Shown here: positions 1 to 64,000 of the stretch, in pieces | Layout of the letters: each line of letters opens with the position of its first letter | Numbering within the stretch: the stretch's first letter is position 1 | Sequence record: LC739537.1 | Length of the DNA: 64,000 nt | Reading direction: 5' to 3' (one strand) | Source of the DNA: Escherichia phage phiWec188 | Notes under the pieces: model-generated | What the model was told of the DNA's origin: nothing | The model's database searches: none | The model's input: only the letters and a program-made list of their open reading frames with translations | Program-made: the position numbers and the translations under genes

Positions 1-343
1 TGACAACTCTGTTGTTCAACGTGCATTGGAAGTAACTCCTTCCGATCGTGGAGAACTGGAGATCACAGATATCAATCGCAGCTACCTCGAAGACAGGAAG
101 TTACAAGTGGAAGTTCTTGGAAGAGGATTCACTTGGTTGGATACAGGGACACACGCCAGTCTAATGGAAGCAGGTCAATTCGTGCAGACTATTGAGAACT
201 GCCAAGGATTGAAGATTGCGTGCCTGGAAGAGATTGCTTTCAAAAAAGGGTGGATTTCTTTAGAGACTTTGGTGTATCATGGCAACTCATTGAAGAAAAC
301 AGAGTACGGGCAATATCTGTTAAAATTAGCGGAGGGTAAATGA
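1..343 (+). CDS. rmlA: glucose-1-phosphate thymidylyltransferase, C-terminal part (5' end lies outside window)
   Basis: In-frame ORF open to window start; C-terminal sequence pattern typical of RmlA/RfbA; stop overlaps next start (ATGA). Confidence 0.75.
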
Positions 344-900
344 AAATAAAAGAATTAAGTATTCCTGGTCTGGTTGTCTTTAAACCTCAAGTTTACAAAG
401 ATGATCGTGGTTCCTTCACGGAGACGTTTAACGAGAAGATTTACGAAGAGGTTATTGGCAAACAAACGTTTGTTCAGGATAACCATTCATTCTCTACTTT
501 AGGTGTTCTTCGCGGAATGCACTTTCAAGTAAATAACCCGCAAGGTAAGCTTGTACGTTGCACACGAGGTGAAGTTTTTGACGTGGCTGTAGATCTTCGT
601 GAAGGTAGTCCAACCTTCGGACAATGGGAAGGTGTGATTCTTAGTGGGTGTAACAATAAACAGTTGTGGATTCCACCTGGCTTTGCACATGGTTTTGTTG
701 TAACCTCTTATGAAGCCAACTTTGAATACAAGTGCACCAACTACTACGATCCGGCATCTGAACGTAGTTTGTTGTGGAACGATCCTACTGTGAATATTGA
801 TTGGGGTTTTGATATGATTTTCAATGATGAGAATTTTGTACCCATCATTTCGGAAAAGGATGCACAAGCTAAAACACTGAAGGAGCTTATGGGATCATGA
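340..900 (+). CDS. rmlC: dTDP-4-dehydrorhamnose 3,5-epimerase
   Basis: 186 aa; cupin-type RmlC motifs ([36 protein letters not shown]); ATGA overlap with neighbours. Confidence 0.9.
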
Positions 901-1739
901 AAACATATTTAGTATTGGGTGGTAATGGTCAATTAGGTCAGGCACTGCGTAAAGTGGTGCCGGAGAATGTGACTTTGGTGTATCCAGAAAAGCGTGTAGA
1001 TATCACCAGTTTTGAAGCTGTGCGGAAAGCGATCATGGAAACCCCAAATATTAACGGTGTTATCAACTGTGCGGCATACACTGCTGTGGACAAAGCCGAG
1101 ACAGATGTTGATGCAGCTATGGCTGTAAATTTACACGGGGCAGCTAATATTGCTGCCTTCTGTAAGGCTTGGGATATTGACATGGTGCATATTTCTACTG
1201 ACTATGTGTTCAACAGCGATAAACCGTTGTTCCATCAGGATGAACCCAACCCTATCAATGTTTACGGGTTATCTAAAAGTTTGGGTGAAGCTGCTGTTCG
1301 TGGTATCTACCATAAAGCTTTTATTATCCGCACGGCTTCTGTGTATAGCGAGTTTGGTAACAACTTCCTGAAGACTATGGTATCTCGTTACAACGATGGT
1401 CAAAGAAACTTCTCGGTAGTTGCAGATCAAACATCTCGACCAACTTATGCCCCAGATTTGGCTAAGATGATTTTCCAAGTGTTGGAAACAGGATATAACA
1501 CCCGTACTTTGCATTACGCTGGGAACATCACTGTTTCGTGGCACCAGTTCGCAAAAATGATATTGACACGTATGCCTGAATCTGTTATTATACACCCGAC
1601 CTCTGCTGCAACCTATAATTCGGCAGCGATGCGACCAGCAAAGTCTATACTAATTACGTCTGGTTGGAACGAACCTTCAAGCGTCGGACAAGGTATTGAA
1701 GAATCTTTAGCAGTATTACTTAATAAGGAGAGAGCATGA
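897..1739 (+). CDS. rmlD: dTDP-4-dehydrorhamnose reductase-like (RmlD family, NAD(P)-binding)
   Basis: 280 aa; N-terminal Rossmann motif LVLGGNGQLG as in RmlD; follows rmlC in an operon-like arrangement. Confidence 0.7.
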   Translation: MKTYLVLGGNGQLGQALRKVVPENVTLVYPEKRVDITSFEAVRKAIMETPNINGVINCAAYTAVDKAETDVDAAMAVNLHGAANIAAFCKAWDIDMVHISTDYVFNSDKPLFHQDEPNPINVYGLSKSLGEAAVRGIYHKAFIIRTASVYSEFGNNFLKTMVSRYNDGQRNFSVVADQTSRPTYAPDLAKMIFQVLETGYNTRTLHYAGNITVSWHQFAKMILTRMPESVIIHPTSAATYNSAAMRPAKSILITSGWNEPSSVGQGIEESLAVLLNKERA

Positions 1740-1996
1740 ATTTTGTAATTTACGGCAAACCAAATTGCCAGTTCTGTGAAATGTCCAAACAACTCTTAAC
1801 TATGCGTGAAAAAGAGTTTGAATATCTGACATTAGATCAAGATTATGATTTTGAAGTGATGACTCAAGCAGTGATCGCAGCAACAGGAATTGCACCTCGC
1901 ACCTTCCCGCAGATCTTTGTGGAAGAGCTTGGAGCAGTAACCCACGTAGGCGGTTTTACCGAACTGCGTGATTTCATGGCTCAAATTGCGGAGTAA
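1736..1996 (+). CDS. glutaredoxin/thioredoxin-like protein (T4 NrdC-like)
   Basis: 86 aa; CQFC redox motif near N-terminus; C-terminal GGF-x-ELRDF resembles T4 NrdC. Confidence 0.75.
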   Translation: MNFVIYGKPNCQFCEMSKQLLTMREKEFEYLTLDQDYDFEVMTQAVIAATGIAPRTFPQIFVEELGAVTHVGGFTELRDFMAQIAE

Positions 1997-2001
1997 TATA
2001 A

Positions 2002-2151
2002 ATGAAAAGTAAACAGAAACGTAAGATCTTTTCTCGTGCTTTAGCAAACGAGCTTAAGTCCAACACAAAGAAGACGAAACCGAAACGTGAGACTTCTCCT
2101 GAACATTTACTGTTTGACGAACTGGATCACGGAGTAGAGGACGACGAATAA
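2002..2151 (+). CDS. small basic hypothetical protein (49 aa, not in ORF track)
   Basis: ATG 6 nt after upstream stop; Lys/Arg-rich N-terminus, acidic C-terminus; fills an otherwise empty gap. Confidence 0.4.
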   Translation: MKSKQKRKIFSRALANELKSNTKKTKPKRETSPEHLLFDELDHGVEDDE

Positions 2152-2159
2152 AGGAAAAC

Positions 2160-2663
2160 ATGGCTAAAAAAGTAGTAGATGAGTTTGACATGTTGGCTGT
2201 TGATGAAGGACTGAAGCTGACTGTTTACCCAGACACCTTGGGATATTGGACAGTCGGCATTGGACACCTCTTAACTAAAAAGAAAGATAAGGCGGAAGCT
2301 ATTCGTATTCTGGATGCTCTTGTTGGTCGCAAGACTAACGGAGTTATCACAGAGAAAGAAGCCCGTGCTATCTTTGCTGACGATGTTGAAAAGGCGAAAA
2401 AACAGATTAAAAACAGTTCCATTCTTGCCCCAATTTATGATAAGGTGAGTGAAACCCGTAAACTGGCAATCATCAATATGGTGTTCCAGTTGGGGTTAAC
2501 CGGAACGGAAGGCTTTAAAAATAGCTTGACTTTAATCAGTAATTCGTACTATACTCAAGCTGGTAAAAACATGAGAGCCAGTAAATGGTACTCTCAAACG
2601 CCAAACCGTGCAGAACGAGTAATCAAGGTTCTAACATCTGGGACTCTTGATTCTTACAACTAA
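2160..2663 (+). CDS. endolysin, T4 e-type lysozyme (GH24)
   Basis: 167 aa; near-collinear with T4 lysozyme (DEGLKL, GIGHLLTK, NGVIT, INMVFQ, WYSQTPNRA). Confidence 0.93.
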   Translation: MAKKVVDEFDMLAVDEGLKLTVYPDTLGYWTVGIGHLLTKKKDKAEAIRILDALVGRKTNGVITEKEARAIFADDVEKAKKQIKNSSILAPIYDKVSETRKLAIINMVFQLGLTGTEGFKNSLTLISNSYYTQAGKNMRASKWYSQTPNRAERVIKVLTSGTLDSYN

Positions 2664-2690
2664 CAAAGGGGCGCAAGCCCCTTCTATAAG
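2664..2690 (+). terminator. intrinsic terminator/attenuator hairpin between lysozyme and phoH
   Basis: aggggcGCAAgcccct stem-loop followed by tctat; sits just before the phoH RBS. Confidence 0.45.
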
Positions 2691-2700
2691 GAGTGCTACT

Positions 2701-3456
2701 ATGGGAAAAACAGCTACCGCTAAATCACCGCGCCAGAAGTTAGCTTCTAATGCGAAAGTAGAAAGTCGTTATGCTGCAAAAGCAGTTGGAAATGATGACT
2801 ATCGTTTAGATGGGTTTTCACCAGAAGGAGATCAGCAGCAAATCGTTCAAAGTATGATCTGGAATGATCTTACAGTCGTAAATGCTCCAGCAGGGACAGG
2901 CAAGACTTCCGTGACTTTATGGAAAGCTTTGCAGATGCTTCGAGCAGGAGATTTCCGTAAGCTTCTTTTTATTAAAAACCCGACTGAAGTTGGTGATGAT
3001 CAGATTGGTTTCCTTTCGGGAGATAAAACTGATAAACTGGCGGCGCACTACGAATCAACCAAACGAATCTTCCAGCAGTTTATGACTGCAAACAAATTAG
3101 AGAATGATATTGGTTCCGGTAAGATTGAACTTAATATCCCGAACTACCTACTGGGTGCTACCCTGGACAACACTATCGTGATCATTGATGAAGCACAGCT
3201 TATGTCTCCAGAAACATTAAAACTTCTGGTAGAGCGTGCAGGGATCAACACTCATGTTGTTGTTCTTGGAGATGTTCGTCAAACCTACGCTATCAAAAAG
3301 CGTGCAAACGGTTTGAAAGATCTTCTTGACAAAGTTGCCCCTGAAGGTGAAGATGGTGTTCGTGTCCCTCTGGTAGACTTTATCGGTTATGTGCAGTTAA
3401 CCACAGATGACAACAAACGATCTCGTTTGTCTAAGTTCATCACGGAAATTTATTAA
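2701..3456 (+). CDS. phoH: PhoH-like ATPase
   Basis: Walker A (NAPAGTGKTS) and Walker B (IVIIDEAQ) in PhoH arrangement; ATG 2701 preceded by aaggag. Confidence 0.85.
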   Translation: MGKTATAKSPRQKLASNAKVESRYAAKAVGNDDYRLDGFSPEGDQQQIVQSMIWNDLTVVNAPAGTGKTSVTLWKALQMLRAGDFRKLLFIKNPTEVGDDQIGFLSGDKTDKLAAHYESTKRIFQQFMTANKLENDIGSGKIELNIPNYLLGATLDNTIVIIDEAQLMSPETLKLLVERAGINTHVVVLGDVRQTYAIKKRANGLKDLLDKVAPEGEDGVRVPLVDFIGYVQLTTDDNKRSRLSKFITEIY

Positions 3457-3494
3457 TAACAAAAAGCAAGGATGCTTTATTAAAGGGAGGGTCG

Positions 3495-3992
3495 ATGGTA
3501 CAGACAATTATAGATCGGACTGGTATTGATGAATGTTACCAAACTGGGCTTGTGAAGCCTAACGAGTTCCGACAGATTTGCGTGAATCATATTGAGAAAG
3601 AAATTGCACTAACTTTGGAGAACCTTACCCTCCGAGACAAGCTGTCAATGTTTGTGGCTTGGTGTAAAGGTGAAGATTGGTTATTGGCCCATTTTCAAGA
3701 ACTTTCTGATAGTCAAGAAGGCTTATATGAATGTATAATAGGAATAGCTGGCTCCAATCCTGAACTTCTCCATTTGGAAGAAGAAGAGGCGAAGTTACTG
3801 TTCTTAAGCAACATGTTCAATCGTAAAGCATTGCTTGTTCGTGAGTGTAGTGATCTTTTAAATCATCCACTGGCGATCACAAACGAAATACTGGTTGACA
3901 AAGAGACATTACGTGCGATAGACTATCTGCGCAAGTATGTCAACGGCGGGAAAGCAGTTCTTAAAACATTAACAGAGGAGGAAGCAGAATGA
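3495..3992 (+). CDS. hypothetical protein
   Basis: 165 aa ORF; RBS-like aaagggaggg upstream; ATGA overlap with next gene. Confidence 0.5.
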   Translation: MVQTIIDRTGIDECYQTGLVKPNEFRQICVNHIEKEIALTLENLTLRDKLSMFVAWCKGEDWLLAHFQELSDSQEGLYECIIGIAGSNPELLHLEEEEAKLLFLSNMFNRKALLVRECSDLLNHPLAITNEILVDKETLRAIDYLRKYVNGGKAVLKTLTEEEAE

Positions 3993-4675
3993 CTACAATT
4001 ATCGCAACCAAAAACAAGATCCTTAGCGACGGTAAAGTAACTTTCGGTGGTCGTGTAGATTCAACCAATTTCAAGAAAGTACGTAAGATTGGGGATTATC
4101 TCGTAGGTGGCGCAGGGCGTTTAACTTCGGTTTTAGCTTTCTTCCAGTGGTTCGAACAGAACCTGCAATGTGAAGCGGCGCGTGAGGCAGTGCCTGGGTT
4201 GATGATCAGTTCTAACCCTGATCGTGAAGATGAAGAGTTTATTGCTCTCGTTGTTCACCCAGACGGACGTATTTTCCTGCATGAAGGTAATGATCCTACC
4301 CGTGCATACCCAATCGACGAAGAATACTACGCAGTAGGCAGTGGTTCCGATTTTGCGCTCGCAGCACTGGATGGTGGTGCTTCTCCAGAAGCTGCTATGG
4401 AGGTTGCCAAGAAGCGTGACGCATACTCTGGTGGCGAAACATTCGTTGAAGAATTAGACGAGATCATCGAACTGACTGACGAAGATCTCGAAAACTTCAC
4501 CAAACAAGAACTGATCAACCTGCTTAAGTTTGGCGATCCTGCTGGTGAAGAAACTCCTCGTGACGTGGCAGGTGACGAGACGGCAGGAGAAGTTGTAGTA
4601 GAAAAAGACTTGACTTCAAAACCGGAAAATATTAATCTCGTAAATGTAGCGGATTTCGAGAATCCCGCTTCTTAA
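3989..4675 (+). CDS. HslV/proteasome-like Ntn-hydrolase peptidase with acidic C-terminal extension
   Basis: 228 aa; N-terminal MTTII (Thr nucleophile after Met), KKVRK, GGAG, AVGSGSDFALAAL match HslV pattern; acidic tail about 70 aa. Confidence 0.55.
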   Translation: MTTIIATKNKILSDGKVTFGGRVDSTNFKKVRKIGDYLVGGAGRLTSVLAFFQWFEQNLQCEAAREAVPGLMISSNPDREDEEFIALVVHPDGRIFLHEGNDPTRAYPIDEEYYAVGSGSDFALAALDGGASPEAAMEVAKKRDAYSGGETFVEELDEIIELTDEDLENFTKQELINLLKFGDPAGEETPRDVAGDETAGEVVVEKDLTSKPENINLVNVADFENPAS

Positions 4676-4680
4676 TAAAA

Positions 4681-4702
4681 CTGCCCCTTCGGGGGCATTT
4701 CT
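4681..4702 (+). terminator. intrinsic terminator
   Basis: gccccTTCGggggc hairpin followed by atttctt, right after the stop at 4675. Confidence 0.6.
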
Positions 4703-4720
4703 TACGCAGAGGAGATTACT

Positions 4721-5158
4721 ATGTTGAACGTTCCTGTTAAATTCGTCGATAGCTGTGTTAATGCTTACCAACAAACTTGTAAACGTGCCTCAAACTGTTT
4801 GCAGTCTTTGATTCAAACGCGGTACGTGATCCAAAAGAAAAGAAAGTGGTTTGGTAAGGATTCTTATAGTGTTAATGCGTTCGGGGAGTATCAACTCCAG
4901 TATGACGATAACATGCAACACATCTTAGAGTTTTTACTGATAAAAGATAAAATCTCCCCTGCGGATTACCAGTTACTTAAATTCTACGATCAGAGTTTGT
5001 CTATTGAGGAAGTTATTCAAGATATCCTTTCTCGTAAGACAGATAAGAACACTGTTGGTATTACAAACTTAGAGATGCAATTGCTCAATGAGATCTTTTT
5101 GTTTGTGGAAGATGAGTCTGTAACTAAGGAGGAGCTTTTAAATGGCTTTAAGCTATGA
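4721..5158 (+). CDS. hypothetical protein
   Basis: 145 aa ORF; gaggag RBS upstream. Confidence 0.5.
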   Translation: MLNVPVKFVDSCVNAYQQTCKRASNCLQSLIQTRYVIQKKRKWFGKDSYSVNAFGEYQLQYDDNMQHILEFLLIKDKISPADYQLLKFYDQSLSIEEVIQDILSRKTDKNTVGITNLEMQLLNEIFLFVEDESVTKEELLNGFKL

Positions 5159-5650
5159 TCGTCCAGAGTCCGATTACTATCCGACTCCGCAAAAAGCGAT
5201 TAACTCGTTATTTAGCATTATTGATTTTAAAAATTTGAAAGAGGAAGGATTTACATTTGCAGAACCGTGTAGAGGACAAGCAGCGGCTATTTACCGTCAC
5301 TTTCCTGAAGGTTCTCAGTATTGTGAGCTTGAAGAAGGTAAAGATTATTTTAGTCACGTATGGGAAAATCGTCCCGACATTATAATCACGAATCCTCCAT
5401 TCAAGCTGGCATTAGAGTTCTTGGAAAAGAGCTTGAAAGAAGCAGACGTGTCAGTCTACCTGCTTCGCCTGGGATTCCTTGAGTCAAAGAAACGTCGAGC
5501 GTTTCATCAAGAAAACCCCCTACGAATTTGATTGTACTCTCCGAACGTCCTTCGTTCGTAGCAGGTGGAACAGATAAGACAGCGTATGCTTGGTACGTAT
5601 ACGATCCAAAACAAATTTTGGGTCTAACTCAACCATTTTATTTCGTTTAA
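5142..5650 (+). CDS. putative DNA N6-adenine methyltransferase, interrupted by an apparent -1 frameshift near 5512-5520
   Basis: YYPTP and IIITNPPF motifs; ORF stops at 5531 but the -1 frame continues (LIVLSERPSFVAGGTDKTAYAWYVYD) to stop at 5650; shift falls in an A4C5 run. Confidence 0.4.
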
Positions 5651-5660
5651 GGAGCACACT

Positions 5661-5897
5661 ATGGCTAAATTTACTATGACCGTTTCTATTGATTTTGATG
5701 ATGAGGACGGAGGCATTAACTTAGGTATTGCTCAGAGCCTGGAAGGTGATTTGAACCCGACACAAGCAGCTATGGCGGTATTCTTTAAAGATACCATAAC
5801 AGTTACAGCAACACATTCTGCAAATCAAACTGTAGATTACGGTAGCATGGTTCAAGCCTTGGTTGATGCTCAAAACGGTGAAGATTGGGATGATTAA
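5661..5897 (+). CDS. hypothetical protein
   Basis: 78 aa ORF; aaggag RBS upstream. Confidence 0.5.
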   Translation: MAKFTMTVSIDFDDEDGGINLGIAQSLEGDLNPTQAAMAVFFKDTITVTATHSANQTVDYGSMVQALVDAQNGEDWDD

Positions 5898-6100
5898 TGG
5901 CTTATAATTATTATTGCGTTTACGCAAATGAAGCAAAGAAAGGCGACACTGGCACTAACGTCTATGCAGAATCAGAAACACATGCAAAAGAAATTGGTGC
6001 GATCCTTCTGTCACGTTGGACAGGTGGTAACTATTCTGCTGTGGATTTGTTCGCAGAAATGGATGATACCATCCAAGAAGATACTATCACCACAACCTGA
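5897..6100 (+). CDS. hypothetical protein
   Basis: 67 aa ORF; ATGA-type overlap with upstream gene. Confidence 0.45.
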   Translation: MAYNYYCVYANEAKKGDTGTNVYAESETHAKEIGAILLSRWTGGNYSAVDLFAEMDDTIQEDTITTT

Positions 6101-6121
6101 TATTGCTTGAAGTAGTTGGTA

Positions 6122-6152
6122 CTCTCCTTGTTTCGGCAAGGAGGGTATTTTT
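6122..6152 (+). terminator. intrinsic terminator
   Basis: ctccttgTTTCGGcaaggag hairpin followed by ggtattttt. Confidence 0.6.
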
Positions 6153-6164
6153 AAGGAGGAAGTT

Positions 6165-6356
6165 ATGCAAGAGAATGAAGAGGTAGTTGTTAAAAAGTTC
6201 CCGACACGTACACAGGCAGTCAACTTTGCTTCTGATTTGCTTGTAGATGTGGAAGGAGTTCTCATTAGACATGAAGGGGATTCCTGGAATGTCTCTTATA
6301 ACGTAAACAGATCAATTATCTATTTAGGAGAAGAGAACTTCTCTCGTATAGATTGA
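6165..6356 (+). CDS. hypothetical protein
   Basis: 63 aa ORF; aaggagg RBS upstream. Confidence 0.45.
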   Translation: MQENEEVVVKKFPTRTQAVNFASDLLVDVEGVLIRHEGDSWNVSYNVNRSIIYLGEENFSRID

Positions 6357-6370
6357 TCGAAGGAGTAGTT

Positions 6371-6943
6371 ATGCGTTCTACTTACACAGGTAAGATTAAT
6401 TCTGGTATCATTTTAGCAGTAGCAGGAATCATCAGCAAAACTTTCAAAGTGGCAAACCTACCAGAGTGTGTAGATTTTGACCACGTATTCAATCCATTAA
6501 ATCCTTCTCGTTGTGTTGTTCGTAGCAACATTGAGAATCCAAACGAGAACTTGTTTTATGTAACATCGCCTTCACAAAGTATTCTAAACCAAGTGGAGGC
6601 TAAAATTATTACCGAAGGTAGTTATTTCTCATTGCTACCTTGTAAATCGGTGGCGATTGAAGATAGTATCACCTTCGCAAATAACTTGGTCTTGACCATG
6701 TTCATGGTTTCTGATAAAGACTGTGGAGAGGATATGGTTTTAGCTGTAAGGAATGTTTATGACACATTGGGTATTGCTTATAGCTGTAAGTTGTGCGATG
6801 ATTATAAATCTTGTTCAGACTTTTACATAAATGGTGTTCGGGTATGTCGTGTTGAATCCTACTGGGTGCAAGACACATACGTAACAGTAGCGAACGTGAT
6901 CAATGAACCTATGTTCAGCCACGCTTTAGCGTTAATCATTTGA
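6371..6943 (+). CDS. hypothetical protein
   Basis: ORF 6353..6943 in track; ATG 6371 chosen because of aaggag RBS. Confidence 0.5.
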   Translation: MRSTYTGKINSGIILAVAGIISKTFKVANLPECVDFDHVFNPLNPSRCVVRSNIENPNENLFYVTSPSQSILNQVEAKIITEGSYFSLLPCKSVAIEDSITFANNLVLTMFMVSDKDCGEDMVLAVRNVYDTLGIAYSCKLCDDYKSCSDFYINGVRVCRVESYWVQDTYVTVANVINEPMFSHALALII

Positions 6944-6953
6944 GGAGGAAGGG

Positions 6954-7283
6954 ATGGAAATTACTACAGAACAGGCTCTTATCGACGAAGGGCGTAAAAT
7001 CTTAGAGAAGCATTTGGGAGATATACATCAAACCCCTGGCTACTTAGGGTGGCGCATGGTTGAAGCTGTAGATTTCCTTCCTCGCACCAAACAAGACGTT
7101 GAAATGCGTTCTCTGTTTTTGCTTGTTAAGGTAGACGGAGATACGCCTTTCAAGCTGGCAGCTTCACACATTGAGAAGGTGGAGGAGAAAGCTTATTCAG
7201 AGTTTGCCGAACTCGTATTACAGGAGGATCTCGAAGGGAAGGTAAACATTTTTATTTTTCTGGATTTTGAGGAGGAGATATGA
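6954..7283 (+). CDS. hypothetical protein
   Basis: 109 aa ORF; gaggagg RBS upstream. Confidence 0.5.
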   Translation: MEITTEQALIDEGRKILEKHLGDIHQTPGYLGWRMVEAVDFLPRTKQDVEMRSLFLLVKVDGDTPFKLAASHIEKVEEKAYSEFAELVLQEDLEGKVNIFIFLDFEEEI

Positions 7284-8017
7284 TTTTATATAAAGAGATT
7301 ACCGTGGAGCAGGATCAAGACCTCTTCATTATCGGGGACTTGCATGGTTGCTACGATCTTTACTTGAAAGGTAAGAATTATCTTGGTATCCGAGATACAG
7401 ATGTGGTTGTGTCTCTCGGAGATTTGACAGATCGTGGTAAACAAAACTTCAAATGTGTTGTAGAGTTTTGTCGCAAAGAGAATCGTTATGCTCTCTGTGG
7501 TAATCACGAAGATATGATGATTAAAGGCTTACTGGAAGGGGATCGTCGTTACTACGAATGTTGGTATCAGAATGGTGGTCATACGGTATTGGCAGAATGT
7601 GATGAAGAAGGATCTACTCTGCTCGCTACGATGGTTGAGGACAACCCTGTGATTTTGGTTGTGAACTATCGAGGTATGAAGTTAGGGTTTATTCATGGTG
7701 GATATCCTTCCTCTTTTGAATATCTTCCCCTGACAGACATACCACACCTACGTATGAGCAAAGCAAAAGAAGCTACTTTCGCTGAAGCTTTGATGTGGGA
7801 TCGTGATATGGTGGAGTGTGCCAAAGAAGGCATGAAACTTCCGGTTGTTATGGGTGTTGATTATGTGTTTCACGGGCACTCTTATGTGAAAGAACCTTTG
7901 ATCAATGCTAATCGTGTTTATATGGATACTGGGTCTGTTTTCAATAACAACTTAACGTTTGCCTATTTTGATGCAGACGGTGGACTTCAGTTTTATTCAA
8001 CTTTACAGGAGGATTAA
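7280..8017 (+). CDS. Ser/Thr protein phosphatase (lambda-PPase-like metallophosphoesterase)
   Basis: GDLHG, GDLTDRG, GNHE motifs in canonical order; 245 aa. Confidence 0.85.
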   Translation: MILYKEITVEQDQDLFIIGDLHGCYDLYLKGKNYLGIRDTDVVVSLGDLTDRGKQNFKCVVEFCRKENRYALCGNHEDMMIKGLLEGDRRYYECWYQNGGHTVLAECDEEGSTLLATMVEDNPVILVVNYRGMKLGFIHGGYPSSFEYLPLTDIPHLRMSKAKEATFAEALMWDRDMVECAKEGMKLPVVMGVDYVFHGHSYVKEPLINANRVYMDTGSVFNNNLTFAYFDADGGLQFYSTLQED

Positions 8018-8310
8018 TGTATAAAATTACAATCGTAGAATCTGTGGGCGAGATTCGTAAAGAAATTATTCTGGAGACGGAAGATCTGGAACTGGTACGT
8101 GAAATCATAATTGGGAAGGATGTAGATAAGGTTGAGTCGGACGCTCCGAATCTGATGATCGATGATCAATATGCAGAATTTCGTCGTATTTTTGAGGAGG
8201 AAAGGAAGAAGTGGGGCAAAGAACCACACGTTTTTCGTCCTTATAATCCATATCCTTCTGGTGATCCGTGGATCATGACTAACAGAAACCCGTTTGAAAT
8301 AACCTGTTGA
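8017..8310 (+). CDS. hypothetical protein
   Basis: 97 aa ORF; ATGA overlap with phosphatase gene. Confidence 0.5.
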   Translation: MYKITIVESVGEIRKEIILETEDLELVREIIIGKDVDKVESDAPNLMIDDQYAEFRRIFEEERKKWGKEPHVFRPYNPYPSGDPWIMTNRNPFEITC

Positions 8311-8318
8311 GGTGGCTT

Positions 8319-8897
8319 ATGAGCAACCTATTTTACACAGGTGTGGGAAGTCGAGAGATAACCCACGAAGAATGGGATTTAATGGTCGCTGTAGCAAAGT
8401 GGTTGGCTAACTGTGGTTTTACTTTACGTTCAGGTAATGCAAACGGTAGTGACTCTGCTTTCGAAACTGGTGTAGAAGAATCTAAAAACAAAACTCTCAA
8501 GGAGATTTATATCCCTTGGGAGAAGTTTGAAGGTAATGATATCCCAGGTGAGAAAATAGTGCTTGCTAATCCTGACAGTATGAACTATGCTATCAGTCTC
8601 CAGTGGATAAAGGAAATCCATCCAGCATTTGATAAACTTAAACAAGGTGCACGTAAATTGCATCAACGTAACGTTCATCAGGTGTTGGGACAAGACCTGG
8701 AGCATCCTGTGCCTTCCTTATTCTTATTGGCATGTTCCAAAGAGGATAAGAAGGGAGATGTTATGGGTGGAACACGGACGGCGTGGCTCATCGCTAAAGC
8801 TAATAACGTTCCATGTTTTAACTTACGTGGTAAAACAAAGGAAGAACTTTATGCTTTTCTTAAACCGTTGGTCAAGGGGGCAATCAGTGGCAATTAA
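8319..8897 (+). CDS. Rossmann-like SLOG/DprA-type protein (putative)
   Basis: ORF 8307..8897; YTGVGSR and SGNANGSDSAFETG motifs resemble the DprA/SLOG fold; start ATG 8319. Confidence 0.4.
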   Translation: MSNLFYTGVGSREITHEEWDLMVAVAKWLANCGFTLRSGNANGSDSAFETGVEESKNKTLKEIYIPWEKFEGNDIPGEKIVLANPDSMNYAISLQWIKEIHPAFDKLKQGARKLHQRNVHQVLGQDLEHPVPSLFLLACSKEDKKGDVMGGTRTAWLIAKANNVPCFNLRGKTKEELYAFLKPLVKGAISGN

Positions 8898-9411
8898 GTT
8901 AGATCGTGCAAACGTAGGTAATCGTTTTAACCTTAGTCGTATAAACGAGGACACAGATGTTACAGCAGATATTGAAAAAATCATGCAGGGTATTGTCCAT
9001 CACGGTTTGCGTTTTGCCAGAGATTTGGTAATCTTTCGTTATGACGGAGAAGATGATCGTTCAAAGAATGATGGGATTATCTTCGTAGATAAAGATTTAA
9101 CCCAAGCAGATATTGAACAGATCAACCGTTATTTTATTGGTGTAGGGGATCTTCAAGACACGCAGCTTGCACGTATGGCAGAAATTCTGGCGAATAAATT
9201 GTTGCAAGATATCGGAAAAGTTCTTGACAAAAATCCAAAACATGTTATAGTGACTATCCACAAAATGAGTTTTATTAAGTATCTTAACAAACCTGGTAAA
9301 CTGGGTTATGGGTGGATACGCACAAGTGGACCACAAACCACTCTCGAAACCGAGATGTGCTATACAATTGAAGAAGTAAAACGTGAGGAGGGAGAGAATG
9401 GCGGAATTTAA
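8885..9411 (+). CDS. hypothetical protein (start uncertain, possibly GTG)
   Basis: Track ORF 8629..9411 overlaps previous gene; GTG at 8885 follows aaggggg and gives minimal overlap. Confidence 0.35.
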
Positions 9412-9688
9412 TGAAGTGAAAAGTTACGAAAGCAACTTCGTAAGCAATTGGGAAGCATGGGATGAGATGGGTGTTGGTGAACTCTATTTCTACAATGTAA
9501 CCCTTCGTCCAGAATATCAACATCTCATTCCAGAAGGCACTGTGCAGATCGGTATGTTCATGTCTTCTCAAGACGGTGTTGTGCAGTTTGAGTTTTACTC
9601 TGACACAGAACAGAACGAATTCACTTATCGTGCATTCAATATCGTATTAGCTTTAGGAGAGGAGAAATTTTATGACGACGAAGTATAA
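9398..9688 (+). CDS. hypothetical protein
   Basis: ORF 9383..9688; ATG 9398 preceded by gaggaggg. Confidence 0.5.
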   Translation: MAEFNEVKSYESNFVSNWEAWDEMGVGELYFYNVTLRPEYQHLIPEGTVQIGMFMSSQDGVVQFEFYSDTEQNEFTYRAFNIVLALGEEKFYDDEV

Positions 9689-9869
9689 AACAGTAGCAGA
9701 AGCACTGAAAGCAGCACACGAAGCCATTGCAGAAGCTGAACAATTGGCTGATGAAACTGGCACAAGTTTTCACTTCTCAGTTGAATATGGGATGGGTGGT
9801 ACTTATGACCCAGAAGATGAGAACGAATACACTGGGACCAACTGGCACCCATCTTCCCTCGGTTGTTAA
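9672..9869 (+). CDS. hypothetical protein
   Basis: 65 aa ORF; ggagagg RBS upstream. Confidence 0.45.
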   Translation: MTTKYKTVAEALKAAHEAIAEAEQLADETGTSFHFSVEYGMGGTYDPEDENEYTGTNWHPSSLGC

Positions 9870-9883
9870 TAAGGAGAAATAAA

Positions 9884-10102
9884 ATGAGTGATCGTAATGC
9901 ACAAGCATTAGCAGACAAAGCAAAAGCTATCATGTCCTTGGTAGATGAACTTACAAAAGAAGCAGAAAAGGAAGGTTTCGGTCTTAGCTTAGAAAACAAT
10001 GCAATCTGTTTTGAAGATTGGCAATCTTCTGCTTGCTACGGCGAAGCTGATGATGGTTTCACCGTTGACTCTGACGGTGTTTGGTACAGCAGTAATTGTT
10101 AA
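9884..10102 (+). CDS. hypothetical protein
   Basis: ORF 9863..10102; ATG 9884 preceded by aaggag. Confidence 0.5.
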   Translation: MSDRNAQALADKAKAIMSLVDELTKEAEKEGFGLSLENNAICFEDWQSSACYGEADDGFTVDSDGVWYSSNC

Positions 10103-10111
10103 GGAGGGATC

Positions 10112-10381
10112 ATGTCAGAAGGTATCGCCTTAATCAAGGCAAAAGTTAAAGAGATGGAAGCATCACAACAGAAGTTCCGCAACGAGATTGAAGAACTTTG
10201 TGAGCAGTTCCAAGAACAAGCGTGGATCGGTGATTACGGGAATGGGGAAACTTATTACCCAACAGGAACAAACGCAGAAGAACATTACCTCACCTATATC
10301 TGCGGAGATTATGATGTTGAGATTGACGAAAACGGTCTGATGACCCAAGGTCTTTGGGTGTCTTCCTCGGAAATGTGCTAA
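10112..10381 (+). CDS. hypothetical protein
   Basis: 89 aa ORF; aaggaggg RBS upstream. Confidence 0.5.
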   Translation: MSEGIALIKAKVKEMEASQQKFRNEIEELCEQFQEQAWIGDYGNGETYYPTGTNAEEHYLTYICGDYDVEIDENGLMTQGLWVSSSEMC

Positions 10382-10388
10382 TAAATAA

Positions 10389-10415
10389 TAACCCGCTTCG
10401 GCGGGTTTTTTATTG
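10389..10415 (+). terminator. intrinsic terminator
   Basis: acccgcTTCGgcgggt hairpin followed by tttttatt. Confidence 0.7.
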
Positions 10416-10423
10416 TGTGAGTG

Positions 10424-10452
10424 TTGACAAGACACGAAGAACCTGGTAGACT
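10424..10452 (+). promoter_or_regulatory. sigma70-like promoter candidate
   Basis: TTGACA, 17-bp spacer, TAGACT; immediately upstream of RBS and ATG 10481. Confidence 0.35.
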
Positions 10453-10480
10453 TGTCTCATCAACTAAGAGAGGAGGATAT

Positions 10481-11425
10481 ATGAAAGTATTAATCGGTAG
10501 TCGTGCGTTGGAAATGATTTGTCGTTCTCGTGGTGTAGAACTGTATCGTGCTTGCGTAGATCTGGATTACCTCTGCACTGAAGAAGAGTGGCAAGCAGAA
10601 GCCCAGAAATTCTCGAAAGATCGTTTCGTGGAAATTGTTGAACGTAAAGGTAACAAAGGGCATATCAAAATGATCGCGGGTGCTCATCTGGAATACGATA
10701 TTGCTCAACCAGGGGATTCTACAGAAGCATTGATCGAATATATTAAAGAGAATGCAGATCATCTGCCACATATTGGTTACGATGTGGTTGCACCTTTGGA
10801 TGTTTTGTATCTCCTGAAAATGAGTCACCGTTTTAAGAAGGACAGTCCTCACTTCCTGAAAACAATGAAGGATATCCACTTCATGCGCAACCTTGGAGCG
10901 AAGATCCCTGAAGAGTTGGAAGATACATACAAACTGCGTCAGAAGGAGTCCTATAATTACGGGCACCCTAATCTGAACGTGAAAAGTAAAGATTTCTTCA
11001 AGGGTGATGAAGTGCCTTATGTGTATGATCACGATACCATCCATGAAGCTGTTGCCGTGTTGGGTGATCCCGCTTATAAATCATACATGAAAGACGATAG
11101 CGAAGTGATGACCAGTAAAGAGAAGTTCTTTGCACAACCTAAACATATCCGTTTGCTGGGTGTTTACGAAGAAGCTTGTGTCCTGGCATTAGAGCGTTCA
11201 CAGATCCCGTTTGGGGAAGATGTAGATGGTCCAACTCCTAAACAAAGTTTTATGATGGCTTTATCCAAAGTTTGTACCTCGATCACCAGTGGATGGTTTC
11301 GTGAATATGCCTGGGAAAACTTCCAAGTTGTGGTAAAACTGTATGAGCAAATGGGCCAAGATGATTACGTGGCACGTTTTAAAGCAAATCTTCACATGGT
11401 GAAACCTTACGAAGGAGGTTATTGA
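10481..11425 (+). CDS. hypothetical protein
   Basis: ORF 10421..11425; ATG 10481 preceded by agaggagg; about 314 aa. Confidence 0.55.
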   Translation: MKVLIGSRALEMICRSRGVELYRACVDLDYLCTEEEWQAEAQKFSKDRFVEIVERKGNKGHIKMIAGAHLEYDIAQPGDSTEALIEYIKENADHLPHIGYDVVAPLDVLYLLKMSHRFKKDSPHFLKTMKDIHFMRNLGAKIPEELEDTYKLRQKESYNYGHPNLNVKSKDFFKGDEVPYVYDHDTIHEAVAVLGDPAYKSYMKDDSEVMTSKEKFFAQPKHIRLLGVYEEACVLALERSQIPFGEDVDGPTPKQSFMMALSKVCTSITSGWFREYAWENFQVVVKLYEQMGQDDYVARFKANLHMVKPYEGGY

Positions 11426-11426
11426 T

Positions 11427-11825
11427 ATGGGTTGGTGTGATCAGTCCCAAAGTTACTTCAAAGTAACACATGTGGATCTCAATAAAGCAAGAGTGAAGTT
11501 GTTGAGTATTGAAAAAGAAACAGCAGCTATTGACAAACGCCTCCGAGAGAGTAAAGTGGTAATCACTTCTTGGTTCGGACTGAAACGTAAAATCCTTACG
11601 CAGCGAGAGCATGTAATTAAAAATATGCATGGTTGGGCTTGGTTCCACGACATGGCAAAACACCTGGGGTACATTTCTACTGAAGAACACGACCTCTTGG
11701 AGCTACGTTATCGCCTTCCAGATGTAGAAGATTTAGACTTGTGGATCAGTTCCGAACAAATCTTCTTAACCGAGGGCGATTGGAAGAAAGTCAATATTTG
11801 TCTTAAATGGAGGGAGAATGAGTAA
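11427..11825 (+). CDS. hypothetical protein
   Basis: 132 aa ORF; gaaggagg RBS upstream. Confidence 0.5.
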   Translation: MGWCDQSQSYFKVTHVDLNKARVKLLSIEKETAAIDKRLRESKVVITSWFGLKRKILTQREHVIKNMHGWAWFHDMAKHLGYISTEEHDLLELRYRLPDVEDLDLWISSEQIFLTEGDWKKVNICLKWRENE

Positions 11826-12501
11826 AGTAGTTTTATCAACATTTGATGGATCTGGGATCATGGTACTTCGTTACGCAGAAGCAGGGCATAAATGCTACTG
11901 TGTAAATGCTGACGAAGGTGATCACGGGGCTTATGAAGTTCGCATGAAACATCCTAACATCACTTACGTGAACGCATGGATTGATTCCAACTTCAACCCT
12001 GAAGATTACGGTATTCCTAAGCCAGATATTATCTTTGGCTTCCCTCCATGTACCATGCTTGCTGGTTGCGGTAGTAAGCACGAACGTAGCGCAGAAGAAT
12101 TGGAAGAAGCTTTGGCTAACATTCGTATCGTGGAAGCTTTAGGAAATAAATACAACGTTCCGTGGATGATTGAGAATCCAGTGGGTAAACTGTCAACATT
12201 GTGGCGTAAACCGGATTTCTATTTCGATCCTTACGAATATGGCGGGTATCTGTTTGATGAAGAAGGCAGCTTCCACCCTAAAATGCCTACCCGCGACGGT
12301 TACACAAAGAAAACCTGTATTTGGCATGGCAATGGTTTTGTTAAGCCTGTGAAGAAGCCTGTGGAACATATTGGTTGCTTCTGGGGCTGGAAAAGTTTAG
12401 GCGGAGCAAGTGCGAAAACAAAACAACTCCGATCGTTAACTGCTCGCGGTTTTGCTCGTGCTGTGTTTTTATCTAACAACCTTTTAGATAAGGAGGAATG
12501 A
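11818..12501 (+). CDS. putative DNA (cytosine-5) methyltransferase-like protein, short
   Basis: Motif I-like FDGSG, motif IV-like GFPPCT (PC dipeptide), motif VI-like ENPVGKL; 227 aa, short for a complete C5-MTase. Confidence 0.4.
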   Translation: MSKVVLSTFDGSGIMVLRYAEAGHKCYCVNADEGDHGAYEVRMKHPNITYVNAWIDSNFNPEDYGIPKPDIIFGFPPCTMLAGCGSKHERSAEELEEALANIRIVEALGNKYNVPWMIENPVGKLSTLWRKPDFYFDPYEYGGYLFDEEGSFHPKMPTRDGYTKKTCIWHGNGFVKPVKKPVEHIGCFWGWKSLGGASAKTKQLRSLTARGFARAVFLSNNLLDKEE

Positions 12502-13166
12502 TGACCCATTTAAAACCTTTTGGTGGAAAACCTATTGTGGCGTATCAAGTAGATCGTGATGATTGGGAAGGCAGTGTAGTTGTCTTTGGTAATCATTTCT
12601 TTGCTGTGCGTCGTAAAGGCGCAAGTATGTTGGATTGTGAGGAGGAGTATTGTCATGTCTCCCGCGCCAAAGAATTCGACCAGTATGCAGAAAAAGGTTT
12701 TGTGCCTGTCAAAGCTTTACTGGAGGCAGGATGGTGGATACACTCTGCTCATGATGGTGTTAGACTTGACGAGTCTGTAGATAATCTTGAGGCAGATTTT
12801 GACGAATGGGAAGATGGCATGTATATTGAGGAGGATCTTGTATTTTCCCTTGACGAGAAAAGTGTGTGGAAGAACTGGGAAGAAATGGAACGTCACGCGC
12901 ATTTTATCAACAACGCTTTGATTCGTAAAGCCTGGTTCACAGAGGCGGTGAAGGTAGCGTATCCGCAATTCACCTTTACGGAGGTTTGGGGCGGTCCACA
13001 CCACATCACCCATACAGCATTTTTCGACTTCCCTGGTTCACGTTACAAAGGTAATGTAATGTGGGACTGGGATGAGAATGAAGTACCATCTGTTCAAGAC
13101 TTTCGTTGTTATGTTTGCCAAGGCGATCAAGAAGCCCTTGACAAATACCTGCAAAGTCTGGTATAG
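12498..13166 (+). CDS. hypothetical protein
   Basis: 222 aa ORF; ATGA overlap with upstream gene. Confidence 0.5.
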   Translation: MMTHLKPFGGKPIVAYQVDRDDWEGSVVVFGNHFFAVRRKGASMLDCEEEYCHVSRAKEFDQYAEKGFVPVKALLEAGWWIHSAHDGVRLDESVDNLEADFDEWEDGMYIEEDLVFSLDEKSVWKNWEEMERHAHFINNALIRKAWFTEAVKVAYPQFTFTEVWGGPHHITHTAFFDFPGSRYKGNVMWDWDENEVPSVQDFRCYVCQGDQEALDKYLQSLV

Positions 13167-13179
13167 TGCAAGCAACTGA

Positions 13180-13212
13180 ACAAAGCCTCCTTTTCAGGGG
13201 GCTTTTCTTTTA
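13180..13212 (+). terminator. intrinsic terminator
   Basis: agcctccTTTTCAgggggctt hairpin followed by ttcttttat. Confidence 0.55.
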
Positions 13213-13224
13213 TGAGGAGGGAAT

Positions 13225-13719
13225 ATGTTTCAAGTAGAAATCCATGTGCACAACAGTTGTTCAAATTGCGAAACTTGTGGTTACAATAGTTCAACCATGA
13301 TCACTATTAGCGGAGACTTAGGACATGCCAAGTTTGGCGAAGTCGCAAGCTGCTTCAGCGGAGAGGATGCAGATTGGCATGATATTGCTTTGTGGCTATG
13401 CGGAAGACTGAATGTAAATTGTAAAGACTTCCCTGAACTGTTGAGCCGAAATCTTGTCGATAGTCGGGAACAAGCCTACAATATTTATGCCGCTTCTGTT
13501 TATGTTGATCATAAATGGGTAGAAGATGAAGAAGCTGAACGTTTGCTACGCCTCTACTATGAAGCAGAGGAAGCTTATGATAACTATTACAGCATGTCCA
13601 ACATCCTGCGTTTGTTTGCAGAGTTTGATATTTACTTTGAAGTGAGTTATTCTGAAGATGAAGTGTATGATTTTGATGACGATGATTACGAGGAGGATGA
13701 AGAATGCCAAGACGATTAA
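13225..13719 (+). CDS. hypothetical protein with Cys-rich N-terminus and acidic C-terminus
   Basis: 164 aa; gaggagg RBS; CSNCETCG motif; C-terminus DFDDDDYEEDEECQDD. Confidence 0.5.
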   Translation: MFQVEIHVHNSCSNCETCGYNSSTMITISGDLGHAKFGEVASCFSGEDADWHDIALWLCGRLNVNCKDFPELLSRNLVDSREQAYNIYAASVYVDHKWVEDEEAERLLRLYYEAEEAYDNYYSMSNILRLFAEFDIYFEVSYSEDEVYDFDDDDYEEDEECQDD

Positions 13720-14507
13720 TAGTGATCAGCGGCGCTGGTCTAAGCGCCGATAGCGGTGTACAAACATTCCGTACAGAAACAGAGAGTGGAAAAGCATTAT
13801 GGGACGAGTACGATTTAGAGGAGGTTTGTAATATTGGGGCATTCCAGGCAGGTTATCGTAGACGTACATGTCCCGATTTACCTGTTATCGGAGGTGAGGA
13901 TGAGGAAGGATACAACCTCTACAACAAGACCCATGATTTCTATAACAAGCGTCGTATAGAGTTGGATAATATAGATCCAAACGCTGCACATCGTCTGATT
14001 GCTCGTTTATACTCAGAGTATGGCGCTGATCGTATTTTAAACATTACCACTAACGTAGACGATCTTTTGGAACGTGCTGGTGTTGTTCACGAAGATGTTC
14101 TGCATGTGCATGGCTACCTACCAGAAATTGTAGTGGATCGGAAGTTTATTAAAGAAATCGGTTATGCAAGTGTGGATGTGGATAAGTACGATTACGTGAA
14201 ACCTAACGTTGTCTTCTTCGGGGAATCTGCTCCGCTGTACACAGAGATGTACCATATGCTCGATAATCTCACATCTCAGGATATGGTGATTGTTGTAGGT
14301 TGCTCTAATCAAGTGATCAACTTCAACTGGGAGTTGTTCCCAGCCCTCAATACAGGAACAAAGATGGTCGTAGTTAATCCTGGGGTTAATTACGAAGAAA
14401 CACTTCTCTATGAAGATCGTGGAGTTTTTGTTTACCGAGAAAAAGCTGCAACAGCCTTCAGTAATGAAGGTTTCATTAAAATGATCGAAGACCACTTAAA
14501 CAAATAA
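13704..14507 (+). CDS. Sir2-family NAD-dependent protein deacylase/ADP-ribosyltransferase homolog
   Basis: Sirtuin motifs GAGLSADSGVQTFR, catalytic HG (VLHVHGY), VVFFGE; 267 aa. Confidence 0.8.
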   Translation: MPRRLIVISGAGLSADSGVQTFRTETESGKALWDEYDLEEVCNIGAFQAGYRRRTCPDLPVIGGEDEEGYNLYNKTHDFYNKRRIELDNIDPNAAHRLIARLYSEYGADRILNITTNVDDLLERAGVVHEDVLHVHGYLPEIVVDRKFIKEIGYASVDVDKYDYVKPNVVFFGESAPLYTEMYHMLDNLTSQDMVIVVGCSNQVINFNWELFPALNTGTKMVVVNPGVNYEETLLYEDRGVFVYREKAATAFSNEGFIKMIEDHLNK

Positions 14508-14512
14508 ACCAA

Positions 14513-14540
14513 CCAAGGGGCTACGGCCCCTTTCTTATTA
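14513..14540 (+). terminator. intrinsic terminator
   Basis: aaggggcTACggcccctt hairpin followed by tcttatt. Confidence 0.65.
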
Positions 14541-14550
14541 GGAGATTACT

Positions 14551-14823
14551 ATGCAACAAGAAACTTTCGATTTTTATCTCGCCAATTATGTCTACTACTT
14601 CTCTAATGGTACACAGAAAGGGGAAGGCAATCTTTACTTGGCTACCAACACTGGAGCAGGTGTTCGTAAAGCCAATATTGATTTAGCAAGAGAAACAGTT
14701 CGTTCTGGACTGGAAGAGACGCTTGAAACTCCAGTTGTTGTGGTTATACAAACTATCAGTTACCTTGCAACCTGTACTAAAGAGGATTTTGAGGCTCCTC
14801 AAACGCAATCTAACGAAGCATAA
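14551..14823 (+). CDS. hypothetical protein
   Basis: 90 aa ORF; aggag RBS upstream. Confidence 0.5.
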   Translation: MQQETFDFYLANYVYYFSNGTQKGEGNLYLATNTGAGVRKANIDLARETVRSGLEETLETPVVVVIQTISYLATCTKEDFEAPQTQSNEA

Positions 14824-14858
14824 AAGAAAGGCACCCACTTGGGTGCCTTTTCTATTTG
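14824..14858. terminator. bidirectional intrinsic terminator at convergent strand switch
   Basis: aaaggcacccACTTgggtgcctttt: hairpin with A-run on one side and T-run on the other; plus genes end and minus genes begin here. Confidence 0.7.
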
Positions 14859-14892
14859 AGAGCGTCTCTGTGCGATTTAAGGGGGTTCTCGG

Positions 14893-15123
14893 CTATTTGT
14901 GAAGTGCTCTCTCGTACAACTCGATAATCAACTCGTCTTCGGCAGTAATACGGGCCATTTGATCTGTCTTCAGGATTGCTGGTTGGTAATGATGCATTTC
15001 ACTGCTCAAGATACACTCCCACTCATCTTCCCCTACTCTCTCACCTACGTGAATCTTCACAGGATACCAGAAAGGATTGTCCACCAGGAATGCCATACAA
15101 CCTTCTTCGATTTTGCTCAACAT
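14893..15123 (-). CDS. hypothetical protein
   Basis: 76 aa ORF; gaggag-type RBS on minus strand. Confidence 0.5.
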   Translation of the reverse strand: MLSKIEEGCMAFLVDNPFWYPVKIHVGERVGEDEWECILSSEMHHYQPAILKTDQMARITAEDELIIELYERALHK

Positions 15124-15144
15124 AGTAATCTCCTTTGTTCAGAT

Positions 15145-15170
15145 ATGAAAAAACCCGCCGAAGCGGGTTC
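15145..15170 (-). terminator. intrinsic terminator (minus strand)
   Basis: Minus strand reads aacccgcTTCGgcgggtttttt. Confidence 0.65.
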
Positions 15171-15213
15171 ATGTGCTGCGGTAGGATCAGTATCCTACAA
15201 CAAGAATTGTTTG

Positions 15214-15498
15214 TCAACGTTTAGAGTAGAAAAACTCCTCGTATTCTGATCGTGTGACTATTGCTGGGCGACCTTTAGTGCCGAAGAAGTTTGCGCTTGG
15301 GCCTTGTGCCATACCTTTATTGAACAAGCAGTAATCCCCACGCATATAAATCCCAGAGAATGTTTCAACAACATCGTATTTGCCAACGCTGGAGAACTTA
15401 ATTTCTCCATCTGCATCTCGAACTGCGATCACAGCTTGTTCAGGCCATTCTTCGTTGAGAGCTTTAAGACCGTTGTAAACTTCTTGTACGAGTTCCAT
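15214..15498 (-). CDS. hypothetical protein
   Basis: 94 aa ORF; aggaggt RBS. Confidence 0.5.
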   Translation of the reverse strand: MELVQEVYNGLKALNEEWPEQAVIAVRDADGEIKFSSVGKYDVVETFSGIYMRGDYCLFNKGMAQGPSANFFGTKGRPAIVTRSEYEEFFYSKR

Positions 15499-15507
15499 AT
15501 TACCTCC

Positions 15508-15681
15508 TTAAAGTACGATTTTTTCTTCGTCTGGTTTGTCATAATTTGGAGAGTAGACATGTGAAGGGTTGAAACCCTTGAAGCTACCACGTCCTTTACG
15601 AGGACAGTTGAAAGTACGAGCCTGATGATCACCGAAAGACTTACCACAATGCACACATTTGAAGTTGGTAACTTTATTCAT
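15508..15681 (-). CDS. zinc-ribbon protein (CxxC...C)
   Basis: ORF 15508..15711; ATG 15681 preceded by aaaggag; KCVHCGK ... FNCPRKG. Confidence 0.5.
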   Translation of the reverse strand: MNKVTNFKCVHCGKSFGDHQARTFNCPRKGRGSFKGFNPSHVYSPNYDKPDEEKIVL

Positions 15682-15854
15682 GTTCTTCTCCTTTAGGTTA
15701 ATAGGCTGCACCTATTAAGATGCAGCTTTTGATAGATTATTTAGATGAGTCCAGAATATCTTTTACTTTGGCGATGATAACATCTTGATACTTATGGATG
15801 TGATATCCTACTACTAAACCTACGATAAATGCAATCATTATTTTCTCCTATTAT

Positions 15855-16436
15855 TTAAAATGAAGCTTGCACTGGCATATCGAACCAGTAGAAAGATTGC
15901 GCCTGTTGCGGCGTAACTTTGCTATTGGTTGCTACAGCCAACACTCCAACATTGATACCTATCTGATCGTCGTCGATCTTATAATCTGAAGACCAGAGCT
16001 TAAGAGTCAACGGTGTTTTTCCAACGAGAAGATCAAGTCCTGCGTTTCCCCAGAGATTCACTTCAATCGCCTCGTCTTGAGATACATCTTGCTCTACTTC
16101 CTGTAGTTTGTCAAACACTTTCTGCACATCTTTTGGGTTAAGACGGATACTGTGCAGATAGTCAAACATGTTCACAAAATCTTGTGCTCGTTTTGTGTTT
16201 TTAGATACAGGATGAAGACAGTGTGGCACTAACGGCGACACACGAATATATCCGCCCTCATCATACCAACGCACAATAAACACATCTCGACTTGGTTGAC
16301 GGTCTTTTGCTAAGATCGTAACTTCTTGACCCTCTTCAATGGATGGGTAGTCTGGATCATACGCTGATGCACCATAGACCAAAGCTATGTGTCCAACATC
16401 CAAAGGTGTTTTTCCGTCCCAATAAGTTGTTTCCAT
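15855..16436 (-). CDS. hypothetical protein
   Basis: 193 aa ORF; ggaggg RBS. Confidence 0.55.
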   Translation of the reverse strand: METTYWDGKTPLDVGHIALVYGASAYDPDYPSIEEGQEVTILAKDRQPSRDVFIVRWYDEGGYIRVSPLVPHCLHPVSKNTKRAQDFVNMFDYLHSIRLNPKDVQKVFDKLQEVEQDVSQDEAIEVNLWGNAGLDLLVGKTPLTLKLWSSDYKIDDDQIGINVGVLAVATNSKVTPQQAQSFYWFDMPVQASF

Positions 16437-16444
16437 TTTCCCTC

Positions 16445-16708
16445 CTAAATAAGATCTGTGAAGTAGTGAATAACTTCAATATTATGGAAAAGCGTTTTAC
16501 GCTCTTTTGTGTATTCTGTTGTCGTGACAGTCACCTTAGCCACCCCAAAATCTTTCATAGGGAACGTGGGTGCCTCTTTCAGAATATTCTGTACTGTTTG
16601 AATGGCTTCAAATTCTGTCTCCCAATAACTGAAGTAACCTTCGTCGTCCGTGACGAGATTCCTGCCTTCCAAGTTCACGAAACAATAAAACTCTCGCGGT
16701 GTTGTCAT
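16445..16708 (-). CDS. hypothetical protein
   Basis: 87 aa ORF; ATGA overlap with upstream small gene. Confidence 0.5.
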   Translation of the reverse strand: MTTPREFYCFVNLEGRNLVTDDEGYFSYWETEFEAIQTVQNILKEAPTFPMKDFGVAKVTVTTTEYTKERKTLFHNIEVIHYFTDLI

Positions 16709-16863
16709 TCCACCTTCTCCAGAGCTTTCTTGAAGAATGTGGCATGTAATAGATGACCCTCTGCATCAAACCATGTCACTTTACAGGAGTCCCCGTAGTC
16801 CTCTGTGACGGTCATGATAACGGCTTCCCCACGTAAGGTTACAACATCACCTACTGTAATCAT
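16705..16863 (-). CDS. DUF2158-like small protein (52 aa, not in ORF track)
   Basis: MITVGDVVTLRGEAVIMTV...CKVTWFDAEGHL matches the DUF2158/YodC pattern; aggagg RBS; fills gap between 16708 and 16860. Confidence 0.45.
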   Translation of the reverse strand: MITVGDVVTLRGEAVIMTVTEDYGDSCKVTWFDAEGHLLHATFFKKALEKVE

Positions 16864-17306
16864 AAATCCTCCGGTGTGCCAGCACGTAAAGCAGCTAAAG
16901 GTTCAGCCACAGCTTCCAGGGCAGCTTCAATCTGATCTTCAATCACATCACGAACCATTGCAATACGCTCATCGATATGCACAACGAAAGCATCGTTATA
17001 AGCACCAACTAACGTATTGTAAAATGTTTCTTGTGCGCTTAACGCGCCACTAAGAATGAAATTACGTTGATCTTCAGGTAGTTGTTGGTGCTCTTCATAT
17101 TTGGCAAACGTTTCACGGTTGATTTCCAACAGAGTCCCCATCATAAGGTCAAACTGCAACTCTTTGTCTGAGGGATTTCCCATTACAATGGTATTGTAAA
17201 TGTTCAGCAAGCTGGTGCTAACACGAGCATTGTTTTCTACACCTTCCATCTGACGGAAAATAGTTAACACATCAATAGTTTCTTCAATCTTTTCGTTTTG
17301 GTTCAT
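16860..17306 (-). CDS. hypothetical protein
   Basis: 148 aa ORF; gagga RBS. Confidence 0.55.
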   Translation of the reverse strand: MNQNEKIEETIDVLTIFRQMEGVENNARVSTSLLNIYNTIVMGNPSDKELQFDLMMGTLLEINRETFAKYEEHQQLPEDQRNFILSGALSAQETFYNTLVGAYNDAFVVHIDERIAMVRDVIEDQIEAALEAVAEPLAALRAGTPEDL

Positions 17307-17484
17307 ATACGTTCTCCTCTATCATTGGAAGATATCCTGTAGTTTTACAGGGATTGCACTCATAAAGCTGGCCTACATCAACCATAACGTAGCCTAAACC
17401 TCCACAATATGGACACTCCATAGGGGTACAAGGCACAGGTGTTGTTGTGGTTACATCTGCAACACAGGCAATTCTCATTCCCAT
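17284..17484 (-). CDS. small Cys-rich protein (CPYCGG...CNPC)
   Basis: 66 aa ORF with two CxxC pairs. Confidence 0.45.
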   Translation of the reverse strand: MGMRIACVADVTTTTPVPCTPMECPYCGGLGYVMVDVGQLYECNPCKTTGYLPMIEENVYEPKRKD

Positions 17485-17726
17485 TCTCCTATAAGCTGGG
17501 GATTCAAGGCGAATTGTGACATACGTTCAGTGGGAGAGTATAAGTACGGAGGTGTAATTTGCTCCAACACCTTAGCTGCACGTACCTCATCTTCCACTCC
17601 AATATGAAGCCCACGCTCCATAGTTAATACACCATGATCGTTAAGAAGGAATAGAGATTCTACCCCATCCACCTTATCAATTGCAACATAAAGTTTAGTC
17701 ATATTGTCTCCGTTACCATTCGGCAA
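17475..17726 (-). CDS. hypothetical protein
   Basis: 83 aa ORF. Confidence 0.45.
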   Translation of the reverse strand: MPNGNGDNMTKLYVAIDKVDGVESLFLLNDHGVLTMERGLHIGVEDEVRAAKVLEQITPPYLYSPTERMSQFALNPQLIGEWE

Positions 17727-18018
17727 TCAGTTGAGGTTTGACAGCAAAAGCTTGAAAGGTAGTAATATCGTAAAGAAAAACATTATCCAATTCCTTAAGT
17801 TTAGCCGTCATGCCAGCTTTAGTTTCTCCGTCCCACGGGAAGATAGCAACACCATGTTCCCCGACCAACCACCAGTGATAATTGCCGTCACGAAGATCTT
17901 TTGCTTTATAAAGATAATTAGTAATCATTGCCACATTTCTCCCATCTTTGCATCGCCTGTAACCAGCCCTCGGCTCTTTCCCTGGTTTCGAAGTAGACAG
18001 GAATACCCGTCCCTGCAA
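17713..18018 (-). CDS. hypothetical protein
   Basis: 101 aa ORF. Confidence 0.45.
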   Translation of the reverse strand: MQGRVFLSTSKPGKEPRAGYRRCKDGRNVAMITNYLYKAKDLRDGNYHWWLVGEHGVAIFPWDGETKAGMTAKLKELDNVFLYDITTFQAFAVKPQLIAEW

Positions 18019-18119
18019 ATGTGACCCACCAAGTGAAGATCCACCAACCTGTTTTTATGCGATATCCTGTTTCATATTCGACCACTTTCATGAGTCACCT
18101 TTAAAATCGTCTCACTATA

Positions 18120-18362
18120 TCATTTACTATGTGCGTCTGTCAAGTTTTTCTTAGGGAAGAAGAGATCGCAATGATGGATGTAGAAGAGTTCCACCAAAGC
18201 TGCCTCCCTGTACGACAAACACTGCTCATACAATTGTTGTTCTTTATCTGCCGTCATGTTGTTAAGTCTTATCGCTCCGAAGAACACCAAGAGGAAAATA
18301 CAGAATGCAACTATGACTGCTTGTAACCATTCTTTCACGATGTAACTCCAAAGTTTAGACAT
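18120..18362 (-). CDS. small membrane protein
   Basis: 80 aa ORF with hydrophobic segment AVIVAFCIFLLVFFGAI; aggag RBS. Confidence 0.45.
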   Translation of the reverse strand: MSKLWSYIVKEWLQAVIVAFCIFLLVFFGAIRLNNMTADKEQQLYEQCLSYREAALVELFYIHHCDLFFPKKNLTDAHSK

Positions 18363-18421
18363 GCCTTCTCCTGTTATTTTACATTAAAGCCTGGGTAACA
18401 ACCATCAGACAAATCTTAGTA

Positions 18422-18586
18422 TCATCTTATGGCTACAAGATAGAAACATAGAACACACCCAACCACACTTACTAAGAAACTAACATAAACAACAAGCTTG
18501 TTATCGTCCACAATAGCCACAGCTAATGCGGCAGATGTTACCACGAAAAGAACCATCAGCAGAATATCCCTGTTTACTACATCCAT
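18422..18586 (-). CDS. small membrane protein (54 aa, not in ORF track)
   Basis: ATG 18586 preceded by aagaggagg; mostly hydrophobic sequence. Confidence 0.4.
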   Translation of the reverse strand: MDVVNRDILLMVLFVVTSAALAVAIVDDNKLVVYVSFLVSVVGCVLCFYLVAIR

Positions 18587-18714
18587 AGACACCTCCTCTT
18601 GTTAGTTACAGAGAGTATAATACCGGAACGTTACGATTACAACTACGAAGAACGGGTGATTTTGATTGATAGGTAGGACTTATCTGAAAGGAATAATTGA
18701 TAGGGAACGCTGTA

Positions 18715-18743
18715 TTGACTTTTGCGAAAAAACATGCTACCCT
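18715..18743 (+). promoter_or_regulatory. promoter-like motif TTGACT-N17-TACCCT with TGc extension
   Basis: Shares TTGACTTT ... ATGCTACCCTA with the site at 56383-56412; lies in a 500-bp non-coding gap. Confidence 0.3.
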
Positions 18744-18872
18744 AAACATATGTTTACGAGCGATAGCGAGTAGTGATTTGTATAGTATTATTGCATGTTA
18801 CTCACGATAGGGAGTAAGCAATGTTAGTGAGGTAGACAGACTATGATCAACCATCTACCTACTAACTATCTA

Positions 18873-19076
18873 TTACTCAGAGAAGGTACATTCGAATACA
18901 GTCCAGACTAATATTACAGTCCAAGATGCTAACAGTATTCTGAAGATAGTCCACCAACTAAACACATCTACCGTAATCCAGTGTCCAGCTACCAGTGATC
19001 CTGCTAACCAACCTCCTACAACACTAATAATCCAAATAATAAAAGCTATTACGGAATACGTAGCAAATTTCATCAT
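18873..19076 (-). CDS. small membrane protein
   Basis: 67 aa ORF, two hydrophobic helices; ATGA overlap with upstream gene. Confidence 0.45.
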   Translation of the reverse strand: MMKFATYSVIAFIIWIISVVGGWLAGSLVAGHWITVDVFSWWTIFRILLASWTVILVWTVFECTFSE

Positions 19077-19354
19077 ACACCTCCTCTGTAAAGTTTGTCT
19101 TCTCGTTTAACTTCAATCTTACCATCCTTGTCTACAAGAATCAACACTGAACATGAGTAATATCCTTCTGCAACAGTCTCGATCTGTTCTTCCAGATCCT
19201 TCGTCAATTCTTCTCCCATAAGATAGAAGGCAAACTTCGTGCAATGTAATAACTCTTCCTTGAAGTTAACCATCTTGTAGATGTTCATCCCAGTCTTATG
19301 TTCATCTACTGTCCAACCGCTTGATCGAAGTCTGACTGCTGCGTTATGTCTCAT
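19073..19354 (-). CDS. hypothetical protein
   Basis: 93 aa ORF. Confidence 0.5.
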   Translation of the reverse strand: MRHNAAVRLRSSGWTVDEHKTGMNIYKMVNFKEELLHCTKFAFYLMGEELTKDLEEQIETVAEGYYSCSVLILVDKDGKIEVKREDKLYRGGV

Positions 19355-19490
19355 CGTCCGTTACCATTCAATTGATCACGTAGCTTTTCTGCATCCCGTT
19401 TCTGTGGAAACGTGGCAACAGAGACATTGAACTCATTAACAACAGAAAAGGACTTATCCAGATTTTCACGGATAGTAAAAGGTTTCTTGC

Positions 19491-19844
19491 TCATAATCTC
19501 CCTCCATCTTTAAGACGACTCTTAACCCAGTGCAGACGATCTGGATCTGTGTGTTGTGAAGCATTTTCCGCATCCAGTAAATAAGACTTTCTTCCGAACG
19601 GATATGTTTCACATAGCTCTGCTTCAATAAACTGATTATACATCTCTTTCATAGTATCTTCGATTAAATACCAGTCACCTTCTGGAAGGTCTAAATCATA
19701 CAACCAATACTCAAGATTGCCACACAAGCCTACAGAAGAGCTAAACACGTCTTCCATAACAAGGCCCGTCTCATCTCGATTTTCAGCCCAAGATAACCAA
19801 GCCTGATAAAAATCTAAAAGCAGTTTACTTGATGCAATCTTCAT
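19491..19844 (-). CDS. paralog family A member 1 (FY-WL-W / GLC-NL / PF / RL-WV family)
   Basis: ORF 19491..19880; shares LLDFYQAWLSW, GLCGNLEYW, YPFG, RLHWVKSRL with eight other ORFs in 19-36 kb. Confidence 0.55.
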   Translation of the reverse strand: MKIASSKLLLDFYQAWLSWAENRDETGLVMEDVFSSSVGLCGNLEYWLYDLDLPEGDWYLIEDTMKEMYNQFIEAELCETYPFGRKSYLLDAENASQHTDPDRLHWVKSRLKDGGRL

Positions 19845-19846
19845 AC

Positions 19847-20032
19847 TCACTCTCCTACACTTTCTGGTGTGCCATCCCAAGCACCTAAGACTTCTTTCAG
19901 GTGTGCACGGGGTTCTTTAAAATACTCTTCCATTTTATCCAGAAGATCGTCTGTGTTTGGGCTGTATCCCAACATCCCACGTAAAACTCTTTCTTCTTGC
20001 AAGACCAACCATCTATGATAGCTTCGAATCAT
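19847..20032 (-). CDS. hypothetical protein (start uncertain)
   Basis: ORF 19847..20164 overlaps neighbour; internal ATG at 20032 gives a compact 61-aa gene. Confidence 0.35.
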   Translation of the reverse strand: MIRSYHRWLVLQEERVLRGMLGYSPNTDDLLDKMEEYFKEPRAHLKEVLGAWDGTPESVGE

Positions 20033-20447
20033 AATATTCCTCCAGGAGTTTCTCAATTCTCTGAACGGTCTTAGTATCCCAATAAACCTTCTTAAAGTCA
20101 AGTGTTCCGTGTGCATTTCTTTTTGTTTCGAAGTAATAACCACCTTCGCGCTCCAAGCGATCACGGATCACTTCTATAAGATGATTTTTAGAGTTTTTTG
20201 TCAAGCAATAGTCATACTCTCCTTTTAAGAGATCTATAGAAGGTTGACGGTTATCTCCAACCTGGGAAATCTTCCAGCTAACCAGCGATCCTTGGATACC
20301 AACATCTGTCTGCTTCACAGAGAAGCCTTTTGAACCCCAGCCTCCCAATGTGACCATTGTTAGCGGTTCTCCTGTTAGAGAGCAGCTAAGGGTGTCATTA
20401 CGTGGTCCACCTAAAGTGGAAAACCATTTGAAAATCTTCTTAAACAT
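20013..20447 (-). CDS. hypothetical protein
   Basis: ORF 20013..20486; ATG 20447 preceded by gaggag. Confidence 0.5.
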   Translation of the reverse strand: MFKKIFKWFSTLGGPRNDTLSCSLTGEPLTMVTLGGWGSKGFSVKQTDVGIQGSLVSWKISQVGDNRQPSIDLLKGEYDYCLTKNSKNHLIEVIRDRLEREGGYYFETKRNAHGTLDFKKVYWDTKTVQRIEKLLEEYYDSKLS

Positions 20448-20473
20448 TTTATGCTCCTCTCGTTCAACATGCA

Positions 20474-20504
20474 CAAACAATAACACCCTCCGAAGAGGGT
20501 GTCA
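20474..20504 (-). terminator. intrinsic terminator (minus strand)
   Basis: Minus strand reads acaccctcTTCGgagggtgttattgtttg. Confidence 0.55.
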
Positions 20505-20508
20505 ATGA

Positions 20509-20718
20509 TTACTCGATCACAAAAAACGTAGCATTCAAACGTCTGAATGTCGCAGGGCTATATCCGTGATCACACTCTTCAATGAACTGATCTGTAGTCT
20601 GATCGTAACTATAATACTGATCATTTTGGAAATGGAAGGACGCACAGAACAAATCATCTCCTACAGTCCACACTGCCACAAAGTTCTTACCGAACGGATA
20701 ACCTTCAACTGCTTTCAT
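20509..20718 (-). CDS. hypothetical protein
   Basis: ORF 20509..20736; ATG 20718 preceded by gaggaggg. Confidence 0.5.
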   Translation of the reverse strand: MKAVEGYPFGKNFVAVWTVGDDLFCASFHFQNDQYYSYDQTTDQFIEECDHGYSPATFRRLNATFFVIE

Positions 20719-20729
20719 TTTCCCTCCTC

Positions 20730-20999
20730 TTACCAAGAAACATACATAGAGTAAACAAGATCATTACAGTCTGTCGAGAACGTAGCACTGCAACCTTGAG
20801 ATCTTAATTTGTCACAAATCCCGCGTACAATCGAAGCTTGTAGTTCTTTACCTTGCGGTAGACCTAAAGCTTTCACTGGGTGTTGAATCTGTATGCTGTA
20901 GTAACCCTCTTCGGCTGCTGTTGTGATTAAGGTTTTTGCTCGTTGGATATACTCAAAGTTCACAGAGTCTGCCAAAGCGTGTAAAGAATATGCGTCCAT
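20730..20999 (-). CDS. hypothetical protein
   Basis: 89 aa ORF; gaggagg RBS. Confidence 0.5.
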   Translation of the reverse strand: MDAYSLHALADSVNFEYIQRAKTLITTAAEEGYYSIQIQHPVKALGLPQGKELQASIVRGICDKLRSQGCSATFSTDCNDLVYSMYVSW

Positions 21000-21008
21000 G
21001 TTACCTCC

Positions 21009-21344
21009 TCAAGAACGATCGAGTTTCATTAAAAATACAATCATAGCTGCACGCAGGGGCTTATCGTCTCCACGGGACGGTACACCTTCTGTTTTCGCAA
21101 GCCAACCGCGAGGAAAACCATCTTCCCCTGTTACAGGACTGATACAAATCCTGTGTTTTACTATGATAGCCCAAGCATCTGCTGGATCATTGCAGTAATC
21201 ATACCAAGTGTAATTGCCGTTGCAGTCATTTCCCACTGATCGTCCATCTGCATTGTGCGGATAACCTAAAGGCTTGACACCGTGGACTGCTGCAAACACA
21301 CGCTTGTTGATTTCAAAATCACTCATTACTCCATATTCTGTCAT
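21009..21344 (-). CDS. hypothetical protein
   Basis: 111 aa ORF; ATGA overlap with upstream gene. Confidence 0.5.
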   Translation of the reverse strand: MTEYGVMSDFEINKRVFAAVHGVKPLGYPHNADGRSVGNDCNGNYTWYDYCNDPADAWAIIVKHRICISPVTGEDGFPRGWLAKTEGVPSRGDDKPLRAAMIVFLMKLDRS

Positions 21345-21670
21345 GTTTTCTCCTTGTTTTTGGATACTGGAAGGATGTTGATCATAACTACACCGTTATA
21401 ATCATAAGTATCGTTAATTTGAGTCTCTACTTCCCGAATATCATCCAGAGTGGGAGGCCAATTTGTAAATTGTACATCAATATTCCCCACACCCAGACTC
21501 TTACCCTCCCTCGGCCTGTAGTTGTACACAAAAACCGTATTGTAGGAGAGTTTTTGATGTTTGTTACGCTTCTTAAAAGTGCGGTCTAAGGCGTAGATGC
21601 TTCCTATGACACATACCGCTACAGCAACAACCACAATGTTAAAATAGAGTTCTTGTAGAATTGCACTCAT
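21341..21670 (-). CDS. membrane protein
   Basis: 109 aa ORF with N-terminal TM helix (NIVVVAVAVCVIGSIYAL). Confidence 0.5.
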   Translation of the reverse strand: MSAILQELYFNIVVVAVAVCVIGSIYALDRTFKKRNKHQKLSYNTVFVYNYRPREGKSLGVGNIDVQFTNWPPTLDDIREVETQINDTYDYNGVVMINILPVSKNKEKT

Positions 21671-21672
21671 TG

Positions 21673-22002
21673 TTATTTACCCCCTTTCAGTTTTGATTTA
21701 ACCCATGCCAACCGTTCTTTGTTCATATGTTGCGTGCCGTGCTCATAATCCTGCATATAAGCTAAGTCACCAAATGGGTACAAGGTGTCTTGGAAATCTT
21801 TGAAAAGCATTTCTGCAAATGCTTCGGTAACTTCGTCAATTTCTTTTAATGAAAACCCTTGTTCCAGTAACCAGTAAGACAAAGAGTCGCAAAGCCCAAC
21901 AAGTGTGCTGAAGGGTTTGACATTCTCTCTTTTCGGAGCCACTTCAGCCCAGGCTAACCATGCCTTAAGAAATTGTTGGATAATCACTTCGTTCTTTGTC
22001 AT
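21673..22002 (-). CDS. paralog family A member 2
   Basis: FLKAWLAW, GLCDSLSYW, YPFG, RLAWVKSKL; 109 aa. Confidence 0.55.
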   Translation of the reverse strand: MTKNEVIIQQFLKAWLAWAEVAPKRENVKPFSTLVGLCDSLSYWLLEQGFSLKEIDEVTEAFAEMLFKDFQDTLYPFGDLAYMQDYEHGTQHMNKERLAWVKSKLKGGK

Positions 22003-22010
22003 TTTAGCTC

Positions 22011-22685
22011 CTATTTAATGTTCAGTTTGTTAAGCAGACGTTGAACCGTATAAGGGTGCCATGTGGTACTGCCACGAACAGTTTCAATTTTCTCTTCAGT
22101 AAAGATCTCTGCGATTCGAGTCAGAGATGCTCCTGCTTTCCTCATTAACGTAACTTTATCACGAAGCTTCTCGGCATACAAGGTGCTTTTATCATTTTTT
22201 CGAGATTGTCTGTAATCTTTACGAGACTCTTTATATTTTGGAGATGCAGATCCTAAGAGAATACCTTTGCTCTTAGCTACTGCCAAACCTTTTTTGATAC
22301 GATCTGCCATACCACGTACTTCCTGTTCTGCAAGGACAGATAGAAGCTGAATAACCATCTTGTCTGCATCCGGCATGATCGCAATCTTAACGTCAATCAT
22401 TTCCAAGAGGATTGCTACCGAGGCGTTGTTACGACCTAAACGGTCCACTTTAGCTACCAAAAGCGTTGCTCCTGTAGCTTTACACATCTCAACAGCCTTG
22501 ACAAGTTCTTTACGTTGCTTCCAGTCGCCTTTACCTGAATAAAATTCAGAAAACTCTCCGATCACTTCAGCCTCCGGCACAGATTCCAAGAAATAACGGA
22601 TATCGTTTTCCTGGCTCTGCATACCATACTGGGCTTCACCTTTCTTCTGTTTAGACAAACGGCTGTAAACAACAAACTTTTTCAT
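22011..22685 (-). CDS. serine recombinase (resolvase/invertase family) with C-terminal HTH
   Basis: N-terminal YSRLS with catalytic Ser context, VAKVDRLGRN motif, C-terminal HTH-like GASLTRIAEIF; about 224 aa. Confidence 0.7.
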   Translation of the reverse strand: MKKFVVYSRLSKQKKGEAQYGMQSQENDIRYFLESVPEAEVIGEFSEFYSGKGDWKQRKELVKAVEMCKATGATLLVAKVDRLGRNNASVAILLEMIDVKIAIMPDADKMVIQLLSVLAEQEVRGMADRIKKGLAVAKSKGILLGSASPKYKESRKDYRQSRKNDKSTLYAEKLRDKVTLMRKAGASLTRIAEIFTEEKIETVRGSTTWHPYTVQRLLNKLNIK

Positions 22686-22695
22686 GATCAACTCC

Positions 22696-22923
22696 TCAAT
22701 CGTTATCAGGATTCCATTTTACAAACTTGAAGCAGTTATTGTCAAGGAATTTATTGGCATCTTTTTCCTGTTTCCAAACGGTGCATTGTTCTTTAAGGGC
22801 TATCTGCTCATTCTGCACGTCTGATACCGCATTAGCAAAGAGGATCAGAAATCCAAAAAAGACCAACATCAATAACAGATTAAAGAAAGTTTGAAAACTC
22901 ATACATCCTCCCATTTGATCCAC
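22696..22923 (-). CDS. small membrane protein
   Basis: 75 aa ORF with hydrophobic core (FNLLLMLVFFGFLILFA). Confidence 0.45.
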   Translation of the reverse strand: MDQMGGCMSFQTFFNLLLMLVFFGFLILFANAVSDVQNEQIALKEQCTVWKQEKDANKFLDNNCFKFVKWNPDND

Positions 22924-23153
22924 AGAATCATTTCTTCAACGTAAACCTCTTTACCTTTGTTATTGATGAAAGTGTATTCTATGAACTCCGCTGTATACTT
23001 TTTGTTGTATTGCTCCGCTGCTGGGATCGGACACTTTGTCATACGTGTCTCAACCCATTGACGATGAATCGTTGCCTTGTTTTTGGGGTCAAACGGGTGT
23101 AAATAGTGCGGTTCTCCCTCTTGACTATGCCCCATTTTATTCTTCTTCGCCAT
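22899..23153 (-). CDS. hypothetical protein
   Basis: ORF 22899..23273; ATG 23153 preceded by ggaggagg; avoids long overlap with upstream gene. Confidence 0.45.
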   Translation of the reverse strand: MAKKNKMGHSQEGEPHYLHPFDPKNKATIHRQWVETRMTKCPIPAAEQYNKKYTAEFIEYTFINNKGKEVYVEEMILWIKWEDV

Positions 23154-23481
23154 GCTGCACCTCCTCCAGACGGTCATACACCCAAGCAAGACGATCGAAG
23201 TTTTTGTGTTGGGTGCCGGACTTCTTCTCAATCCAATAACAAGGAATCCAACCTGACAGATCCCACTCGCCATCGAACGGATAGTTCCATTCTAAACCTT
23301 CCGCTTCAAACTGCTCTACCATTTCATCAGAGAGGGAAAGATACAAATCTTGGTCTTCCCCGCAATACACTTCCACTGCATGACACAAACCGCAAGCTTT
23401 GATGTTTTCGTTCGGATCTTGGCTCATAGCCTGATCCAACCACCACTCATAAAATTCCAGTAAAGCTTCACTTGACCTCAT
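23137..23481 (-). CDS. paralog family A member 3
   Basis: LLEFYEWWL, GLCHAVEVY, YPFDG, RLAWVYDRL; ATG 23481 with RBS. Confidence 0.55.
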   Translation of the reverse strand: MRSSEALLEFYEWWLDQAMSQDPNENIKACGLCHAVEVYCGEDQDLYLSLSDEMVEQFEAEGLEWNYPFDGEWDLSGWIPCYWIEKKSGTQHKNFDRLAWVYDRLEEVQHGEEE

Positions 23482-23854
23482 TTTCTTCCCCTCCCCCTTT
23501 TCCAATAAGCGGCGAAGCCGCGATCATCGACTTATAGACAACTTCGGCTGTTCGGGTTAGCCCCGTCCAGTCCTTCGCTGCCTCCAACATTTCTGGGGTA
23601 GGCTCTTTCGGGACCAAGACATACCCTTCTGGGATACACATTCCACTCGCTTTCTTTTCAGCTTCTTCCGACATAACTTGCCACACTCCGTAGCTGCAAT
23701 TCTCGAACAAACAATAGAGTTCAGATCCTTCATCATCCACGACAATGAAACAGTTCTCATCTGCTACTTTGGCGTTGTAAATCCGACCTATGGTCAAATA
23801 GTCTCGGACATTAATAAACTTAGAGGCAAGAAACTTCACACGAATGTTTTTCAT
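23468..23854 (-). CDS. hypothetical protein
   Basis: 128 aa ORF. Confidence 0.5.
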   Translation of the reverse strand: MKNIRVKFLASKFINVRDYLTIGRIYNAKVADENCFIVVDDEGSELYCLFENCSYGVWQVMSEEAEKKASGMCIPEGYVLVPKEPTPEMLEAAKDWTGLTRTAEVVYKSMIAASPLIGKGGGEENEVK

Positions 23855-24090
23855 TTCTTAAACTCCGAAAAGCAACCCAAAGAGATGACCCCGCCATTAT
23901 AGACGATAGCAAACTGGCACCCTGTCTTTGTGTCTGTGATGATGTAATCTAAAGCCCCAGTCATGCCAGTTTGAACAAAGCGATCCTTGGTTACAACTTT
24001 TGAGTCCGAGAAGCCGTTAACTTCCGGCACAGTGTCTGCCATAACAGCAGGAGTCACCAGAAACAATGCGATCAGTAATGCCTTTTTCAT
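23851..24090 (-). CDS. small secreted protein (signal peptide)
   Basis: MKKALLIALFLVTPAVMADT signal-peptide-like N-terminus; 79 aa. Confidence 0.5.
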   Translation of the reverse strand: MKKALLIALFLVTPAVMADTVPEVNGFSDSKVVTKDRFVQTGMTGALDYIITDTKTGCQFAIVYNGGVISLGCFSEFKK

Positions 24091-24111
24091 AAACCCTCCA
24101 GTAACCTTTGG

Positions 24112-24426
24112 TTAGCCTTGAAATGAATTGCGACGACCAATACGGGCACAGCGATCACCTTCATAAGAGGTGAAATCCAAACTCACTCGGAAGCCAGGGT
24201 GGGTATCAGAGATCCCCACATTCTTCACCCACATCTCGAAACTGCCGATATGTAAGGTCATAATGTTTACATACCATTCCAGCGTCACTTCTGTGCCGTC
24301 TACACCTGTGATGTAAAACTCACGAGCGAAATGGGTGTCGTGCTTCTCTTTCTGACGCTCATACTTAGCGATTGCACCTTTCTCAACAGCCGCTTTCAGG
24401 ATCACTTCTAATTCTTCTATTTGCAT
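24112..24426 (-). CDS. hypothetical protein
   Basis: 104 aa ORF; gaggagag RBS. Confidence 0.5.
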   Translation of the reverse strand: MQIEELEVILKAAVEKGAIAKYERQKEKHDTHFAREFYITGVDGTEVTLEWYVNIMTLHIGSFEMWVKNVGISDTHPGFRVSLDFTSYEGDRCARIGRRNSFQG

Positions 24427-24481
24427 GTTCTCTCTCCTCTTGTTGTTGATGCAATCACTATAATATGTCTGACACTCTCTG

Positions 24482-24697
24482 TCAAATGTTTTCTGCTTCC
24501 AGTACTACTCTCTGGATCTGCACATCATCAATGTTTGCAAGACAAGTCCCTAAGATAAGACCTGCTCGGAAAGGGGCTTGGAATTTGGACGAAGCTCCCA
24601 CTCGGACAGAGTATTCCACACCACACATGGTGTAATCTACACGATACATATTCAAACCCATGAACATCAGTTCTTCTTCCGACTCTTCGATTTGCAT
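24482..24697 (-). CDS. hypothetical protein
   Basis: 71 aa ORF; gaggag RBS. Confidence 0.45.
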   Translation of the reverse strand: MQIEESEEELMFMGLNMYRVDYTMCGVEYSVRVGASSKFQAPFRAGLILGTCLANIDDVQIQRVVLEAENI

Positions 24698-24709
24698 TTT
24701 TATCTCCTC

Positions 24710-25264
24710 TTAGTTCCAACTTATAATGATGTGTTTGATAATCCCAAAAATACTGTGCTCTGCGTTTGCCAACGTTACATCCAAACCTTTTGCACGTAAC
24801 ATTGTAGCTACAACATTTACCCCTCTTTTCTGTTCACTTATCTGCTCATAAGAAGAAGGGCTATTGCACAAACCAAAACTGGAAGGTTCAAAGTATTTTT
24901 CAAACTTCCCTTGCTCCGCACAATCTTCGATCTCTAACAGAACGGAGTCTACCATCTCTGTAAAATGAGAATTTGCTTGCAGTGCTTTATTACGCAGTTT
25001 ATCACGTAAACTTCCCACATACGCTTCCTGACCTTCTTCCTGCTCTTCTTCGTAAAAAGGATGAAGTTCAGCCCACTCCCAAACATCTCCCTCTAAAGCA
25101 AACGTGGTGTTGTAGTTGAAGAAGGTGCAACGTGGAAGTTCCCCGTTGAAAGAGTCCTTCAGCAAAATGTATTTCTTACCATTTGCGTGGAAGAGTTCTC
25201 CTTTGATAACCTTGCCTCTCTGGATATCGCTGTTGGTGGAACGGGTGCAGATAAACTGTTTCAT
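24710..25264 (-). CDS. hypothetical protein
   Basis: 184 aa ORF; gaggag RBS. Confidence 0.55.
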   Translation of the reverse strand: MKQFICTRSTNSDIQRGKVIKGELFHANGKKYILLKDSFNGELPRCTFFNYNTTFALEGDVWEWAELHPFYEEEQEEGQEAYVGSLRDKLRNKALQANSHFTEMVDSVLLEIEDCAEQGKFEKYFEPSSFGLCNSPSSYEQISEQKRGVNVVATMLRAKGLDVTLANAEHSIFGIIKHIIISWN

Positions 25265-25318
25265 GATTTTCTCCTCTCTGTTTCGATGAGATGATTATGC
25301 CAAAGACAGATCCTTCTG

Positions 25319-25645
25319 TCAACCAATTATTTCTTCTGCTACACGTTCTTTTACCCAGTTCACACGATCCACATTCAAATGACAACGGCTTTTTTCCGCT
25401 TCTAAGGTGTACTTTCCAAAATTACTATTGAAAGGCAACACCATAACCAAATCTTTGTGGTAGAACTGCTCATGCATTTCATCCAGTACAGGTTCGTATC
25501 GTTCGCTTTCTCCCATATCGTAAAAATCATAGAGGTTCGTGCACAAACCTGTGCAACGGGTGAACGGTTTACCTTCAGGAGCACCAGCTTCCAACCATGC
25601 CAAATACGTGCGGTAAAATGTTAATAGTTCTTCGCTCATTTCCAC
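25319..25645 (-). CDS. paralog family A member 4
   Basis: LLTFYRTYLAWLEAGAP, GLCTNLYDF, LPFN, RVNWVKERV; 108 aa. Confidence 0.55.
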   Translation of the reverse strand: MEMSEELLTFYRTYLAWLEAGAPEGKPFTRCTGLCTNLYDFYDMGESERYEPVLDEMHEQFYHKDLVMVLPFNSNFGKYTLEAEKSRCHLNVDRVNWVKERVAEEIIG

Positions 25646-25848
25646 TCTCCTTCGTGATAGTAAACCTCAAAAGAATAGTAAGTGAACATGCTCATTGTAA
25701 CACCTCCCATTTCTGGATCAACGGAAGTGTTGTTATATATGTCAACTACTGCCTGACCCGCTGCTTTGGCATGTGCTGCCGAATCACAGGCACAAACATC
25801 TTTCTCCCACGGAAACTTGCCATCATACTTAAGACGGACAATCCACAT
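25636..25848 (-). CDS. hypothetical protein
   Basis: 70 aa ORF. Confidence 0.45.
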   Translation of the reverse strand: MWIVRLKYDGKFPWEKDVCACDSAAHAKAAGQAVVDIYNNTSVDPEMGGVTMSMFTYYSFEVYYHEGEWK

Positions 25849-25850
25849 GC

Positions 25851-26078
25851 TTATTCCTCCATCTCAAACCATTCAGGGAACACTTTACGGAAGACACGGG
25901 TTGTTTCCAAAAGGAATTCCAATTCTTTTTCCAGATCTGCGTTCCAATCATGCACTTTAACATTGATCGCCAATGCACTTGCACGACGACTCAATTCTTG
26001 ACAGATCGGGTCGCGCAACACTATTGAATCATAAAACTGACAAACAGCTTCAAGTTCATACCAATTATAAGCAGCCAT
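25851..26078 (-). CDS. hypothetical protein
   Basis: 75 aa ORF. Confidence 0.45.
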   Translation of the reverse strand: MAAYNWYELEAVCQFYDSIVLRDPICQELSRRASALAINVKVHDWNADLEKELEFLLETTRVFRKVFPEWFEMEE

Positions 26079-26404
26079 TATTCATCCTCCTCTGCAATAC
26101 GATCTCTCACCCAATTAATCCTGTCCACGTTCAGGTGACAGGCATCTGCGTCTGACTCTAAAACATATGCATCATAGTTCTCATTGAAAGGGAGTTCTTG
26201 ACTCAACCCTTTATAGTGGAACTGCGCGTGCATTTCATCTGATAAGGTTGTTATAATAGGATTGTAATTATCTCTGTGCACGTAATCGAACAAATTGGCA
26301 CACAAACCACAATTTGGCAGAAACGGTCTACCGTAAGGGGCACCATCTTCGATCCAGGCAAGGTACTTTTTGTAAAACTTCATCAGATCTTTACTTGTTT
26401 TCAT
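26078..26404 (-). CDS. paralog family A member 5
   Basis: LMKFYKKYLAWIEDGAP, GLCANLFDY, LPFN, RINWVRDRI; about 50 percent identical to member 4. Confidence 0.55.
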   Translation of the reverse strand: MKTSKDLMKFYKKYLAWIEDGAPYGRPFLPNCGLCANLFDYVHRDNYNPIITTLSDEMHAQFHYKGLSQELPFNENYDAYVLESDADACHLNVDRINWVRDRIAEEDE

Positions 26405-26642
26405 TTAGCCACCTCGTCAGTTTTTCTTGCTCTTTGTTTGCGCGTTCTAAGCTTCTAAACTTTGAACAAAGGGAAAGAGTATCCATACCCATGCACAAGC
26501 TTTCATCTAAACTGTGCTCCCCGACCAACCAAAGAGAATATGTTTGAACATCTAACCCGTAGTTTCTGTCTTTCCATAATCTGACCCCAACAACATCAAA
26601 AGGCGCTTCCGCGACTAAAGAAAGAAACCGATCTTTATTCAT
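26391..26642 (-). CDS. hypothetical protein
   Basis: 83 aa ORF. Confidence 0.45.
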   Translation of the reverse strand: MNKDRFLSLVAEAPFDVVGVRLWKDRNYGLDVQTYSLWLVGEHSLDESLCMGMDTLSLCSKFRSLERANKEQEKLTRWLNENK

Positions 26643-26643
26643 G

Positions 26644-26988
26644 TTACACCACCTCTACCACATGAATGGACACATCGTCACGGTAGTATTTATCATCCCC
26701 GTAAATCTGACCCAAACGTACACATGCGTCGTAGATAGAAAGGGCTGGGATCTGATAAGTTTTAATACTGCCGTTATCTTTTGTATATCGGATTTCGAAG
26801 AGACGCATCACATCTTCAGCTACCACCTCAAAAGTGGCGCACCCCATTCTCAACTCAATAACACAATCTGTTCCGTCATCACTATTGATCCAGTAGTAAT
26901 CTACATCCTCGTCCGTATTTGTCACAGGGTATTGCTTACCAACAGTGAAATATGGAACGGAAGATGATACGCACAAAAGTTTAGTCAT
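26644..26988 (-). CDS. hypothetical protein
   Basis: ORF 26644..27045; ATG 26988 preceded by aaggagag. Confidence 0.5.
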   Translation of the reverse strand: MTKLLCVSSSVPYFTVGKQYPVTNTDEDVDYYWINSDDGTDCVIELRMGCATFEVVAEDVMRLFEIRYTKDNGSIKTYQIPALSIYDACVRLGQIYGDDKYYRDDVSIHVVEVV

Positions 26989-27048
26989 TTTTCTCTCCTT
27001 ATTGTCTTGATGTGGTAAGCATACCATACAGAAATCAGGTGTCAAGCT

Positions 27049-27249
27049 TTATCGACACAGATAGTTGTAACGATCTGCTTTATCCTCTGCTTCAGCAAAG
27101 TCAGCAATCAAGGAAGTTTTGAGTTCTTCCAACTCTTTCACCCAAGAGTCGTAATCACTCTGTGTTTCCCCAATGGTTTGGAGAAAACAATCGTCGTAGC
27201 CGATAGACATGGCTAACTCGATAATACGTTCCAGTTTTTCTTCCATCAT
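27049..27249 (-). CDS. hypothetical protein
   Basis: 66 aa ORF; ATGA overlap with upstream gene. Confidence 0.45.
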   Translation of the reverse strand: MMEEKLERIIELAMSIGYDDCFLQTIGETQSDYDSWVKELEELKTSLIADFAEAEDKADRYNYLCR

Positions 27250-27770
27250 TTCTCTCCTTCTACAGATTCTTGCTTAATATGATAATAGGCACCCCGTGCC
27301 AGATACACTTCGTGTTCTACATCGCTGATCGGGAACCCATCAGGACTGGAAAGTCCTTGCTCAATAGTGAGAATAAGGCTTCGCAAACTAAGAGCCAGCA
27401 ATTCTATACGTGCTTCAAGCACACGGTTGTGTTTACGAGAAATATCGTAGTTGCGCTGCGCTTCCTTCCATTGTTCAACGGCATGTTCCAGACTACGGAG
27501 AAGGGTAGCTTTCTCCTGTTCAGCCTTAGATACTTCCCAGTTCACAGAAGTGTCAGCAGGAACAAGAATGAAAGGTTCTTCTTTCTCTCCCACAATAGAC
27601 CAACGCCCCAGCTTACTATCTTTCAATGTATCCCACGCATAGTCCCCATCGTCACAAGTAAATCGGAATACCTCTCCTTCCTTGTCCTCCCATTCAGCCT
27701 CGTAAGTTTTACCAGTGGTAACAAAGGAATGCTTAGAGAGACTACAGTAAACAGCGAATACCTTGCTCAT
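27246..27770 (-). CDS. hypothetical protein
   Basis: 174 aa ORF; gaggagg RBS. Confidence 0.55.
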   Translation of the reverse strand: MSKVFAVYCSLSKHSFVTTGKTYEAEWEDKEGEVFRFTCDDGDYAWDTLKDSKLGRWSIVGEKEEPFILVPADTSVNWEVSKAEQEKATLLRSLEHAVEQWKEAQRNYDISRKHNRVLEARIELLALSLRSLILTIEQGLSSPDGFPISDVEHEVYLARGAYYHIKQESVEGEK

Positions 27771-28012
27771 TCTACCTCCTCATTGGAGATTACAGACAAA
27801 GAGAGCGTAGCTAAACCTACAGAGATTGCTCGCCCCTCGTCAATAGCTTCGTTAATCATATAACTTACCAAACTGGTAGTGGCAAAATCACCATCTTCGG
27901 TAAGGCGAAACACTTCTTGATCCGGTTCGGTAATGAAAGGCAGAAGGTATTCTTTCTTTGTATCCAGGAAACGTACTACATGGAATAAACGGGTTTTATT
28001 TCCGTAAGACAT
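27767..28012 (-). CDS. hypothetical protein
   Basis: ORF 27767..28132; ATG 28012 preceded by aaggagag. Confidence 0.45.
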   Translation of the reverse strand: MSYGNKTRLFHVVRFLDTKKEYLLPFITEPDQEVFRLTEDGDFATTSLVSYMINEAIDEGRAISVGLATLSLSVISNEEVE

Positions 28013-28277
28013 TCTTTCTCTCCTTTGCTTTGGGATACTCCCAACCCTCTGGGAGATCTTCGTTAAGCATCCACTCAAAAGGCCAGCGACAATAGCTATG
28101 CCACTTTCCATCCAAGTAGAGGCAATCTTCATCTACTGGTCCACAAGGATTGATAACTACAACACACCCTTTTGCTCGCCAATACTGAACTATTTCAGGG
28201 TAAAAACAAGAAACGTCAGTCCACTCCCAAACACGTTCATCATTCAGACGATATGCTGCTGGTAATGTTTCTTTCAT
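27996..28277 (-). CDS. hypothetical protein (start uncertain)
   Basis: ORF 27996..28463 overlaps 28282..28728 in another frame; internal ATG 28277 removes the conflict. Confidence 0.4.
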   Translation of the reverse strand: MKETLPAAYRLNDERVWEWTDVSCFYPEIVQYWRAKGCVVVINPCGPVDEDCLYLDGKWHSYCRWPFEWMLNEDLPEGWEYPKAKERKNVLRK

Positions 28278-28281
28278 AGTA

Positions 28282-28728
28282 TTAAACCTGAACCAAGGAA
28301 TCACGCCAATCTTTACTGCTACCCACGCCAAGGAAGTAATAGTCTGAGGTACTAACAGAAGTACGCCAAGCATGAATCCAATCAGGAACCTCCGGCTTAT
28401 GGCTGTAGCCATAGCGATCACCACTTGAGTCTGTTGCGATGTAATTGACAAACTCTGGCACATCTAAAGTTTCACCTTGATACTCTACACGCTTGAAGCC
28501 ATCTTCCACTTGTTCCTCCCCTTCCACCAGAAGGGCAAGAAGCTGAATATGTGGACAAGTGAAGTCTTGCCCTGGATAACGGGAGCGAATATCTGTTAAC
28601 AGTGCGATCACTGCCTTCGACAGGGTTTCATAATCTTCATACTTCACATATGTCCCTTCTGTCGGATCATCCGAACACATAAGCCAAGCGTCGTTGGGAT
28701 TTACACCATAATGTTTCACTTTACTCAT
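28282..28728 (-). CDS. hypothetical protein
   Basis: 148 aa ORF; aggagg RBS. Confidence 0.55.
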   Translation of the reverse strand: MSKVKHYGVNPNDAWLMCSDDPTEGTYVKYEDYETLSKAVIALLTDIRSRYPGQDFTCPHIQLLALLVEGEEQVEDGFKRVEYQGETLDVPEFVNYIATDSSGDRYGYSHKPEVPDWIHAWRTSVSTSDYYFLGVGSSKDWRDSLVQV

Positions 28729-28809
28729 TTAAACCTCCTACTCGTACATTAAGAAACCTAAAATAATAATCAGGACAACGAAAATAATAGTCTCTATCAT
28801 ACCACATTC

Positions 28810-29022
28810 TCACTTATTCATAGAAGCAGGAAGAATCGAGTGACACTTCCTGCACACTTTCACTTTAACAAGATTATCACTACATTCTGCGTAAATCAAG
28901 GCTTCTTTCAACTTATTCCCACATGAACAATACCCTGTTAGGTCCAGAGGAACATCAAAAAGCCCATAATCACTCTCATATTGCTTTTCACACAACGAAA
29001 TAACTCTTGTAAAGTAAGACAT
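28810..29022 (-). CDS. small zinc-ribbon-like protein
   Basis: 70 aa; CSCGNK ... CRKCH cysteine pairs. Confidence 0.45.
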   Translation of the reverse strand: MSYFTRVISLCEKQYESDYGLFDVPLDLTGYCSCGNKLKEALIYAECSDNLVKVKVCRKCHSILPASMNK

Positions 29023-29185
29023 TTCCTATCCTTCTGCTTGATTAATTAATTCTTTACACCTTAAGGCAAACTCTCGTGTAGACTGGAAGTGGACGTAAGC
29101 TGTTGACCACTTTTGGAGTTCTTCTCTACCAAGGGCTATCAACTCTTTATCTGTAAGTTTCATAGCTTCTTGTACTGTCATCGCG

Positions 29186-29407
29186 TTATTCCTCGATCAC
29201 TTCCACATCCCAAGAGAAGAATACATAGTCGCAACCTTCCCAAACATCATCTTCCAGGATCTCACAACCTTCCACTTTAGCCATCTCCTCTTGGGAAACG
29301 AAGAATGTTTGCAAATCATCGCTGAAAAGGTGTGCTTCAACAACAAAAGGAAGTTGAACATTTTCAAAACCTACGTAACCTGTAACATCGATAACTTTAA
29401 TCTTCAT
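29186..29407 (-). CDS. hypothetical acidic protein
   Basis: 73 aa ORF. Confidence 0.45.
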   Translation of the reverse strand: MKIKVIDVTGYVGFENVQLPFVVEAHLFSDDLQTFFVSQEEMAKVEGCEILEDDVWEGCDYVFFSWDVEVIEE

Positions 29408-29619
29408 GAGGGTTCTCCTTTATAAAGTAAACCTCTTAGTTCACATTCCGCAACCAATAGACGGTTAGCTTGATTGTCCATAGACACGTCTATCTCCACA
29501 CTCCAAGCATTAATATACACTTCGTTGATCTTTGCGTCAAGCATTTGTGCAACTAAAGCTACCGCTCCGGCGTACTCCAGTTTAATCTCTATAATCATTT
29601 GAGATGATCCCTTACCCAT
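29404..29619 (-). CDS. hypothetical protein
   Basis: 71 aa ORF. Confidence 0.45.
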   Translation of the reverse strand: MGKGSSQMIIEIKLEYAGAVALVAQMLDAKINEVYINAWSVEIDVSMDNQANRLLVAECELRGLLYKGEPS

Positions 29620-29882
29620 TGGATACGGACAGCATTGAGATGAGAACCATCTTCCTTATACTCTCTCGCGTAATCATCCCAATCTTTATTGAACGGGAGT
29701 TCTGGGTCCAACCCCGCAGCTTCGAACTGCTTTGACATTTCATATAGCAAATCATCATCACAATAACCGAAGAAATAGAGATTAGTGCATAAACCCCATT
29801 CACGGCGGAAAGGATTGCCGTCTGGCGCTCCCGCGTCCACCCAATCTGCGTAAGCTTGATAGAACTCTCGTAATGTTTTCAT
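29595..29882 (-). CDS. paralog family A member 6
   Basis: FYQAYADWVDAGAP, GLCTNLYFF, LPFN, RIQWVRDHL; 95 aa. Confidence 0.55.
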   Translation of the reverse strand: MKTLREFYQAYADWVDAGAPDGNPFRREWGLCTNLYFFGYCDDDLLYEMSKQFEAAGLDPELPFNKDWDDYAREYKEDGSHLNAVRIQWVRDHLK

Positions 29883-30235
29883 CGTTTAATGTTCTCCATC
29901 AAAAATTTGATAGCCTCTGCCTGGTCTTGACGGTGATCCAGGTACTCTTTATCCCAATTTATATTGTAACCGCCCTGAATACAAGGGTGAATGACCCCAC
30001 GAATCAGATCGTAGTTATCAATCAGACGGATAACCTTAATATCATCGATCAGAATCCTCCAACCTGGCGGCAAATCTACAGGAACGCCGAGAAACAATGG
30101 CAGATCCTTCGCAGGTTCTTGATAAAGAGCGATCAGGTCTTCCAGGGTTTCAATTAAAAGCTGTGCAGTGACCGATGGATTTGAGAGGCTCATATAAGCA
30201 TCACGTAGGTTTTCGTAGTAAGCTAATGTTTTCAT
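29879..30235 (-). CDS. hypothetical protein
   Basis: ORF 29879..30271; ATG 30235 preceded by aaaggagaaa. Confidence 0.5.
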   Translation of the reverse strand: MKTLAYYENLRDAYMSLSNPSVTAQLLIETLEDLIALYQEPAKDLPLFLGVPVDLPPGWRILIDDIKVIRLIDNYDLIRGVIHPCIQGGYNINWDKEYLDHRQDQAEAIKFLMENIKR

Positions 30236-30543
30236 TGGTTTTCTCCTTTTTCTAAGTGGTTTCTTACCCAAGCAATACGATTAAGGTCAAGGTGCATGTT
30301 GTTTTGGTCCAAACATAAATCAAAAGCTTCTTCCCCGAAAGGATAGGCAGCAGAGAGTCCCGCATCTTCAAACTGATCGGCAAGTTGACGCTCTAAGCGA
30401 GTAAGTATCGAGATATTGTCAGCGCCAGTGTAATATCGAAGATTGCTACACAGCCCTACACCACGGGAGAAAGGTCGGTAAGGCGGAGCGCCATTATCTA
30501 ACCAATCTGCGTATGCCTTGTAATACCCTTCTAATGTTTTCAT
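30232..30543 (-). CDS. paralog family A member 7
   Basis: YYKAYADWLDNGAP, GLCSNLRYY, YPFG, RIAWVRNHL; ATG at 30543. Confidence 0.55.
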   Translation of the reverse strand: MKTLEGYYKAYADWLDNGAPPYRPFSRGVGLCSNLRYYTGADNISILTRLERQLADQFEDAGLSAAYPFGEEAFDLCLDQNNMHLDLNRIAWVRNHLEKGENQ

Positions 30544-30698
30544 AACCACCCCTTATCTTGATAACCTTTAGAAAACCCTTCTTCCCACTCTTGAAACTTT
30601 TCAGGATGTTTATTGGGATCGTAAGGATTGTGGCGGCAAAACATACCGAATTTATAACCCTGTGCGTAGCCTTTATCGAATGCGTTCTTACTCTCCAT
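30540..30698 (-). CDS. small hypothetical protein (52 aa, not in ORF track)
   Basis: ATG 30698 preceded by gaggagaga; stop overlaps family A member 7 start (ATGA). Confidence 0.4.
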   Translation of the reverse strand: MESKNAFDKGYAQGYKFGMFCRHNPYDPNKHPEKFQEWEEGFSKGYQDKGWL

Positions 30699-30710
30699 TG
30701 TTCTCTCCTC

Positions 30711-30983
30711 TTATTCAACGTTCCAGAAAACACCACGTTTGTCTGTAATGTCTATATGATACTCCTCCCACATCTTAGTTACAAGAGGTCTTTCCACATA
30801 ACCATGAAAATAAACTTCAGAATGCACCCCGTAAGCTGTGTAATTGTCAACAGTCCCTTCTACCTTGAAGATCACCATGTCCCCACCTAAAAATCTTTCA
30901 AAGACCAAGGTGAAACAGTCGAACTTAACAACGTCTCCCTCGAAGAGGGAGATATCTTTCACCTTACAGAAATGTCCGATCAT
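30711..30983 (-). CDS. hypothetical protein
   Basis: 90 aa ORF; aaggagag RBS. Confidence 0.5.
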   Translation of the reverse strand: MIGHFCKVKDISLFEGDVVKFDCFTLVFERFLGGDMVIFKVEGTVDNYTAYGVHSEVYFHGYVERPLVTKMWEEYHIDITDKRGVFWNVE

Positions 30984-30992
30984 TTTCTCTCC

Positions 30993-31184
30993 TTAATACA
31001 CATCACCTACAAACCAGATTTCTGGATCGCCATACTGATCCTTCTCGTAAGATTTGTAGACACTACAGCAATATTTCAAAACACCGTCCACAAGGATTGT
31101 TGATCTTTCTTCTGGAATCTCTGTGATCTCCCCTTTACGGGTTTCGAAGATGGTATCACCCTTTTCAATCAGTCGGATTTTCAT
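30993..31184 (-). CDS. hypothetical protein
   Basis: 63 aa ORF; aggagg RBS. Confidence 0.45.
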   Translation of the reverse strand: MKIRLIEKGDTIFETRKGEITEIPEERSTILVDGVLKYCCSVYKSYEKDQYGDPEIWFVGDVY

Positions 31185-31185
31185 A

Positions 31186-31383
31186 TCATGCCTCCTTCAG
31201 TGCGATTAGTGCGTTCACCAGATTATCAACACCTTGATCATCCAGTGCAATAACATCAAAGTTAAACCCTGTATCAGTTGGTACTTTACGTGTTATGGTG
31301 TAATAGTCCCCTGCATGACGTTCAACATATGCGTATGGGTAACTGGTGTTCGGATCATGTTTTACGCGAATAGATGTTTTCAT
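31186..31383 (-). CDS. hypothetical protein
   Basis: 65 aa ORF. Confidence 0.45.
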   Translation of the reverse strand: MKTSIRVKHDPNTSYPYAYVERHAGDYYTITRKVPTDTGFNFDVIALDDQGVDNLVNALIALKEA

Positions 31384-31853
31384 GTTTTGTTCTCCTCTTT
31401 AGTTGCAACACGGAACTTATTAGCTTCTCTCACCTGGAACATGAAGTCTTTCTTCTTCATAATCCCGATGGACATTTCATCCAGTTCTTCTGGGTGGATC
31501 TGGAGATTACGGCGATCAGACAGGAACCAAGTTTTCTCCCACCAGAAGCGTTGATCCTCTTCTTCGTGATACCTGTATGCCTCTTTCTCTTCTTCGGTGA
31601 GAAGTTTGAAGCGATTCTTTCCTTCCCAACGCATTGCTGTGTTAAAAGGAATACCGTTATCCCCATTATACACTGCGGAAGTAGGAAGGCAATAGCCAGT
31701 TTCTGCGTCGATCATTTGGTAGTGAAATTCACATCCCAGTTCAACGTACTCTAAATCCCCATAAAAATCACTGATCAAGAAAGCAATGTAAGTTTCACCA
31801 TGTTCGGGAACAAATTCTTGCTTTGTCAACATTTCCAGTTTCAAACCTGCCAT
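31380..31853 (-). CDS. hypothetical protein
   Basis: 157 aa ORF; aaggagaaag RBS. Confidence 0.55.
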   Translation of the reverse strand: MAGLKLEMLTKQEFVPEHGETYIAFLISDFYGDLEYVELGCEFHYQMIDAETGYCLPTSAVYNGDNGIPFNTAMRWEGKNRFKLLTEEEKEAYRYHEEEDQRFWWEKTWFLSDRRNLQIHPEELDEMSIGIMKKKDFMFQVREANKFRVATKEENKT

Positions 31854-31865
31854 TGCTTTCTCCTT

Positions 31866-32117
31866 TTAGTCGAACCAGTTATATTCGGAAGGGTAACGCG
31901 CATAGTTTGGCTTATACCCCAGCCTTTTCATCTTAACAGACATACGAGTGAAGCCAAAGGTTTTTTTGCCCTTAGACATAAACTTCTTCCCACTCTTCAT
32001 TGGCTTCTTAGGATCTTTGATCGTCTGGTTTAACGCTCGCGCAAGCCACAAAGTGTATGCGCTCGGCACTTGATTAACTTTCATCTTGTTACCTTTCATT
32101 ATTTCACCTCCGACCAA
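31866..32117 (-). CDS. small basic protein
   Basis: 83 aa Lys-rich ORF. Confidence 0.45.
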   Translation of the reverse strand: MVGGEIMKGNKMKVNQVPSAYTLWLARALNQTIKDPKKPMKSGKKFMSKGKKTFGFTRMSVKMKRLGYKPNYARYPSEYNWFD

Positions 32118-32398
32118 TCAACAGTGATCCACTCATATGCTCCATCAGAGTCCATTTCTCTATAAACAACAAGCCCACGCTCACGAAGAATTGCTACTGC
32201 TTCATCCATCCACTTCACTTGATTGGAGATCGCCTCTGGATGGATAGGCGAATTAGCCAAACCAAAATCAGAGGGCGTGAAATTCTTTGAGAAGTTTCCC
32301 GCCCGTGCTTCAGAAAAACAGGTTTCAATCACCTCTTCAATAGGGAATTGGAAGGAAGCCTCTTTTGCAATACGGCGCAGTTGATCAGTCAAATTCAT
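32099..32398 (-). CDS. hypothetical protein
   Basis: 99 aa ORF; gaggagaaatg context. Confidence 0.5.
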   Translation of the reverse strand: MNLTDQLRRIAKEASFQFPIEEVIETCFSEARAGNFSKNFTPSDFGLANSPIHPEAISNQVKWMDEAVAILRERGLVVYREMDSDGAYEWITVDWSEVK

Positions 32399-32463
32399 TT
32401 CATTTCTCCTCTCATTTGTGTATGCAATGATTATCTACCAACGTGATCCTTATGTCAAGCTAT

Positions 32464-32976
32464 TTATTCAAAATAAACTTTAACTTGTGCCGTGCTGTAG
32501 CGATTGTAAATCTCAACCACGGCTTTAGCGTTATCTTCTTTATAGGATTGTGCCAGATCTTCCGCATCTCGGATATTTCCGGCAACACCCACGAGAACAA
32601 GATCCACCATTACAAGATATTTTTTATCTTCTGGACTCTCTTGAGAAGGCTCTTGTACTGGCTCTTCCTTTGGTTCTGGTGGCAAACCAACCTCTGCCTC
32701 AACATAAGAGTCAAACCAAGTGATATCGTTAAAATGCTTTAACTCATGTTTGGACAGCAACATACCACAATCAACGAAAGCACCTGCATTAGCTTCAAAG
32801 ACATGTCCTTCAAATGTTTGGAACTTAACCACATCCCCTTTTTCTGTTGTCTCCAACACCAGGAAGTGTTTTGGACCCAGCAGATCTGAAATCTTACGGT
32901 TCAGATTGACAGCTTCACGGAACGCATTGTACTCTTTTGTATTTTTGAATTTATAGGAATGCCCTTGAATAAACAT
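32464..32976 (-). CDS. paralog family B member 1
   Basis: 170 aa; C-terminal half (VGLPP..., LVMVDLVLVGV, EIYNRYSTAQVKV) aligns with adjacent 32989..33507. Confidence 0.55.
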   Translation of the reverse strand: MFIQGHSYKFKNTKEYNAFREAVNLNRKISDLLGPKHFLVLETTEKGDVVKFQTFEGHVFEANAGAFVDCGMLLSKHELKHFNDITWFDSYVEAEVGLPPEPKEEPVQEPSQESPEDKKYLVMVDLVLVGVAGNIRDAEDLAQSYKEDNAKAVVEIYNRYSTAQVKVYFE

Positions 32977-32988
32977 AATAGTCTCCTC

Positions 32989-33507
32989 TTAGTCAAATAT
33001 CACATTACTTACGAGTTTCGCTGTGCTACGCAGAGTATAAATCTCCACAAGCTTCCCTGGACTCTCTTTCTTCGCTTTCGTGGCTCTTTCTTGCGCCTCT
33101 GAAAAAGATGATACAGTATGCACTACTACGTAGTCAACAATAACTGCAAACTTTTTAGGCACAATATCTGCATCAGGGCGATCGTCGTGTGCGGAAACCT
33201 CCTTGCCTGGCTGCGGTGCCAGCGGCGGCAAGCCCACCATTAACAACGGACCTCCGTCAAAGAAATATCCGATCTCATCGTGCCCAATAAGGAAGCGATC
33301 CATTTGAGCATCACCTACTCCCTGATCCCAGAACAGCTTCTTATCTTCTACGAAGATGATAAGAGATAGGACATTCCCGTAAGCGTCTGTTTTGACTACT
33401 TCAAACCAAAACTCTCCGATCGCTTCAGCCAACTTTTTAGAAATTGATTGAAACAACTCTTGGTACGTGCCTTGTCTGAAACGATAGATATTACCTGGTT
33501 TAAACAT
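32989..33507 (-). CDS. paralog family B member 2
   Basis: 172 aa; VGLPPLAPQP, AVIVDYVVVHTV, EIYTLRSTAKLV shared with 32464..32976. Confidence 0.55.
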   Translation of the reverse strand: MFKPGNIYRFRQGTYQELFQSISKKLAEAIGEFWFEVVKTDAYGNVLSLIIFVEDKKLFWDQGVGDAQMDRFLIGHDEIGYFFDGGPLLMVGLPPLAPQPGKEVSAHDDRPDADIVPKKFAVIVDYVVVHTVSSFSEAQERATKAKKESPGKLVEIYTLRSTAKLVSNVIFD

Positions 33508-33529
33508 TAGTGTCTCCTCTTATGTTAAA

Positions 33530-33988
33530 TTATTGTTCTACTTCACGCAACCACGCTAAAGCCTCTTCTGGAGATTTATCGAAGTCGTTGAGCAGTTCCT
33601 GCTCCAACTCCTCTTTCATTTCATTCAGCACTTGTAGTTGACGTGCCTTTTTCCACAAGGCTACACGATAATCAACACCTTGTGGTGCTTCTTCTGCCAC
33701 TTTTACATTACCTGTCGGGCAGCGAGGAAGATAGTCTTCAATATCTTCCAAGGCACGGCGATAATTGGGGTCCATGTAGTTCACACGAACACGATTACAT
33801 TCTAACAAAGTGGCACGGAACACTTCATAACGTGTTTCGGATAGAATGTGTTTCACACAGACAGCACCAGTATCTTCTGAAATTACACTATACACTTCCA
33901 GTAGGCTGGAGTTTCTCTTGACATAATCTGTAACACATTGCACATATGCTCCCAATATTGTGGAAGCTCTCACTGGTTTTTCGCTCAT
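33530..33988 (-). CDS. hypothetical protein
   Basis: 152 aa ORF; ggggagg RBS. Confidence 0.55.
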   Translation of the reverse strand: MSEKPVRASTILGAYVQCVTDYVKRNSSLLEVYSVISEDTGAVCVKHILSETRYEVFRATLLECNRVRVNYMDPNYRRALEDIEDYLPRCPTGNVKVAEEAPQGVDYRVALWKKARQLQVLNEMKEELEQELLNDFDKSPEEALAWLREVEQ

Positions 33989-34224
33989 TTTCTACCTCCC
34001 CATAATGCCACCATTTTATTAAAGATGGAAGCGCGTCGTGCACGAGATGCTAACATACGATTGGCTTCTTCGTAGCCATCGAACAAACGATCTGTCAATA
34101 CCAACGCCAGTGTCTTCTCTTGCAGAGACTGGCAATTATGTTCAGGACGACAGTCGTGCCCTGCATCGAAGTACAGATTGTTCAGATAATTGTTTGCTCT
34201 CTCATTCTGCTTTGCAGTGATCAC
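33985..34224 (-). CDS. hypothetical protein
   Basis: 79 aa ORF; aaggaggg RBS. Confidence 0.5.
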   Translation of the reverse strand: MITAKQNERANNYLNNLYFDAGHDCRPEHNCQSLQEKTLALVLTDRLFDGYEEANRMLASRARRASIFNKMVALWGGRK

Positions 34225-34233
34225 AATCCCTCC

Positions 34234-34464
34234 TTAGTGAACAATTTCATATTCATGAGGAAGGAAAACATAATCTTCCCCTTCACCTGCATCTTCTTCA
34301 TCCCAGAAGAAACCTGGTATCTCAATCATCTTCGAAAAGCGCACATGGGCCAGCCCACTATACCCTATTTGTGCATTCAGCACAACGGGTAACTCTGCAC
34401 CAATCAGACCTACATACCCACAAGCGGTTTCAATACGAATTTTCATACGTTTCATGTTATGCAT
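34234..34464 (-). CDS. hypothetical protein
   Basis: 76 aa ORF. Confidence 0.45.
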   Translation of the reverse strand: MHNMKRMKIRIETACGYVGLIGAELPVVLNAQIGYSGLAHVRFSKMIEIPGFFWDEEDAGEGEDYVFLPHEYEIVH

Positions 34465-34666
34465 CTTTCATATTCTCCACGAAGTGACGAGCAACAGGAT
34501 TCCCGTAGAAATATTCATTGATGAAATCGATCACACACGTTTCACTGCCTGTCACAACGGACGGTGCGAAGTTTCGGAACTGCACGAGTACACGACTTGC
34601 GTTAGCAAGGGTGTGCACACGATCAGTGTTAGCTAAATACAAGGATACAGTTTTCATATTTGACAT
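34457..34666 (-). CDS. hypothetical protein
   Basis: 69 aa ORF; gaggag RBS. Confidence 0.45.
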   Translation of the reverse strand: MSNMKTVSLYLANTDRVHTLANASRVLVQFRNFAPSVVTGSETCVIDFINEYFYGNPVARHFVENMKDA

Positions 34667-34725
34667 TTCAATCTCCTCATTGGCTATCTGTTATGCGCGG
34701 TATGCAAACCACTATACAGACATTT

Positions 34726-35088
34726 TTATTCAATGCAAGCATTATTTACATCTTCGATACGATCTTCCACCCATTGCACACGCAGTTTGTTGAGATGACA
34801 TTTTCTGTTTTCACATTCTTCCTCGTAGTCGAAGAAGTCAGTATTGAAAGGTGTGCTTTTAGACAACCCTGCATAGATAAACTGTATCATCATTTCATCA
34901 CCTAAAGCTTCACGCATCTCCCAGAACATATCCACATCAGCCCCATGCTTCGGATATAATACTTCCCATGCAAAATTGCCTAAACATACGCACAAGCCAT
35001 TCGCTGTGTTCGCCAACTCACTACGGTTAGCCATCCAATTCTTATAGAACATCAGAAGAGTATCACTACTCAAGGGAATATTTTTCAT
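34726..35088 (-). CDS. paralog family A member 8
   Basis: LLMFYKNWMA, GLCVCLGNF, TPFN, RVQWVEDRI; 120 aa. Confidence 0.55.
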   Translation of the reverse strand: MKNIPLSSDTLLMFYKNWMANRSELANTANGLCVCLGNFAWEVLYPKHGADVDMFWEMREALGDEMMIQFIYAGLSKSTPFNTDFFDYEEECENRKCHLNKLRVQWVEDRIEDVNNACIE

Positions 35089-35089
35089 A

Positions 35090-35557
35090 TCAGGCTCCTT
35101 TACGATTATGCAAACAATCTTTCACTCGTTCTTGCACCCACTCTACACGAAGCTTGTTTTCATGCGCTCTGCTGTGGTTATACTCTCGCACATATTCTTC
35201 GTAGTTCACATTAAAGGGAACACTGACAGACAATCCTGCGCAACGGAATTGTTTCTTCATTTCTTTTAATGTTGCATCACTTATGGCACAAAGCTGTTTT
35301 GCCTGTTCCTCACTGAAATTACGGTCCCACATCTCATCCCAGATAAAGGTATCCAAGCATACACATAACCCATTCCTTGTGCGCTCTTTGGTATGATGAT
35401 CAGCAAGCCAACTTTCATAGAAGGCTAACAACATTGGACTACTCAACGGAACATTTTTACTCTCTTGCATGATAATCTCCTCTCTTGGTTTCATGACAAA
35501 CATCGTAACTCTCAACGAGGAACATCTTACGATCAATCCTCGGCAATTACAATTCAT
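35090..35557 (-). CDS. paralog family A member 9 (start uncertain)
   Basis: LLAFYESWLA, GLCVCLDTF, VPFN, RVEWVQERV; likely starts at internal Met (MQESKN...). Confidence 0.5.
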   Translation of the reverse strand: MNCNCRGLIVRCSSLRVTMFVMKPREEIIMQESKNVPLSSPMLLAFYESWLADHHTKERTRNGLCVCLDTFIWDEMWDRNFSEEQAKQLCAISDATLKEMKKQFRCAGLSVSVPFNVNYEEYVREYNHSRAHENKLRVEWVQERVKDCLHNRKGA

Positions 35558-35814
35558 TTATCATTGGTATTCCCTATCAATTATTCCATATATACCTGTT
35601 ATTTTTGACACCCCTTTGGTCAAATATTAATCGGCAAAATATCTGGGGGGAGAGATTATTTCGATACCCTCTGTTCCTGCGATTTATCGGCAAGAATATC
35701 ATCGGCAAAGAGACAGAAAAGCCTTTGGTAGCAAGGATTTATGGCGAGTACGTCAGGACTGCTGAACGCGAATTTTCCGGCCCCTCCACTTCTGCGCGCC
35801 GGAATCTTCAAATA

Positions 35815-36020
35815 TCAATGAGAATAATTATCATTATCATTCGCATTCAATAACTTAGGCGATCTTTTCCCCTGCTATAAGGTTGGGCCTAACTTAAGCA
35901 CTACTTTTTAAACAATCCTTTATCAATCAACTACTTAACAACCTAAACATATGATTACTACGGTGTAAAGGTGCCGCCCATAACAGACTACCTATAAAAT
36001 AAATGAGAATGATTATTATT
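35815..36020. repeat. two copies of a TGAGAAT-N-ATTCTCA-type palindrome (Fur-box-like)
   Basis: atgagaataattatcattatcattcg near 35817 and aatgagaatgattattattc near 35998; same motif recurs six times at 48.85-49.07 kb. Confidence 0.45.
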
Positions 36021-36317
36021 CAGACAATTCTTACAACAAATCGACCAATAAATCAAGATTTTTCTGATTTTATTTACGTTTAAGAGAACGTGCTCAACAT
36101 ATCCGCCATAGGCGGCTATCTTTCCCCCGCAAACATTAAGCCTTTATCTTTCATCTTTCTGTATATCTGTACACTATGCAACCTGTCGCTATTCGCTCAT
36201 GTTGCTACGTGCTAATCCTTCACCATGCTAATGATGATCACACTGAACGATAGTGATAACTCATGTAATAATTACATTGATTATTATATTACGCTTAACT
36301 ATTCTTACATACAATGC

Positions 36318-36440
36318 TAATAATAAGCCAGCGTAATTAGTGTAAGCGTAATACGCTTGCAATAATTGCAAGCTACATAATCACAAGAAATAACTATCAC
36401 CGATAGTTATGATTGTGGGGGTGTAGTTGGCTTATTATTA
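36318..36440. repeat. large imperfect palindrome with a perfect 19-bp core
   Basis: gcttgcaatAattgcaagc (36355-36373) flanked by inverted 11-mers aataataagcc / ggcttattatt about 110 bp apart. Confidence 0.5.
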
Positions 36441-36519
36441 GCTCGCTACGTGTCCGGCGTAGCGTGCTAATGATGAGGCTTGGAATGATTCATTTTACAA
36501 TTATTACAGTCTTCACTAT

Positions 36520-36990
36520 TTCGGCAATAGGCACTATTTTACTAATAGTTGTTATTTTAATGATTTCATTTGTTATCGTTAGTTAGTTGGTTGTTTTGTC
36601 GTGTTATCGTTATCTTGCTTAGTATTCATCATGGTTTGATTGTTTGTCGTTATCAATCATCTTTCTATTATTCCTTTGATTATGATTAGTTTGCTTATTG
36701 TTTTAGGTTGTTGGTTGGTTAGTTGTTGCGAACTATTATCAACATTATAGTTATGCACTTATATTGCATAGATACGCAAGGTTAGATGATAATGGTTATC
36801 ATTGCACTGGAAAGGAGGAAAACAGCCTTTTTCGGTTGTTTGTTGTTGGTTGTTGATCGATTTTAACCGCTCTAAATAGCTCTCTAACAGCCTGTTGCCC
36901 TGGGAGGTATGGTTATTCGTTTGCTGGTTGATTAGCTCGATACCGCGATTTATTCATTTTTGTTCTGTGTCGGTTTTTCATAGGCGGAAG
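36520..36990. repeat. G+T-rich low-complexity region with iterated gttatcgtt / ttggttgtt motifs
   Basis: Plus strand almost devoid of C/A runs; repeated gttatcgtt, ggttggtt; no ORF of 60 aa or more across 35.85-36.9 kb. Confidence 0.5.
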
Positions 36991-37009
36991 CTATCAACAT
37001 TATTTGGAC

Positions 37010-37040
37010 AAAAAGAAAGGGCGCTTAGTGCGCCCCTTGT
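37010..37040 (-). terminator. intrinsic terminator (minus strand)
   Basis: Minus strand: ggggcgcACTAAgcgccc then tttcttttt; just 3' of gene 37052..37471. Confidence 0.7.
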
Positions 37041-37051
37041 TTTGTTGTCGA

Positions 37052-37471
37052 TTATAAAGCTTCATAGATTGAGTATATCCGGTTCGCCAGGTCATTACGA
37101 AAGCGGAATTTTTCATCACGTTTAATCATCAGATCCTTAAAACCGCATTCTTTCAATGCTTCGTTAACTTTACTGCGGCATACTTTCATATTGTCCTGCG
37201 CGTCACCAATAAACTTATTGCTATGATGCATTGCTTTGATCTCTTCTTCCAGGACCAGGGCAACTACACGGATCGGATCAAGCTGATACGCGGTAACATC
37301 CATGCGGCATTGTAAACGGCTTTTAACGTCTGCCACCGGATATACTGCAACCTCTTCCCCGTCAACGTTCACGATAACCAGTTTACCATCAATTTCGAAG
37401 CCTTTAGCGGCGCTACCGTGACAAAAAGCGTTGTCGAAGGAGTAAGCTGGATTATTTGATTTAATGTTCAT
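37052..37471 (-). CDS. hypothetical protein
   Basis: 139 aa ORF; aaggacaacacc ATG context. Confidence 0.55.
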   Translation of the reverse strand: MNIKSNNPAYSFDNAFCHGSAAKGFEIDGKLVIVNVDGEEVAVYPVADVKSRLQCRMDVTAYQLDPIRVVALVLEEEIKAMHHSNKFIGDAQDNMKVCRSKVNEALKECGFKDLMIKRDEKFRFRNDLANRIYSIYEAL

Positions 37472-37577
37472 GGTGTTGTCCTTTGTTTCGTTTCGTTGTT
37501 TGCTGCCAGTGAGTTAAATATAATATAACGCCGATCCCCTGTCAATAGGGGATAGCGCATTATTTACATTTCTTTAC

Positions 37578-37605
37578 GTTAAAGGGCGCTTAGTGCGCCC
37601 TTGTA
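37578..37605 (-). terminator. intrinsic terminator (minus strand)
   Basis: Same gggcgcTTAGTgcgccc hairpin as at 37010; 3' of gene 37611..37979. Confidence 0.55.
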
Positions 37606-37610
37606 CAATC

Positions 37611-37979
37611 TTACTTTGTGCGGTTGTAAACGTTATCGCGTTCAACCATCAAGGCAAGGCGGATCAGTTGATCAGTTGTATCGCGTAAGCTGTCAGGCCA
37701 TGTTTTATTGTTCCAGCTATCTAAATTTGATTGAATATAGGTTTCAATGGCTTGATCCATATTGTCGAACAAGTTTGCCTCCAGGCTCTCGGCTGTTTCA
37801 CACTGGAAAGCATCAGCGACACTATTAATCAATAAGCAAGCCAGTAGATCAGCGTTGCGCCAATTTTTACGGATAGTTTCATCTTTCAGATAACCAACGA
37901 GATCAACCTTTGCGCCAGTGGTGGACGTTGCGATCACTTCTTGCGCTTTTTCAACTGCTTTAATTGCTGATTTGCTCAT
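37611..37979 (-). CDS. hypothetical protein
   Basis: 122 aa ORF; gaggaaaag RBS. Confidence 0.55.
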   Translation of the reverse strand: MSKSAIKAVEKAQEVIATSTTGAKVDLVGYLKDETIRKNWRNADLLACLLINSVADAFQCETAESLEANLFDNMDQAIETYIQSNLDSWNNKTWPDSLRDTTDQLIRLALMVERDNVYNRTK

Positions 37980-38057
37980 CTTCTTTTCCTCTTTGTGGGC
38001 TTGCTGTATTGCTCGCCCTACGCAATAACTATAAGTTAACAGGGTGTATAAAGCAAG

Positions 38058-38291
38058 CTATTTTTTATAAAATTTTTCTGCTGTGATATTCTTCCCTGTA
38101 GGCTTAACCGCTTGCAAGATCTTATCATGCGCCGGACGTCCAAAGGAATAAGATCCATAAACGGTAAACCAATAATCCCCGTCAGGTTGAACGGTTACGG
38201 CGGCGTAGGGTGTACCTCTCTCATTATCACCGATAAAGTGTGAAACATTGCCGTTAACGTTCGATTTAGTGCTTTTAATTTGTCCGATCAT
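38058..38291 (-). CDS. hypothetical protein
   Basis: 77 aa ORF; followed upstream by promoter-hairpin cassette at 38310-38370. Confidence 0.5.
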   Translation of the reverse strand: MIGQIKSTKSNVNGNVSHFIGDNERGTPYAAVTVQPDGDYWFTVYGSYSFGRPAHDKILQAVKPTGKNITAEKFYKK

Positions 38292-38309
38292 GGTGTTATT
38301 CCTATATTA

Positions 38310-38370
38310 GACGGGAAACATTCCCGCCCTACGTGATAAATAATAATATAAGCGTGATCCGGTGTCAATA
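38310..38370 (-). promoter_or_regulatory. promoter plus 5' hairpin cassette (copy 1 of 24)
   Basis: Minus strand: TTGACA, 17 bp, TATTAT, then cgggaaTGTTtcccg hairpin, then RBS/ATG of 38058..38291. Confidence 0.5.
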
Positions 38371-38542
38371 GGTAGAATTGTAAAGATTTGATAGTTTATC
38401 TCTTTGATGTTTTGTTGTTTGATAGGTGTTAGCTATCAATATATAGCGGGGTCGTCCGGTGATTACCTCCCCCGTTGCCAGTGCCGCCCGTTCAATAAGC
38501 ATAACAAAAAACAGGACAAAAACAAGCCCTGTTTTGTAAAGA

Positions 38543-38746
38543 TTAGATGATCTGCATATCCTCCACGATAATTTCTAATTTCCAAACAAGATGATCTAAG
38601 CTCCCTGATAAAAATGATTCCGATACATAACCGCCATCGGACACCGTAGCAAGGATCTCGCCATTTGCTTGCTCTTTGATTTGAACATCCAGGCGGTTAG
38701 CCTTTGCTTTATTCAGGACGGCGATCAGGCGGTTAGCTGTAGTCAT
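38543..38746 (-). CDS. hypothetical protein
   Basis: ORF 38543..38779; ATG 38746 lies after the hairpin and ggaagg RBS. Confidence 0.5.
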   Translation of the reverse strand: MTTANRLIAVLNKAKANRLDVQIKEQANGEILATVSDGGYVSESFLSGSLDHLVWKLEIIVEDMQII

Positions 38747-38765
38747 GGTGTTTTTCCTTCCAGTT

Positions 38766-38826
38766 GTGAGCGGCACCATTGCCGCCCTACGAAATACATC
38801 TTACACTATCCGGCACATCATGCAAG
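38766..38826 (-). promoter_or_regulatory. promoter plus 5' hairpin cassette
   Basis: Minus strand: TTGCAT, 16 bp, TGtaAGAT, then ggcggcAATGgtgccgc hairpin. Confidence 0.5.
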
Positions 38827-38831
38827 CTATT

Positions 38832-39023
38832 TTATACTTCGTCACCTATATAATCAGATCTGTTCTTCTCTGTCATACGCTTAAGCAATTCCTGCATATG
38901 GCTTATAGCTTGCAATGTGTCTTCTTCCAGGCTTGAATCCACATAATCAGGATCATTCTTTACCTTGCTATGGTTGTGATAACGCAACGCTGCTAATACC
39001 TTTCTAACTTGTTCTGCATTCAT
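38832..39023 (-). CDS. hypothetical protein
   Basis: 63 aa ORF; aggag RBS. Confidence 0.45.
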   Translation of the reverse strand: MNAEQVRKVLAALRYHNHSKVKNDPDYVDSSLEEDTLQAISHMQELLKRMTEKNRSDYIGDEV

Positions 39024-39035
39024 TTTTATTACTCC

Positions 39036-39170
39036 TTAAAACCAGGTGCCAACCGTTTCCAATAGGTCACTGACTACCAGAACAACACCGATTAGCACAT
39101 ATTTAACCAGGAAGGGGATTAGCGCCAGCGTTGCTACTATGATCCCCATTGTCATGATTACCTTTCTCAT
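39036..39170 (-). CDS. small membrane peptide (44 aa, not in ORF track)
   Basis: Hydrophobic (GIIVATLALIPFLVKYVLIGVVLVV); start overlaps stop of 39167..39457 (ATGA). Confidence 0.35.
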   Translation of the reverse strand: MRKVIMTMGIIVATLALIPFLVKYVLIGVVLVVSDLLETVGTWF

Positions 39171-39457
39171 TGTTGGCGGTTTACGTAAGCTTTACCGTTT
39201 ACGGTCATCGGTATGGCCTCAAGGTCTGGATCTTCCTTAAGGTCGCGTGCAAGCTCACCGCACCGGACACCCTCGAATCCGTGGTATTCTGTTTCCCCGT
39301 CCTTAAAAGTTTTAGCGGCAAGGCATAGGCGATAATTAACCCCGATCCGGTTTACTGCGTTGATATCGGTTAACGTGATCGATTCAGGCAAATCGTTAGC
39401 CATTACAGGCGCGTTAATACCAACAACCAGGGCAACTACTGCGATCATCTTTTTCAT
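39167..39457 (-). CDS. small secreted protein (signal peptide)
   Basis: MKKMIAVVALVVGINAPVMA signal-peptide-like N-terminus; 96 aa. Confidence 0.5.
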   Translation of the reverse strand: MKKMIAVVALVVGINAPVMANDLPESITLTDINAVNRIGVNYRLCLAAKTFKDGETEYHGFEGVRCGELARDLKEDPDLEAIPMTVNGKAYVNRQQ

Positions 39458-39508
39458 GTTGTCTATCCTCTTCCTATTGCGTTTAATGGGGCGTTGCCGC
39501 CCCGCTGA

Positions 39509-39733
39509 TTAATTACGTTGGCTGTTTTCTACTATCGACTTTAAAATAAAGTCAGTTACGCCCTTTGTGTCATCCGGCGGGAAGTTATCAGCATAGCACC
39601 AGGCATAAGCGCCATCAACTGGAAGCGGGAAGATATGCACGCTTAGATCCCCATAATCATATTCAGTTATTTCTACCTTGAGATCCGACAATTCAGCCAG
39701 TTTAATAGCTTGTAACATTCTAACAATACTCAT
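39509..39733 (-). CDS. hypothetical protein
   Basis: 74 aa ORF; preceded by ggggcg..cgcccc hairpin element. Confidence 0.5.
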   Translation of the reverse strand: MSIVRMLQAIKLAELSDLKVEITEYDYGDLSVHIFPLPVDGAYAWCYADNFPPDDTKGVTDFILKSIVENSQRN

Positions 39734-39772
39734 AATCTTTTCCTTTCTGATAGTGGGGCGTTGCCGCCCTTT

Positions 39773-40018
39773 TTAGAATTGACGCGTTACGCGATCGGTG
39801 TTTTCTTCCTTTACAACCTTACCTGTTGCTACCATTTCGCTGATTTTTTCATCGTTGATAATGTTGTTATTCTCTTTGATCCAGGTCCAACGATTACCCA
39901 TCAAAGTATTCCCTTTTAACGCATAATACCAAATGTTGTTAGGCATTTTGATCCAAGCCATACCGCGCGAATTTTTCGGGTCGTGGTAGATATTGCCAAT
40001 TTTAGTTGTCTGGTACAT
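39773..40018 (-). CDS. hypothetical protein
   Basis: 81 aa ORF; cassette at 40042-40098 upstream. Confidence 0.5.
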   Translation of the reverse strand: MYQTTKIGNIYHDPKNSRGMAWIKMPNNIWYYALKGNTLMGNRWTWIKENNNIINDEKISEMVATGKVVKEENTDRVTRQF

Positions 40019-40041
40019 GATGTTTTACCTTTTTCCAGGAA

Positions 40042-40098
40042 GCGGGAACTATTCCCGCCCTACGTGGTAAATATTATCATATTGACGATCCGTGTCAA
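40042..40098 (-). promoter_or_regulatory. promoter plus 5' hairpin cassette
   Basis: TTGACA, then TGATAATAT-type -10, then gcgggaATAGTtcccgc hairpin. Confidence 0.5.
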
Positions 40099-40118
40099 TA
40101 GTTTTTTGGAGTTTTTAC

Positions 40119-40520
40119 TTACAGGCCCAAGATAGCCCGTGCATCGTTACGCTGTTTAGTCTCAGTCATGATCATATTTAAAATGGTCGGATTAATATAA
40201 CCTTTCTCCATAGCTTCGCGGACTGGTACATCATAAGCACCGAAACCAGTGCGAACGATACGCACATCATTCAGATTAGTGTTATAGATCCCGCCTAAAT
40301 CAACCGACTGGAAAACGGCATCAACACTATATTCAGTGTTGCCATCGTTGACGTTTTCGATCTCAATGTTGCGAGACACCGCCCAACGTTTACAGCCTCC
40401 AATCAGGTAGCATTGTTCCTTTGTCAGATTACCATTGGAAACCGCATATTTCAGGGCTTCAGCGCCGAAAGTTTTAGCAATGTTAACAACGTCAGTATAA
40501 GAAAGGATCGTAATGTTCAT
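40119..40520 (-). CDS. hypothetical protein
   Basis: 133 aa ORF; cassette at 40541-40597 upstream. Confidence 0.55.
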   Translation of the reverse strand: MNITILSYTDVVNIAKTFGAEALKYAVSNGNLTKEQCYLIGGCKRWAVSRNIEIENVNDGNTEYSVDAVFQSVDLGGIYNTNLNDVRIVRTGFGAYDVPVREAMEKGYINPTILNMIMTETKQRNDARAILGL

Positions 40521-40540
40521 GGTTATAACTCCAAATGGTG

Positions 40541-40597
40541 AGCGGCACCATTGCCGCCCTACGTGGTAAATATTATCACACTGGTGATCTGTGTCAA
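40541..40597 (-). promoter_or_regulatory. promoter plus 5' hairpin cassette
   Basis: Minus strand TTGACA ... -10 ... ggcggcAATGgtgccgc ... RBS. Confidence 0.5.
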
Positions 40598-40622
40598 TAC
40601 TATTTATTCAATATAAATAAAA

Positions 40623-40847
40623 TTATGATGTGCGCTCAATTATGATAATGGTCTGTGGGATCTCGTTTTCTGCCACTATCAGGGCTTTTTTCTGCGTGAT
40701 AGTTATTTTAACACGTTGCAACGATGCGGTAAAGTCTTTCATTTCGTTATGTGCGGACTTGCTGCAATGCCAGATCTCAGGCTTACCAACTTGTAAGCCG
40801 CGTAAAAATTCCGTTTTGCCTGCTTTGTTCGTGAACATTTGTTTCAC
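40623..40847 (-). CDS. hypothetical protein
   Basis: 74 aa ORF. Confidence 0.45.
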   Translation of the reverse strand: MKQMFTNKAGKTEFLRGLQVGKPEIWHCSKSAHNEMKDFTASLQRVKITITQKKALIVAENEIPQTIIIIERTS

Positions 40848-40848
40848 C

Positions 40849-40953
40849 TTAACCGATACCGTGAGAAGATAGGATCATATTAGCCATAGTTGCAACCACT
40901 CCAACCGATAACGCCAGGCCAACTATTGCAACCGTGAAAATTTTCTCTAACAT
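40849..40953 (-). CDS. small membrane peptide (34 aa; start uncertain)
   Basis: ORF 40849..41052; ATG 40953 preceded by gaggg and located after the hairpin element. Confidence 0.3.
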   Translation of the reverse strand: MLEKIFTVAIVGLALSVGVVATMANMILSSHGIG

Positions 40954-41036
40954 GATGCTACCCTCTTTAATGGGCGTTGCCTTATTGCCCCGCCCTACGT
41001 GATACACTTTACCAGAAAACAAAATACTGTCAAGAT

Positions 41037-41174
41037 TTATTTTACTTCCCAAACGGAAAATTCACTACCTGGCGGGATCATTCTTTTAATCTTGTTTGCT
41101 GCTGCTACCAGGTCCACGGCTTGCACTGTAATAATATAACCAATTGTCGAGGCTGTTGCATTGAAAGTTTTCAT
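41037..41174 (-). CDS. small hypothetical protein (45 aa, not in ORF track)
   Basis: ATG 41174 preceded by gaggg; cassette hairpin at 41193-41210 just upstream. Confidence 0.35.
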   Translation of the reverse strand: MKTFNATASTIGYIITVQAVDLVAAANKIKRMIPPGSEFSVWEVK

Positions 41175-41232
41175 TATATTACCCTCACCATCGGCGGCAC
41201 CATTGCCGCCCTACAAGATGAATACTACGCGC

Positions 41233-41415
41233 TTACTTTGCTGTTGTCAACAAGGGGCGAAAAAACTTTTTGATCTGGCTTGCTGTTAGGCGCATATCTG
41301 CTTTGAGCGTTGCCAGGCGATAAGCCTTACCCTTAATCAGTTTATGGTGTCCGGTGCCGTTGCCGATGATAACATCAATTTCACACAATACACGGGAAGA
41401 ATCAATCTTTTTCAT
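41233..41415 (-). CDS. hypothetical protein
   Basis: 60 aa ORF. Confidence 0.45.
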   Translation of the reverse strand: MKKIDSSRVLCEIDVIIGNGTGHHKLIKGKAYRLATLKADMRLTASQIKKFFRPLLTTAK

Positions 41416-41463
41416 CTTGTTACCTTTCTTGTTATGGGGCGCTTGTCGCCCCTGGTTTATGGT

Positions 41464-41649
41464 TTATTTGACTATGTGACGATCATTATATTCAGTGTAA
41501 AACTCGCAACCATCGTCACGACTATCAAGTTTAACAATGTAACCAGTTTGATAACGTTCAATAGATACCATTGCATAAAACTTACCATTCAGGATATTTC
41601 TAACCAGATCGCCTTTTACCAATTCTTTCGTTTTCTTGTAAGTAGTCAT
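41464..41649 (-). CDS. hypothetical protein
   Basis: ORF 41464..41700; ATG 41649 downstream of hairpin. Confidence 0.5.
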   Translation of the reverse strand: MTTYKKTKELVKGDLVRNILNGKFYAMVSIERYQTGYIVKLDSRDDGCEFYTEYNDRHIVK

Positions 41650-41669
41650 GATGTTTTCTCTTCTGTTAG

Positions 41670-41726
41670 GCGGGGCGCTTGTCGCCCCTATGTGATACAT
41701 CTTATCAGGTTGATTCAGCTTGTCAA
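41670..41726 (-). promoter_or_regulatory. promoter plus 5' hairpin cassette (stem variant ggggcg/cgcccc)
   Basis: TTGACA, spacer, TGATAAGAT, then ggggcgACAAGcgcccc hairpin. Confidence 0.5.
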
Positions 41727-41727
41727 A

Positions 41728-41907
41728 CTATTTGTTAGCCGGATTATATGCCAGGACCGCGCCACTTGCTTTCACGCTTTCCGCTTCATAGTTGCGCAGA
41801 TCGTTTTCTGTAAGATTGAGCGCGATCACTTCCTCGATCTCAATACCAGTGGCAAGGGCGATCTCTTTAATGATGTTTGATGATCTGATAACGTTTACTG
41901 TTTTCAT
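41728..41907 (-). CDS. hypothetical protein
   Basis: ORF 41728..41964; ATG 41907 chosen (MKTVNV...). Confidence 0.45.
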   Translation of the reverse strand: MKTVNVIRSSNIIKEIALATGIEIEEVIALNLTENDLRNYEAESVKASGAVLAYNPANK

Positions 41908-41917
41908 GGTGTGCACC

Positions 41918-42037
41918 TTATAAGATGATTGATAAGATAGTGATAACGAAAGCGATAACACCAACGGCGATCGTAGTCTTACGCCCTTCGGATACTGCCG
42001 GATTCTCTACCGTGTATTCTACTGTGTATTTGTTCAT
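41918..42037 (-). CDS. small membrane peptide (39 aa, not in ORF track)
   Basis: ATG 42037 preceded by gagagga; C-terminal TM segment IAVGVIAFVITILSII. Confidence 0.3.
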   Translation of the reverse strand: MNKYTVEYTVENPAVSEGRKTTIAVGVIAFVITILSIIL

Positions 42038-42136
42038 TGTGTTATCCTCTCGCTTGCTTTGGGAACTATTCCCGCCGCCCTATGAATTAAATATACACTA
42101 TCTCAAAATGATTGCAAACCTTTTTCTAAATTATTT

Positions 42137-42421
42137 TTATGCAGTAAATAAACCATCGTTTACAACGGCGGCGATGATCTCCCGTGCCATTGATTCAGGG
42201 AACGGGGCGCTATAGTCCTGGCTTGTCTCGTCGCTGTCTGTTACCCAATGATAAGCCAACGAGTAAAAGCCTTTACTCCCTGTTTTCAGTGAAACGATGA
42301 TCACTCGGTTAAGTCCATCGGTAAACGTTGCCGTTAATGTGCTATCATCTTGCGTCATGTTGGACAAGTAAGCGGCATCATTAACCAGGGAAAACAGTAG
42401 CACCGTGTTAGCTTTAACCAT
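42137..42421 (-). CDS. hypothetical protein
   Basis: ORF 42137..42451; ATG 42421 after hairpin. Confidence 0.5.
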   Translation of the reverse strand: MVKANTVLLFSLVNDAAYLSNMTQDDSTLTATFTDGLNRVIIVSLKTGSKGFYSLAYHWVTDSDETSQDYSAPFPESMAREIIAAVVNDGLFTA

Positions 42422-42440
42422 AGTTTGATCCTCAAACGAG

Positions 42441-42497
42441 CGCGGTACCATTGCCGCCCTACGTGATACATCTTATCAGGTCTGATTATGGTGTCAA
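42441..42497 (-). promoter_or_regulatory. promoter plus 5' hairpin cassette
   Basis: TTGACA, 16 bp, TGATAAGAT, gtatcacgtag, then ggcggcAATGgtaccgc hairpin. Confidence 0.55.
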
Positions 42498-42503
42498 CCA
42501 CTT

Positions 42504-42689
42504 TTAAAGATATTTTATACTGATAACATTTTCAGGTTTAACCTGGTTATGATAAGCATCAATGTAAATCAAACCATCATTAGATAAGCCCAGGATCACG
42601 CCTTGCGCAATAAATCCGTATTCGTCGCGGTAACGGGCTGCTACTTTGTTCGTTGCGTTGTAGGCGGTTTTAATCTCGTTTAAGGTCAT
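42504..42689 (-). CDS. hypothetical protein
   Basis: 61 aa ORF. Confidence 0.45.
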   Translation of the reverse strand: MTLNEIKTAYNATNKVAARYRDEYGFIAQGVILGLSNDGLIYIDAYHNQVKPENVISIKYL

Positions 42690-42713
42690 GTGCTGTTATC
42701 CTCTCGTTAGATA

Positions 42714-42745
42714 TAAGAAAGGGCGCTATTTGCGCCCTTGTTTTG
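42714..42745 (-). terminator. intrinsic terminator (minus strand)
   Basis: gggcgcAAATAgcgccc hairpin with flanking A/T runs; third copy of this terminator type. Confidence 0.5.
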
Positions 42746-42892
42746 TTAGTCTTCCAGGTCCAGCCATGCACGTTTATCGGTGCGGTCGCGCTTAGTCTTG
42801 TTGCGCTTGTCGCCCTTGCGGACCACTTCTTCATTCCACGCTGCGCGAGTTTTGGAAGATTGGATTTTTTCGGCGCGATTAGATGTATTCAT
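42746..42892 (-). CDS. small basic protein (48 aa, not in ORF track)
   Basis: ATG 42892 preceded by agagga and the cassette at 42914-42972; replaces shadow plus ORF 42743..42982. Confidence 0.4.
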   Translation of the reverse strand: MNTSNRAEKIQSSKTRAAWNEEVVRKGDKRNKTKRDRTDKRAWLDLED

Positions 42893-42913
42893 GATGTTTC
42901 CTCTTTTTGTTGT

Positions 42914-42972
42914 GAGCGGCACCATTGCCGCCCTACGTGTTTAAATTTACTTTATTGTTTGATGCCTGTCAA
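42914..42972 (-). promoter_or_regulatory. promoter plus 5' hairpin cassette
   Basis: TTGACA ... -10 ... ggcggcAATGgtgccgc. Confidence 0.5.
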
Positions 42973-42988
42973 CTACTTTTAAAACTTT

Positions 42989-43342
42989 TTATTCGTGGGA
43001 AAGTGCAAGGATCACTCCTGCAAGGTATAGCCAATAGTTTTCCCTTTCTTTCTGGATCTTGCTTTCGCTGCTACGCTCGCTAATGTATCCCCAGGATGTT
43101 AACAACCGATCTACTTCCCAATATTCGAAAGCGATATTGATATCTGACGGTAAACCTTGTAACCATGAGGCTATTGCTCTGATAACGTTATGATTGTAGT
43201 ATTCTTGGTTATAGGGATACCAGTACTCATTCTTAAAACGTCGCATCAATTCCGCGATCTTCTCTTTCTCTTCTGTGATGCTATACTCGCTATAATCAAT
43301 TGAGGCCAGAATATAAAGTTTAATTGCATTTTGTGCTTTCAT
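42989..43342 (-). CDS. hypothetical protein
   Basis: 117 aa ORF; cassette upstream at 43362-43420. Confidence 0.55.
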   Translation of the reverse strand: MKAQNAIKLYILASIDYSEYSITEEKEKIAELMRRFKNEYWYPYNQEYYNHNVIRAIASWLQGLPSDINIAFEYWEVDRLLTSWGYISERSSESKIQKERENYWLYLAGVILALSHE

Positions 43343-43361
43343 GGTGTCTCTCTTCTGTTGT

Positions 43362-43420
43362 GAGCGGCACCATTGCCGCCCTACGTGTTACATCTTACCG
43401 GATTTTTAAAACTTGTCAAT
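43362..43420 (-). promoter_or_regulatory. promoter plus 5' hairpin cassette
   Basis: TTGACA, spacer, TAAGAT, then canonical hairpin. Confidence 0.5.
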
Positions 43421-43641
43421 CATTTTTCTACTATCATTTGATATCCTGTTTCAATGTTAGTAAACACCGTGATCCCGTCCTGGCGTTCACTCATAAGGAA
43501 GCAAGGCGCTAACATCCTTCCTACTTCCTTGCACTCGTTATAAGCGGCGGTGATATCTCCTGCTGCTTTGTCTTCGGTGGTGAATGTATCGTTCACGTAA
43601 ACTTGACCAGCGACAACGGCGACAATAGCGAAAGTGATCAT
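43420..43641 (-). CDS. hypothetical protein
   Basis: 73 aa ORF. Confidence 0.45.
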   Translation of the reverse strand: MITFAIVAVVAGQVYVNDTFTTEDKAAGDITAAYNECKEVGRMLAPCFLMSERQDGITVFTNIETGYQMIVEK

Positions 43642-43721
43642 GATGTTTTCTCTCTTTGTGATAAGTGGTTTCTCTTCTCAATAGCGCCTATTGAGCGGGG
43701 CGCTATTACGAAGGGCTAACC

Positions 43722-43889
43722 TTATTTGTTACGGCTTAACGTGCCCAAGTTATCAGCATGACGCAGACCAGGGAAGATCCACGCGCCTGATGTATCTTTT
43801 ACAGGGGCTTTAAGCGTAGCGCCCAGGTTGGCGGCGTTAACTTTACGTGCAACGTTGCGAGCGGCTTCACGGGTAGTAAAAGTAATCAT
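43722..43889 (-). CDS. small hypothetical protein (55 aa, not in ORF track)
   Basis: ATG 43889 preceded by agaggaaaa; hairpin variant ggcggtgg..ccgccgcc upstream. Confidence 0.4.
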   Translation of the reverse strand: MITFTTREAARNVARKVNAANLGATLKAPVKDTSGAWIFPGLRHADNLGTLSRNK

Positions 43890-43978
43890 GATGTTTTCCT
43901 CTTCTCTTTGTTAGGCGGTGGACCATTCCGCCGCCTTGATGTAATACAGTTTACTTTATTTTATGGGGATTGCAAGCT

Positions 43979-44194
43979 TTAATTTAAGATTGTTAGTGTA
44001 AAATTGTAATCCCCTGCCTGATATACTACCTTGTTGCTAAAAGTTCCAACACGTTTCACATTGCAATATATACCCATAACACTTTTTACATCTTTGATGT
44101 TCTTAACGCCTGTAATGTCTTTATTGAAATAATCGTGATCGGAAAATAAAACTCGACTTGCATTTTTTAACAGTGTGCGGATATTAGCCATCAT
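43979..44194 (-). CDS. hypothetical protein
   Basis: ORF 43979..44224; ATG 44194 after hairpin. Confidence 0.5.
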   Translation of the reverse strand: MMANIRTLLKNASRVLFSDHDYFNKDITGVKNIKDVKSVMGIYCNVKRVGTFSNKVVYQAGDYNFTLTILN

Positions 44195-44213
44195 GATAAT
44201 CTCTCTTCTTGCT

Positions 44214-44270
44214 GGCGGCACCATTGCCGCCCTACGTAATACAGTTTACTCTTTTTCTTTCCCGTGTCAA
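44214..44270 (-). promoter_or_regulatory. promoter plus 5' hairpin cassette
   Basis: TTGACA ... ggcggcAATGgtgccgcc. Confidence 0.5.
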
Positions 44271-44279
44271 CAATCTTTT

Positions 44280-44507
44280 TCAGATTAATTCGTCCAGGCA
44301 TAACAGGCGATCAACGTTGAGATCGGTCAGGCTGATGGTTGGCACCTGATAAGATTCGATGTACTCAACGCTCGCATATTCCCCAAAATTAGCAATAGCC
44401 CACTTATTCAAGATCTCACATACATCATTAATCTTTTTATTTGTTACAACGGCTATAACCTGGGAAGTGCCAACGGTGCCGGATACGCGAACAATATTGA
44501 TAGCCAT
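44280..44507 (-). CDS. hypothetical protein
   Basis: 75 aa ORF. Confidence 0.5.
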   Translation of the reverse strand: MAINIVRVSGTVGTSQVIAVVTNKKINDVCEILNKWAIANFGEYASVEYIESYQVPTISLTDLNVDRLLCLDELI

Positions 44508-44594
44508 GATTTTTCTCTCTTCTGTTAGGCGGGGCGCTTGTCGCCCCTATGTGATACATCTTACACTAATTTAAAACGTTGTCAACTGTTTTTA

Positions 44595-44834
44595 TTACAT
44601 TCCGACCATCGCGGCGCGGATCGCAGTAGTGCTATATTTGAAACCGTCTGGAGTCTTATCTTGTCCAGTCTCTTGTAAAAATAGCATCATATGACGGGCC
44701 GCATCATTGCGATTAGTGCTATCGTTAATAAAGTCCAGGGCCAACCGATACAATGATTCATCGTTGTTAATCCAAAGGCTTACATTCCAATGATTTTTAT
44801 TTTTGTGACCTAAGAACATTTTTGATTTAGCCAT
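44595..44834 (-). CDS. hypothetical protein
   Basis: 79 aa ORF. Confidence 0.5.
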   Translation of the reverse strand: MAKSKMFLGHKNKNHWNVSLWINNDESLYRLALDFINDSTNRNDAARHMMLFLQETGQDKTPDGFKYSTTAIRAAMVGM

Positions 44835-44923
44835 GATGTTAATCTCTCTTTGAGTGGGGCGGGAACTATTCCCGCGCCCTATGTAATACAGTTTACTCTT
44901 TTTATTCGTGCTGTCAACGTCTT

Positions 44924-45289
44924 TTATAAATCTTTTTTACGCTTAACATCGCTTGCATGACTGTATACAGCGATCCCATTGTCACGGCAAAAACGGGAAA
45001 GATAGCTGCCGCGTGAAAATTCTTTGCCTTCAAGGTTGATAACCTTGCTAAATTCTTCCAGGGCGACGGTATCAAAATGATCACCATAGCCATATTGAAA
45101 CGGAACGTTAACCACTTCAATCAATTTACCGCAGATCTCGACGTCCACACTTAAAGAAAAATATGTATTACCGTAGGACTGTTGAAACCAGCGACGGGCG
45201 CTAATGTGCACTGCTTCAATGCTGGATAGTTCGATTTTAGCAGTGTTAGCCAGGGTAGCATAAGCGGACACATTGATATTTTTAGCCAT
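44924..45289 (-). CDS. hypothetical protein
   Basis: 121 aa ORF. Confidence 0.55.
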   Translation of the reverse strand: MAKNINVSAYATLANTAKIELSSIEAVHISARRWFQQSYGNTYFSLSVDVEICGKLIEVVNVPFQYGYGDHFDTVALEEFSKVINLEGKEFSRGSYLSRFCRDNGIAVYSHASDVKRKKDL

Positions 45290-45386
45290 GTTCTTACTCT
45301 CTCTTTTTGGTTAGTGGGAAGTATTCCCGATAAAAGTTATTATGCTTGTACTATCGCCTATTGTCAATAGCACAAGACTAAAACTT

Positions 45387-45566
45387 TTAACGATAATCAT
45401 TATAGGCTTGATTGACCTGACGAATGTAACATTCGAAAGCAAGATCAATATATTCGTATTCATGCACATAATCCCCATAGGTTACTACATACATTCCTAA
45501 CGTTTCCTTATATGTCAGAAGAATGGAATCTAAGCCCACGATTTCAGTTTTTGCAATGATAGCCAT
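45387..45566 (-). CDS. small hypothetical protein (59 aa, not in ORF track)
   Basis: ATG 45566 located after cassette hairpin 45588-45605. Confidence 0.4.
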   Translation of the reverse strand: MAIIAKTEIVGLDSILLTYKETLGMYVVTYGDYVHEYEYIDLAFECYIRQVNQAYNDYR

Positions 45567-45587
45567 GATGATAACCTTTTTATTGTT

Positions 45588-45644
45588 GGCGGCACCATTG
45601 CCGCCCTACGTGATAAACTATAACAGAATTTTAAACAGTGTCAA
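45588..45644 (-). promoter_or_regulatory. promoter plus 5' hairpin cassette
   Basis: TTGACA, spacer, TAGTTTATCAC -10 region, then ggcggcAATGgtgccgcc. Confidence 0.5.
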
Positions 45645-45655
45645 ACGTTTTTTTC

Positions 45656-45901
45656 TTAGTTTGCGAAATATGGTGCGGCGGCTGATGCCGTTAAGCTCCA
45701 AGTGATTTGGCTATCGATCAAGTATTCTTCATTCTTGATCCGCACGGTATCAATCGAGAAGTTACTAAAAGGCTTGCTTTTAATTTTACGAACAACCGTT
45801 ACACGACGGTTATTTTTCATCTCTTTTAACTGAATCCAGGCGTAACCTTTTTCATTAACAAAGATTTCATTGTGATTGGTGATAGATGATAAGTGTTTCA
45901 T
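45656..45901 (-). CDS. hypothetical protein
   Basis: 81 aa ORF. Confidence 0.5.
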   Translation of the reverse strand: MKHLSSITNHNEIFVNEKGYAWIQLKEMKNNRRVTVVRKIKSKPFSNFSIDTVRIKNEEYLIDSQITWSLTASAAAPYFAN

Positions 45902-45991
45902 GATATTCTCTCTTCTGTTTTGAGCGGTGGACCATTCCGCCGCCCTATGTGATACAGCTTACTACTTTTTGAAACGTTGTCAAGGATATTT

Positions 45992-46273
45992 TTAACTGTA
46001 TGATCCGCACCGCTCGCAATAGTGATCATCGTCGTCATCTGCCGCCTGGCTGATAAAGTGATCAACCTTTGATTTCAGGCTTTTATAATTGTTCTCAACT
46101 TCCTGTAGTCGTCGCTGGTAATATTCCAGGGCTTGCACATATGCCGCTTGTTCGGTTTTCGCTTGCATCGATAAATTCATGCCGCGCGTTTCATCGTATA
46201 GCCAATAACCATCGTTGCATTCACTGATCGATAGGGTAGGGCTTAGTTTTTCGTGACTAATTACCTTGCTCAT
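45992..46273 (-). CDS. hypothetical protein (C-terminal CxxC)
   Basis: 93 aa ORF. Confidence 0.5.
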   Translation of the reverse strand: MSKVISHEKLSPTLSISECNDGYWLYDETRGMNLSMQAKTEQAAYVQALEYYQRRLQEVENNYKSLKSKVDHFISQAADDDDDHYCERCGSYS

Positions 46274-46283
46274 AGTGTCCGCC

Positions 46284-46475
46284 TTATAGAATGACTACGT
46301 TATCTTTTTCGTGCAATGTGGCGGTAATGTTACGCCCCTTGTTGCAAGTTAGCGAGATCTTGCGGTGATGCGGTGGCACTTTTTCAATGTGCGCTACTGT
46401 CATTGTGATCCGGTGCAATTCTACCTTGTCACCTGCTTTCAATGTTGCTACGTTGCCAGTGATATTTTTAAACAT
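46284..46475 (-). CDS. hypothetical protein
   Basis: 63 aa ORF. Confidence 0.45.
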   Translation of the reverse strand: MFKNITGNVATLKAGDKVELHRITMTVAHIEKVPPHHRKISLTCNKGRNITATLHEKDNVVIL

Positions 46476-46485
46476 GGTGTGCCCC

Positions 46486-46596
46486 TTACTTGAAAATGAT
46501 TGTTGTGATAACTGCTACGGTGATCCAAAATGGAACAACCAAGATAATAGCGTTAATCGTTCCAACTGTCAAACTGTTTTCTTTCTTGATCATCAT
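46486..46596 (-). CDS. small membrane peptide (36 aa; start uncertain)
   Basis: ORF 46486..46716 trimmed to ATGATG at 46596; a second 27-aa hydrophobic ORF (46604..46687) lies just upstream. Confidence 0.3.
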   Translation of the reverse strand: MMIKKENSLTVGTINAIILVVPFWITVAVITTIIFK

Positions 46597-46761
46597 GTTT
46601 TCCTTACAGTGTCCAAAGAATGATTTCAAGTGCAGCACGGAAACCAGGAATAAAATTGATTGCAAAAAACAGGGAAGTAGTAAACATTTTTCTATCCTTT
46701 CGGTTGTGAGCGGCACCGTTGCCGCCCTATGAGTTAACTATAAGTGATCACGTTTTACCTG

Positions 46762-47319
46762 TCAACCTAAATCATCAAAATAAAGATAATTTTTTTCGGC
46801 TTCTTTCTTCTCTTCTTGTGATGCCTCAAAGACTGGAAGGAAGTGATCAAAGGTGATGCACTCAACCGCGTGATCGTCTTCCTCTTCCTGGTCTTCCTCC
46901 TGGGCTATGGCTGCAATTTTGGCCAATTTCCTTTCAGCTTGGATCAGCTTACCATCTAATACGCTTTTTGCAGTACTGTACGCCGTCCAGGTGATGCGCT
47001 TACTTTCGAGCGCGGCATCAAGCGCCGCTATCTTGCTGGGGTATTCATCCAGGACACGAAAAGCCGGATCTACCTTGTACAGCGGATTATCTTTCGCGCC
47101 GTCGCTATCATCTGCGGCGCTTGCAATGTCAGCGTTACCATTTGCCAGCCAACCAGGGCGATCGCTGCGTGTTTTGGTATTCCCATGACTACGCGCCGAT
47201 CTGTTGCCTACTTGCTCGCCACTATAGCCAGGAGCATGATCGATCATGTCGTCCGGTATAATGCGCGGATCATTAACGTCATGTTTTACCCAGGACTGGA
47301 TCACATATTCGCGCCCCAT
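46762..47319 (-). CDS. hypothetical acidic protein
   Basis: 185 aa ORF; acidic C-terminal third. Confidence 0.55.
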   Translation of the reverse strand: MGREYVIQSWVKHDVNDPRIIPDDMIDHAPGYSGEQVGNRSARSHGNTKTRSDRPGWLANGNADIASAADDSDGAKDNPLYKVDPAFRVLDEYPSKIAALDAALESKRITWTAYSTAKSVLDGKLIQAERKLAKIAAIAQEEDQEEEDDHAVECITFDHFLPVFEASQEEKKEAEKNYLYFDDLG

Positions 47320-47579
47320 TATACACCCCTTTTAACAATCATTTCACACACAAAAAATAAGCTGGCGGAATCACGGCAAGGATAGAAAGATGTACGATAA
47401 TCTCTCACCCCTCCTTTTATGATCTCCGTGGTTTTACCTGATAGCACATTGTAAATAGTGTAACTTGTCGGACTGTTTTTATATACCTTGCCAGGGTAGA
47501 TCATAACATAACGAGCAAGGTTATAAAATTCCTCATTACGAAAGGCTATGATCTTCCCGCATACCTTAAGAAAGTGCAC
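47319..47579 (-). CDS. hypothetical protein
   Basis: 86 aa ORF. Confidence 0.45.
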   Translation of the reverse strand: MHFLKVCGKIIAFRNEEFYNLARYVMIYPGKVYKNSPTSYTIYNVLSGKTTEIIKGGVRDYRTSFYPCRDSASLFFVCEMIVKRGV

Positions 47580-47589
47580 GTTAGCCCCC

Positions 47590-47862
47590 TTACAGCAAAA
47601 AGTTTACTTGTCTTGCTGTTAATGTAGTATCAACCATTTTCGGGCTTTTATAATCCACAAAGCGCGCGGTTTTTTCAATAGCGAAACCTAAATAATCTTG
47701 CTTGTTGAAATTACATTCTTTCTTAAATGTTTCCCGCGCTACGGCGATCGCTGCGTCCAGGGATAAGCGCCCGTCAATATTGATGTTAGCGAAAGATCCG
47801 CCACCGCTCATAGGTTTGCCAGTGGTGCCAGTTACGATCATTGTTGCGCTATATGATGCCAT
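47590..47862 (-). CDS. hypothetical protein
   Basis: ORF 47590..47898; ATG 47862 follows the hairpin. Confidence 0.5.
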   Translation of the reverse strand: MASYSATMIVTGTTGKPMSGGGSFANINIDGRLSLDAAIAVARETFKKECNFNKQDYLGFAIEKTARFVDYKSPKMVDTTLTARQVNFLL

Positions 47863-47884
47863 GATGATAATCTCTCTTAGTTGT

Positions 47885-47946
47885 GAGCGGTGGACCATTC
47901 CGCCGCTCTACGTGATACATCTTATCAGGTTGTTGCGTATTGTCAA
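47885..47946 (-). promoter_or_regulatory. promoter plus 5' hairpin cassette
   Basis: TTGACA, 16 bp, TGATAAGAT, gtatcacgtag, then gagcggcggAATGGtccaccgctc hairpin. Confidence 0.55.
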
Positions 47947-47952
47947 TACTTT

Positions 47953-48150
47953 TTATTCTTCACCCGCGATACGGCGGACACGTTCGGATTTAGTAGCGTG
48001 TTGGTCTTCTGTAATGACTCCCATTTCTAACAGGGAATCAATGAAAGATAGCACCGTTTCATGATCATCTTGAGGATGACTAAATTCAGTAAAGCCGTTT
48101 ACCACTACGTTGATTTGTCCTGCTTTCGCTACTATGTGCAATGTTGCCAT
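47953..48150 (-). CDS. hypothetical protein
   Basis: ORF 47953..48240; ATG 48150 downstream of cassette. Confidence 0.5.
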   Translation of the reverse strand: MATLHIVAKAGQINVVVNGFTEFSHPQDDHETVLSFIDSLLEMGVITEDQHATKSERVRRIAGEE

Positions 48151-48169
48151 GATCTTAACTCCAGATAGT

Positions 48170-48230
48170 GAGCAGCACCATTGCCGCCCTACGTGATGAA
48201 TAGTACGCCGCCACCTGGCGAACGTCAACC
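48170..48230 (-). promoter_or_regulatory. promoter plus 5' hairpin cassette (last copy)
   Basis: TTGACG -35 variant; hairpin with one G-U pair (ggcggcAATGgtgctgc). Confidence 0.45.
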
Positions 48231-48337
48231 ACTTTTTCAATCTTTTTCATTTCTTTTTTGCTTGCTATATATAAAGGAAAGGGCTATTATCTTTCTACCG
48301 CGCCAACCAGGGCGCACAACAAAGAAAGGGCGACACC

Positions 48338-48604
48338 ATGACAACTACTACATTACACCTTATGCACTCTTTAGGCTGGCAAGGCGGCACGGTCCACCAG
48401 GTAGCAAGCGCAACGGGCTTAAAGGTTGAAACCGTTCTCACCTTGGGCGATCATAAAGTGGAAGATATAGACCATTTTGATCCGTTCGCTGATGGTTATT
48501 TATGGGCTTGCAGTGGCGGCGGTGAAAACAAGATACCGCCAGGGGCGCGGGGTGATATGTATTTTTGGTTAGGCGTTCTTGCCTGGCAAGAAGACAAAAA
48601 ATAG
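48338..48604 (+). CDS. hypothetical protein
   Basis: 88 aa ORF on plus strand; agaaaggg RBS. Confidence 0.5.
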   Translation: MTTTTLHLMHSLGWQGGTVHQVASATGLKVETVLTLGDHKVEDIDHFDPFADGYLWACSGGGENKIPPGARGDMYFWLGVLAWQEDKK

Positions 48605-48606
48605 TC

Positions 48607-48635
48607 TTGACAAGCCCAGGGATCGGGCTTATACT
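48607..48635 (+). promoter_or_regulatory. near-consensus sigma70 promoter (TTGACA-N17-TATACT) with no ORF downstream
   Basis: Perfect -35, 17-bp spacer, TATACT -10, right after the stop at 48604. Confidence 0.5.
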
Positions 48636-48649
48636 GTTTTACATACAGA

Positions 48650-48740
48650 AGAGGAAGCGCCACCCCCCACGGCGTAAAGGCGGGGCTAACATACCAGGGG
48701 CACCGGTTGGAAGGTCGATCGCCGGGAGGCTGGGCGCTAT
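48650..48740 (+). ncRNA. candidate structured small RNA (GC-rich, ends gcgcc/ggcgc can pair)
   Basis: About 90 nt of locally high GC with several self-complementary segments directly downstream of the promoter; no RBS/ATG. Confidence 0.25.
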
Positions 48741-48847
48741 ATATTTGTAAAGAAATGTAAAGATAAAATAATCGCTTGCTTTCCTGGCTGGATCTGTTAT
48801 TCTTATTACATGGCGAGGGGACACGGGAGCGCGAGATAATCACCGGA

Positions 48848-49070
48848 CCTGCCCGTCATTCTCTAAATGAGAATGATTATCATTTACCTTATTGAATAAA
48901 AATCAATCTTATTTGGATAGTTGAATGAGAATCAATCTCATTCGCAAGGTGAGAATAAATCTCATTTACGCTATTGAATGCGAATCATTCGTATTTACCA
49001 TGTTAAATGAGAATCATTATCATTCTCATTCGTATTTCGATTTTAAGTGAGAATAATTCTCATTTCGGTA
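48848..49070. repeat. six tandem copies of the TGAGAAT-N-ATTCTCA palindrome (Fur-box-like)
   Basis: aatgagaatgattatcattta, aatgagaatcaatctcattcg, ggtgagaataaatctcattta, aatgcgaatcattcgtattta, aatgagaatcattatcattctcattcg, agtgagaataattctcatttcgg. Confidence 0.55.
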
Positions 49071-49080
49071 ATTTTCACGC

Positions 49081-49330
49081 AAACTTTAGAATTTGCTTTT
49101 CAACTTTCACTTTTGTAAAAGCAAAAAAACTTTAAATACCTGGTGCGCGCGACTTTTTTAAAAATTTTTCTCGGTTTTTTGTTTTGCAATCTGGTCCACC
49201 CATTTGAGATAATGTGTGTAAACTTTAGAATTTGGTTTTGGATTCTCGTTTTTGTAAACTCATAAAAAGTTTAAATAATTGTAGGGATTTTTGAGATAGT
49301 TTGCTTGTAAGATTTGAGATAATCTTTCCT
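49081..49330. repeat. direct repeats (about 40 bp, two copies) plus three tttgagata motifs
   Basis: aaactttagaatttgcttttcaactttcacttttgtaaaagc (49081) versus aaactttagaatttggttttggattctcgtttttgtaaactc (49224); tttgagata at about 49203, 49291, 49313. Confidence 0.5.
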
Positions 49331-49517
49331 GAAGATGCTACGCAGCCTACAACCTACCTGAATGCTCGTCTAACGAGGTTAACTCTAAAAGATGAGTGTT
49401 GGTGTAGCTAAAGAGAAAAAGGCTCTCTACGGAGGTTGTAGGAGCCTTTTTCTGTGGCACAAAGTTGACGTATTCTTTTTAAAAACGAATTTTTTCAAAA
49501 TATCACGAATATCGCCT

Positions 49518-50045
49518 TTATGGTATTTTGGCTGGGAACAGGATTTTAATCAGATTGTTGTGGTATTGTCCTAAAAGATTCTGCCCTTTCCAGTTGGCAG
49601 GATTAAGCACCCCTGGTTCATACATACCCATTCCAATTCCGTAAACCTTATCGTAAGGGCTGGCCTCAACGAATGTTTTGAATTGATACAGGCGCAAGTC
49701 AGAGTAAAGATCAGGGTTCTGTGTATACTTCAAGCATAAGCCTCGCATTACGATACGCTCTCGGTGCTCTTCCCACACGTCATTATTAAAACCAGACACC
49801 GCTCGACCCATACGTTTGTAGTACGCCTGTCCCTTCTCGTCGTCACGCTTCATTGAGTGATAAAGGATAGCTGCTGCGATTACCTGATCCTTGAACAGCA
49901 AAGCCTTACGCCACATCATGTATTGCTCTACACAACAGAAAGTGTCACTGTACCCTGGTTCCGTCTCTGTAAATGGCGCAATGTACCAATTGCTAAACAC
50001 ATCTTTATGTGAAAAGAAGAATACATATTCATCAGTTATTCGCAT
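49518..50045 (-). CDS. NADAR-domain protein (YbiA/DUF1768-like)
   Basis: 175 aa; FSNW, VEQYMMWRKA, NLLGQY segments parallel the conserved NADAR blocks of E. coli YbiA. Confidence 0.6.
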   Translation of the reverse strand: MRITDEYVFFFSHKDVFSNWYIAPFTETEPGYSDTFCCVEQYMMWRKALLFKDQVIAAAILYHSMKRDDEKGQAYYKRMGRAVSGFNNDVWEEHRERIVMRGLCLKYTQNPDLYSDLRLYQFKTFVEASPYDKVYGIGMGMYEPGVLNPANWKGQNLLGQYHNNLIKILFPAKIP

Positions 50046-50256
50046 TTTTCATACCTCTTAAGACTTCAGCTTGCCCGTCTTGAAAAGCTTTCATCAGAAC
50101 TATCTTAAGATTGACTTCCAAGCGTTCTTCATCCTCTTTATAACAATCCAACACTGCCTTAAGTTCATTATAGTGGTTCAGAATAGGTTTAAAGATTTCA
50201 TGATCTGCTAAACGTGCCATAGTTTCTCCTTTGTTAGTCCATCCACCAGTAGCCAT
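50032..50256 (-). CDS. hypothetical protein
   Basis: 74 aa ORF. Confidence 0.45.
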   Translation of the reverse strand: MATGGWTNKGETMARLADHEIFKPILNHYNELKAVLDCYKEDEERLEVNLKIVLMKAFQDGQAEVLRGMKNANN

Positions 50257-50599
50257 AAACTGCGTCTGCGTCGATGAGTTTGTGTTTGTTGTTCCGCATG
50301 TAGTCTAAGATAAGTAGACGTTTATTGTATCTGGAGAGATTATGACCCTCTTTTCCGCCATAGTCAAAATATTTTGCAAGATCTTTACACTCAAACAAAA
50401 TCAGTTCTGGAGTTTCTTCACATTGGTCTGTCTGGTACACTTGACGGATGATCATGTATACGTCATCGTCTTCCGTTAAGTGCTCTACTGGTCCACACCC
50501 AGCAGGAATAAATTCATAGTCCCATCGAATCAGATGTTTCTCTACTGCTTCAAAGAAATCCATTTTTTCGTTACGCATGATTTGAACATCAACTAACAT
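50234..50599 (-). CDS. hypothetical protein
   Basis: 121 aa ORF; ggaggaaa RBS. Confidence 0.5.
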   Translation of the reverse strand: MLVDVQIMRNEKMDFFEAVEKHLIRWDYEFIPAGCGPVEHLTEDDDVYMIIRQVYQTDQCEETPELILFECKDLAKYFDYGGKEGHNLSRYNKRLLILDYMRNNKHKLIDADAVYGYWWMD

Positions 50600-50644
50600 A
50601 ATTTTCCTCCGTATATGAGAAATGCCCCTTGCGGGGCATCTTTA

Positions 50645-51784
50645 TCAGAACACACTGCTCAGTGTTGCAGATCGTGTAGTGGTTGGTTCCAGAACCACGC
50701 GGAACGTATCTCCAGGTTTATCGCTCACTACTACAATCTTACCACCTTCAATCAGGTCACACTTCAAACCTTCGGCGGTAGCTTTCAGGTCGATGCGTGG
50801 ATCACCATCATCATCCAGGATGACGTAGCTGCTATCTTCGAGAGGCTCCAGTTCTTCGTCCTTCACTGCTTCCAGGTAGATGTTCAGTTCACATGCACCA
50901 GACAAGAACTTGGTAGGAGTGAACTCATGCCAGTTGTTGACCCAGTTAGGCTTGATAGCTTTACCGTTGACAACAATAGAGCTAATCGTCCAGCGTGCAT
51001 CGTTACCCAGAGAGATACCCATCATCTCCAGACAGGTCTTGAACGTCATTTTCGGATAGAAGTTTAACTCTTCTACGATCCCTTGAATAACATCGAAAGA
51101 CAGTTCAGTGCTAACATCCCACAAACGTTGGAAGCTTTCAACATGTTTGCGATTCTTCAGATTCTTGTCCAAGTAGTCCAGCATAGTTTCAATAGACAGC
51201 TTGTCGTAGTTGAAGCTATAGAAGATACGGCTCGGACGGTTGACGAAGTATTCCGAGATGTATCCACTGTTCTTTGTCAGCATGAACAGTTTGTTACCGC
51301 TACCTGTGCCATCCAGCAGAGTCAGCAGTGCTTCCTGATCTTCCTTCTTGGAATACACTTTGTCGAACTCATCGAACAGTACTACTGCGCGTTCAGAGAT
51401 CTTACTCATGAACTCCAGGAAGTTGGCATCAGAATATGGCTGCGTTACCAGAATAGTTGGGATTCCCAGGTCTTCCGCTTCCAACAGAGTGTTACTGATC
51501 AGTTTTGCCAGCATTGTCTTGCCACTGCCTTTTGTACCCGACAACAGGACACCTGTGTTCTTACCTTCTTTACTACGACGAGCGAAGGTACGGATAACGT
51601 GGGCTGCACGTTCTTTGGTTTCCCCGTACAGGCGATCAGGAATCGTGAACTTATCAGCACGACTAAGAGAGTAGTTACCATGTGGATCACAATTGACAGT
51701 CCAAACGCCAGCGGGGAGTTTATCAACCTCTACACCGAAGTCTTTATTAACAATAGCAACATCCCCGTACACTGTGTATTTCAT
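50645..51784 (-). CDS. AAA+ family ATPase
   Basis: 379 aa; Walker A GTKGSGKT, Walker B VVLFDEFDK; agaggagag RBS. Confidence 0.75.
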   Translation of the reverse strand: MKYTVYGDVAIVNKDFGVEVDKLPAGVWTVNCDPHGNYSLSRADKFTIPDRLYGETKERAAHVIRTFARRSKEGKNTGVLLSGTKGSGKTMLAKLISNTLLEAEDLGIPTILVTQPYSDANFLEFMSKISERAVVLFDEFDKVYSKKEDQEALLTLLDGTGSGNKLFMLTKNSGYISEYFVNRPSRIFYSFNYDKLSIETMLDYLDKNLKNRKHVESFQRLWDVSTELSFDVIQGIVEELNFYPKMTFKTCLEMMGISLGNDARWTISSIVVNGKAIKPNWVNNWHEFTPTKFLSGACELNIYLEAVKDEELEPLEDSSYVILDDDGDPRIDLKATAEGLKCDLIEGGKIVVVSDKPGDTFRVVLEPTTTRSATLSSVF

Positions 51785-51852
51785 TTAATCTCTCCTCTTC
51801 TGTTGGAATAGACGTATTATCTCTTGTCTAATACGTCTTGTCAATACTTATT

Positions 51853-52212
51853 TTAGATCCCTTCGCCTTTAGTGATGATAGCTTCCATCACCACAGCTTT
51901 CTTCTTCTGTTGAACATCTTGACGGATCAGGAGGCTACCGCCTTGATCATCCTTATACTGCTTCATGATGATGAAGTTGTTGCCACACACAGCGCCGATA
52001 GCCACGTATGGGCGATTAGAATTATCCACATCCACAGACGGGGTTACATCCGTGCAAGTAAAGAACTTGCCATCAGGATCAGTATAAGCAAAGTGGCCTT
52101 TAGCAGTTACTGCAACTTCTCCGGTGCTTGTGGACTGTGCAGCCACAAACGGCGCAGCAGATGCTACGAAACTTGCAGACAGCAGGGCTACAGCTAAAAT
52201 AATCTTTTTCAT
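51853..52212 (-). CDS. secreted protein (signal peptide)
   Basis: MKKIILAVALLSASFVASAA signal peptide; 119 aa. Confidence 0.55.
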   Translation of the reverse strand: MKKIILAVALLSASFVASAAPFVAAQSTSTGEVAVTAKGHFAYTDPDGKFFTCTDVTPSVDVDNSNRPYVAIGAVCGNNFIIMKQYKDDQGGSLLIRQDVQQKKKAVVMEAIITKGEGI

Positions 52213-52224
52213 GGTGATCTCCTC

Positions 52225-52386
52225 TTATTCCAACAACATACACAATGCAGCTACAACCAAGAACAGAGTAGCCACGCTTAAAGCGATAAACATTCCTAAT
52301 TGAGAATGAAATTCGCCTATGATAGGTGCAGACAACGCACTTAGCAAACAACCTGTCAAACTTGATTTGATAATAAGATCTAACAT
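52225..52386 (-). CDS. small membrane protein (53 aa, not in ORF track)
   Basis: ATG 52386 preceded by gtaggaggta; two hydrophobic stretches; replaces Cys-rich shadow ORF 52100..52351. Confidence 0.4.
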   Translation of the reverse strand: MLDLIIKSSLTGCLLSALSAPIIGEFHSQLGMFIALSVATLFLVVAALCMLLE

Positions 52387-52394
52387 ATTACCTC

Positions 52395-52646
52395 CTACAA
52401 TTCCACAATAGTTTTATCTAAGTGGTGTGCCTCAACTTGAGATAAGGTTAGCACTTCAACCAAACCTCTGTCAATGCCTAATTTGATCACTTGCAAATAA
52501 TCACCGAAAAGATCAGAGATTTCAATCTGGTGTTCAGTAACCACCACGACCTCGTTACCCTTGGTATACTCTCTCCAGATTCGTCCACACTTATAAATGA
52601 AATCTTTCTGGTCTTCACTAATCATCTTAGGCTTAACGCTTAACAT
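52395..52646 (-). CDS. hypothetical protein
   Basis: 83 aa ORF. Confidence 0.5.
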   Translation of the reverse strand: MLSVKPKMISEDQKDFIYKCGRIWREYTKGNEVVVVTEHQIEISDLFGDYLQVIKLGIDRGLVEVLTLSQVEAHHLDKTIVEL

Positions 52647-52984
52647 TACATACTCCCGTAGTCTGGTTCAATATGGTGTTTACGACAAACAGCATCCCAA
52701 CGTTCACTACCGAAACCCCGTCCGTGTAGTGCATCGTAGGCGAAATGTTCTGCCAACCACAATACTACACCATCTGGTTCAGTGTCAAGAGGAATTCGAA
52801 ATTCTCGATCATAACGCATACGGAGAACAAACTCATTACCGTCTTCCAACAGGTGCATATGACTTTTAGCTCGTGATGCCAAGTCAAAGAAAGGTGCTTC
52901 ATCTTTCCAAACCTGGCGCTCAACCTCAATACCGTGATCAACTACCAGGGTAGCAATCACATCTTTCATTTCTTTACTAAACAT
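52646..52984 (-). CDS. hypothetical protein
   Basis: 112 aa ORF; aaggaggg RBS. Confidence 0.5.
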   Translation of the reverse strand: MFSKEMKDVIATLVVDHGIEVERQVWKDEAPFFDLASRAKSHMHLLEDGNEFVLRMRYDREFRIPLDTEPDGVVLWLAEHFAYDALHGRGFGSERWDAVCRKHHIEPDYGSM

Positions 52985-52993
52985 ATTCCCTCC

Positions 52994-53182
52994 TTAACTA
53001 ATTAGTTGAACTGCCTTGCAGATGTAAATCCAAACAGGACTAAGCATAAGAGCTATACCGAATGTACAAGCCCACTTAATTCCCATATTCTCTATTAGAG
53101 ACATGATTAAGCCAACAGCATTAATAACCAGATAAATCCCTAAGAAAACCACTGTAAAAAATTCAGACATAGTTAGCTCCAC
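52994..53182 (-). CDS. small membrane protein
   Basis: 62 aa, two hydrophobic helices. Confidence 0.45.
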   Translation of the reverse strand: MELTMSEFFTVVFLGIYLVINAVGLIMSLIENMGIKWACTFGIALMLSPVWIYICKAVQLIS

Positions 53183-53505
53183 AAGTTATGAAAGTATTCA
53201 GCAAACAGGCAACGACCTTCCATTTTATCTGTTTTGGTCATAACTGATTCAGGTTTAAAACCTTCGATCATTTGATCAATAATGGATAACCACTCCACTG
53301 TAGCTTCCCGCTCCTGCTCTTCTGTTAGTTTACGGTAATCTGACACATATTTAGCCCAAATCTTAGATGGGATAAGGATATCCCCTCGTTCCACAATACG
53401 TGCCTTGAACGCATACAGTCCAGCACAGATAATCGCGGAGAACGTATCGTCCAAATCTTGCAGATCTTCTACGTCAAACTGTAATTCATCATGGATAAGT
53501 TTCAT
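53173..53505 (-). CDS. hypothetical protein
   Basis: 110 aa ORF. Confidence 0.5.
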   Translation of the reverse strand: MKLIHDELQFDVEDLQDLDDTFSAIICAGLYAFKARIVERGDILIPSKIWAKYVSDYRKLTEEQEREATVEWLSIIDQMIEGFKPESVMTKTDKMEGRCLFAEYFHNLWS

Positions 53506-53789
53506 TTTGTTTCTCCTCGTTCTGCGTCCAATTTCAATAAGAAGGCTGCATACTCTTCCGAGCCTTTGTGTAAGAACATACGATAAGAACTCACCAGTTT
53601 CTTCGTTGTCGTATAACGTTCCATTTCCCCAACAACACCTCCGCCCAGAGTGTAGAGAACAACGCCTTCAACCCCGACATGGGTTACTACTTCAACCATG
53701 TCCGTGTTATCCCAGTGATATTTAGGGGATACAATAAGATCGCCAACTGCTAATTTGATGTTTGCCACTTCGTCTTGTGAATAGTACAT
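53502..53789 (-). CDS. hypothetical protein
   Basis: ORF 53502..53888; ATG 53789 preceded by agaggagaa. Confidence 0.5.
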   Translation of the reverse strand: MYYSQDEVANIKLAVGDLIVSPKYHWDNTDMVEVVTHVGVEGVVLYTLGGGVVGEMERYTTTKKLVSSYRMFLHKGSEEYAAFLLKLDAERGETK

Positions 53790-53826
53790 TTTGTTCTCCT
53801 CTCTTAGTTGATGGAAGTAGTATACC

Positions 53827-54318
53827 TTACCACATAATCTCGCGCAACTCTTTTTCTTCTTTAAAATTACGTAAGTTCTCGATCGCACGGTTTAATTCTT
53901 GTTCAGTCTCTGCTTTCTGAACTTTTTCCATCATTTTTGCAACAATATCTTTCTTAACTTGAAGATCTGGAATAGGCATACGTTTTTCCATTTCATAAAC
54001 TTCTCGTCTGTGACGTTCCTCCATCTCTGCCTTTTCTTTCACCCAATCCGCCTCGTCCATTGCGCCTTTGCAGACACAAGTGTAACCTTTAATATCATAA
54101 TCCCCATGCTCAATACCAGGCTGAAGGGATAAGGCTTCATTTCCGCAATACGCGCACAATGGACGACCTGGCATTTTCAAAGTTTTGGTGGCCTTAGCAC
54201 CACATTGACTATCCCAGCTTGTTTTATAACTGGAACCACCATCCCCGTGAGAACGACCAACCAAGAAGTTACGGAAGAAGCCAGTAGCACGTTCGTCGAT
54301 GTAGTCAGGGTAAGCCAT
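53827..54318 (-). CDS. hypothetical protein (Cys-containing, C-terminal coiled-coil-like)
   Basis: 163 aa ORF; gaggagaaatac RBS. Confidence 0.55.
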   Translation of the reverse strand: MAYPDYIDERATGFFRNFLVGRSHGDGGSSYKTSWDSQCGAKATKTLKMPGRPLCAYCGNEALSLQPGIEHGDYDIKGYTCVCKGAMDEADWVKEKAEMEERHRREVYEMEKRMPIPDLQVKKDIVAKMMEKVQKAETEQELNRAIENLRNFKEEKELREIMW

Positions 54319-54331
54319 TGTATTTCTCCTC

Positions 54332-54622
54332 TCACATTAAGACACGTTTTGTGTCGATGGGTGCATTATCAAACATCCGAAGAACGTTGTCAAGCAGTTT
54401 TACTAATTCATTTGTAATTTGTTCCTCTGAACGAGAAGAAGTAAGTACCTTACTCTCACCAACGATGTGCATCACCTTGATAGGAGCATTCAGGATAACA
54501 TTGTGCTTTTCATCTTCTTCGAAAGATGCTAACCACTTCTCATTATTCCCGTGCAAAGCCACGATAACACCAAAACCGTTGATAGTTTGTGAAATGTTCT
54601 TAGTTGCTAATGTAATATTCAT
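54332..54622 (-). CDS. hypothetical protein
   Basis: 96 aa ORF; agaggtgaac RBS. Confidence 0.5.
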   Translation of the reverse strand: MNITLATKNISQTINGFGVIVALHGNNEKWLASFEEDEKHNVILNAPIKVMHIVGESKVLTSSRSEEQITNELVKLLDNVLRMFDNAPIDTKRVLM

Positions 54623-54681
54623 TGTTCACCTCTCTTAATAATGTAGGGCTATTGTACACTAAAAATATTTCAGGTCAAGTG

Positions 54682-54709
54682 TTGACAAGCTTTTTGGTTC
54701 TGTTATGAT
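54682..54709 (+). promoter_or_regulatory. sigma70 promoter at divergent strand switch (TTGACA-N16-TATGAT)
   Basis: Consensus -35 and good -10, 30 bp upstream of RBS/ATG of 54740..55156. Confidence 0.55.
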
Positions 54710-54739
54710 TAGCTCATACCAAATGAGAGGAGAAAACAA

Positions 54740-55156
54740 ATGCAAAACATCAAACTGACTTGGACCGAAGCTAAAGAAGCAATGAAGGAAGGTAGACGTG
54801 TGGAGCACCGCCATTTTTGTGGTGGCGAATGGTTTGAGATGCGAGATGGTGTTATTCTCGACGAACAAGGTTATAACATGGAAACTTGGTTCAGAGGGGA
54901 AGCTTGGCAGGAAGAGGGTTGGTCTGTAATTGAGGAAGAAGACAATAAGGAAGAACGCGAAATGCGTGAAACAAAGATGCCTGAACTGGACTACCATTGC
55001 CTGGAACTTCTTGTGGCAGCATCTTTCGCTACTGGAGATACAATGTGGCAAACTCCGGTGTCCCGTGTCGATAACCAAAATAAACCGTCTGCCCGTAATC
55101 ACAAGCTTTACAAAGGTAAAGGTCATAACAAACTGAAGAAAGGAAAGAAGAAATGA
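54740..55156 (+). CDS. hypothetical protein with basic C-terminal tail
   Basis: 138 aa; gagaggag RBS; N-terminus LTWTEAKEAMKEGRRV resembles DUF2829-type phage proteins (from memory). Confidence 0.5.
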   Translation: MQNIKLTWTEAKEAMKEGRRVEHRHFCGGEWFEMRDGVILDEQGYNMETWFRGEAWQEEGWSVIEEEDNKEEREMRETKMPELDYHCLELLVAASFATGDTMWQTPVSRVDNQNKPSARNHKLYKGKGHNKLKKGKKK

Positions 55157-55299
55157 TCTACAAAAACAAGTTCACTGGTTGTCTACGTAAGTTTGTCGAT
55201 AAGAAAGGTTATGTTTCGCTTGACAACGGGACTACATGGGTGCAGAATGGGACTTCAGAACAATTGATCAAGGCTCTGCCTTACTACGAGGAGGTTTAA
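55153..55299 (+). CDS. small hypothetical protein (48 aa, not in ORF track)
   Basis: ATGA overlap with upstream stop and TAAATG junction with downstream start. Confidence 0.4.
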   Translation: MIYKNKFTGCLRKFVDKKGYVSLDNGTTWVQNGTSEQLIKALPYYEEV

Positions 55300-55623
55300 A
55301 TGTCCAACAATCTGTTTAGCGTGTCAATCGCACCGCGTGTTAATATTCGCTGCCAGTTTGTTACCTTACCAGGCGTGACACACATTACTTTAGAGTATGA
55401 TCCTCGTTCACGAGAGAACCCAATTACAGGTAAGATTGATTCAGCCTACGGCGACTTCCTGATGGATCACCAAGCGATCTTATGTTGTGTGCAACGCTTA
55501 CAGGCAGGGTCTTTATACATCTTTAAGAAGTCTGTGTTCCAAGAGATTGCTCAAGCAGTTGAAAGCGGTATGGAGACTCTTAACGCTATGATTGAAGCAG
55601 CCAACAAGAAGGAGGTTTTATGA
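55300..55623 (+). CDS. hypothetical protein
   Basis: 107 aa ORF; gaggagg RBS. Confidence 0.5.
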   Translation: MSNNLFSVSIAPRVNIRCQFVTLPGVTHITLEYDPRSRENPITGKIDSAYGDFLMDHQAILCCVQRLQAGSLYIFKKSVFQEIAQAVESGMETLNAMIEAANKKEVL

Positions 55624-55880
55624 CACTTTATCACGTAACTACAGAAGGTGACTGTGAAGGCCGCACTACAAAAGATTTGGGGTATGTTGAAGCAGATTCA
55701 CCTGAACATGCTATCAAATACCTGCATTCCATCGGGAAGTATGCGGGTTATGAGTATACTATCTACGAGGTTGAAATTATTAACCTTATACAAGTGGCAA
55801 CTCCTGTGGCAGAGTTGAAACATCTTAAGGCAAAAGTAAGACCTGGTATAGTGTCCGATTACAAAGGGGAAGTAAAATGA
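55620..55880 (+). CDS. hypothetical protein
   Basis: 86 aa ORF; aaggagg RBS. Confidence 0.5.
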   Translation: MTLYHVTTEGDCEGRTTKDLGYVEADSPEHAIKYLHSIGKYAGYEYTIYEVEIINLIQVATPVAELKHLKAKVRPGIVSDYKGEVK

Positions 55881-56086
55881 GTGGATGGATTAAAGTATCT
55901 GGCACCGAGGATGTTCCTGTCGGAGAGTGGTTTGTAATCATGGCAAACGGTAAGAAGGGATTCTGTGAAGTTAACAAAACACGCAATGGCACGATAGCTG
56001 TTATCAATGGTCATTTTTATTTTGACTTGGCACCTGTGATCGCATATCATGAACTACCAACTTATGAAGAGGAGACTAACAAATGA
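55877..56086 (+). CDS. hypothetical protein
   Basis: 69 aa ORF; ATGA overlap. Confidence 0.5.
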   Translation: MSGWIKVSGTEDVPVGEWFVIMANGKKGFCEVNKTRNGTIAVINGHFYFDLAPVIAYHELPTYEEETNK

Positions 56087-56379
56087 GCCTTACCACTATG
56101 CACAAAACACTGCTCAAACTATTTAACAATCAACGTAATCTTTTGATCGAAGATTTCCGTAGCTTTAAACGTAACAAGATCAATCGTGCCTACATGCCTC
56201 ATTCAGCCTTTGATGCCACGTTAAAAGAGTTTCGTAACCGTATCTCTGAAATGGATGCTTACATCCGTGGCACAAAGCTTGCACGCACAGTAACTATCCA
56301 AACAGGGTTGTTGCACTTTTATGATGGAACTACCGGATCGATCTACAATCCAGACAGCATAGAGAATTATTTAAAATAG
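56083..56379 (+). CDS. hypothetical protein
   Basis: 98 aa ORF; ATGA overlap. Confidence 0.5.
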   Translation: MSLTTMHKTLLKLFNNQRNLLIEDFRSFKRNKINRAYMPHSAFDATLKEFRNRISEMDAYIRGTKLARTVTIQTGLLHFYDGTTGSIYNPDSIENYLK

Positions 56380-56382
56380 TTG

Positions 56383-56412
56383 TTGACTTTGATATACGAA
56401 GTATGCTACCCT
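56383..56412 (+). promoter_or_regulatory. promoter-like motif TTGACT-N18-TACCCT with TGc extension
   Basis: Shares TTGACTTT ... ATGCTACCCTA with the site at 18715-18743; upstream of plus gene 56580..56777. Confidence 0.35.
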
Positions 56413-56579
56413 ACCCACGAAGTGCCGAGCGGGAGCGAGGTATAAGTGTTACCCTCCCGTTAGGGTAGAGGGTAGTAATTATAGTTTCTATCGTTAGATT
56501 GTTCGAAGAACAGAAACTTAGATCTTGTTCTTATCGTTAGATGATCGTAAGATCAAGAACATAATATAGAGGAGGTGCT

Positions 56580-56777
56580 ATGTTAATTAATGGTATACTG
56601 CCCGACTCGAATGGTAATAGGATCACTGTGGATTGGTTCCCTGGGACTGGCGTATTAGATCTTACTGCTGAATGGGCTGGTGATATTTATGGTGAAGGTG
56701 TGCTCTCATTGTCTACAGAACAAATGATTATCCTTCGTGACTTCTTAAACTGTTTAAACTTAGGAGATAAAGAATGA
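56580..56777 (+). CDS. hypothetical protein
   Basis: 65 aa ORF; gaggagg RBS. Confidence 0.5.
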   Translation: MLINGILPDSNGNRITVDWFPGTGVLDLTAEWAGDIYGEGVLSLSTEQMIILRDFLNCLNLGDKE

Positions 56778-57310
56778 AATTGTTAGACTATGCGATGGTT
56801 ATGGATCTTAGTGTGCTTCGTGACGATGCTCAATACATGACACAGAACCAGGATGGCACCTTAAACCTGTATTCTGCCTATCCACGTAATCATGGCCCAG
56901 TTACAACTTACGGTTGGGGTGATAGCAACTTCCTGGATTACTACCCAGCGCCACGTAGCTTGGAAACTGCTGAAGATTGGTTCCACTCTATTATCAACTT
57001 GCAAGCAATCCGTGACTACCAAGAGAGTGGGTCAGATAGCAACCTGGCAAATACATTGGGAACATTGAATACCATCTCTTACACAGAGAAGCCACCTAAG
57101 CTTTACTTCCTGCGGGATATTCCAGAAGGCACTTTCTTTGTCTATGGCGGTGCTGACGCTTCTGGTGAGCCTCCTATCTGGCAGAAAGTAGATGGCGGTT
57201 TAGCAGTTATGTTTGATACGGGGATCACTTCTCCGCAAGATACCTTCTCTCAAGATCGTGTGTGGAAAATCTTGAAAGCGCATCTGACTGTCAGCCCTAT
57301 CCGAGAATAA
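56774..57310 (+). CDS. hypothetical protein
   Basis: 178 aa ORF; ATGA overlap. Confidence 0.55.
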   Translation: MKLLDYAMVMDLSVLRDDAQYMTQNQDGTLNLYSAYPRNHGPVTTYGWGDSNFLDYYPAPRSLETAEDWFHSIINLQAIRDYQESGSDSNLANTLGTLNTISYTEKPPKLYFLRDIPEGTFFVYGGADASGEPPIWQKVDGGLAVMFDTGITSPQDTFSQDRVWKILKAHLTVSPIRE

Positions 57311-57388
57311 TCTTAATCTGCAAATAAGTCTTGATCACGAGGTTGTATTCTGATAGAATGCAATCTCACTAAACAAAAGGAGATTTAA

Positions 57389-57586
57389 ATGGCTACGAAG
57401 AAACAAAAAATGAAATGTCTGTCACTGACTCAACTGGGGCACAGTGCAGGTTGTGTGACGATCGGTAAAACCTACTCTACCACTTTGAATAAAGAGAACA
57501 ATAGCTTTACATTCAAAGATGACAATGGTAATATGCAGGTGGGGATTTACCCTGAGTGTGCATTCGGCACTTGGGAAAAAGTGTAA
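57389..57586 (+). CDS. hypothetical protein
   Basis: 65 aa ORF; aaggag RBS. Confidence 0.5.
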   Translation: MATKKQKMKCLSLTQLGHSAGCVTIGKTYSTTLNKENNSFTFKDDNGNMQVGIYPECAFGTWEKV

Positions 57587-57605
57587 TTAACTGATCGGAG
57601 GGAGT

Positions 57606-57779
57606 ATGCAAGACAAGAAAAATAATGTTCGTTATGCTTTGTACGGACGTATGGGCGTAGACTGCGAATGGAGACTTCTGTTACAGCGTATTCCCTCTTA
57701 TCAAGAAGCTATGACGAAGCGAGAATATTACAAGAAGACGTGGAGACACGTTGTTTGCAAACATTACGAGGAGGCATAA
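57606..57779 (+). CDS. small basic protein (57 aa, not in ORF track)
   Basis: ATG 57606 preceded by ggaggg; stop overlaps ATG of next gene (TAATG); contradicts N-terminal part of track ORF 57668..58087. Confidence 0.45.
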   Translation: MQDKKNNVRYALYGRMGVDCEWRLLLQRIPSYQEAMTKREYYKKTWRHVVCKHYEEA

Positions 57780-58087
57780 TGAGCACATTATCAACAGCAG
57801 TCAAGTTTCACCAGGATTATGAAGAAGCTGTCAAAGATGCTGACAATCCTTCCTCGTTAGTGTTTGAGGATCGTACAGGTTTAAAGTGGGTTAAATCTTT
57901 CGATGAGATCTATTTCTGGTATCCGCAGGGAGCCACAAGCAATAGTTCTCTGTATAGCTACGAACTGGAATACCGTGGCCCTGTAGACGAAGATGAAAAC
58001 TTTATCATGTATTTCGTAAATAATGGTTGCGGTGAAACGTTTAATGTTGTATTCTCTAAAGCAGATGAGTCTGACGAGGAGGTGTAA
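57779..58087 (+). CDS. paralog family C member 1
   Basis: ATG 57779 preceded by gaggagg; C-terminal block ELEYRGPVDEDENFIMYFVNNGCGETFNVVF matches the next gene. Confidence 0.5.
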   Translation: MSTLSTAVKFHQDYEEAVKDADNPSSLVFEDRTGLKWVKSFDEIYFWYPQGATSNSSLYSYELEYRGPVDEDENFIMYFVNNGCGETFNVVFSKADESDEEV

Positions 58088-58392
58088 TGCAGTACAATAC
58101 GACTTTAAGTTTGGCAGTTGCAGCCCACATGCTGTACAATGATTCTGTGAAGGATGAGTTGTCGCCTGTGAGTTTAGCTTTCTATCTGATAGACAGGGAT
58201 TGGATGTTCTCTGGTGAGGATGAAATCTACTACGTAAATTCGCGTGGTTTTATTGAAAGTTTTGAACTTGAACATCGCGCACCAACAGCAGAAGATGATC
58301 GTTTTATCATGTTCTCTGTAAACGATGGTTACGGAGATGTATATGACGTAGTATTCTTCAAAAACCGACAGAAGACTGAAGAGGAATTCTAA
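58087..58392 (+). CDS. paralog family C member 2
   Basis: ELEHRAPTAEDDRFIMFSVNDGYGDVYDVVF aligns with upstream paralog; same length. Confidence 0.5.
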   Translation: MQYNTTLSLAVAAHMLYNDSVKDELSPVSLAFYLIDRDWMFSGEDEIYYVNSRGFIESFELEHRAPTAEDDRFIMFSVNDGYGDVYDVVFFKNRQKTEEEF

Positions 58393-58755
58393 ATGAAAAA
58401 GCTACTTTGTGTCCTGATGTTGATGATTGCCACCAATGCTACAGCCGCCCGTGACGGTTTCAAGATTGGGGTGGAAGGTAGCCAATTCTTCACTTGGTAC
58501 GGTGGTGAAGCTGTCTACCAGGTGGATGATAAAAAGTATAACTGTAAGTTTGATCGTATAGATCGTGGAGTAGATAATTGGGGCGACGCTTATAAAGCAA
58601 CAGGTTTTTATTGCACCAAAGAAATCTACATTACGGTCAAAGAACCACAAGATAACCGAAAAGTGTTGTTTATTGTGATAAACCCTGCTAAGTTTGAAGA
58701 ACGTAAAGCTTATTATGCAGATATGTTCATTGAATACAAAAAGGAGGAAAAATGA
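58393..58755 (+). CDS. secreted protein (signal peptide)
   Basis: MKKLLCVLMLMIATNATAARD signal peptide; 120 aa. Confidence 0.55.
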   Translation: MKKLLCVLMLMIATNATAARDGFKIGVEGSQFFTWYGGEAVYQVDDKKYNCKFDRIDRGVDNWGDAYKATGFYCTKEIYITVKEPQDNRKVLFIVINPAKFEERKAYYADMFIEYKKEEK

Positions 58756-59114
58756 GAGAAACAATCGTAGATGTTGTTATTAATGGTCAACGTTATGTGC
58801 CTGTTGTAGAGAAAGCTGAACCAGACGCTTTAGATGTTGTCTTTGAGGATGATGATCTTGGCACTGTTACTGTACGTGAATATTTCAGACGACTGCTCTC
58901 TACACTTTGGGAAGAAGAAGACAGTTTCAGTGGAAAACGACCTTTTGGTAACTCTTGCTGGCAGTTCGATTTGATTATCGGTTTGATCGATGCTGGCTAC
59001 CTGGAGGGTAAAGTTTATCGTGACGAAGATGGCGGTATAGAAGATACTGATTATGATCGTGAAGAAGCAGATAAACTTATTCAAGGTCTAATTTCACGTA
59101 TGTGTTTGGGGTAA
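58752..59114 (+). CDS. hypothetical protein
   Basis: 120 aa ORF; ATGA overlap. Confidence 0.5.
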   Translation: MRETIVDVVINGQRYVPVVEKAEPDALDVVFEDDDLGTVTVREYFRRLLSTLWEEEDSFSGKRPFGNSCWQFDLIIGLIDAGYLEGKVYRDEDGGIEDTDYDREEADKLIQGLISRMCLG

Positions 59115-59115
59115 T

Positions 59116-59484
59116 ATGAAAGTCTTGAACTTCTACCATTTAGGTAAAGTTGTTCCCGACACTGCAACATACATTGGACGCGCGATGCCCCACTTCGGGT
59201 TGAAAGCGTCAAAGTTTGCCAACCCGTTCAAACTGAAAGAGGACGAACCAAGAGGTGCTACCATTCAAAGATACAAAGAGTGGTTGTGGGATCAGATTCG
59301 TTCTGGTAAGATAACTCTTGAAGATTTGTTGGAGTTGGAAGGTAAAGATGTAGTCTGCTTTTGCTCGCCACAACCGTGCCACGGAGATGTGCTCGTTGCA
59401 GCCGTGACATGGGCGAGAAGGGAATACGATAGACGTAATCCACCGTTTGTGGATGGGTATTGGAACTGGGAGGAGAATCTATGA
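59116..59484 (+). CDS. DUF4326-domain protein
   Basis: YIGR, NPF, Y-x-EWLW and CFCSPQPCHGDVL motifs match the DUF4326 pattern (from memory). Confidence 0.6.
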   Translation: MKVLNFYHLGKVVPDTATYIGRAMPHFGLKASKFANPFKLKEDEPRGATIQRYKEWLWDQIRSGKITLEDLLELEGKDVVCFCSPQPCHGDVLVAAVTWARREYDRRNPPFVDGYWNWEENL

Positions 59485-59834
59485 AGAACATTGTTGCGGT
59501 GGATGTATTTGGTGCAAGCGTCTTGCAAGACAAGCAAGCTCTACTGTACCACTATGAAGAAGACAAGCTTACGTACATTTATGTCGGGTCAGAAAAGTAT
59601 CGTATCTTTGATTTGGCTTTGTTGAAAGAGGGTGATCTACCTTTAACAGAGAAGCTATACGGCTTCAAATTCAGACGAGATGTAAAGCTTGATGGGAAGA
59701 TTGCAGTGATTCAAGTTGACGCGTATTATATCATTACCTTTGTCACCCCTGTGTTCAGCGATCTGAACGGAGAAGGTGCTATTAATGATGTGATCGTCCT
59801 GAAAGTAGGTAATGCACTGCACGATGTGAAATAA
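59481..59834 (+). CDS. hypothetical protein
   Basis: ORF 59460..59834; ATG 59481 preceded by ggaggag. Confidence 0.5.
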   Translation: MKNIVAVDVFGASVLQDKQALLYHYEEDKLTYIYVGSEKYRIFDLALLKEGDLPLTEKLYGFKFRRDVKLDGKIAVIQVDAYYIITFVTPVFSDLNGEGAINDVIVLKVGNALHDVK

Positions 59835-59845
59835 CAGGAGGTAGT

Positions 59846-60355
59846 ATGTTCTTTGACGTAGATTCCTTATTCGTTGCCACTGCTGGACAATCTGCGGTTA
59901 ACGCAGAGTTTGAAGAAAGGGAGGCGTGGATTGATGCTCATAACTATGATCCTACAAACCTAAACTGGTGCCGTATGGATATCAAAGGTATGAGCAGGGA
60001 TAGTGCGTTTAGGGCATACTACGCTGTATATACTCTTGACAATCTTTATCAGTATTTTGTATTCCGTAATATGATTGTCAACCTTAATCTTGCTGGGAGG
60101 CTCAAGAACAAGAAAGAGTTTACCCTGGGTCACTACATACCGTTCAAAAAAGGTGGTGAACATTTTCCTTCCAATTGGACAGTGCAAATAAGAGTTGAAA
60201 ATAACCATGCAGGTGATACAATACCAAAAGTCAAAACAAAATGGTCATGGGAGAAACAGGAACGTTATATACGTTCCCATCTCCCACCAAACTTGAGAGA
60301 GCCGTATGCGAGTCGGGCCTTTCATTTAATGAATATTGTCAAGAGTTTTTACTAA
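59846..60355 (+). CDS. hypothetical protein
   Basis: 169 aa ORF; aggaggt RBS. Confidence 0.55.
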   Translation: MFFDVDSLFVATAGQSAVNAEFEEREAWIDAHNYDPTNLNWCRMDIKGMSRDSAFRAYYAVYTLDNLYQYFVFRNMIVNLNLAGRLKNKKEFTLGHYIPFKKGGEHFPSNWTVQIRVENNHAGDTIPKVKTKWSWEKQERYIRSHLPPNLREPYASRAFHLMNIVKSFY

Positions 60356-60365
60356 GGAGGATTTA

Positions 60366-61967
60366 GTGTCTAATAATTTGAGTTTCACTCCAACCGAAGA
60401 GCAATTTGCTATTGAGCGTGCTTTCGGGGAAAACCGTTTTGTAACTATTCAAGCAAAATCTGGTTCGGGGAAAACATCTACCCTATACATGCTGGCAAAT
60501 GGCACAGACAAGAGCATCCTGTACCTGGCATTCAACAAAAGCATGGCAGAAGAAGCGCGTCGTAAGATGCCGAGTAATGTAGAGTGTCGAACTCTGCACT
60601 CAATCTGCTATCAGAAGCTTCCGCAAAATTTACGTCACAAACTCTCACGTCCTGAAGGAAAATATGTGAATGTGGCGGGAACAGGTAGCGAAATCGCCAA
60701 GAAGTTTAAGATCCAAAACCTTATTGATAAAAACGGAAAGACTTTGGTCACTCGTGCTATGATCGGTTTAATGGTTAAACAAACTTTGGCTAAATATGAG
60801 TTTTCAGATGATGAGCATATCTCTTTGAAACACTTCCCTAAAATGCACATTTCTGACCTTAAACGTAAGAATGTGAATGAGAATAAGCTGATCGCAGAAG
60901 TCGTTAAATATGCAAAACAATTGTGGCGTGAGCGTATTGATCCTAACTCGGAAACGATCATGACTCATGACACCTATGTGAAACTGTTCGAACTATCGGG
61001 CGAAGATTTAGGGTATGATATCATCTTTGGGGATGAGTTCCAGGATGTTAACCCTGCGTTTCTGTCTATCCTGCGTAACGCAGAAAAGGCCAGTCGTATT
61101 GTGGTTGTAGGTGATGAGTTCCAGAGTATTTATCAGTTCCGAGGTAGTCAGAACATGATGAAAGAGACGGCTCAATATGGTGTAGAATTACCATTGACAG
61201 CATGTTTCCGTTTTGGTCCTAAAGTGGCAGACATTGCTAATGCGATCCTTAGCGATAAAACTCCGCTGGCCCATCCGCTGGTAGGGAAAGGGTATAACAC
61301 GGTGACAGGTAGCTTCCACTCGGATATAGTGGACTTCTCCAAGCCGTACACAATCATCTTCCGTAAAAACCTGACGTTGCTTATGGATGCAATGGATCGT
61401 ATTGCGAACGGAGAAGATATCAATATTAACGTTGATACCAAAGATTTTATTGCTATGGTGGACAGTGTGAATGCATTGCGTCGCGGAGATATTGATAAAG
61501 TGAAGCATGAGACTGTCCTCCCTTATGCAGACTGGCAGGAGTTTGTGGATTGTGCAGAATCAGATCCAGACGCTAAACGTCTACTGAATATTGTTGTTTC
61601 AGGTAAAGCTAACAACATTGCGTACACACTCCGTATGCACCGTAACTCACCTACAGCAAAGGTGACGCTGACCACAGCACACAAATCGAAAGGTTTGGAA
61701 TGGGACCAAGTTATCGTTGCAAATGACTTCCCTTCGAACTATGATAAGAAGACACGCGAGTGGGTAGGACTGGAAGAATCTGAACGTAACCTTCTATATG
61801 TTGCTCACACACGTTGTATTAAATGTTTGCAGTGGAATGAGACAGTGCATGAGATCTTAACCATGCAGCAATTAGGGGGAGACACATCTCCTAAAATGAC
61901 TGAAGAAGATGAGATGGTTGCAGCATTGGCTCGTAAGATCAAGCAGATTCGATGTGAGGAGTATTAA
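60366..61967 (+). CDS. UvrD/Rep-family (SF1) DNA helicase
   Basis: Walker A AKSGSGKTS, DEFQD (Walker B) and QSIYQFRG (motif III) in SF1 order; likely GTG start at 60366 after taaggagg. Confidence 0.75.
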   Translation: MSNNLSFTPTEEQFAIERAFGENRFVTIQAKSGSGKTSTLYMLANGTDKSILYLAFNKSMAEEARRKMPSNVECRTLHSICYQKLPQNLRHKLSRPEGKYVNVAGTGSEIAKKFKIQNLIDKNGKTLVTRAMIGLMVKQTLAKYEFSDDEHISLKHFPKMHISDLKRKNVNENKLIAEVVKYAKQLWRERIDPNSETIMTHDTYVKLFELSGEDLGYDIIFGDEFQDVNPAFLSILRNAEKASRIVVVGDEFQSIYQFRGSQNMMKETAQYGVELPLTACFRFGPKVADIANAILSDKTPLAHPLVGKGYNTVTGSFHSDIVDFSKPYTIIFRKNLTLLMDAMDRIANGEDININVDTKDFIAMVDSVNALRRGDIDKVKHETVLPYADWQEFVDCAESDPDAKRLLNIVVSGKANNIAYTLRMHRNSPTAKVTLTTAHKSKGLEWDQVIVANDFPSNYDKKTREWVGLEESERNLLYVAHTRCIKCLQWNETVHEILTMQQLGGDTSPKMTEEDEMVAALARKIKQIRCEEY

Positions 61968-61968
61968 T

Positions 61969-62220
61969 ATGGCGGGTTATCATTTAATAGATATTGAGAA
62001 ACAACCTTACGGCAGTATTGAAAAGATTCAAGAAGAAGTTTATGAACTTTTTGATGCTGTCGAACAGGATTGCAGACTTATGCAATTGGTTGAATTGTCT
62101 GATATTGTGGGTGCTGTTGAAGGTGTGCTGGAGACACAGTTTCCTGGGATGACGTTGCAAGATTTGATCACTATGTCAGATCTTACCAAACGTGCTTTCC
62201 GCACAGGAGGAAGATCATGA
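61969..62220 (+). CDS. small all-alpha protein, possibly MazG/HisE-like NTP pyrophosphohydrolase
   Basis: ORF 61909..62220; ATG 61969 preceded by gaggag; EEVYELFDAVE ... ELSDIVGAVEGVL resembles the MazG-like fold (weak, from memory). Confidence 0.3.
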   Translation: MAGYHLIDIEKQPYGSIEKIQEEVYELFDAVEQDCRLMQLVELSDIVGAVEGVLETQFPGMTLQDLITMSDLTKRAFRTGGRS

Positions 62221-62780
62221 ATGGGGAAGTCATTGCCAATGCGATCCACTATTACGGACGCTACGCACAAATGATTCAAGTACCTTACCTGGTAGATGCA
62301 GATATTCTTGCATACACACTACCAGAAGGTAAAGAGGATCGCCCTTTGGGGCATCCTAATGGGAGATTCTATGTTGCCAGCGCAGAACAATCCTTCCTCC
62401 AGATGGAGAAAGATGGTTTTGAGTTTGTAGCAGAACACCCTTATATGGCATTGACCCCATGTTATCGCACAGAAGATGTTCTTGATGAAAGTCATTTTAA
62501 CATCTTTCTGAAACTGGAATTGATTGAGTTTTATCCGAAACATGGACCTATAGCATATGCAAAGGATATGTGTAATTTTCTTTGGACCTATTATAGTCTG
62601 GAAACACGTATAGTAAAAACTGAAATAGGGTTTGACGTGGAAGACAAATATGGGTTAGAATTAGGGTCATTCGGAATGAGGAATTCTCCGAAAGGTCATC
62701 CGTATATGTATGCCACAGGCATAGCAGAACCACGAGCATCTATTGCTCTTAACCACAGAGAGGGGTTTATTTATGAATAA
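62217..62780 (+). CDS. hypothetical protein
   Basis: 187 aa ORF; ATGA overlap with upstream gene. Confidence 0.5.
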   Translation: MNGEVIANAIHYYGRYAQMIQVPYLVDADILAYTLPEGKEDRPLGHPNGRFYVASAEQSFLQMEKDGFEFVAEHPYMALTPCYRTEDVLDESHFNIFLKLELIEFYPKHGPIAYAKDMCNFLWTYYSLETRIVKTEIGFDVEDKYGLELGSFGMRNSPKGHPYMYATGIAEPRASIALNHREGFIYE

Positions 62781-64000
62781 GTCGATGGAAGAATTGGTTA
62801 AATATTATGTCCACACAGAAGACCTGACAGATGCAGAGTTTACCAAGATCTATGATCTTTGCGAGCAGATTCAGCAAGGTCCGTGGGACAACGAAGAAGA
62901 TTTTCGTAATGATGTAGGCGCAGAGACAGGGTTTTTGTTCTTTGATCCGTCTAATGGTATTGATGCTACACACTCCGAGGATTATCTGCCAGCAGGTGTT
63001 TCTTCTGTTACCACTACCGAACATTTTATTGATCTGCTTTTGGAGACAGCCTGGTGTGATTCGAAGCCTATCTACTACTGCATGAAGGATACGCTTCGTA
63101 TGGCAGCAAGTCGCCTGTATGACGGGAACTCCCGCTTATATACGGCTGTAGCCGAACTTTACGGTAATGGTTGGACTGCCGATCAACTCCAAAAAGCTTG
63201 GGAAGAAGGACGTGGTGGGCGTGACGTTGTTATTTTCTCTGAAGTTTTAGGGGTGGATTCTATCGCCTATGAAAATATTCCACGCTTAGGGACAAAACCA
63301 GAAATCATTGATGGAGAAGAAATGTTAGATCTTATTTTAGCTAAAGTGGCAGGGCGATCTATTCACGAAGTGTGCGTACCTACCAGAAAGATCTCCACAA
63401 GTCAAGTGGAGTCTCTTTTAAAGATTTTCAGCTTAGTTACTGGTGAAGGATATTGGAAAGATGCTGAACACTTCCTATCTTACAGTCGTGGTCTGTCCGA
63501 ACACTACTCTTTTTATAGTTCTAAGTCGGGGATTGATGGTCACAACTCTCCACAAGGATCAAAAGTAGGTGTTGACGAATTTATCGAGATGTTTTTGAAA
63601 CATTTAGGTATTGACAATACCGAGAAATCATTGGAAGATATCATTGCTGACTTAACAAAAGAAGGAGAAGAAGTGGAAGAGAATACTTTTGAAGTTGAAG
63701 AATATGTGGAAGAATACCTTCCGAACCCTGGGTTCCCTCCAGAGGGTAATCCTTACGTGAAGATCGTCTGCCGTAACGGGCAAACTTTCACAGGCCCAGC
63801 CGACGACATGGGTTGGAGAGTCGATGAGAACCATCCTGATAATTGGGATCTGGTGAAATACATGATTGTTCCGCGTGTAGCTAAAGTGGGGGCTGTTCGA
63901 GATGATGTGGTTGCTCCGGTATATGCACCTAAACCACGTTATCGCAAGACTCGCCAAAAACCTCCTGTAGGCAAGAAGCCAGTTGTGCGTATTCTCTACA
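62773..64000 (+). CDS. hypothetical protein, 3' end lies outside window
   Basis: ATG 62773 begins an ORF that stays open to the window end (over 400 codons). Confidence 0.55.
   Translation, partial: MNKSMEELVKYYVHTEDLTDAEFTKIYDLCEQIQQGPWDNEEDFRNDVGAETGFLFFDPSNGIDATHSEDYLPAGVSSVTTTEHFIDLLLETAWCDSKPIYYCMKDTLRMAASRLYDGNSRLYTAVAELYGNGWTADQLQKAWEEGRGGRDVVIFSEVLGVDSIAYENIPRLGTKPEIIDGEEMLDLILAKVAGRSIHEVCVPTRKISTSQVESLLKIFSLVTGEGYWKDAEHFLSYSRGLSEHYSFYSSKSGIDGHNSPQGSKVGVDEFIEMFLKHLGIDNTEKSLEDIIADLTKEGEEVEENTFEVEEYVEEYLPNPGFPPEGNPYVKIVCRNGQTFTGPADDMGWRVDENHPDNWDLVKYMIVPRVAKVGAVRDDVVAPVYAPKPRYRKTRQKPPVGKKPVVRILY

Follow-up and report, generated by a model that had tools for sequence, protein, structure and literature searches.

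N4 gp3-like proteins in phage phiWec190: a nine-copy, phage-restricted family with a possible role in early host interference

Background

The class I early host-interference genes of phage T7 include gp0.3 Ocr. The PDB holds solved structures of Ocr and ArdA, and the Tad1, Tad2 and Acb2 families have also been solved. The classical superinfection exclusion proteins Sie, Imm, Sp and Cor act at the envelope. Phage N4 carries a small gene, gp3, between gp2 and RNAPII and beside gp1/gp2, the middle-transcription cofactors. The N4 products gp1, gp2, gp15 and gp16 are early, and the paper reporting this gives no function for gp3 (PMC4496689).

The DNA analysed here (the window, 64,000 nucleotides) belongs to phiWec190, a phage of the Stephanstirmvirinae. 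A first-pass annotation had proposed nine diverged paralogs of about 100–120 aa in its leftward small-gene block. All nine ORFs are present on the minus strand at the coordinates it gave, and the proteins measure 95–126 aa. With two revised starts, the genes are:

Member 1, 19491..19844, minus strand: 117 aa, pI 4.4; HMM score 125.6 bits, leave-one-out E 5.6e-27; AGGAG 5' of the ATG; orthologue in phiWec179 93% identical, dN/dS 0.16
Member 2, 21673..22002, minus strand: 109 aa, pI 5.4; 114.5 bits, leave-one-out E 4.7e-18; the most divergent copy, with FL in place of FY in helix 1; TAGGAG 5' of the ATG; annotated as BDU13899.1
Member 3, 23137..23481, minus strand: 114 aa, pI 4.1; 123.8 bits, leave-one-out E 2e-21; 27 acidic and 7 basic residues (net charge -20); insertion C-terminal to the PF motif; 14–17 nt overlap with each neighbouring gene
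Member 4, 25319..25639, minus strand: 106 aa from the annotated ATG (108 aa from GTG 25645); 134.5 bits; near-identical orthologues in phiWec179 and phAPEC8
Member 5, 26078..26404, minus strand: 108 aa; 151.5 bits; nearest to the family consensus; orthologues of 82–90% identity in 63 phage records
Member 6, 29595..29882, minus strand: 95 aa, the shortest copy; 124.5 bits; minimal alpha2-alpha3 connector; dN/dS 0.02 against phiWec179
Member 7, 30232..30543, minus strand: 103 aa; 123.5 bits; 4-nt ATGA overlap at both ends; no reciprocal best match in phiWec179, and the same holds for the adjoining gene 29879-30235
Member 8, 34726..35088, minus strand: 120 aa; 120.5 bits; long-connector subfamily; clusters with the phAPEC8 and Paula copies that lie directly after the noncoding gap
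Member 9, 35090..35470, minus strand: 126 aa, pI 6.5; 118.0 bits; first gene past the 1.5-kb noncoding gap

The ninth gene had been drawn from 35557. Its start is most likely 35470, because a Shine-Dalgarno sequence is found there (AGAGAGGAGATTATC-ATG, with AGGAG 5' of the ATG) in agreement with the GenBank annotation BDU13857.1 (381 nt), whereas none was found at 35557. The ORF at 25319 has its annotated start at the ATG at 25639 and not at the GTG at 25645. A Shine-Dalgarno sequence and an ATG are present at all nine genes, and there are 4-nt overlaps with adjoining genes. Together with dN/dS values of 0.02–0.61 and orthologues kept across genera, this identifies them as real, translated-looking genes under purifying selection.

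Nine genes of one family

Judged by sequence, the nine ORFs form one homologous paralogous family, as had been proposed. They align collinearly in MAFFT, with G-L-C, P-F, H, R and W-V invariant, at pairwise identities of 21–51% (mean 32%). In the motif set described earlier, the N-terminal W and the trailing x-x-R are not invariant. An HMM built from any eight copies recovers the ninth among 755 window ORFs (E 5e-18 to 2e-37 for every member), and single-linkage clustering of BLASTP matches places all nine in one cluster. A six-frame HMM scan of the window returns exactly nine copies, the next match having E = 0.43, and no further member occurs in the other 87 kb of the genome. The most similar pairs are genomic neighbours: members 4 and 5 (51%), 6 and 7 (44%), 8 and 9 (40%), and 1 and 2 (39%). 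This closeness of the nearest relatives bears out the suggestion of repeated duplication and divergence, which here was local.

All nine proteins independently match phrog_2510 (best E 2.5e-31), which is the same domain. Overlapping PHROGs are matched by eight (27059), seven (6418) and four (2176) of the nine copies. All four PHROGs are annotated as "unknown function", and none of the PHROG matches is structural. The family has therefore already been catalogued, as PHROG 2510, with no function assigned, and PHROGs record neither the expansion to nine copies nor the links to N4 gp3 and prophages nor the tandem-domain fusions. The first reading could not place the family in a named domain, and our searches agree: none of the nine copies has a significant family match in Pfam, NCBIfam or PADLOC, the precomputed Pfam entry is "-" for all homologues, and a PDB sequence search with two profiles returned nothing below E 0.6. 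Every one of the 24–32 matches in a word-indexed homologue search is named "hypothetical", and a cluster look-up of homologues returned no protein names. The family was not found in the literature on Phapecoctavirus paralogs, phrog_2510, N4 gp3 and YP_950481, is not mentioned in the phiWec genome paper, and none of six GLCxN motif strings occurs in the supplements of a phage accessory-gene screen.

Genomic setting

Ahead of the block lie at least 15 TTGACA-N17-TAAGAT promoters in an array, and a terminator and the 1.5-kb gap separate the two. There is no per-gene early promoter module in the block itself; its coding strand carries four sigma-70 matches of 11/12. The presumed structural region, with its large ORFs, occupies another part of the genome, at about 47–83 kb of the record. 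Among the family members, early status is firmly established only for the region around the N4 orthologue (PMC4496689). In the window phage it is position only that points to early timing; transcription data on related phages (early genes of Stephanstirmvirinae, RNA-seq of phAPEC8) were not found in the literature. An Rfam scan of 14–50 kb detected no RNA family, and a tRNA search of the window detected none.

Distribution across phages

An exhaustive profile search gave 1,999 representatives at E<=1e-3, of which 1,095 have E<=1e-10; the family thus has about 2,000 clusters at the 50% identity level. They seemingly all come from phages or prophages of Proteobacteria. The family is found in 262 phage records, only one of 72,556 plasmids carries a member, and the bacterial matches that were examined are located in prophages. 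The family is phage-restricted.

The orthologue of N4 gp3 from Enquatrovirus vB_Eco_SPSP, annotated as "gp3 [Escherichia phage N4]", scores 64.7 bits (E 5.5e-22) against a profile made from the window's nine copies. T7-like phages carry a member at the left end, exemplified by ORF5 of RSB1, upstream of a gp0.7-like kinase. A lambdoid prophage copy lies in the early-left operon, adjoining Ead/Ea22, DUF551 and YfdP, and a Mu-like prophage copy is found in the semi-essential early region between gam/gp11 and gemA/mor. Canonical Mu has no member at the corresponding slot, an absence typical of non-essential, swappable cargo. The Vequintavirinae have a single copy just downstream of the DNA polymerase, amid replication genes. 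The phAPEC8 block follows annotated host-dependent promoters and falls in the first 24 kb as the record is numbered, a numbering that does not denote a mapped physical end. In every genome whose map can be interpreted, the member genes occupy early or accessory regions.

Duplication history and selection

Per syntenic block there are nine copies in phiWec190, nine in phiWec179, seven in phAPEC8 and four in Paula, whereas other phage groups have one or two copies each. The lineages of members 4, 5 and 6 and the clade of members 8 and 9 are common to phAPEC8 or Justusliebigvirus, and copies have been both gained and lost between sister phages. The expansion arose by local duplications within the long leftward small-gene block of the Stephanstirmvirinae, and these are old, since several paralog lineages are common to phAPEC8.

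Orthologues in phiWec190 and phiWec179 are 88–99% identical, with dN/dS of 0.02–0.61 (pooled 0.24) and no value above 1. A recent, fast-evolving arms-race family was considered and rejected, given the age of the paralog lineages and dN/dS values below 1. The earlier suggestion of repeated duplication and diversification is thus supported, with the qualification that the diversification is old and stabilised rather than an ongoing arms race.

Protein properties and conserved residues

The family consists of soluble, mostly acidic, single-domain proteins of about 100 aa. The pI is 4.1–5.4 in eight copies and 6.5 in one, and net charge is mostly -3 to -11. Maximum Kyte-Doolittle hydropathy over 19 residues is 0.29–0.95 in all nine, against a cut-off of about 1.6, and no transmembrane segment or signal peptide was found in any of them.

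An AlphaFold2 model of member 5, the one window copy modelled, predicts five helices (pLDDT 94.4, pTM 0.87), and the fold of the other eight is taken from the alignment. A fold search with this model against solved structures in the PDB found no structural neighbour; matches in BFVD (TM 0.76–0.84) are uncharacterised phage proteins.

Among 233 distinct domain sequences, C35 and R95 are invariant in 232–233. F10, G33-L34-C35, P72-F73, R95 and W98 are each kept in at least 97%, V99 in 94%, H90 in 87%, N92 in 84%, and E57 and Q61 in about 80%. About 8% of domains have Tyr or Trp in place of His90, and the three domains of P0041 are all among them. Many of the conserved residues are aromatic (F10, Y11, W17, F28, F62, F73, Y80 and W98), and the conservation of the polar residues extends over phages of alpha-, beta- and gamma-proteobacteria. 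Among the top 150 representatives, at least 16 have two domains and one has three. A model of a two-domain fusion (pLDDT 94.5, pTM 0.81) predicts rigid packing. Since such natural fusions exist and the modelled one is predicted to pack rigidly, the single-domain proteins probably form dimers or higher oligomers. For the extra regions of P0165, P0168 and P0062, the only matches are to PHROGs of unknown function.

Possible function

Our best guess, to which we give a probability of roughly 40%, is that the proteins are early cytoplasmic host-interference binders, active in counter-defence or takeover. On this view they would be produced ahead of replication and would bind host proteins stoichiometrically in the cytoplasm, so as to neutralise or redirect them; the host proteins concerned would be either defence components or takeover targets. 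An invariant scaffold with a polar patch (C35, H90, N92, R95, E57 and Q61) would do the common job, and the variable-length alpha2-alpha3 connector, with about 20 lineage-specific surface positions, might give each paralog its own specificity. Of the three parallels named earlier, the anti-defence one (or host interference) fits the early or accessory placement in many phage lineages. Several observations speak against host-interference binders. About eight invariant polar residues across proteobacterial phages suit a conserved ligand or catalytic site better than a protein target that evolves fast, the conserved orthologues with no dN/dS above 1 carry no arms-race signature, and the Vequintavirinae copy lies beside the DNA polymerase. 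A generic anti-restriction role is hard to reconcile with the virtual absence from plasmids. No likeness to known anti-defence or takeover proteins was found by sequence (PADLOC, PDB) or by fold, and no fold shared with the solved Ocr, ArdA, Acb2, Tad1/2, Acr families or AsiA was found.

The near-universal C35 and R95 and the high conservation of H90, N92, E57 and Q61, kept across phages of three proteobacterial classes, could also be read as a ligand-binding or catalytic domain. C35, H90, N92 and R95 and the aromatics would then form a pocket that sequesters a small molecule, e.g. an immune-signalling nucleotide or NAD-derived signal in the manner of Tad1, Tad2 and Acb2, or catalyses a reaction, with paralogs differing in ligand or substrate. 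The many conserved aromatics and the likely oligomerisation, typical of sponge proteins, agree with this. We nevertheless find this reading doubtful, as there is no fold or sequence likeness to a solved sponge or enzyme, the Tyr or Trp at position 90 is awkward for a catalytic His, the four residues may be buried structural ones, and known sponges are single-copy per phage. The setting of the Vequintavirinae member in a replication module, that of N4 gp3 between gp1/gp2 and RNAPII, and the well-conserved orthologues suggest instead adaptors, chaperones or regulators of the phage's own replication, transcription or DNA metabolism. Such a role is improbable in our view: the carriers (T7-like, N4-like, Mu-like, lambdoid and large myoviruses) have unrelated replication and transcription machineries with no evident common partner, and the genes behave as replaceable cargo, present in Mu-like prophages and not in Mu, with copy number ranging from 1 to 9. 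The acidic pI also speaks against direct DNA binding, and a DNA-binding regulator was rejected on that ground.

Superinfection exclusion and host range had been named earlier as parallels, and both are very unlikely. A general analogy with multi-copy diversified phage families is all that recommends them, although protection of a lysogen by the lambdoid and Mu-like prophage copies is conceivable. Classical exclusion is opposed by the lack of membrane or export signals noted above, and host range by small soluble proteins encoded in a presumably pre-replicative block, neither in nor near virion or tail-fibre modules. Most carriers are strictly virulent, and the prophage copies occupy a lytic early operon rather than a repressor-adjacent or lysogeny-expressed moron position.

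Returning to early host interference, a more specific version would make the N4 gp3-like domain a new counter-defence fold, an oligomeric sponge or a direct inhibitor acting through the Cys/His/Asn/Arg patch, of which the Stephanstirmvirinae keep nine specificity variants as a multi-target arsenal. This is a speculation that we hold to be unlikely; if true, no larger anti-defence expansion of a single family would be known from a phage genome.

The family, with its thousands of phage-confined relatives and neither a Pfam entry nor a solved structural relative, recurs in early or accessory locations in N4-like, T7-like, lambdoid and Mu-like phages and large myoviruses. Nine conserved paralogs kept in one subfamily amount to roughly 3% of its genes. 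Together these features make it a well-defined candidate, amenable to experiment, for a host-interference or counter-defence mechanism that would be new, and phages of E. coli K-12 such as N4 and BASEL isolates, with single copies, are usable as test systems. A function for any one member would allow annotation of thousands of phage genes. If the role is housekeeping, what remains is a neat piece of annotation for a set of expanded paralogs.

Comparison with known systems

T7 Ocr-type genes resemble the family in being small, acidic and cytoplasmic, and the T7-like member is in the same left-end early region. There is no likeness to Ocr in sequence or fold, however, and the charge of the family is not Ocr-like except in member 3; Ocr-type DNA mimicry was therefore rejected. 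Unlike the anti-restriction proteins ArdA and KlcA, the family is virtually absent from plasmids. Tad1, Tad2 and Acb2 are likewise small, phage-restricted and probably oligomeric, with conserved aromatics and Arg, but the family has no fold match in the PDB, is multi-copy in the window, and its ligand binding is hypothetical. The lambdoid ea/ead and Mu semi-essential early slots are positional classes rather than protein families and are silent on mechanism, although family members lie in exactly such slots in E. coli prophages. N4 itself differs from the window phage as a podovirus with a virion RNA polymerase and a quite different transcription programme, and its gp3 is single-copy and only about 30% identical to the window copies. 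Even so, gp3 is a small early-region gene that encodes the same domain, with GLC, PF and H-L-N-x-x-R-x-x-W intact.

Homology and gene models of the nine-copy family

A first-pass annotation had described nine paralogous ORFs in the leftward small-gene block. All nine are present on the minus strand, and are numbered here by rising coordinate:

19491–19844, minus strand, member 1
21673–22002, minus strand, member 2
23137–23481, minus strand, member 3
25319–25639, minus strand, member 4
26078–26404, minus strand, member 5
29595–29882, minus strand, member 6
30232–30543, minus strand, member 7
34726–35088, minus strand, member 8
35090–35470, minus strand, member 9

The MAFFT alignment was collinear, with G-L-C, P-F, H, R and W-V invariant in the nine copies and pairwise identities of 21–51% (mean 32%). 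In leave-one-out searches of the window's 755 stop-to-stop ORFs, an HMM of eight members recovered the ninth with E = 5e-18 to 2e-37. Furthermore, BLASTP single linkage placed all nine in one cluster, and all nine independently matched PHROG 2510. Because alignment, HMMs, clustering and PHROG matches agree, the nine-copy observation is confirmed as one homologous family, far above chance. The full HMM gave exactly nine matches in the window (next best E = 0.43) and none in the remaining 87 kb of the genome.

The proposed ORF coordinates stood except for two starts. The ninth gene, previously drawn from 35557, where a Shine-Dalgarno sequence was sought and found absent, almost certainly starts at 35470, where AGGAG is present and the annotation concurs. 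The 25319 gene is annotated from an ATG at 25639 (25645 with a GTG start). Each of the nine genes starts with an ATG behind a Shine-Dalgarno motif, and most lie -25 to +8 nt from neighbouring genes, including typical ATGA 4-nt overlaps. Eight of the nine members have a reciprocal-best orthologue, 88–99% identical, in the sister phage phiWec179. The dN/dS values of these pairs, 0.02–0.61 (pooled 0.24), show that purifying selection acts on the members, though a little less strictly than on 58 neighbouring genes (0.15; one-sided Mann-Whitney p = 0.02). The dN/dS of the eight phiWec190/phiWec179 orthologue pairs gave no hint of positive selection.

Positions 19,000–36,000 matched Escherichia phage phiWec190 (LC739539.1; Stephanstirmvirinae, filed under Phapecoctavirus) at 100% by megablast, and phiWec179, phiWec181, phiWec186 and a record named Pseudomonas phage PsgM04F at 94–95%. 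All genes in the region are annotated "hypothetical protein". "Wecvirus" was proposed in 2025 as a genus for the phiWec phages, for which direct terminal repeats are given; the family is not mentioned in that genome paper (PMC12695924). The first 148 nt of LC739539.1 equal its last 148 nt, and the window spans the junction at ~20,786–20,933; the identity is probably an assembly overlap, not a true terminal repeat. The PsgM04F record (OR584014.1, host Pseudomonas coronafaciens) shares 94.5% identity with the window phage across 17 kb, and several other Stephanstirmvirinae records are titled 'Campylobacter phage' or 'Acinetobacter phage'. The host labels of all these records look doubtful.

Protein properties and predicted fold

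The nine proteins had no match in Pfam, NCBIfam or PADLOC, nor in a PDB sequence search, in line with the first reading that no known domain could be assigned; the match in phage databases is the uncharacterised PHROG 2510. They are acidic (pI 4.1–5.4, one at 6.5), and none has a hydrophobic segment fitting a membrane helix. Structure prediction, which had also been proposed, covered one window member, 26078–26404. The AlphaFold2 model from a 40-sequence alignment is confident (pLDDT 94.4, pTM 0.87) and has helices at residues 5–19, 34–42, 50–64, 77–85 and 93–107. Foldseek gave no PDB match with E < 2, and matches in BFVD (TM 0.76–0.84) were uncharacterised phage proteins only, from phages of Burkholderia, Rhizobium, Achromobacter, Klebsiella, Pectobacterium, Delftia, Erwinia and Escherichia.

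Over 233 distinct domains, F10, G33-L34-C35, P72-F73, R95 and W98-V99 (numbering of member 26078) are near-invariant. H90 is retained in 87%, being otherwise Y or W, N92 in 84%, and E57, Q61, F62, L67 and Y80 each in at least 80%. Among the top 150 representatives, 16 or more carry two family domains, and one carries three, with near-zero linkers. The model of one two-domain protein, P0033, implies a fixed domain-domain arrangement, because pLDDT is 94.5 and pTM 0.81. Since tandem fusions are predicted to pack in this fixed way, single-domain members may act as homo- or hetero-oligomers.

Organisation of the leftward block

From ~49 kb down to ~14.7 kb all genes lie on the minus strand. Three kinds of noncoding feature accompany them:

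38,290–48,230, coding strand minus, intergenic promoter module of ~75 nt, at least 15 copies
35,471–37,015, directly upstream of members 9 and 8, noncoding gap of 1.5 kb, AT/T-rich with degenerate short repeats
35,817–36,803 and 48,866–49,064, sites of the palindrome AATGAGAATNATTCTCATT, confined to these two noncoding regions bracketing the promoter array

Between 48.2 and 38.3 kb nearly every tiny gene is preceded by the conserved module, which reads on the coding strand as a near-consensus sigma-70 promoter (TTGACA-N17-TAAGAT-like or TATCAC-like) with a conserved hairpin, GCGGCAATGGTGCCGC, downstream of it. The modules match the "host dependent promoters" annotated in the related phage phAPEC8, and the series resembles an array of immediate-early promoters whose 5'-UTRs share a stem-loop. 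The array stops just short of the paralog block and is followed by a strong terminator at 37038–37016. With up to 3 mismatches allowed, the 19-bp palindrome matches 14 times where 0.11 matches are expected. Its sequence is similar to the E. coli Fur box (35823–35841, minus strand, contains GATAATGATAAT), and the sites could be operators for a phage or host regulator.

The densely packed paralog block starts after the gap, with members 9 and 8 as its first two genes. In phiWec179, phAPEC8 and Justusliebigvirus Paula, too, two or three tandem members come after a gap of ~1.5–1.7 kb. An Rfam scan of the gap gave no match. The gap may hold the genome terminus, a packaging site or an origin, because the phi92-derived gene labels jump across it from gp248 to gp002. 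The per-gene promoter module is absent from the paralog block, where the coding strand carries four sigma-70 matches of 11/12 (32458, 25322, 24485 and 22745). Judged by position, the upstream array and these internal matches make pre-replicative expression of the nine genes seem likely, with the terminator and the gap in between counting against it. A literature search found no transcriptome for phiWec190's group.

Mid-block, a 224-aa minus-strand ORF (22011–22685) lies under the megablast match to PsgM04F, whose annotation there includes a 'DNA invertase'; a phAPEC8 gene at a similar position is noted as 'putative site-specific recombinase'. The likeness is one of position. The rightward block (1–14,700, plus strand) encodes a Sir2/CobB-like deacylase, a Ser/Thr phosphatase and the dTDP-rhamnose pathway enzymes RfbC, RfbD and glucose-1-phosphate thymidylyltransferase; DNA or host-surface modification functions are possible.

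History of the expansion

By HMM the syntenic block holds nine copies in phiWec190, nine in phiWec179, seven in phAPEC8 and four in Paula, and vequintavirus UPEC06 has one copy in the examined region, non-syntenic with the nine-copy block. The two nine-copy sets differ in content: 30232–30543 and its neighbour 29879–30235 occur in phiWec190 and not in phiWec179, which has a further copy at the upstream end with orthologues in phAPEC8 and Paula. The closest paralogs are genomic neighbours. This fits the repeated duplication suggested earlier and points to copies made locally in tandem, with other genes inserted afterwards. In a neighbour-joining tree the lineages of 25319, 26078, 29595 and the long-connector clade (34726/35090) group with phAPEC8 or Paula copies, so most duplications are older than the split of these genera.

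The diversification also proposed is seen in lineage-specific positions. Most positions are conserved within each lineage, and the ~20 lineage-specific ones cluster in the variable-length alpha2-alpha3 connector, at 69–75 and at 86–89. The picture of a conserved scaffold with stable lineage-specific surfaces suggests old sub- or neo-functionalisation, not ongoing hypervariation.

Two stretches (34726...34234 and 29595...29186) show the same succession of a family member, one small gene and an MKI(K/R)-protein, and this repetition points to an old segmental duplication. Another four two-member paralog pairs (25–40% identity) lie in the same block:

17475–17928, minus strand
24710–25264 with 32099–32398, minus strand
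29186–29407 with 34234–34464, minus strand
32464–33507, minus strand

Distribution and possible function

An exhaustive profile search gave 1,999 cluster representatives (50% identity) at E<=1e-3, 1,095 of them at E<=1e-10, and tblastn found the family in 262 phage records. Copies are many in Stephanstirmvirinae and number 1–4 in Vequintavirinae; other tblastn carriers are N4-like phages, T7-like phages of Ralstonia, Rhizobium and Klebsiella, one Xanthomonas jumbo phage and ~45–48 kb siphoviruses of Escherichia, Salmonella and Shigella. N4 and BASEL isolates such as Bas80 have one copy each. The family is essentially absent from plasmids (1 match in 72,556 records).

An Enquatrovirus gene annotated "gp3 [Escherichia phage N4]" and located between the gp2 and RNAPII genes is a clear member (64.7 bits). 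The region around gp3 of N4 encodes the early products gp1, gp2, gp15 and gp16, and no function is given for gp3 (PMC4496689). ORF5 of T7-like Ralstonia phage RSB1 is also a member; it lies directly upstream of a gp0.7-like kinase in the early region at the left end. Two adjoining members lie close to the left end of Rhizobium phage RHEph02. An E. coli lambdoid prophage member (L003 8001–8405) lies in the early-left operon running leftward from the repressor, among YfdP, DUF2303, Ead/Ea22 and DUF551 genes. Widespread Mu-like E. coli prophages carry a 129-aa member (L012 7001–7390) between gam/gp11 and gemA/mor, found in 395 blocks of the searched collection, complete chromosomes among them. 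Canonical Mu has no member and its corresponding slot is filled by gp12–gp15, so the Mu-like prophage member behaves as swappable accessory cargo. The sole counter-example to early or accessory placement is a Vequintavirinae phage with its single copy directly downstream of DNA polymerase.

Members occupy early or accessory regions in five unrelated phage architectures, and the family is confined to phages, replaceable and acidic. These features favour, tentatively (probability about 0.4), small soluble proteins that would be produced before replication and act on the host. The main rival, a ligand-binding or catalytic role of the invariant C35/H90/N92/R95 patch, would fit the very deep conservation of polar residues better than a protein-protein arms race does, but H90 is substituted by Tyr or Trp and the fold has no relative, which leaves this role doubtful. 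A phage-internal role is suggested by the vequintavirus copy beside DNA polymerase; we consider it unlikely, as carriers of the family have unrelated replication and transcription systems. A role in superinfection exclusion or host range, raised in the first-pass annotation, is highly improbable given the gene position and the lack of envelope-targeting features. The family offers a clean experimental target.

The family itself is already known from PHROG 2510 and relatives, and its genes are deposited as hypothetical proteins. New are the nine-member count and its build-up, the links to N4 gp3 and the prophage slots, the orphan fold and the tandem fusions. The nine copies thus add members to a catalogued but uncharacterised family and represent an expansion of it that had not been reported.

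Follow-up and report, generated by a model that had tools for sequence, protein, structure and literature searches.

A predicted small serine recombinase of Escherichia phage phiWec188 with an apparently exchanged C-terminal domain and a relocated gene

The recombinase gene and its surroundings

The 64,000-nt stretch of Escherichia phage phiWec188 DNA analysed here (the window) contains a gene for a serine recombinase, which is surrounded by small open reading frames (Table 1). The gene begins with an ATG that is preceded, at a distance of 7 nt, by the Shine-Dalgarno sequence GAGGAG, and an alternative TTG start is located at position 22691. The protein is identical to BDU13898.1 of phage phiWec190, whose 675-nt CDS at 148937–149611 of LC739539.1 is a 100% match and is labelled 'hypothetical protein' in that record. 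Pfam family PF00239 (Resolvase) matched residues 5–141 (E = 1.7e-16; 61 bits against a cut-off of 23.3), and residues 181–219 gave a sub-threshold match to positions 13–50 of the PF07508 (Recombinase) profile (16.3 bits, cut-off 21.1). The best PHROG match was PHROG 125, 'DNA invertase' (1.5e-31), with PHROG 95, 'integrase', also matching (7e-20). A search of NCBIfam yielded only matches far below threshold (YneB, XisF and Mpi), the model for the master invertase Mpi scoring 17 bits against a cut-off of 272. The motifs VVYSRLSKQ (residues 5–13) and VAKVDRLGRN (residues 77–86) are present. The original prediction had assigned the gene to the resolvase/invertase family on the basis of YSRLS and VAKVDRLGRN, and this assignment is confirmed by PF00239, PHROG 125 and the motifs.

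Residues R9, S11, D81, R82, R85, E122 and R129 were invariant both in an alignment with gamma-delta resolvase and Hin and in an alignment with 46 homologues (47 sequences). The first five correspond to R8, S10, D67, R68 and R71 of gamma-delta resolvase, and E122 and R129 represent the acidic residue and the arginine of helix E. Loss of the catalytic serine and arginine residues, which had been raised as evidence that would count against the assignment, was not observed on alignment. An AlphaFold2 model of the protein (mean pLDDT of 89.6) showed an alpha/beta catalytic domain, a long helix E (residues 109–139) and a C-terminal five-helix bundle. The helices of this bundle span residues 149–163, 166–173, 175–183, 188–197 and 211–221, after which the model ends, and the last two probably form a helix-turn-helix, as had been predicted for the C-terminus. 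Foldseek searches with the model gave a probability of 1.0 to Sin, gamma-delta and TP901-1, among others. The profile match, the catalytic residue set and the modelled fold all place the protein in the serine recombinase superfamily, and we regard it as an intact small serine recombinase that is predicted from its sequence to be catalytically competent.

The gene is separated from the upstream open reading frame by 10 bp and from its other neighbour by 8 bp. Among the small proteins encoded by its neighbours, only NinX and DUF7202 could be recognised, the others having no known function, and the Pfam families detected within 10 kb on either side were limited to DUF7202, NinX, DUF2158 and SIR2, in agreement with the earlier description of a recombinase among tiny early-type genes. 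A predicted sigma-70-like promoter lies inside the 3' end of the upstream 68-aa gene, approximately 30 nt before the recombinase start. An equivalent predicted TTGACA-type promoter was found directly upstream of the orthologue in ESCO13, phi92, Klebsiella phage phi1_175008, Shewanella phage 1/40, Vibrio phage 1.063.O and ICP1. Early transcription of the recombinase gene by host RNA polymerase, driven by this TTGACA-type promoter of its own, is probable.

The same region appears to contain at least four paralogues of one small-protein family on the minus strand (19491–19880, 21673–22002, 23137–23481 and 25319–25645). The second and third of these match PHROG 2510 and flank the recombinase gene; the first and fourth were recognised by eye from the motif FY..WL.W...GLC...YPF...H...R..WV..RL.

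Table 1 Features of the recombinase locus and of the corresponding empty locus in the window
Feature	Position	Strand	Basis
Serine recombinase CDS (224 aa + stop)	22011..22685	-	ORF list, PF00239, PHROG 125
Catalytic domain and helix E, residues 1–146	22248..22685	-	Invariant columns, AlphaFold2 secondary structure, comparison with ESCO13
Fast-evolving C-terminal helical DNA-binding domain (predicted), residues 147–224	22014..22247	-	Weak PF07508 match, AlphaFold2 helices, divergence from ESCO13
Sigma-70-like promoter (predicted), TTGACA-18-TAAAAT	22716..22745	-	Consensus scan, 11/12 positions
Ancestral locus, empty in the window	6101..6164	+	64-bp spacer with terminator-like hairpin

Relatives of the recombinase, domain exchange and relocation

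Tn3/gamma-delta resolvases and Sin share with the phage protein the catalytic domain, helix E and the Ser/Arg/Asp set (sizes 183–224 aa). Small serine resolvases were its best sequence matches in the PDB (E ~1e-5), and Sin (3pkz, 5c32) and gamma-delta (2gm4, 1gdt) were its best Foldseek matches. Identity to Tn3, gamma-delta and Sin is, however, only ~20–25%, and, in contrast to these enzymes, the phage protein has an 11-residue insert after the catalytic serine and a deletion of ~10 residues before helix E. It also differs from the Tn3/gamma-delta enzymes in that its C-terminal domain is not HTH_7 and in having neither an upstream res nor a transposon or plasmid context. The invertases Hin, Gin, Cin and Pin, two of which (Gin and Cin) are encoded by phages, are members of the same superfamily, but no adjoining invertible segment, crossover inverted repeats or orientation polymorphism was found for the phage gene. 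Its product is ~23% identical to Hin and has a different DNA-binding domain, with no match to the Hin-type Pfam model HTH_7 at E ≤ 1. For the large serine integrases (SPbeta, Bxb1, phiC31 and TP901-1), Foldseek aligned ~250 columns (9dxh, 9iu2 and 4bqq), and the C-terminal helices of the phage protein resemble the start of the integrase 'recombinase domain', which fits the weak match to PF07508. The protein is nevertheless less than half as long as these integrases (400–700 aa) and has neither a zinc ribbon nor a coiled coil nor the remainder of the recombinase domain. IS607-type enzymes have an N-terminal MerR-like helix-turn-helix and a C-terminal catalytic domain, whereas the phage protein shows the reverse order. 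Compared on the tested features that define invertases, Tn3-type resolvases, large serine integrases and IS607 enzymes, the recombinase thus fits none of these four groups.

Full-length kin of the same length class (33–41% identity over ~97–100%) were found among transposon and plasmid resolvases, comprising proteins that are TniR/Bin-like by context and 'recombinase family proteins' of small plasmids. A search of 1.84 billion representatives yielded 2,163 clusters at E ≤ 1e-10, mostly of 215–245 aa, matching over the full length at 33–40% identity. The contexts sampled included cryptic plasmids of 5.8–7.3 kb (33–38% identity over 97–99% of length), a position beside a Mu-like transposase and an IstB-like ATPase, which corresponds to a Tn552/Tn5053-type arrangement, and a prophage in which the gene adjoins a baseplate-family gene. 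The plasmid and transposon homologues thus reside in replicons or transposons for which resolution of multimers or cointegrates is expected, their functions themselves having been assigned from context only. The setting of the phage gene differs from theirs in being a lytic phage with linear, terminally repeated DNA.

Positions 21000–24000 of the window are 100% identical to phiWec190 (LC739539.1, 150,689 bp), which NCBI places in Stephanstirmvirinae, Phapecoctavirus, and for which a genus 'Wecvirus' has been proposed (PMC12695924). The ends of that record, where the assembly overlaps itself by 149 bp, are arbitrary and lie inside the window. With tblastn, recombinase homologues were detected in 162 phage records (148 near full length) covering Phapecoctavirus, phiWec190 and its close relatives, Justusliebigvirus, Klebsiella phages, and Vibrio and Shewanella myoviruses. 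Amino acid identity is 97–100% in phiWec190 and close relatives, 72–74% in Phapecoctavirus (phAPEC8, ESCO13 and others), ~55% in Justusliebigvirus (phi92 gp053), ~50% in the Klebsiella phages and 31–39% in the Vibrio and Shewanella myoviruses. The numbers of records sharing the flanking DNA (129 and 132) are about equal to the number bearing the recombinase, which indicates that nearly every member of Stephanstirmvirinae carries the gene. Comparison of its presence among related phages, which the original prediction had proposed, thus revealed a near-universal gene.

The two domains of the protein have diverged to very different extents. The catalytic domains of the phiWec190 and ESCO13 proteins share 94.5% amino acid identity, and their dN of 0.045 and dS of 1.38 (dN/dS ~0.03) indicate strong purifying selection; the C-terminal domain of the window protein is only 35% identical to that of ESCO13 (dN of 0.71, dS of 1.43). 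Nucleotide identity to ESCO13 amounts to 80–90% from the upstream gene through codon ~148 and drops to background below position ~22232, that is, in the C-terminal domain and the downstream genes. Among the homologues as a whole, identity of the C-terminal domain soon falls to ~30–35%. This pattern points to a modular protein whose predicted DNA-binding domain has been swapped at codon ~148 relative to Phapecoctavirus, and target recognition is thus predicted to differ among close relatives, whatever the target.

Two copies of the gene deserve separate mention. The orthologue in Schickermooser (NC_048196; positions 6001–6650 of the locus examined) contains several frameshifts in its first ~80 codons and is identical to that of ESCO13 outside this part. 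It is either a pseudogene or the product of a local sequencing error; real frameshifts would mean that the phage can be cultured without a functional gene. Vibrio phage ICP1 isolate 2017_DRC_48 carries a distant homologue with 33% identity over the catalytic domain, in a block at positions 745–4857 of the locus between 'GP30' and 'GP41'. The genes of this block have no legacy gp numbers and are therefore apparently absent from reference ICP1, so that the block may be isolate-specific.

The gene does not occupy the same position in all lineages. In a tblastn comparison of phi92 open reading frames with the window, phi92 1–26.8 kb was collinear with the window from 36 kb to 1, with a few early genes shuffled. 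In phi92 and Klebsiella phi1_175008, the recombinase gene lies in a block of enzyme genes between those for HslV and a Ser/Thr phosphatase, in the order gp054 - recombinase - gp052 - gp051. Shewanella phage 1/40 has the same neighbourhood, HslV ... recombinase ... DprA-like gene, the last of these being homologous to window 8307–8897, and this synteny is therefore kept from Shewanella 1/40 to phi92 and the Klebsiella phages. In the window, the homologues of phi92 gp054 (5897–6100) and gp052 (6165–6356; E = 6e-7 and 9e-7) are adjacent and separated only by the short spacer listed in Table 1; in the window and in ESCO13, the recombinase gene is found instead in an oppositely oriented early block. 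These gene orders indicate that a promoter-plus-gene unit relocated once, in the ancestor that Phapecoctavirus shares with the phiWec190 lineage. The identity of the recombinase to its phi92 counterpart (55%) falls within the range of neighbouring core orthologues (37–80%), so that foreign re-acquisition need not be invoked to explain the relocation. As to the earlier suggestion of a small mobile insertion, conservation across the subfamily and beyond speaks against a recent or sporadic insertion, whereas the occurrence of the promoter-plus-gene unit at loci that differ by genus bespeaks movement. Given that GenBank records of relatives already name a resolvase, invertase or recombinase, the existence of the recombinase is not new; what is newly brought out is the apparent relocation of the gene with its own promoter, the swapped C-terminal domain, and the plasmid and transposon kin that are its closest non-phage relatives over the full length.

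Recombination sites and possible roles

We searched for recombination sites at several scales. Between 16 and 29 kb, all inverted and direct repeats were matches of 19–34 nt at 70–84%, which is chance level, and an 11-nt perfect pair at 22867/22958 was rejected as a site because it is expected by chance. Inverted repeats across the 64-kb window consisted only of terminator hairpins (10390/15139) and promoter- or leader-like strings (10445/53796), and the whole circularised 150.5-kb genome contained no candidate sites among its repeats, only promoters, terminators and strings resembling ribosome binding sites. A 22/23-nt direct repeat, with one copy inside the recombinase gene (22550–22572) and the other at 33408–33430, was attributed to chance because it does not extend further and because a similar heptapeptide is encoded in both genes. 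A search of 19.5–24 kb for 12+12 dyads with spacers of 0–6 nt returned none with at least 11 of 12 positions matching and nothing above chance; three matches reached 10/12 (0.9 expected), two of them representing a single terminator hairpin. For multimer resolution, a further role offered by the original prediction, no res-like region with multiple subsites was found upstream of the gene, the 140 nt there holding the promoter and no dyads, although distant full-length homologues do sit in resolvase-like settings. Dyads in the upstream gaps of orthologues were present only in Klebsiella and Vibrio phages and were discarded as sites, given that they are not shared.

Rearrangement of the surrounding DNA was likewise not apparent. 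No inverted segment was detected relative to close relatives, ESCO13 or phi92, the window being collinear on one strand. We found the identical protein encoded on 21 contigs of independent origin (public runs containing the phage include SRR4426298, SRR29999947, SRR28924782 and SRR34880808), and the nine distinct assembly places among them were collinear over ±10 kb with no minus-strand piece. The original prediction had offered an inversion switch as one role, together with inverted-repeat crossover sites near the gene and inverted segments in related genomes as ways to examine it; no credible repeat pair was found within 6 kb on either side, and the related genomes showed no inverted segments. 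Of the refuting outcomes listed in the original prediction, missing recombination sites were thus observed, and structural variation was absent at the level of assemblies. Comparison of window 21000–24000 with 5,426 complete E. coli genomes gave no match, and thus no sign of integration.

Homology alone cannot decide the function of the recombinase. The reading that we tentatively prefer, and which we consider possible rather than probable, is that the enzyme is of the resolvase type and acts on replicating phage DNA at a site far from its gene. The C-terminal helix-turn-helices of a dimer would recognise a crossover site in another part of the phage genome, for which the ~1.5-kb non-coding terminal region is a plausible place. 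Given the direct terminal repeats, a single site per genome unit would be directly repeated in concatemers and, if located within the terminal repeat, also in infecting DNA. Recombination between two such direct copies, either in the terminal repeats of infecting DNA or in neighbouring units of replicating multimers, would yield monomeric circles for early replication, a role that would be helpful but dispensable. Cre/loxP of phage P1 offers a comparable case, in which a site-specific recombinase is proposed to cyclise terminally redundant infecting DNA and to resolve multimers. The analogy is functional only: Cre belongs to the tyrosine recombinases and acts at the known site loxP of a temperate phage, whereas no site was found for the recombinase described here. 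Direct terminal repeats have been described for genomes of the subfamily (PMC12695924; also the phi92 annotation), and the recombinase has been asserted to keep concatemers as single genomes (PMC10282059); our literature search found no experimental work on the gene.

We prefer the resolvase reading because of the contexts of the homologues, namely small plasmids and a Tn552/Tn5053-like module, in which lone serine recombinases usually resolve multimers or cointegrates, and because of the direct terminal repeats. It is also in line with the identity and integrity of the protein, its near-universal conservation, its regional synteny, the low dN/dS of the catalytic domain and the presence of an own promoter in each lineage examined. 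Our confidence in it is limited by the outcome of the site searches, to which the tight 10-bp spacing to the upstream open reading frame adds, and by the motifs of the terminal region, which do not co-vary with the DNA-binding domain but are identical in phages whose DNA-binding domains are only 35–40% identical. The Schickermooser frameshifts suggest that the enzyme may be dispensable, the distant homologue next to a baseplate-family gene in a prophage is also compatible with an invertase, and terminally repeated phages such as T7 are not known to need such an enzyme.

The lack of a target in the phage genome fits an enzyme whose target instead lies in foreign DNA (host chromosome, prophage, satellite or competing phage) and which would break or rearrange that DNA early in infection. 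An apparent early host-type promoter, a DNA-binding domain that evolves far faster than the catalytic domain and is exchanged as a module at the domain boundary, as would be expected if it tracked changing targets, and a distant homologue in a possibly isolate-specific block of ICP1, a phage with known satellite conflicts, all accord with such a role. Fast evolution of the DNA-binding domain could, however, equally mean relaxed constraint, there is no known host site and we found no precedent in the literature, and we therefore consider this reading unlikely. We would judge similarly a composite view, that of a core early recombinase of strictly lytic, terminally repeated myoviruses with a non-adjacent target, either in the phage's own terminal region, so that replicating DNA is cyclised or monomerised, or in host or satellite DNA, to which it would be re-targeted in evolution by domain swaps at the helix E boundary. 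Less probable again is a semi-selfish cassette, a moron-like promoter-plus-gene unit that is maintained, moves from time to time and benefits the phage little. The unit does sit at different loci in phiWec190/Phapecoctavirus and in the phi92, Klebsiella and Shewanella phages, with the old locus precisely empty, and the frameshifted Schickermooser copy and the ICP1 block are further points in its favour. Across the subfamily, though, only a single relocation is seen, and no lineage shows the gene in more than one position. Nor has the recombinase alone moved, as a few further early genes also differ in order. No terminal repeats flank the gene, its divergence from phi92 is in the range of that of its core neighbours, and its catalytic domain is under strong purifying selection.

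An invertase that flips a phage segment, as do Gin, Cin and Hin in the manner of a tail-fibre or promoter switch, would agree with the best PHROG name and with the naming of several GenBank records, and a perfect 15-nt inverted repeat does surround a 97-nt core at 36316–36442. This repeat, however, is the outer stem of a structured element that is kept by compensatory changes, and it has the same orientation in nine genomes of four lineages. Together with the absence of repeats bracketing any segment, the collinearity of relatives and assemblies, the sub-threshold invertase models, the unmatched HTH_7 and the low identity to Hin, it renders an inversion switch improbable. Still more remote is an integrase through which the phage could at times enter lysogeny or a carrier state, a role to which the N-terminal pattern and the C-terminal helices, similar to the start of large serine integrases, might point. 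The bacterial assembly GCA_022969815.1 also holds a whole close relative of the phage as one contig (JALJSQ010000012.1, 151,297 bp; ~98% nucleotide identity over the 20 kb compared). This contig is free-standing rather than an integrated prophage and could reflect contamination or a carrier state. The protein has neither a zinc ribbon nor a coiled coil in its mere 224 aa, and the family has been described as lytic with no prophage matches (PMC10282059); the lack of a match to the surrounding 3 kb in 5,426 complete E. coli genomes largely refutes an integrase role. Possibilities not listed here, including a non-catalytic DNA-binding role, together carry somewhat less weight than the preferred reading.

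Recombinase genes are routinely read as a warning of lysogeny when phages are screened for therapy, and Phapecoctavirus and Justusliebigvirus, relatives of this phage, are common therapy candidates. That the gene is a conserved family trait, with no integrated copy of the surrounding region found in E. coli genomes and no switchable segment found, argues against its use as a marker of a temperate phage. The puzzle is that a lytic lineage keeps an active-looking recombinase under strong selection while its DNA-binding domain changes. The target, once found, would reveal either an added step in the phage replication cycle or a new way to act on host DNA, and the natural domain swap marks a tolerated junction for the engineering of re-targeted small serine recombinases.

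Repeats and structured elements elsewhere in the window

The non-coding terminal region (~1.5 kb, 35560–37050) includes the predicted left genome end and direct terminal repeat, at window 35760–36094 on the minus strand: position 1 of phi92 and its 343-bp direct terminal repeat align here, LC739539.1 having been opened elsewhere. Near the predicted right genome end lies a conserved structured element of ~175 nt (window 36316–36475, plus-strand sense), which is ~80% conserved in 132 phage records across Stephanstirmvirinae. It consists of six helices, comprising the outer stem GCTAATAATAAGCCA/TGGCTTATTATTAGC and three further hairpins, one of which is made up of three stacked helices. Across nine genomes, 98.6% of cells were paired and compensatory double changes were present in 16 of 57 pairs, a level reached by none of 500 shuffles, with slid controls giving at most 6. 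Invariant G-U pairs occur only on the plus strand, which suggests that the element is RNA. A search of Rfam with the terminal region gave no credible match, and the element could be a new phage non-coding RNA or a structure for origin function or packaging.

The terminal region also contains copies of a 19-nt dyad, AATGAGAAT.ATTCTCATT, for which we found nine matches (two overlapping) against 0.07 expected by chance. Their positions include 35817–35835, 36002–36020 and 48866–49064, and they cluster in the terminal-repeat region, overlapping promoter-like sequences, and in an 82-nt tandem repeat at 48.86–49.02 kb. Four of the matches overlap, within 2–3 mismatches, matches to the E. coli Fur-box consensus, and one copy is conserved in the terminal repeat of phi92. 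Such dyads may, from their sequence, provide iron- or Fur-dependent control of early promoters. They were rejected as recombinase targets on account of their odd centre and their likeness to a Fur box. GCTAAT repeats and the 15-nt inverted repeat were set aside as well, being parts of the structure kept by compensatory changes; none of these terminal motifs was adopted as a target, given their identity in phages with very different recombinase DNA-binding domains.

A GC-rich hairpin, AACCCGCTTCGGCGGGTTTTTT, is present at 10390–10420 and, in inverted orientation, at 15139–15169, with one copy located where blocks of plus- and minus-strand genes converge. These hairpins are probably transcription terminators.

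Between 38288 and 48230, the window contains at least 12 copies of a ~75-nt unit, each preceding a tiny minus-strand gene. On the minus strand the unit reads TTGACA-N17-TAAGATGTATCAC, followed by the hairpin GGGCGGCAATGGTGCCGC and then a ribosome binding site, and the copies constitute a predicted array of strong early promoters with a conserved 5' stem-loop. The sole difference between the window and LC739539.1 is the absence from the window of ~800 bp (one repeat unit, 129122–129922 of that record). The junction coincides with a 53-nt direct repeat at window 41645–41697, and the missing unit reflects either variation in repeat number or an assembly difference in the promoter array.

Follow-up and report, generated by a model that had tools for sequence, protein, structure and literature searches.

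Predicted genome ends and a conserved structured element in a gene-free region of an Escherichia phage of the Stephanstirmvirinae

Genome ends in related phages and predicted ends in the window

Genomes of the Stephanstirmvirinae terminate in direct terminal repeats (DTRs; PMC12695924), and the DTR as such is already known for this subfamily. The repeat of phage Schickermooser was published as 328 bp (PMC6563267) and that of phage BME3 is 342 bp by PhageTerm (PMC12210895). In the records of relatives, we found exact terminal duplications of 343 bp in phi92, 329 bp in Schickermooser, and 328 bp in BI-EHEC, and the phi92 record (FR775895.2) annotates both DTR-L and DTR-R (343 bp). Phage rV5 was described as circularly permuted, its genome map contains an unexplained 'non-coding' box, and phages of the rV5 group have a primase-helicase of the T7 gp4 type (PMC3606486). 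For T7, there are models in which a hairpin and primase-initiated synthesis take part in the duplication of the repeat (PMC4281155).

The stretch of DNA analysed here (the window, 64 kb) is 100% identical to Escherichia phage phiWec190 (LC739539.1), a member of the Stephanstirmvirinae. An earlier note, made from the sequence of the window, had pointed to about 1.5 kb without genes as a possible origin, packaging site or control hub. The stretch is indeed gene-free: the longest ORF on both strands between 35854 and 36894 is 57 aa, and the GenBank record has no CDS annotated within 35471-37051. Among the three options, packaging or termini gained support, as a DTR and both conserved end-cutting motifs lie inside the region and the sizes agree with published DTRs. 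The control region found partial support in two Fur-box-like palindromes in the DTR, but the region has no strong sigma-70 promoter. That account lacked the terminal repeat, the strand-specific nature of the clustered palindromes, and the conservation of the G/T-rich tract above the flanking genes.

From the comparison with relatives, the gene-free 1.5 kb is very probably the junction of the two physical ends of a linear chromosome. The ends appear joined, with a single DTR copy, because the assembly fused the two ends and collapsed the two copies. The features of the repeat and its surroundings are as follows (^, predicted cut).

35471-35763, minus strand: unique left-end leader between the DTR end and the first annotated left-end gene
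35760-35767, minus strand: predicted DTR-end (right genome end) cut motif GTTC^AGCA, last genome base 35764
35764-36094: predicted DTR, 331 bp, by homology to the record ends of relatives
35819-35838: operator-like palindrome in the DTR, GATAATGATAATTATTCTC on the minus strand, 17/19 against the E. coli Fur-box consensus
36004-36023: second Fur-box-like palindrome in the DTR, TGAGAAT-G-ATTATTA, 14/19 on the minus strand
36091-36098, minus strand: predicted DTR-start (left genome end) cut motif GTTG^AGCA, first genome base 36094
36095-36311: variable spacer just outside DTR-R at the right genome end, 143/218 positions variable among 12 relatives (66%)

The genome orientation corresponds to the minus strand of the window, and in this orientation the DTR starts at 36094 and ends at 35764. 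Its boundaries were placed by alignment to relatives, and the window holds one collapsed copy and no second one. The order is the last right-end gene, its terminator (37038-37016), ~0.95 kb of non-coding DNA (37015-36095), the DTR (36094-35764), a left-end leader of 200-290 bp, and the first left-end gene. The deposited phiWec190 record was opened ~15 kb from the DTR and ends in a 148-bp assembly overlap.

At the DTR start, TGTTG^AGC is invariant in 17/17 genomes and is also present in every new metagenomic lineage. The records of Schickermooser, BI-EHEC, and phi92 start exactly at AGC. At the DTR end, TCGCGTT(A/C)^AGCA was found in all 17 genomes. This is where the phi92, Schickermooser, BI-EHEC, and WPEC4/6 records stop and the BME3 record starts. 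The boundaries in relatives read GTTG^AGC and GTTA^AGC, and one motif, GTTN^AGC, occurs at both repeat boundaries in every lineage examined. The two motifs are 331 bp apart here, 329-353 bp apart in most lineages, and 401 and 412 bp apart in two. We found no description of the GTTN^AGC boundary motif in the accessible literature. A scan of IMG/VR with the DTR-start motif returned one contig only, and a scan with the motif of the structured element described below yielded more.

The first left-end gene is the CDS at 35090-35470, where the longest ORF extends to 35557. In the leader, the block at 35560-35620 has a conservation of 0.79-0.88 over all genomes and 0.75-0.83 across genera, and 16/17 genomes have a weak promoter-like site whose -10 end is at 35580. 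In the spacer, a G+C hairpin, CCGCC-ATA-GGCGG (36103-36115), lies 8 bp away from the cut site; its place is taken in phAPEC8 by another hairpin (ATCGC-GTA-GCGAT). Two copies of TGCTAAT are also in the spacer (36210 and 36226).

The first palindrome in the DTR matches the E. coli Fur box (GATAATGATAATCATTATC; in 7-1-7 form, TGATAAT-N-ATTATCA) at 17 of 19 positions (35838-35820; 0.0 such matches expected) and itself reads TGAGAAT-A-ATTATCA. Conservation is 0.81-0.89 at 35820-35860, across both genera, and 0.85 at 36000-36020, around the second palindrome. In the window, a match of 17/19 occurs once and matches of 16/19 occur three times, against 0.075 expected at 16 or more; two of these further sites with 16/19 are near 49 kb. 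The 7-1-7 box has 7 copies in the window, where 0.43 are expected, and 5 of them are in another intergenic region. None of 100 shuffles reached the observed count. No more than 2 mismatches to the 7-1-7 pattern occur in any of the 7 phage boxes, which favour TGAGAAT over TGATAAT. Unlike E. coli Fur boxes, the phage copies lie in the DTR of a lytic phage and one other intergenic region and not in an iron-uptake promoter. We searched the literature for Fur boxes in genomes of lytic phages and found none reported. The true ligand could be a phage protein instead of Fur. With its two Fur-box-like operators, the DTR probably also regulates transcription at the genome ends. If host Fur binds these boxes, early phage transcription, or titration of Fur, would be tied to the iron status of the host.

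No strong sigma-70 promoter was found on either strand of 35560-37050. There are 14 weak sigma-70 matches in this A+T-rich DNA, where 10.6 are expected. By comparison, promoters with a perfect TTGACA recur at intervals of 300-500 bp in the early region next to it. The sigma-70 matches in the region, many but none of them strong, do not fix the direction of transcription.

Conserved non-coding DNA at the predicted right genome end

The ~0.95 kb of non-coding DNA at the right end appears to be undescribed, and we found no description of the conserved element within it in the accessible literature. About 700 bp of it (36312-37040) is more conserved than the neighbouring genes and comprises the following features.

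36312-36480, plus strand: 169-nt structured element with six helices, from covariation, a strand test, and a fold z-score
36355-36373: 19-bp palindrome GCTTGCAAT-A-ATTGCAAGC, perfect 9+1+9, which is helix 3 of the element; 8-bp arms invariant in 15 lineages
36520-36990, plus strand: C-depleted, G/T-rich tract, 66% G+T (genome-forward strand A+C 0.66, G 0.13)
36925-37015: most widely conserved block, ATAmCGCGATTTATkCA ... CTGTG ... ATAGG-N-AGCTATCA, in 25 distinct lineages
37016-37038, minus strand: intrinsic terminator with the hairpin GGGCGC-N5-GCGCCC, which ends the last right-end gene

Conservation in related phages, a check that the earlier note had proposed, points to constraint on the right-end DNA: across 17 genomes and beyond, 36312-37040 shows less variation than the coding sequence that flanks it. 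Variability among close relatives was counted in an alignment of 12 phages, and broader conservation in 17 genomes. In the close relatives, 16/166 positions of the element and 73/476 of the tract (36540-37015, with zero indels) are variable, against 131/331 in the DTR (40%) and 143/218 in the spacer.

The palindromes described earlier proved real and belong to the element. The perfect 19-bp palindrome (36355-36373) is nested in a 127-bp inverted repeat with perfect 15-nt arms (36316-36330 and 36428-36442), which pair as a 15-bp closing stem around helices 2-5. Inside this stem are helix 3, formed by the palindrome, and helix 5, a 9-bp hairpin (36389-36409). Helix 6 (36444-36466) is a 3' hairpin downstream of the closing stem. 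In helix 3, 7 of the 8 pairs never vary and there is one G-U; these invariant arms suggest a sequence-specific site.

The fold is supported by covariation. Over 48 pairs, 98.5% of the cells are paired and 13 pairs have two-sided changes, which none of 500 shuffles matched. In alignment A2 (53 pairs), the plus strand has 476 Watson-Crick pairs, 50 G-U pairs, and 1 mismatch, while the identical pairs read on the minus strand give 51 mismatches. Because G-U is tolerated on the plus strand of the window and A-C is not, the pairing is specific to this strand. In 10/10 sequences the minimum free energy is ~-76 kcal/mol on the plus strand vs ~-56 kcal/mol on the minus strand, and folding 36305-36480 on the plus strand gives z = -8.7 relative to shuffled sequences. 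A covariance model found one copy in the window (188 bits). The element is conserved throughout the Stephanstirmvirinae, and the architecture may extend to rV5-like Vequintavirinae.

No known RNA family was recovered. Rfam 15 gave 0 matches in the 64 kb at gathering thresholds, and in a permissive search of 35500-37100 the best E-value was 0.08, for a microRNA model sitting on the terminator. A tRNA search of the whole window found nothing. The loop of helix 6 contains GTGTC, a full T7-primase site, in 16/17 genomes. GTC, the T7-type primase site, is not enriched on the plus strand (5 observed vs 8.6 expected). We therefore rejected an array of T7-type primase sites on the C-poor strand and kept only the GTGTC in the loop.

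The tract was said to be almost entirely G/T. The bias is real and is the strongest in the 64 kb, with a 200-bp maximum of 0.73 G+T at 36531 (window mean 0.503, sd 0.047), but the actual content is 66-74%, highest in the core at 36540-36730 (74% G+T; T 54%, C 9%). The tract is better described by C depletion of the plus strand, which is common to the phi92-like relatives. Its conservation is 0.9-1.0 within Phapecoctavirus-like phages. The repeated motifs exist, but 'iterated' was too strong a word for them: GCTAATGATGA has two copies (36227 and 36466), GTTATCGTT two (36572 and 36603), and GGTTGGTT one (36713). Tandem Repeats Finder reported only ATTATC x2.5 (35827-35841), which falls within the first operator-like box of the DTR, and GGTTGTT x3.1 (36834-36855). 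A third Fur-like box (36788-36806) also lies in the tract, together with short repeats of GTTATC and GGTTGTT.

A hidden small gene in the tract was rejected, as the variable sites are spread 26/24/23 over the codon phases and no ORF is conserved. In phAPEC8-like phages, AAGGAGG is followed by a 33-codon frame, but TAG breaks this frame in 5/12 genomes and it has no start codon in phiWec190. Intrinsically curved DNA was also rejected, as TT and TTT are without ~10.5-bp phasing in the region.

The block at 36925-37015 is conserved in sequence and has no covarying structure; its lineages include Av-05 (Vequintavirinae) and FBKp34. The terminator follows the last right-end gene, the CDS at 37052-37471 on the minus strand. 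Its genome-forward T-run is kept in 25/25 lineages, while a plus-strand T-run is found only in Phapecoctavirus-like phages.

Possible roles of the right-end DNA

Overall, we lean towards a terminal region of a linear, terminally redundant chromosome, with the right-end DNA as its cis-acting partner. That the conserved element has a role in packaging and repeat regeneration is a tentative proposal, drawn by analogy. In this proposal, terminase or an associated nuclease would act on replicated concatemers by cutting or nicking both GTTN^AGC sites. Copying of the one repeat that separates adjacent genomes would provide each packaged genome with a repeat per end, in the style of T7-type short DTRs. 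The ~700 bp of right-end DNA (36312-37040) would be a cis-acting partner in cutting or in repeat copying. Because folding is restricted to the plus (bottom) strand of the window, the 169-nt element would act in single-stranded DNA or as a transcript. It is flanked by the clustered TGCTAAT copies, the C-depleted tract of invariant length, and the sequence block, which probably bind proteins. In the form that we prefer, the element would mark the packaging start and would also be the priming site for synthesis through the repeat, with a primer on the plus strand extended toward and through DTR-R.

Several observations speak against a packaging role. Its support is position and analogy, and known pac sites are far shorter than ~700 bp. 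Double-stranded protein-binding sites do not account for pairing that tolerates G-T but not A-C, and the region lacks the 10.5-bp phasing by which DNA wrapped round a small terminase might be recognised. GTC is not enriched on the plus strand, and the most biased tract is on the opposite side of the repeat compared with T7.

Other explanations have to be weighed against these data. It is rather unlikely that the conserved element is a plus-strand non-coding RNA gene, antisense to all neighbouring genes, whose proximity to the DTR is incidental or regulatory. In such an RNA, the 169-nt structure (36312-36480) would be the 5' domain, and a U/G-rich, C-poor tail would come after it. The acceptance of G-U but not A-C and the 13 covarying pairs are a classical RNA signature, although ssDNA hairpins would show an equal G-T tolerance. 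The fold z-score (-8.7) and the absence of a coding signal also fit an RNA, while there are zero Rfam family matches and we found no published transcriptome for the Stephanstirmvirinae. As for its start, about half of the lineages have a -10-like hexamer (TACAAT, TATAAT, GATAAT or TAGAAT) directly beside the closing stem, but it is missing in phi92-like lineages and the plus strand lacks a strong sigma-70 promoter across the region. As for its end, the Phapecoctavirus-like phages have a hairpin (37019-37035) and then a plus-strand U-run, but the U-run is absent in most lineages and inny has no plus-strand terminator. A single long plus-strand RNA ending at 37019-37035 is unlikely outside Phapecoctavirus-like lineages, since the U-run is not conserved. 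A right-end replication origin likewise seems unlikely on balance. There, an initiator would bind TGCTAAT, the tract would unwind, and the plus-strand hairpins would prime; the 2-5 tandem 16-nt repeats at the equivalent spot in phi92-like phages, annotated as repeat_region in inny and muut, would count among the initiator-binding repeats. Four same-strand copies of TGCTAAT in 260 bp around the structure, hairpins restricted to one strand, and the GTGTC kept in a hairpin loop are consistent with an origin, but the repeats are few and short. Duplex stability is also low, with 4 of the 8 least stable 100-bp segments of the window in the region; however, a second low-stability ORF-free region (48.86-49.39 kb) is equally good on composition alone. 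T7 has secondary origins at phiOL and phiOR beside its terminal repeat, and in the T7 record these promoters flank the repeat, which counts for an origin here. In the skew check that the earlier note had proposed, the cumulative GC-skew curve bends near 36 kb without an extremum, and its extrema, ~14 kb and ~54 kb, coincide with sign changes of the skew. The DnaA-box-like 9-mer that had been pointed out is present (TTATCAACA, 36736-36744, an 8/9 match), but it is single and ordinary. The plus strand of the window has 5 copies of this 9-mer, and TTATCATTA stands in its place in phi92-like phages. The region has no DnaA-box cluster, with one 8/9 and one 7/9 match, and the box was rejected as an origin mark. 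In rV5, skew analysis likewise did not locate the origin (PMC3606486).

It is improbable, in our view, that the region serves mainly as a hub of transcriptional control or as an insulator. In this reading, host Fur, or a repressor of the phage with like specificity, would act on the DTR operators to control end-proximal promoters, and the untranslated forward transcript of the tract, with C > G, would be a Rho-loading zone that backs the intrinsic terminator and halts late transcription before it crosses the junction into early genes. The 17/19 match and the excess of 7-1-7 boxes, the overlap of the boxes with weak promoter-like sites on both strands, the invariant forward-strand terminator, and the composition of the untranslated forward strand of the tract (C 0.22 vs G 0.13) agree with this. 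However, a hub leaves unexplained the covarying structure on the opposite strand and the near-identity and fixed length over 470 bp. Rho needs composition and not sequence, and therefore Rho loading does not explain a fixed 470-bp sequence. Moreover, the region has no strong promoter, in contrast to the TTGACA promoters of the adjacent early region. Finally, we give almost no credence to an unconstrained spacer whose palindromes and bias come from chance or slippage. The many variable sites in 36095-36311 (66%) and in the DTR (40%) would agree with it, but it is already refuted by the low variation of 36312-37040 and by covariation, and the fold z-score and the motif enrichment (0/100 shuffles) also stand against it.

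Together, the 169-nt element and the C-depleted tract might be a new class of nucleic acid that acts single-stranded, in cis or in trans, at the genome end. This is possible but doubtful; it could take the form of a novel non-coding RNA or of an ssDNA signal that primes the regeneration of the terminal repeat. If true, it would be the first molecular handle on concatemer processing in short-DTR myoviruses. The strand-specific element beside the DTR, conserved above the neighbouring genes, is a concrete candidate for a cis signal in packaging or replication. By comparison, the rV5 paper (PMC3606486) offers only the unexplained box. The predicted ends themselves are of practical use. Phages like phAPEC8 and phi92 have been isolated widely and serve in therapy cocktails, and most of the deposited genomes, including phiWec190, were opened arbitrarily. 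The ends (36094 and 35764) and GTTN^AGC provide a simple rule to orient and annotate more than 100 genomes.

Comparison with known systems

The closest systems are the DTRs of other Stephanstirmvirinae (phi92, Schickermooser, and BME3). Their sequences are homologous to the predicted repeat, with the same flanking genes and both boundary motifs shared, and 331 bp is inside the family range. The repeat of phiWec190 differs in that it carries no annotation and was collapsed into a single copy.

The T7/T3 junction resembles the locus in its layout. Both have a short exact repeat, hundreds of largely non-coding base pairs before the right repeat, a strand-biased, G-poor forward strand by the repeat, and DNA that forms secondary structure nearby. 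In T7 (NC_001604), the repeat is 160 bp, and 647 bp separate the gene 19 stop from the right repeat, compared with 331 bp and ~955 bp here. The 647 bp are non-coding except for the 150-bp gene 19.5 and hold phiOR. The T7 repeat is flanked by two strand-biased arrays of short repeats, SRL and SRR. SRL has A+C 0.68 and G 0.12, while the tract here has A+C 0.66 (up to 0.74) and G 0.13. On the other hand, we saw no sequence resemblance by eye. The region here (35560-37050) has no strong host-type promoter where T7 has phiOL, A0, and phiOR, a promoter needed for processing whose transcription crosses the junction. To our knowledge no phage RNA polymerase is known in the phi92/phAPEC8-like family, and phage-specific promoters may be present here. 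The T7 arrays are true 7-bp repeats (8 x CCTAAAG), but the tract here is barely repetitive, and T7 has its most biased array on the opposite side of the repeat. The present element is also larger, and its pairing is strand-specific by covariation.

In Av-05, FBKp34, and the rV5 box, the gene array ends in the same conserved block and terminator, after which 1.7-1.9 kb are free of genes. Further features of Av-05 are a GAGAATGGTTATCATT box, a stretch rich in G/T, and a long-range inverted repeat of 15 nt. Neither the cut motifs nor the repeats of TGCTAAT were found in the Av-05 and FBKp34 stretches. When the covariance model was run on both, it gave a weak, strand-ambiguous match in Av-05 (20.8 bits).

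G4-type ssi sites and phiX-type primosome assembly sites are clusters of hairpins on one strand. Such hairpin origins have three to five hairpins in ~150 nt on one strand only, which is similar to the element here. Primers of the ColE1 RNA II type would share with it a structured 5' domain and a long tail. Unlike the ssi sites and RNA II, the element described here is located at the end of a linear phage genome.

Predicted genome ends in the ORF-free region

Positions 35400-37300 of the window are 100% identical to Escherichia phage phiWec190 (LC739539.1), which is filed under Phapecoctavirus in GenBank, a separate genus 'Wecvirus' having recently been proposed (PMC12695924). The phiWec190 record has no annotated feature in window 35471-37051, and the flanking genes on both sides all lie on the window minus strand, taken below as the genome-forward orientation. 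An earlier note, which had put this region forward as a candidate origin, packaging site or control region, described it essentially correctly, with two points overstated. There is no ORF of at least 60 codons at 35854-36894. The 19-bp palindrome (36355-36373), the large imperfect palindrome (a 127-bp inverted repeat with perfect 15-nt arms) and two copies of the repeated motif GCTAATGATGA are all present. The G+T bias is the extreme of the 64 kb (200-bp maximum 0.73, about 4.8 sd over the mean), but the 470-bp stretch said to be almost entirely G/T is 66% G+T, with 74% in its core; the feature common to relatives is plus-strand C depletion. The units called iterated are each present only once or twice, the DnaA-like 9-mer is unremarkable (five plus-strand copies in the window, replaced in phi92-like phages), and cumulative GC skew, a check that the note had proposed, has no extremum at the region.

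A sensitive search with the region matched 139 phage records. The phi92 match extends to the right end of its record, into a feature annotated 'right end direct terminal repeat', and the records of Schickermooser, BI-EHEC, WPEC4/6 and BME3 start or stop exactly at the equivalent of window 35765. Comparison of both record ends gave exact terminal duplications of 343 bp in phi92, 329 bp in Schickermooser and 328 bp in BI-EHEC, in agreement with published lengths: the Schickermooser repeat is given as 328 bp (PMC6563267), and PhageTerm put that of BME3 at 342 bp (PMC12210895). In these relatives the repeat begins directly after ...TGTTG and finishes at ...CGCGTT(A), with AGC next at both boundaries. 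The two corresponding motifs in the window predict a direct terminal repeat (DTR) of 331 bp (36094-35764), whose sequence is single-copy there.

Predicted DTR boundary motifs in the window (^, repeat boundary)
36098-36091, minus strand, DTR-start motif GTTG^AGCA
35767-35760, minus strand, DTR-end motif GTTC^AGCA

All 17 aligned genomes and all the new metagenomic lineages have both motifs in unchanged orientation. The distance between the two is 329-353 bp in most, and 401 and 412 bp in lineages L027 and L041. The start motif is duplicated in a few genomes: tuntematon, muut and lineages L024 and L033 have two copies (TGTTGAGC) 24-67 bp apart, through a 58-bp duplication in tuntematon, and such doubling would provide a second possible left end or lengthen the repeat. 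Together, the terminal duplications and boundary motifs indicate that the ORF-free region is the joint of two physical genome ends, and sequence comparison establishes the predicted position of the repeat and its conserved boundary motif. The deposited phiWec190 record opens about 15 kb from the region, and its 148-bp end overlap (window 20933-21080) runs into a CDS and looks like an assembly overlap, not a physical repeat. The published statement that genomes of this group end in direct terminal repeats (PMC12695924) may refer to that overlap. Short-DTR termini are already known for the subfamily (Stephanstirmvirinae) and are new for the phiWec190 record only.

A G+C hairpin, CCGCC-ATA-GGCGG (36103-36115), lies 8 bp outside the DTR-start cut site and is rated a weak terminator for the plus strand. 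At the equivalent place phAPEC8 has another hairpin (ATCGC-GTA-GCGAT) and phi92 has none. Records named 'Pseudomonas phage PsgM04F' (OR584014.1) and 'Campylobacter phage B15/A110a' (MG065650.1, MG065689.1) are 76-91% identical to this coliphage region and have the whole architecture in common, so the stated hosts are probably wrong, or these are contaminants or carry-over coliphages.

Structure and constraint in the right-end non-coding DNA

The palindrome cluster is a multi-branched fold. The plus-strand consensus fold of 10 distinct sequences has 53 pairs, 11 with compensatory double changes, and its pair cells comprise 476 Watson-Crick, 50 G-U and 1 mismatch; taken on the minus strand, the identical pairs include 51 mismatches. 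In every one of the 10 sequences the plus strand has the better minimum free energy, by about 20 kcal/mol, and against shuffles the fold has z = -8.7. When metagenome and viral contigs were scanned with an invariant 19-base motif, 13 true homologs were found besides chance matches, six of them new divergent lineages. In the enlarged alignment (15 sequences), six helices with 48 pairs are 98.5% paired, and two-sided changes affect 13 pairs and 49 cells, either value being reached in 0/500 shuffles. Pairing falls to 27-51% when partners are slid by 1-3 columns. Covariation is found in the outer stem, a 9-bp hairpin (36389-36409, 6/9 pairs) and a 3' hairpin (36444-36466), while the arms of the 19-bp palindrome are invariant, suggesting that the palindrome is a sequence-specific site. 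A covariance-model search of the window returned exactly one copy (36312-36480, plus strand, 188 bits), and the element matches no Rfam family. This comparative evidence establishes a strand-specific covarying structure, and since the predicted pairing is strand-specific, the element would act in single-stranded form, whether RNA or DNA. Its plus strand is antisense to all neighbouring genes.

Conservation in related phages, which the earlier note had also suggested checking, was highest at 36320-37040 in an alignment of 17 genomes (12 Phapecoctavirus-like, 5 phi92-like or more distant). Identity there is 0.9-1.0 within the Phapecoctavirus-like group, against 0.80-0.95 in adjoining coding sequence, and 0.5-0.9 against 0.2-0.5 between groups.

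Variable sites among the 12 close relatives
36313-36478, plus strand, structured element: 16/166
36540-37015, C-depleted, G/T-rich tract: 73/476, zero indels
36095-36312, spacer between DTR and structured element: 143/218
35764-36094, DTR: 131/331
35471-35763, left leader: 133/293

Variable sites in the tract lack codon periodicity (26/24/23 by phase, 12 relatives) and no conserved ORF was found in it, so it is non-coding. Constraint on 36312-37040 is clear from these alignments. The tract contains a strong Shine-Dalgarno-like AAGGAGG (36813-36819, plus strand), and in phAPEC8-like phages a GTG 7 nt beyond it starts a 33-codon hydrophobic frame. This frame is probably not a gene, because phiWec190 has no start codon and 5/12 relatives have an in-frame TAG.

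The block at 36925-37015, beside the terminator, can be recognised in 25 distinct lineages. Two of these, Av-05 (Vequintavirinae) and FBKp34, are also gene-free for 1.7-1.9 kb at the equivalent spot. The rV5 map has an unexplained 'non-coding' box, and that genome was taken as circularly permuted (PMC3606486). In Av-05 (L022 1990-2230) a G/T-rich stretch and the common conserved block are preceded by hairpins and by a long-range inverted repeat of the phage's own, 15 nt long (GCGACACAATAACGC / GCGTTATTGTGTCGC). This arrangement suggests that the architecture of the structured element, though not its sequence, predates the subfamily.

Operator-like boxes and neighbouring control sequences

Two palindromes inside the repeat match the E. 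coli Fur box, one at 17/19 positions (35838-35820). Read as 7-1-7 boxes they are TGAGAAT-N-ATTATCA and TGAGAAT-N-ATTATTA, and the window has 7 copies of such a box against 0.43 expected, five of them in a second ORF-free region (48.86-49.07 kb). A third, weaker Fur-like box (36788-36806) is kept in 17/17 genomes. Judged by motif, the boxes are candidate operators for host Fur or a phage protein; our literature search turned up no lytic phage genome for which Fur boxes had been reported.

The second region (48844-49391) is also of low stability and matches no Rfam family. Its boxes, TGAGAAT-N-ATTCTCA, are at 48868, 48926, 48950, 49008 and 49048; it has the motif ATTGAATGCGAAT in common with the terminal repeat, and 'aaactttagaatttg' units are repeated. 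Many relatives retain its first ~350-430 bp, the remainder being lineage-specific. This second region may have a control function or be an origin. Nearby, 48650-48740 is unusually G+C-rich (ccaccccccacggcgtaaaggcggggc...cgccgggaggctgggcgc), directly downstream of a consensus promoter at 48607.

The right-end genes (37.5-48 kb) have a perfect TTGACA promoter every 300-500 bp. On the minus strand of 37500-48000, perfect TTGACA -35 and good -10 elements precede small genes (for example 37545, 38368, 40098, 40597, 41033 ... 47946). This early-type region at the genome's right end is very dense in promoters, in contrast to its promoter-poor ORF-free neighbour.

Possible role of the right-end element and comparison with T7

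We infer that the DNA is cut or nicked at both GTTN^AGC sites and that the repeat is regenerated in a T7-like manner. Our preferred, though tentative, reading of the conserved right-end element is that it serves in cis both to start packaging and to prime synthesis across the repeat. A primer made on the plus strand would be extended in the direction of the right terminal repeat and on through it. The 3'-hairpin loop contains GTGTC, a full T7-primase site, in 16/17 genomes, and phages of the rV5 group have a gene for a primase-helicase of the T7 gp4 type (PMC3606486); GTC sites are not enriched in the region. The single-stranded form could instead be a plus-strand non-coding RNA. However, no strong sigma-70 promoter was found across the region on either strand, and as a terminator the hairpin at 37016-37038 is conserved for the genome-forward strand only, its plus-strand U-run being confined to Phapecoctavirus-like phages. 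Both points weaken a discrete plus-strand RNA gene, which we consider rather unlikely. No published transcriptome was found for the subfamily.

A terminal replication origin, which need not exclude the packaging and priming site, is similarly doubtful. Four copies of TGCTAAT, all on one strand, are grouped in 260 bp around the structure. Directly after it, phi92-like phages carry a 16-nt unit (CTGTATGAAATGATTA) in 2-5 tandem copies, and the region contains 4/8 of the least stable 100-bp duplex segments of the window. These features would suit an origin and a terminase-recognition site equally. No helical phasing was found in the region. The 16-nt arrays (inny 3487-3533, muut 3501-3562, equivalent to window ~36500) differ in copy number among isolates, and phiWec190 has a single degenerate copy. 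A purely transcriptional role, to which the terminator and candidate operators might belong, is improbable. Four features appear to be undescribed: the boundary motif, the strand-specific structure, the C-depleted tract with its extreme conservation, and the Fur-like operators.

Features of T7 were computed from its record. T7 has an exact repeat of 160 bp flanked by short-repeat arrays, a host promoter (A0) that points leftward from close to the left end, within the genome, and 647 bp from the last long gene to the right repeat, with promoter phiOR and the 150-bp gene 19.5. The two junctions are not homologous, sequence resemblance being judged by eye; a promoter reads across the junction in T7, and none of that kind was found here. 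On the forward strand one T7 array has A+C 0.68 and G 0.12, close to the tract here (0.66 and 0.13), although it is on the opposite side of the repeat. In models of how the T7 repeat is duplicated, there is strand displacement or synthesis started by primase, with a hairpin intermediate (PMC4281155). By analogy, the T7 junction is the closest known system in mechanism.
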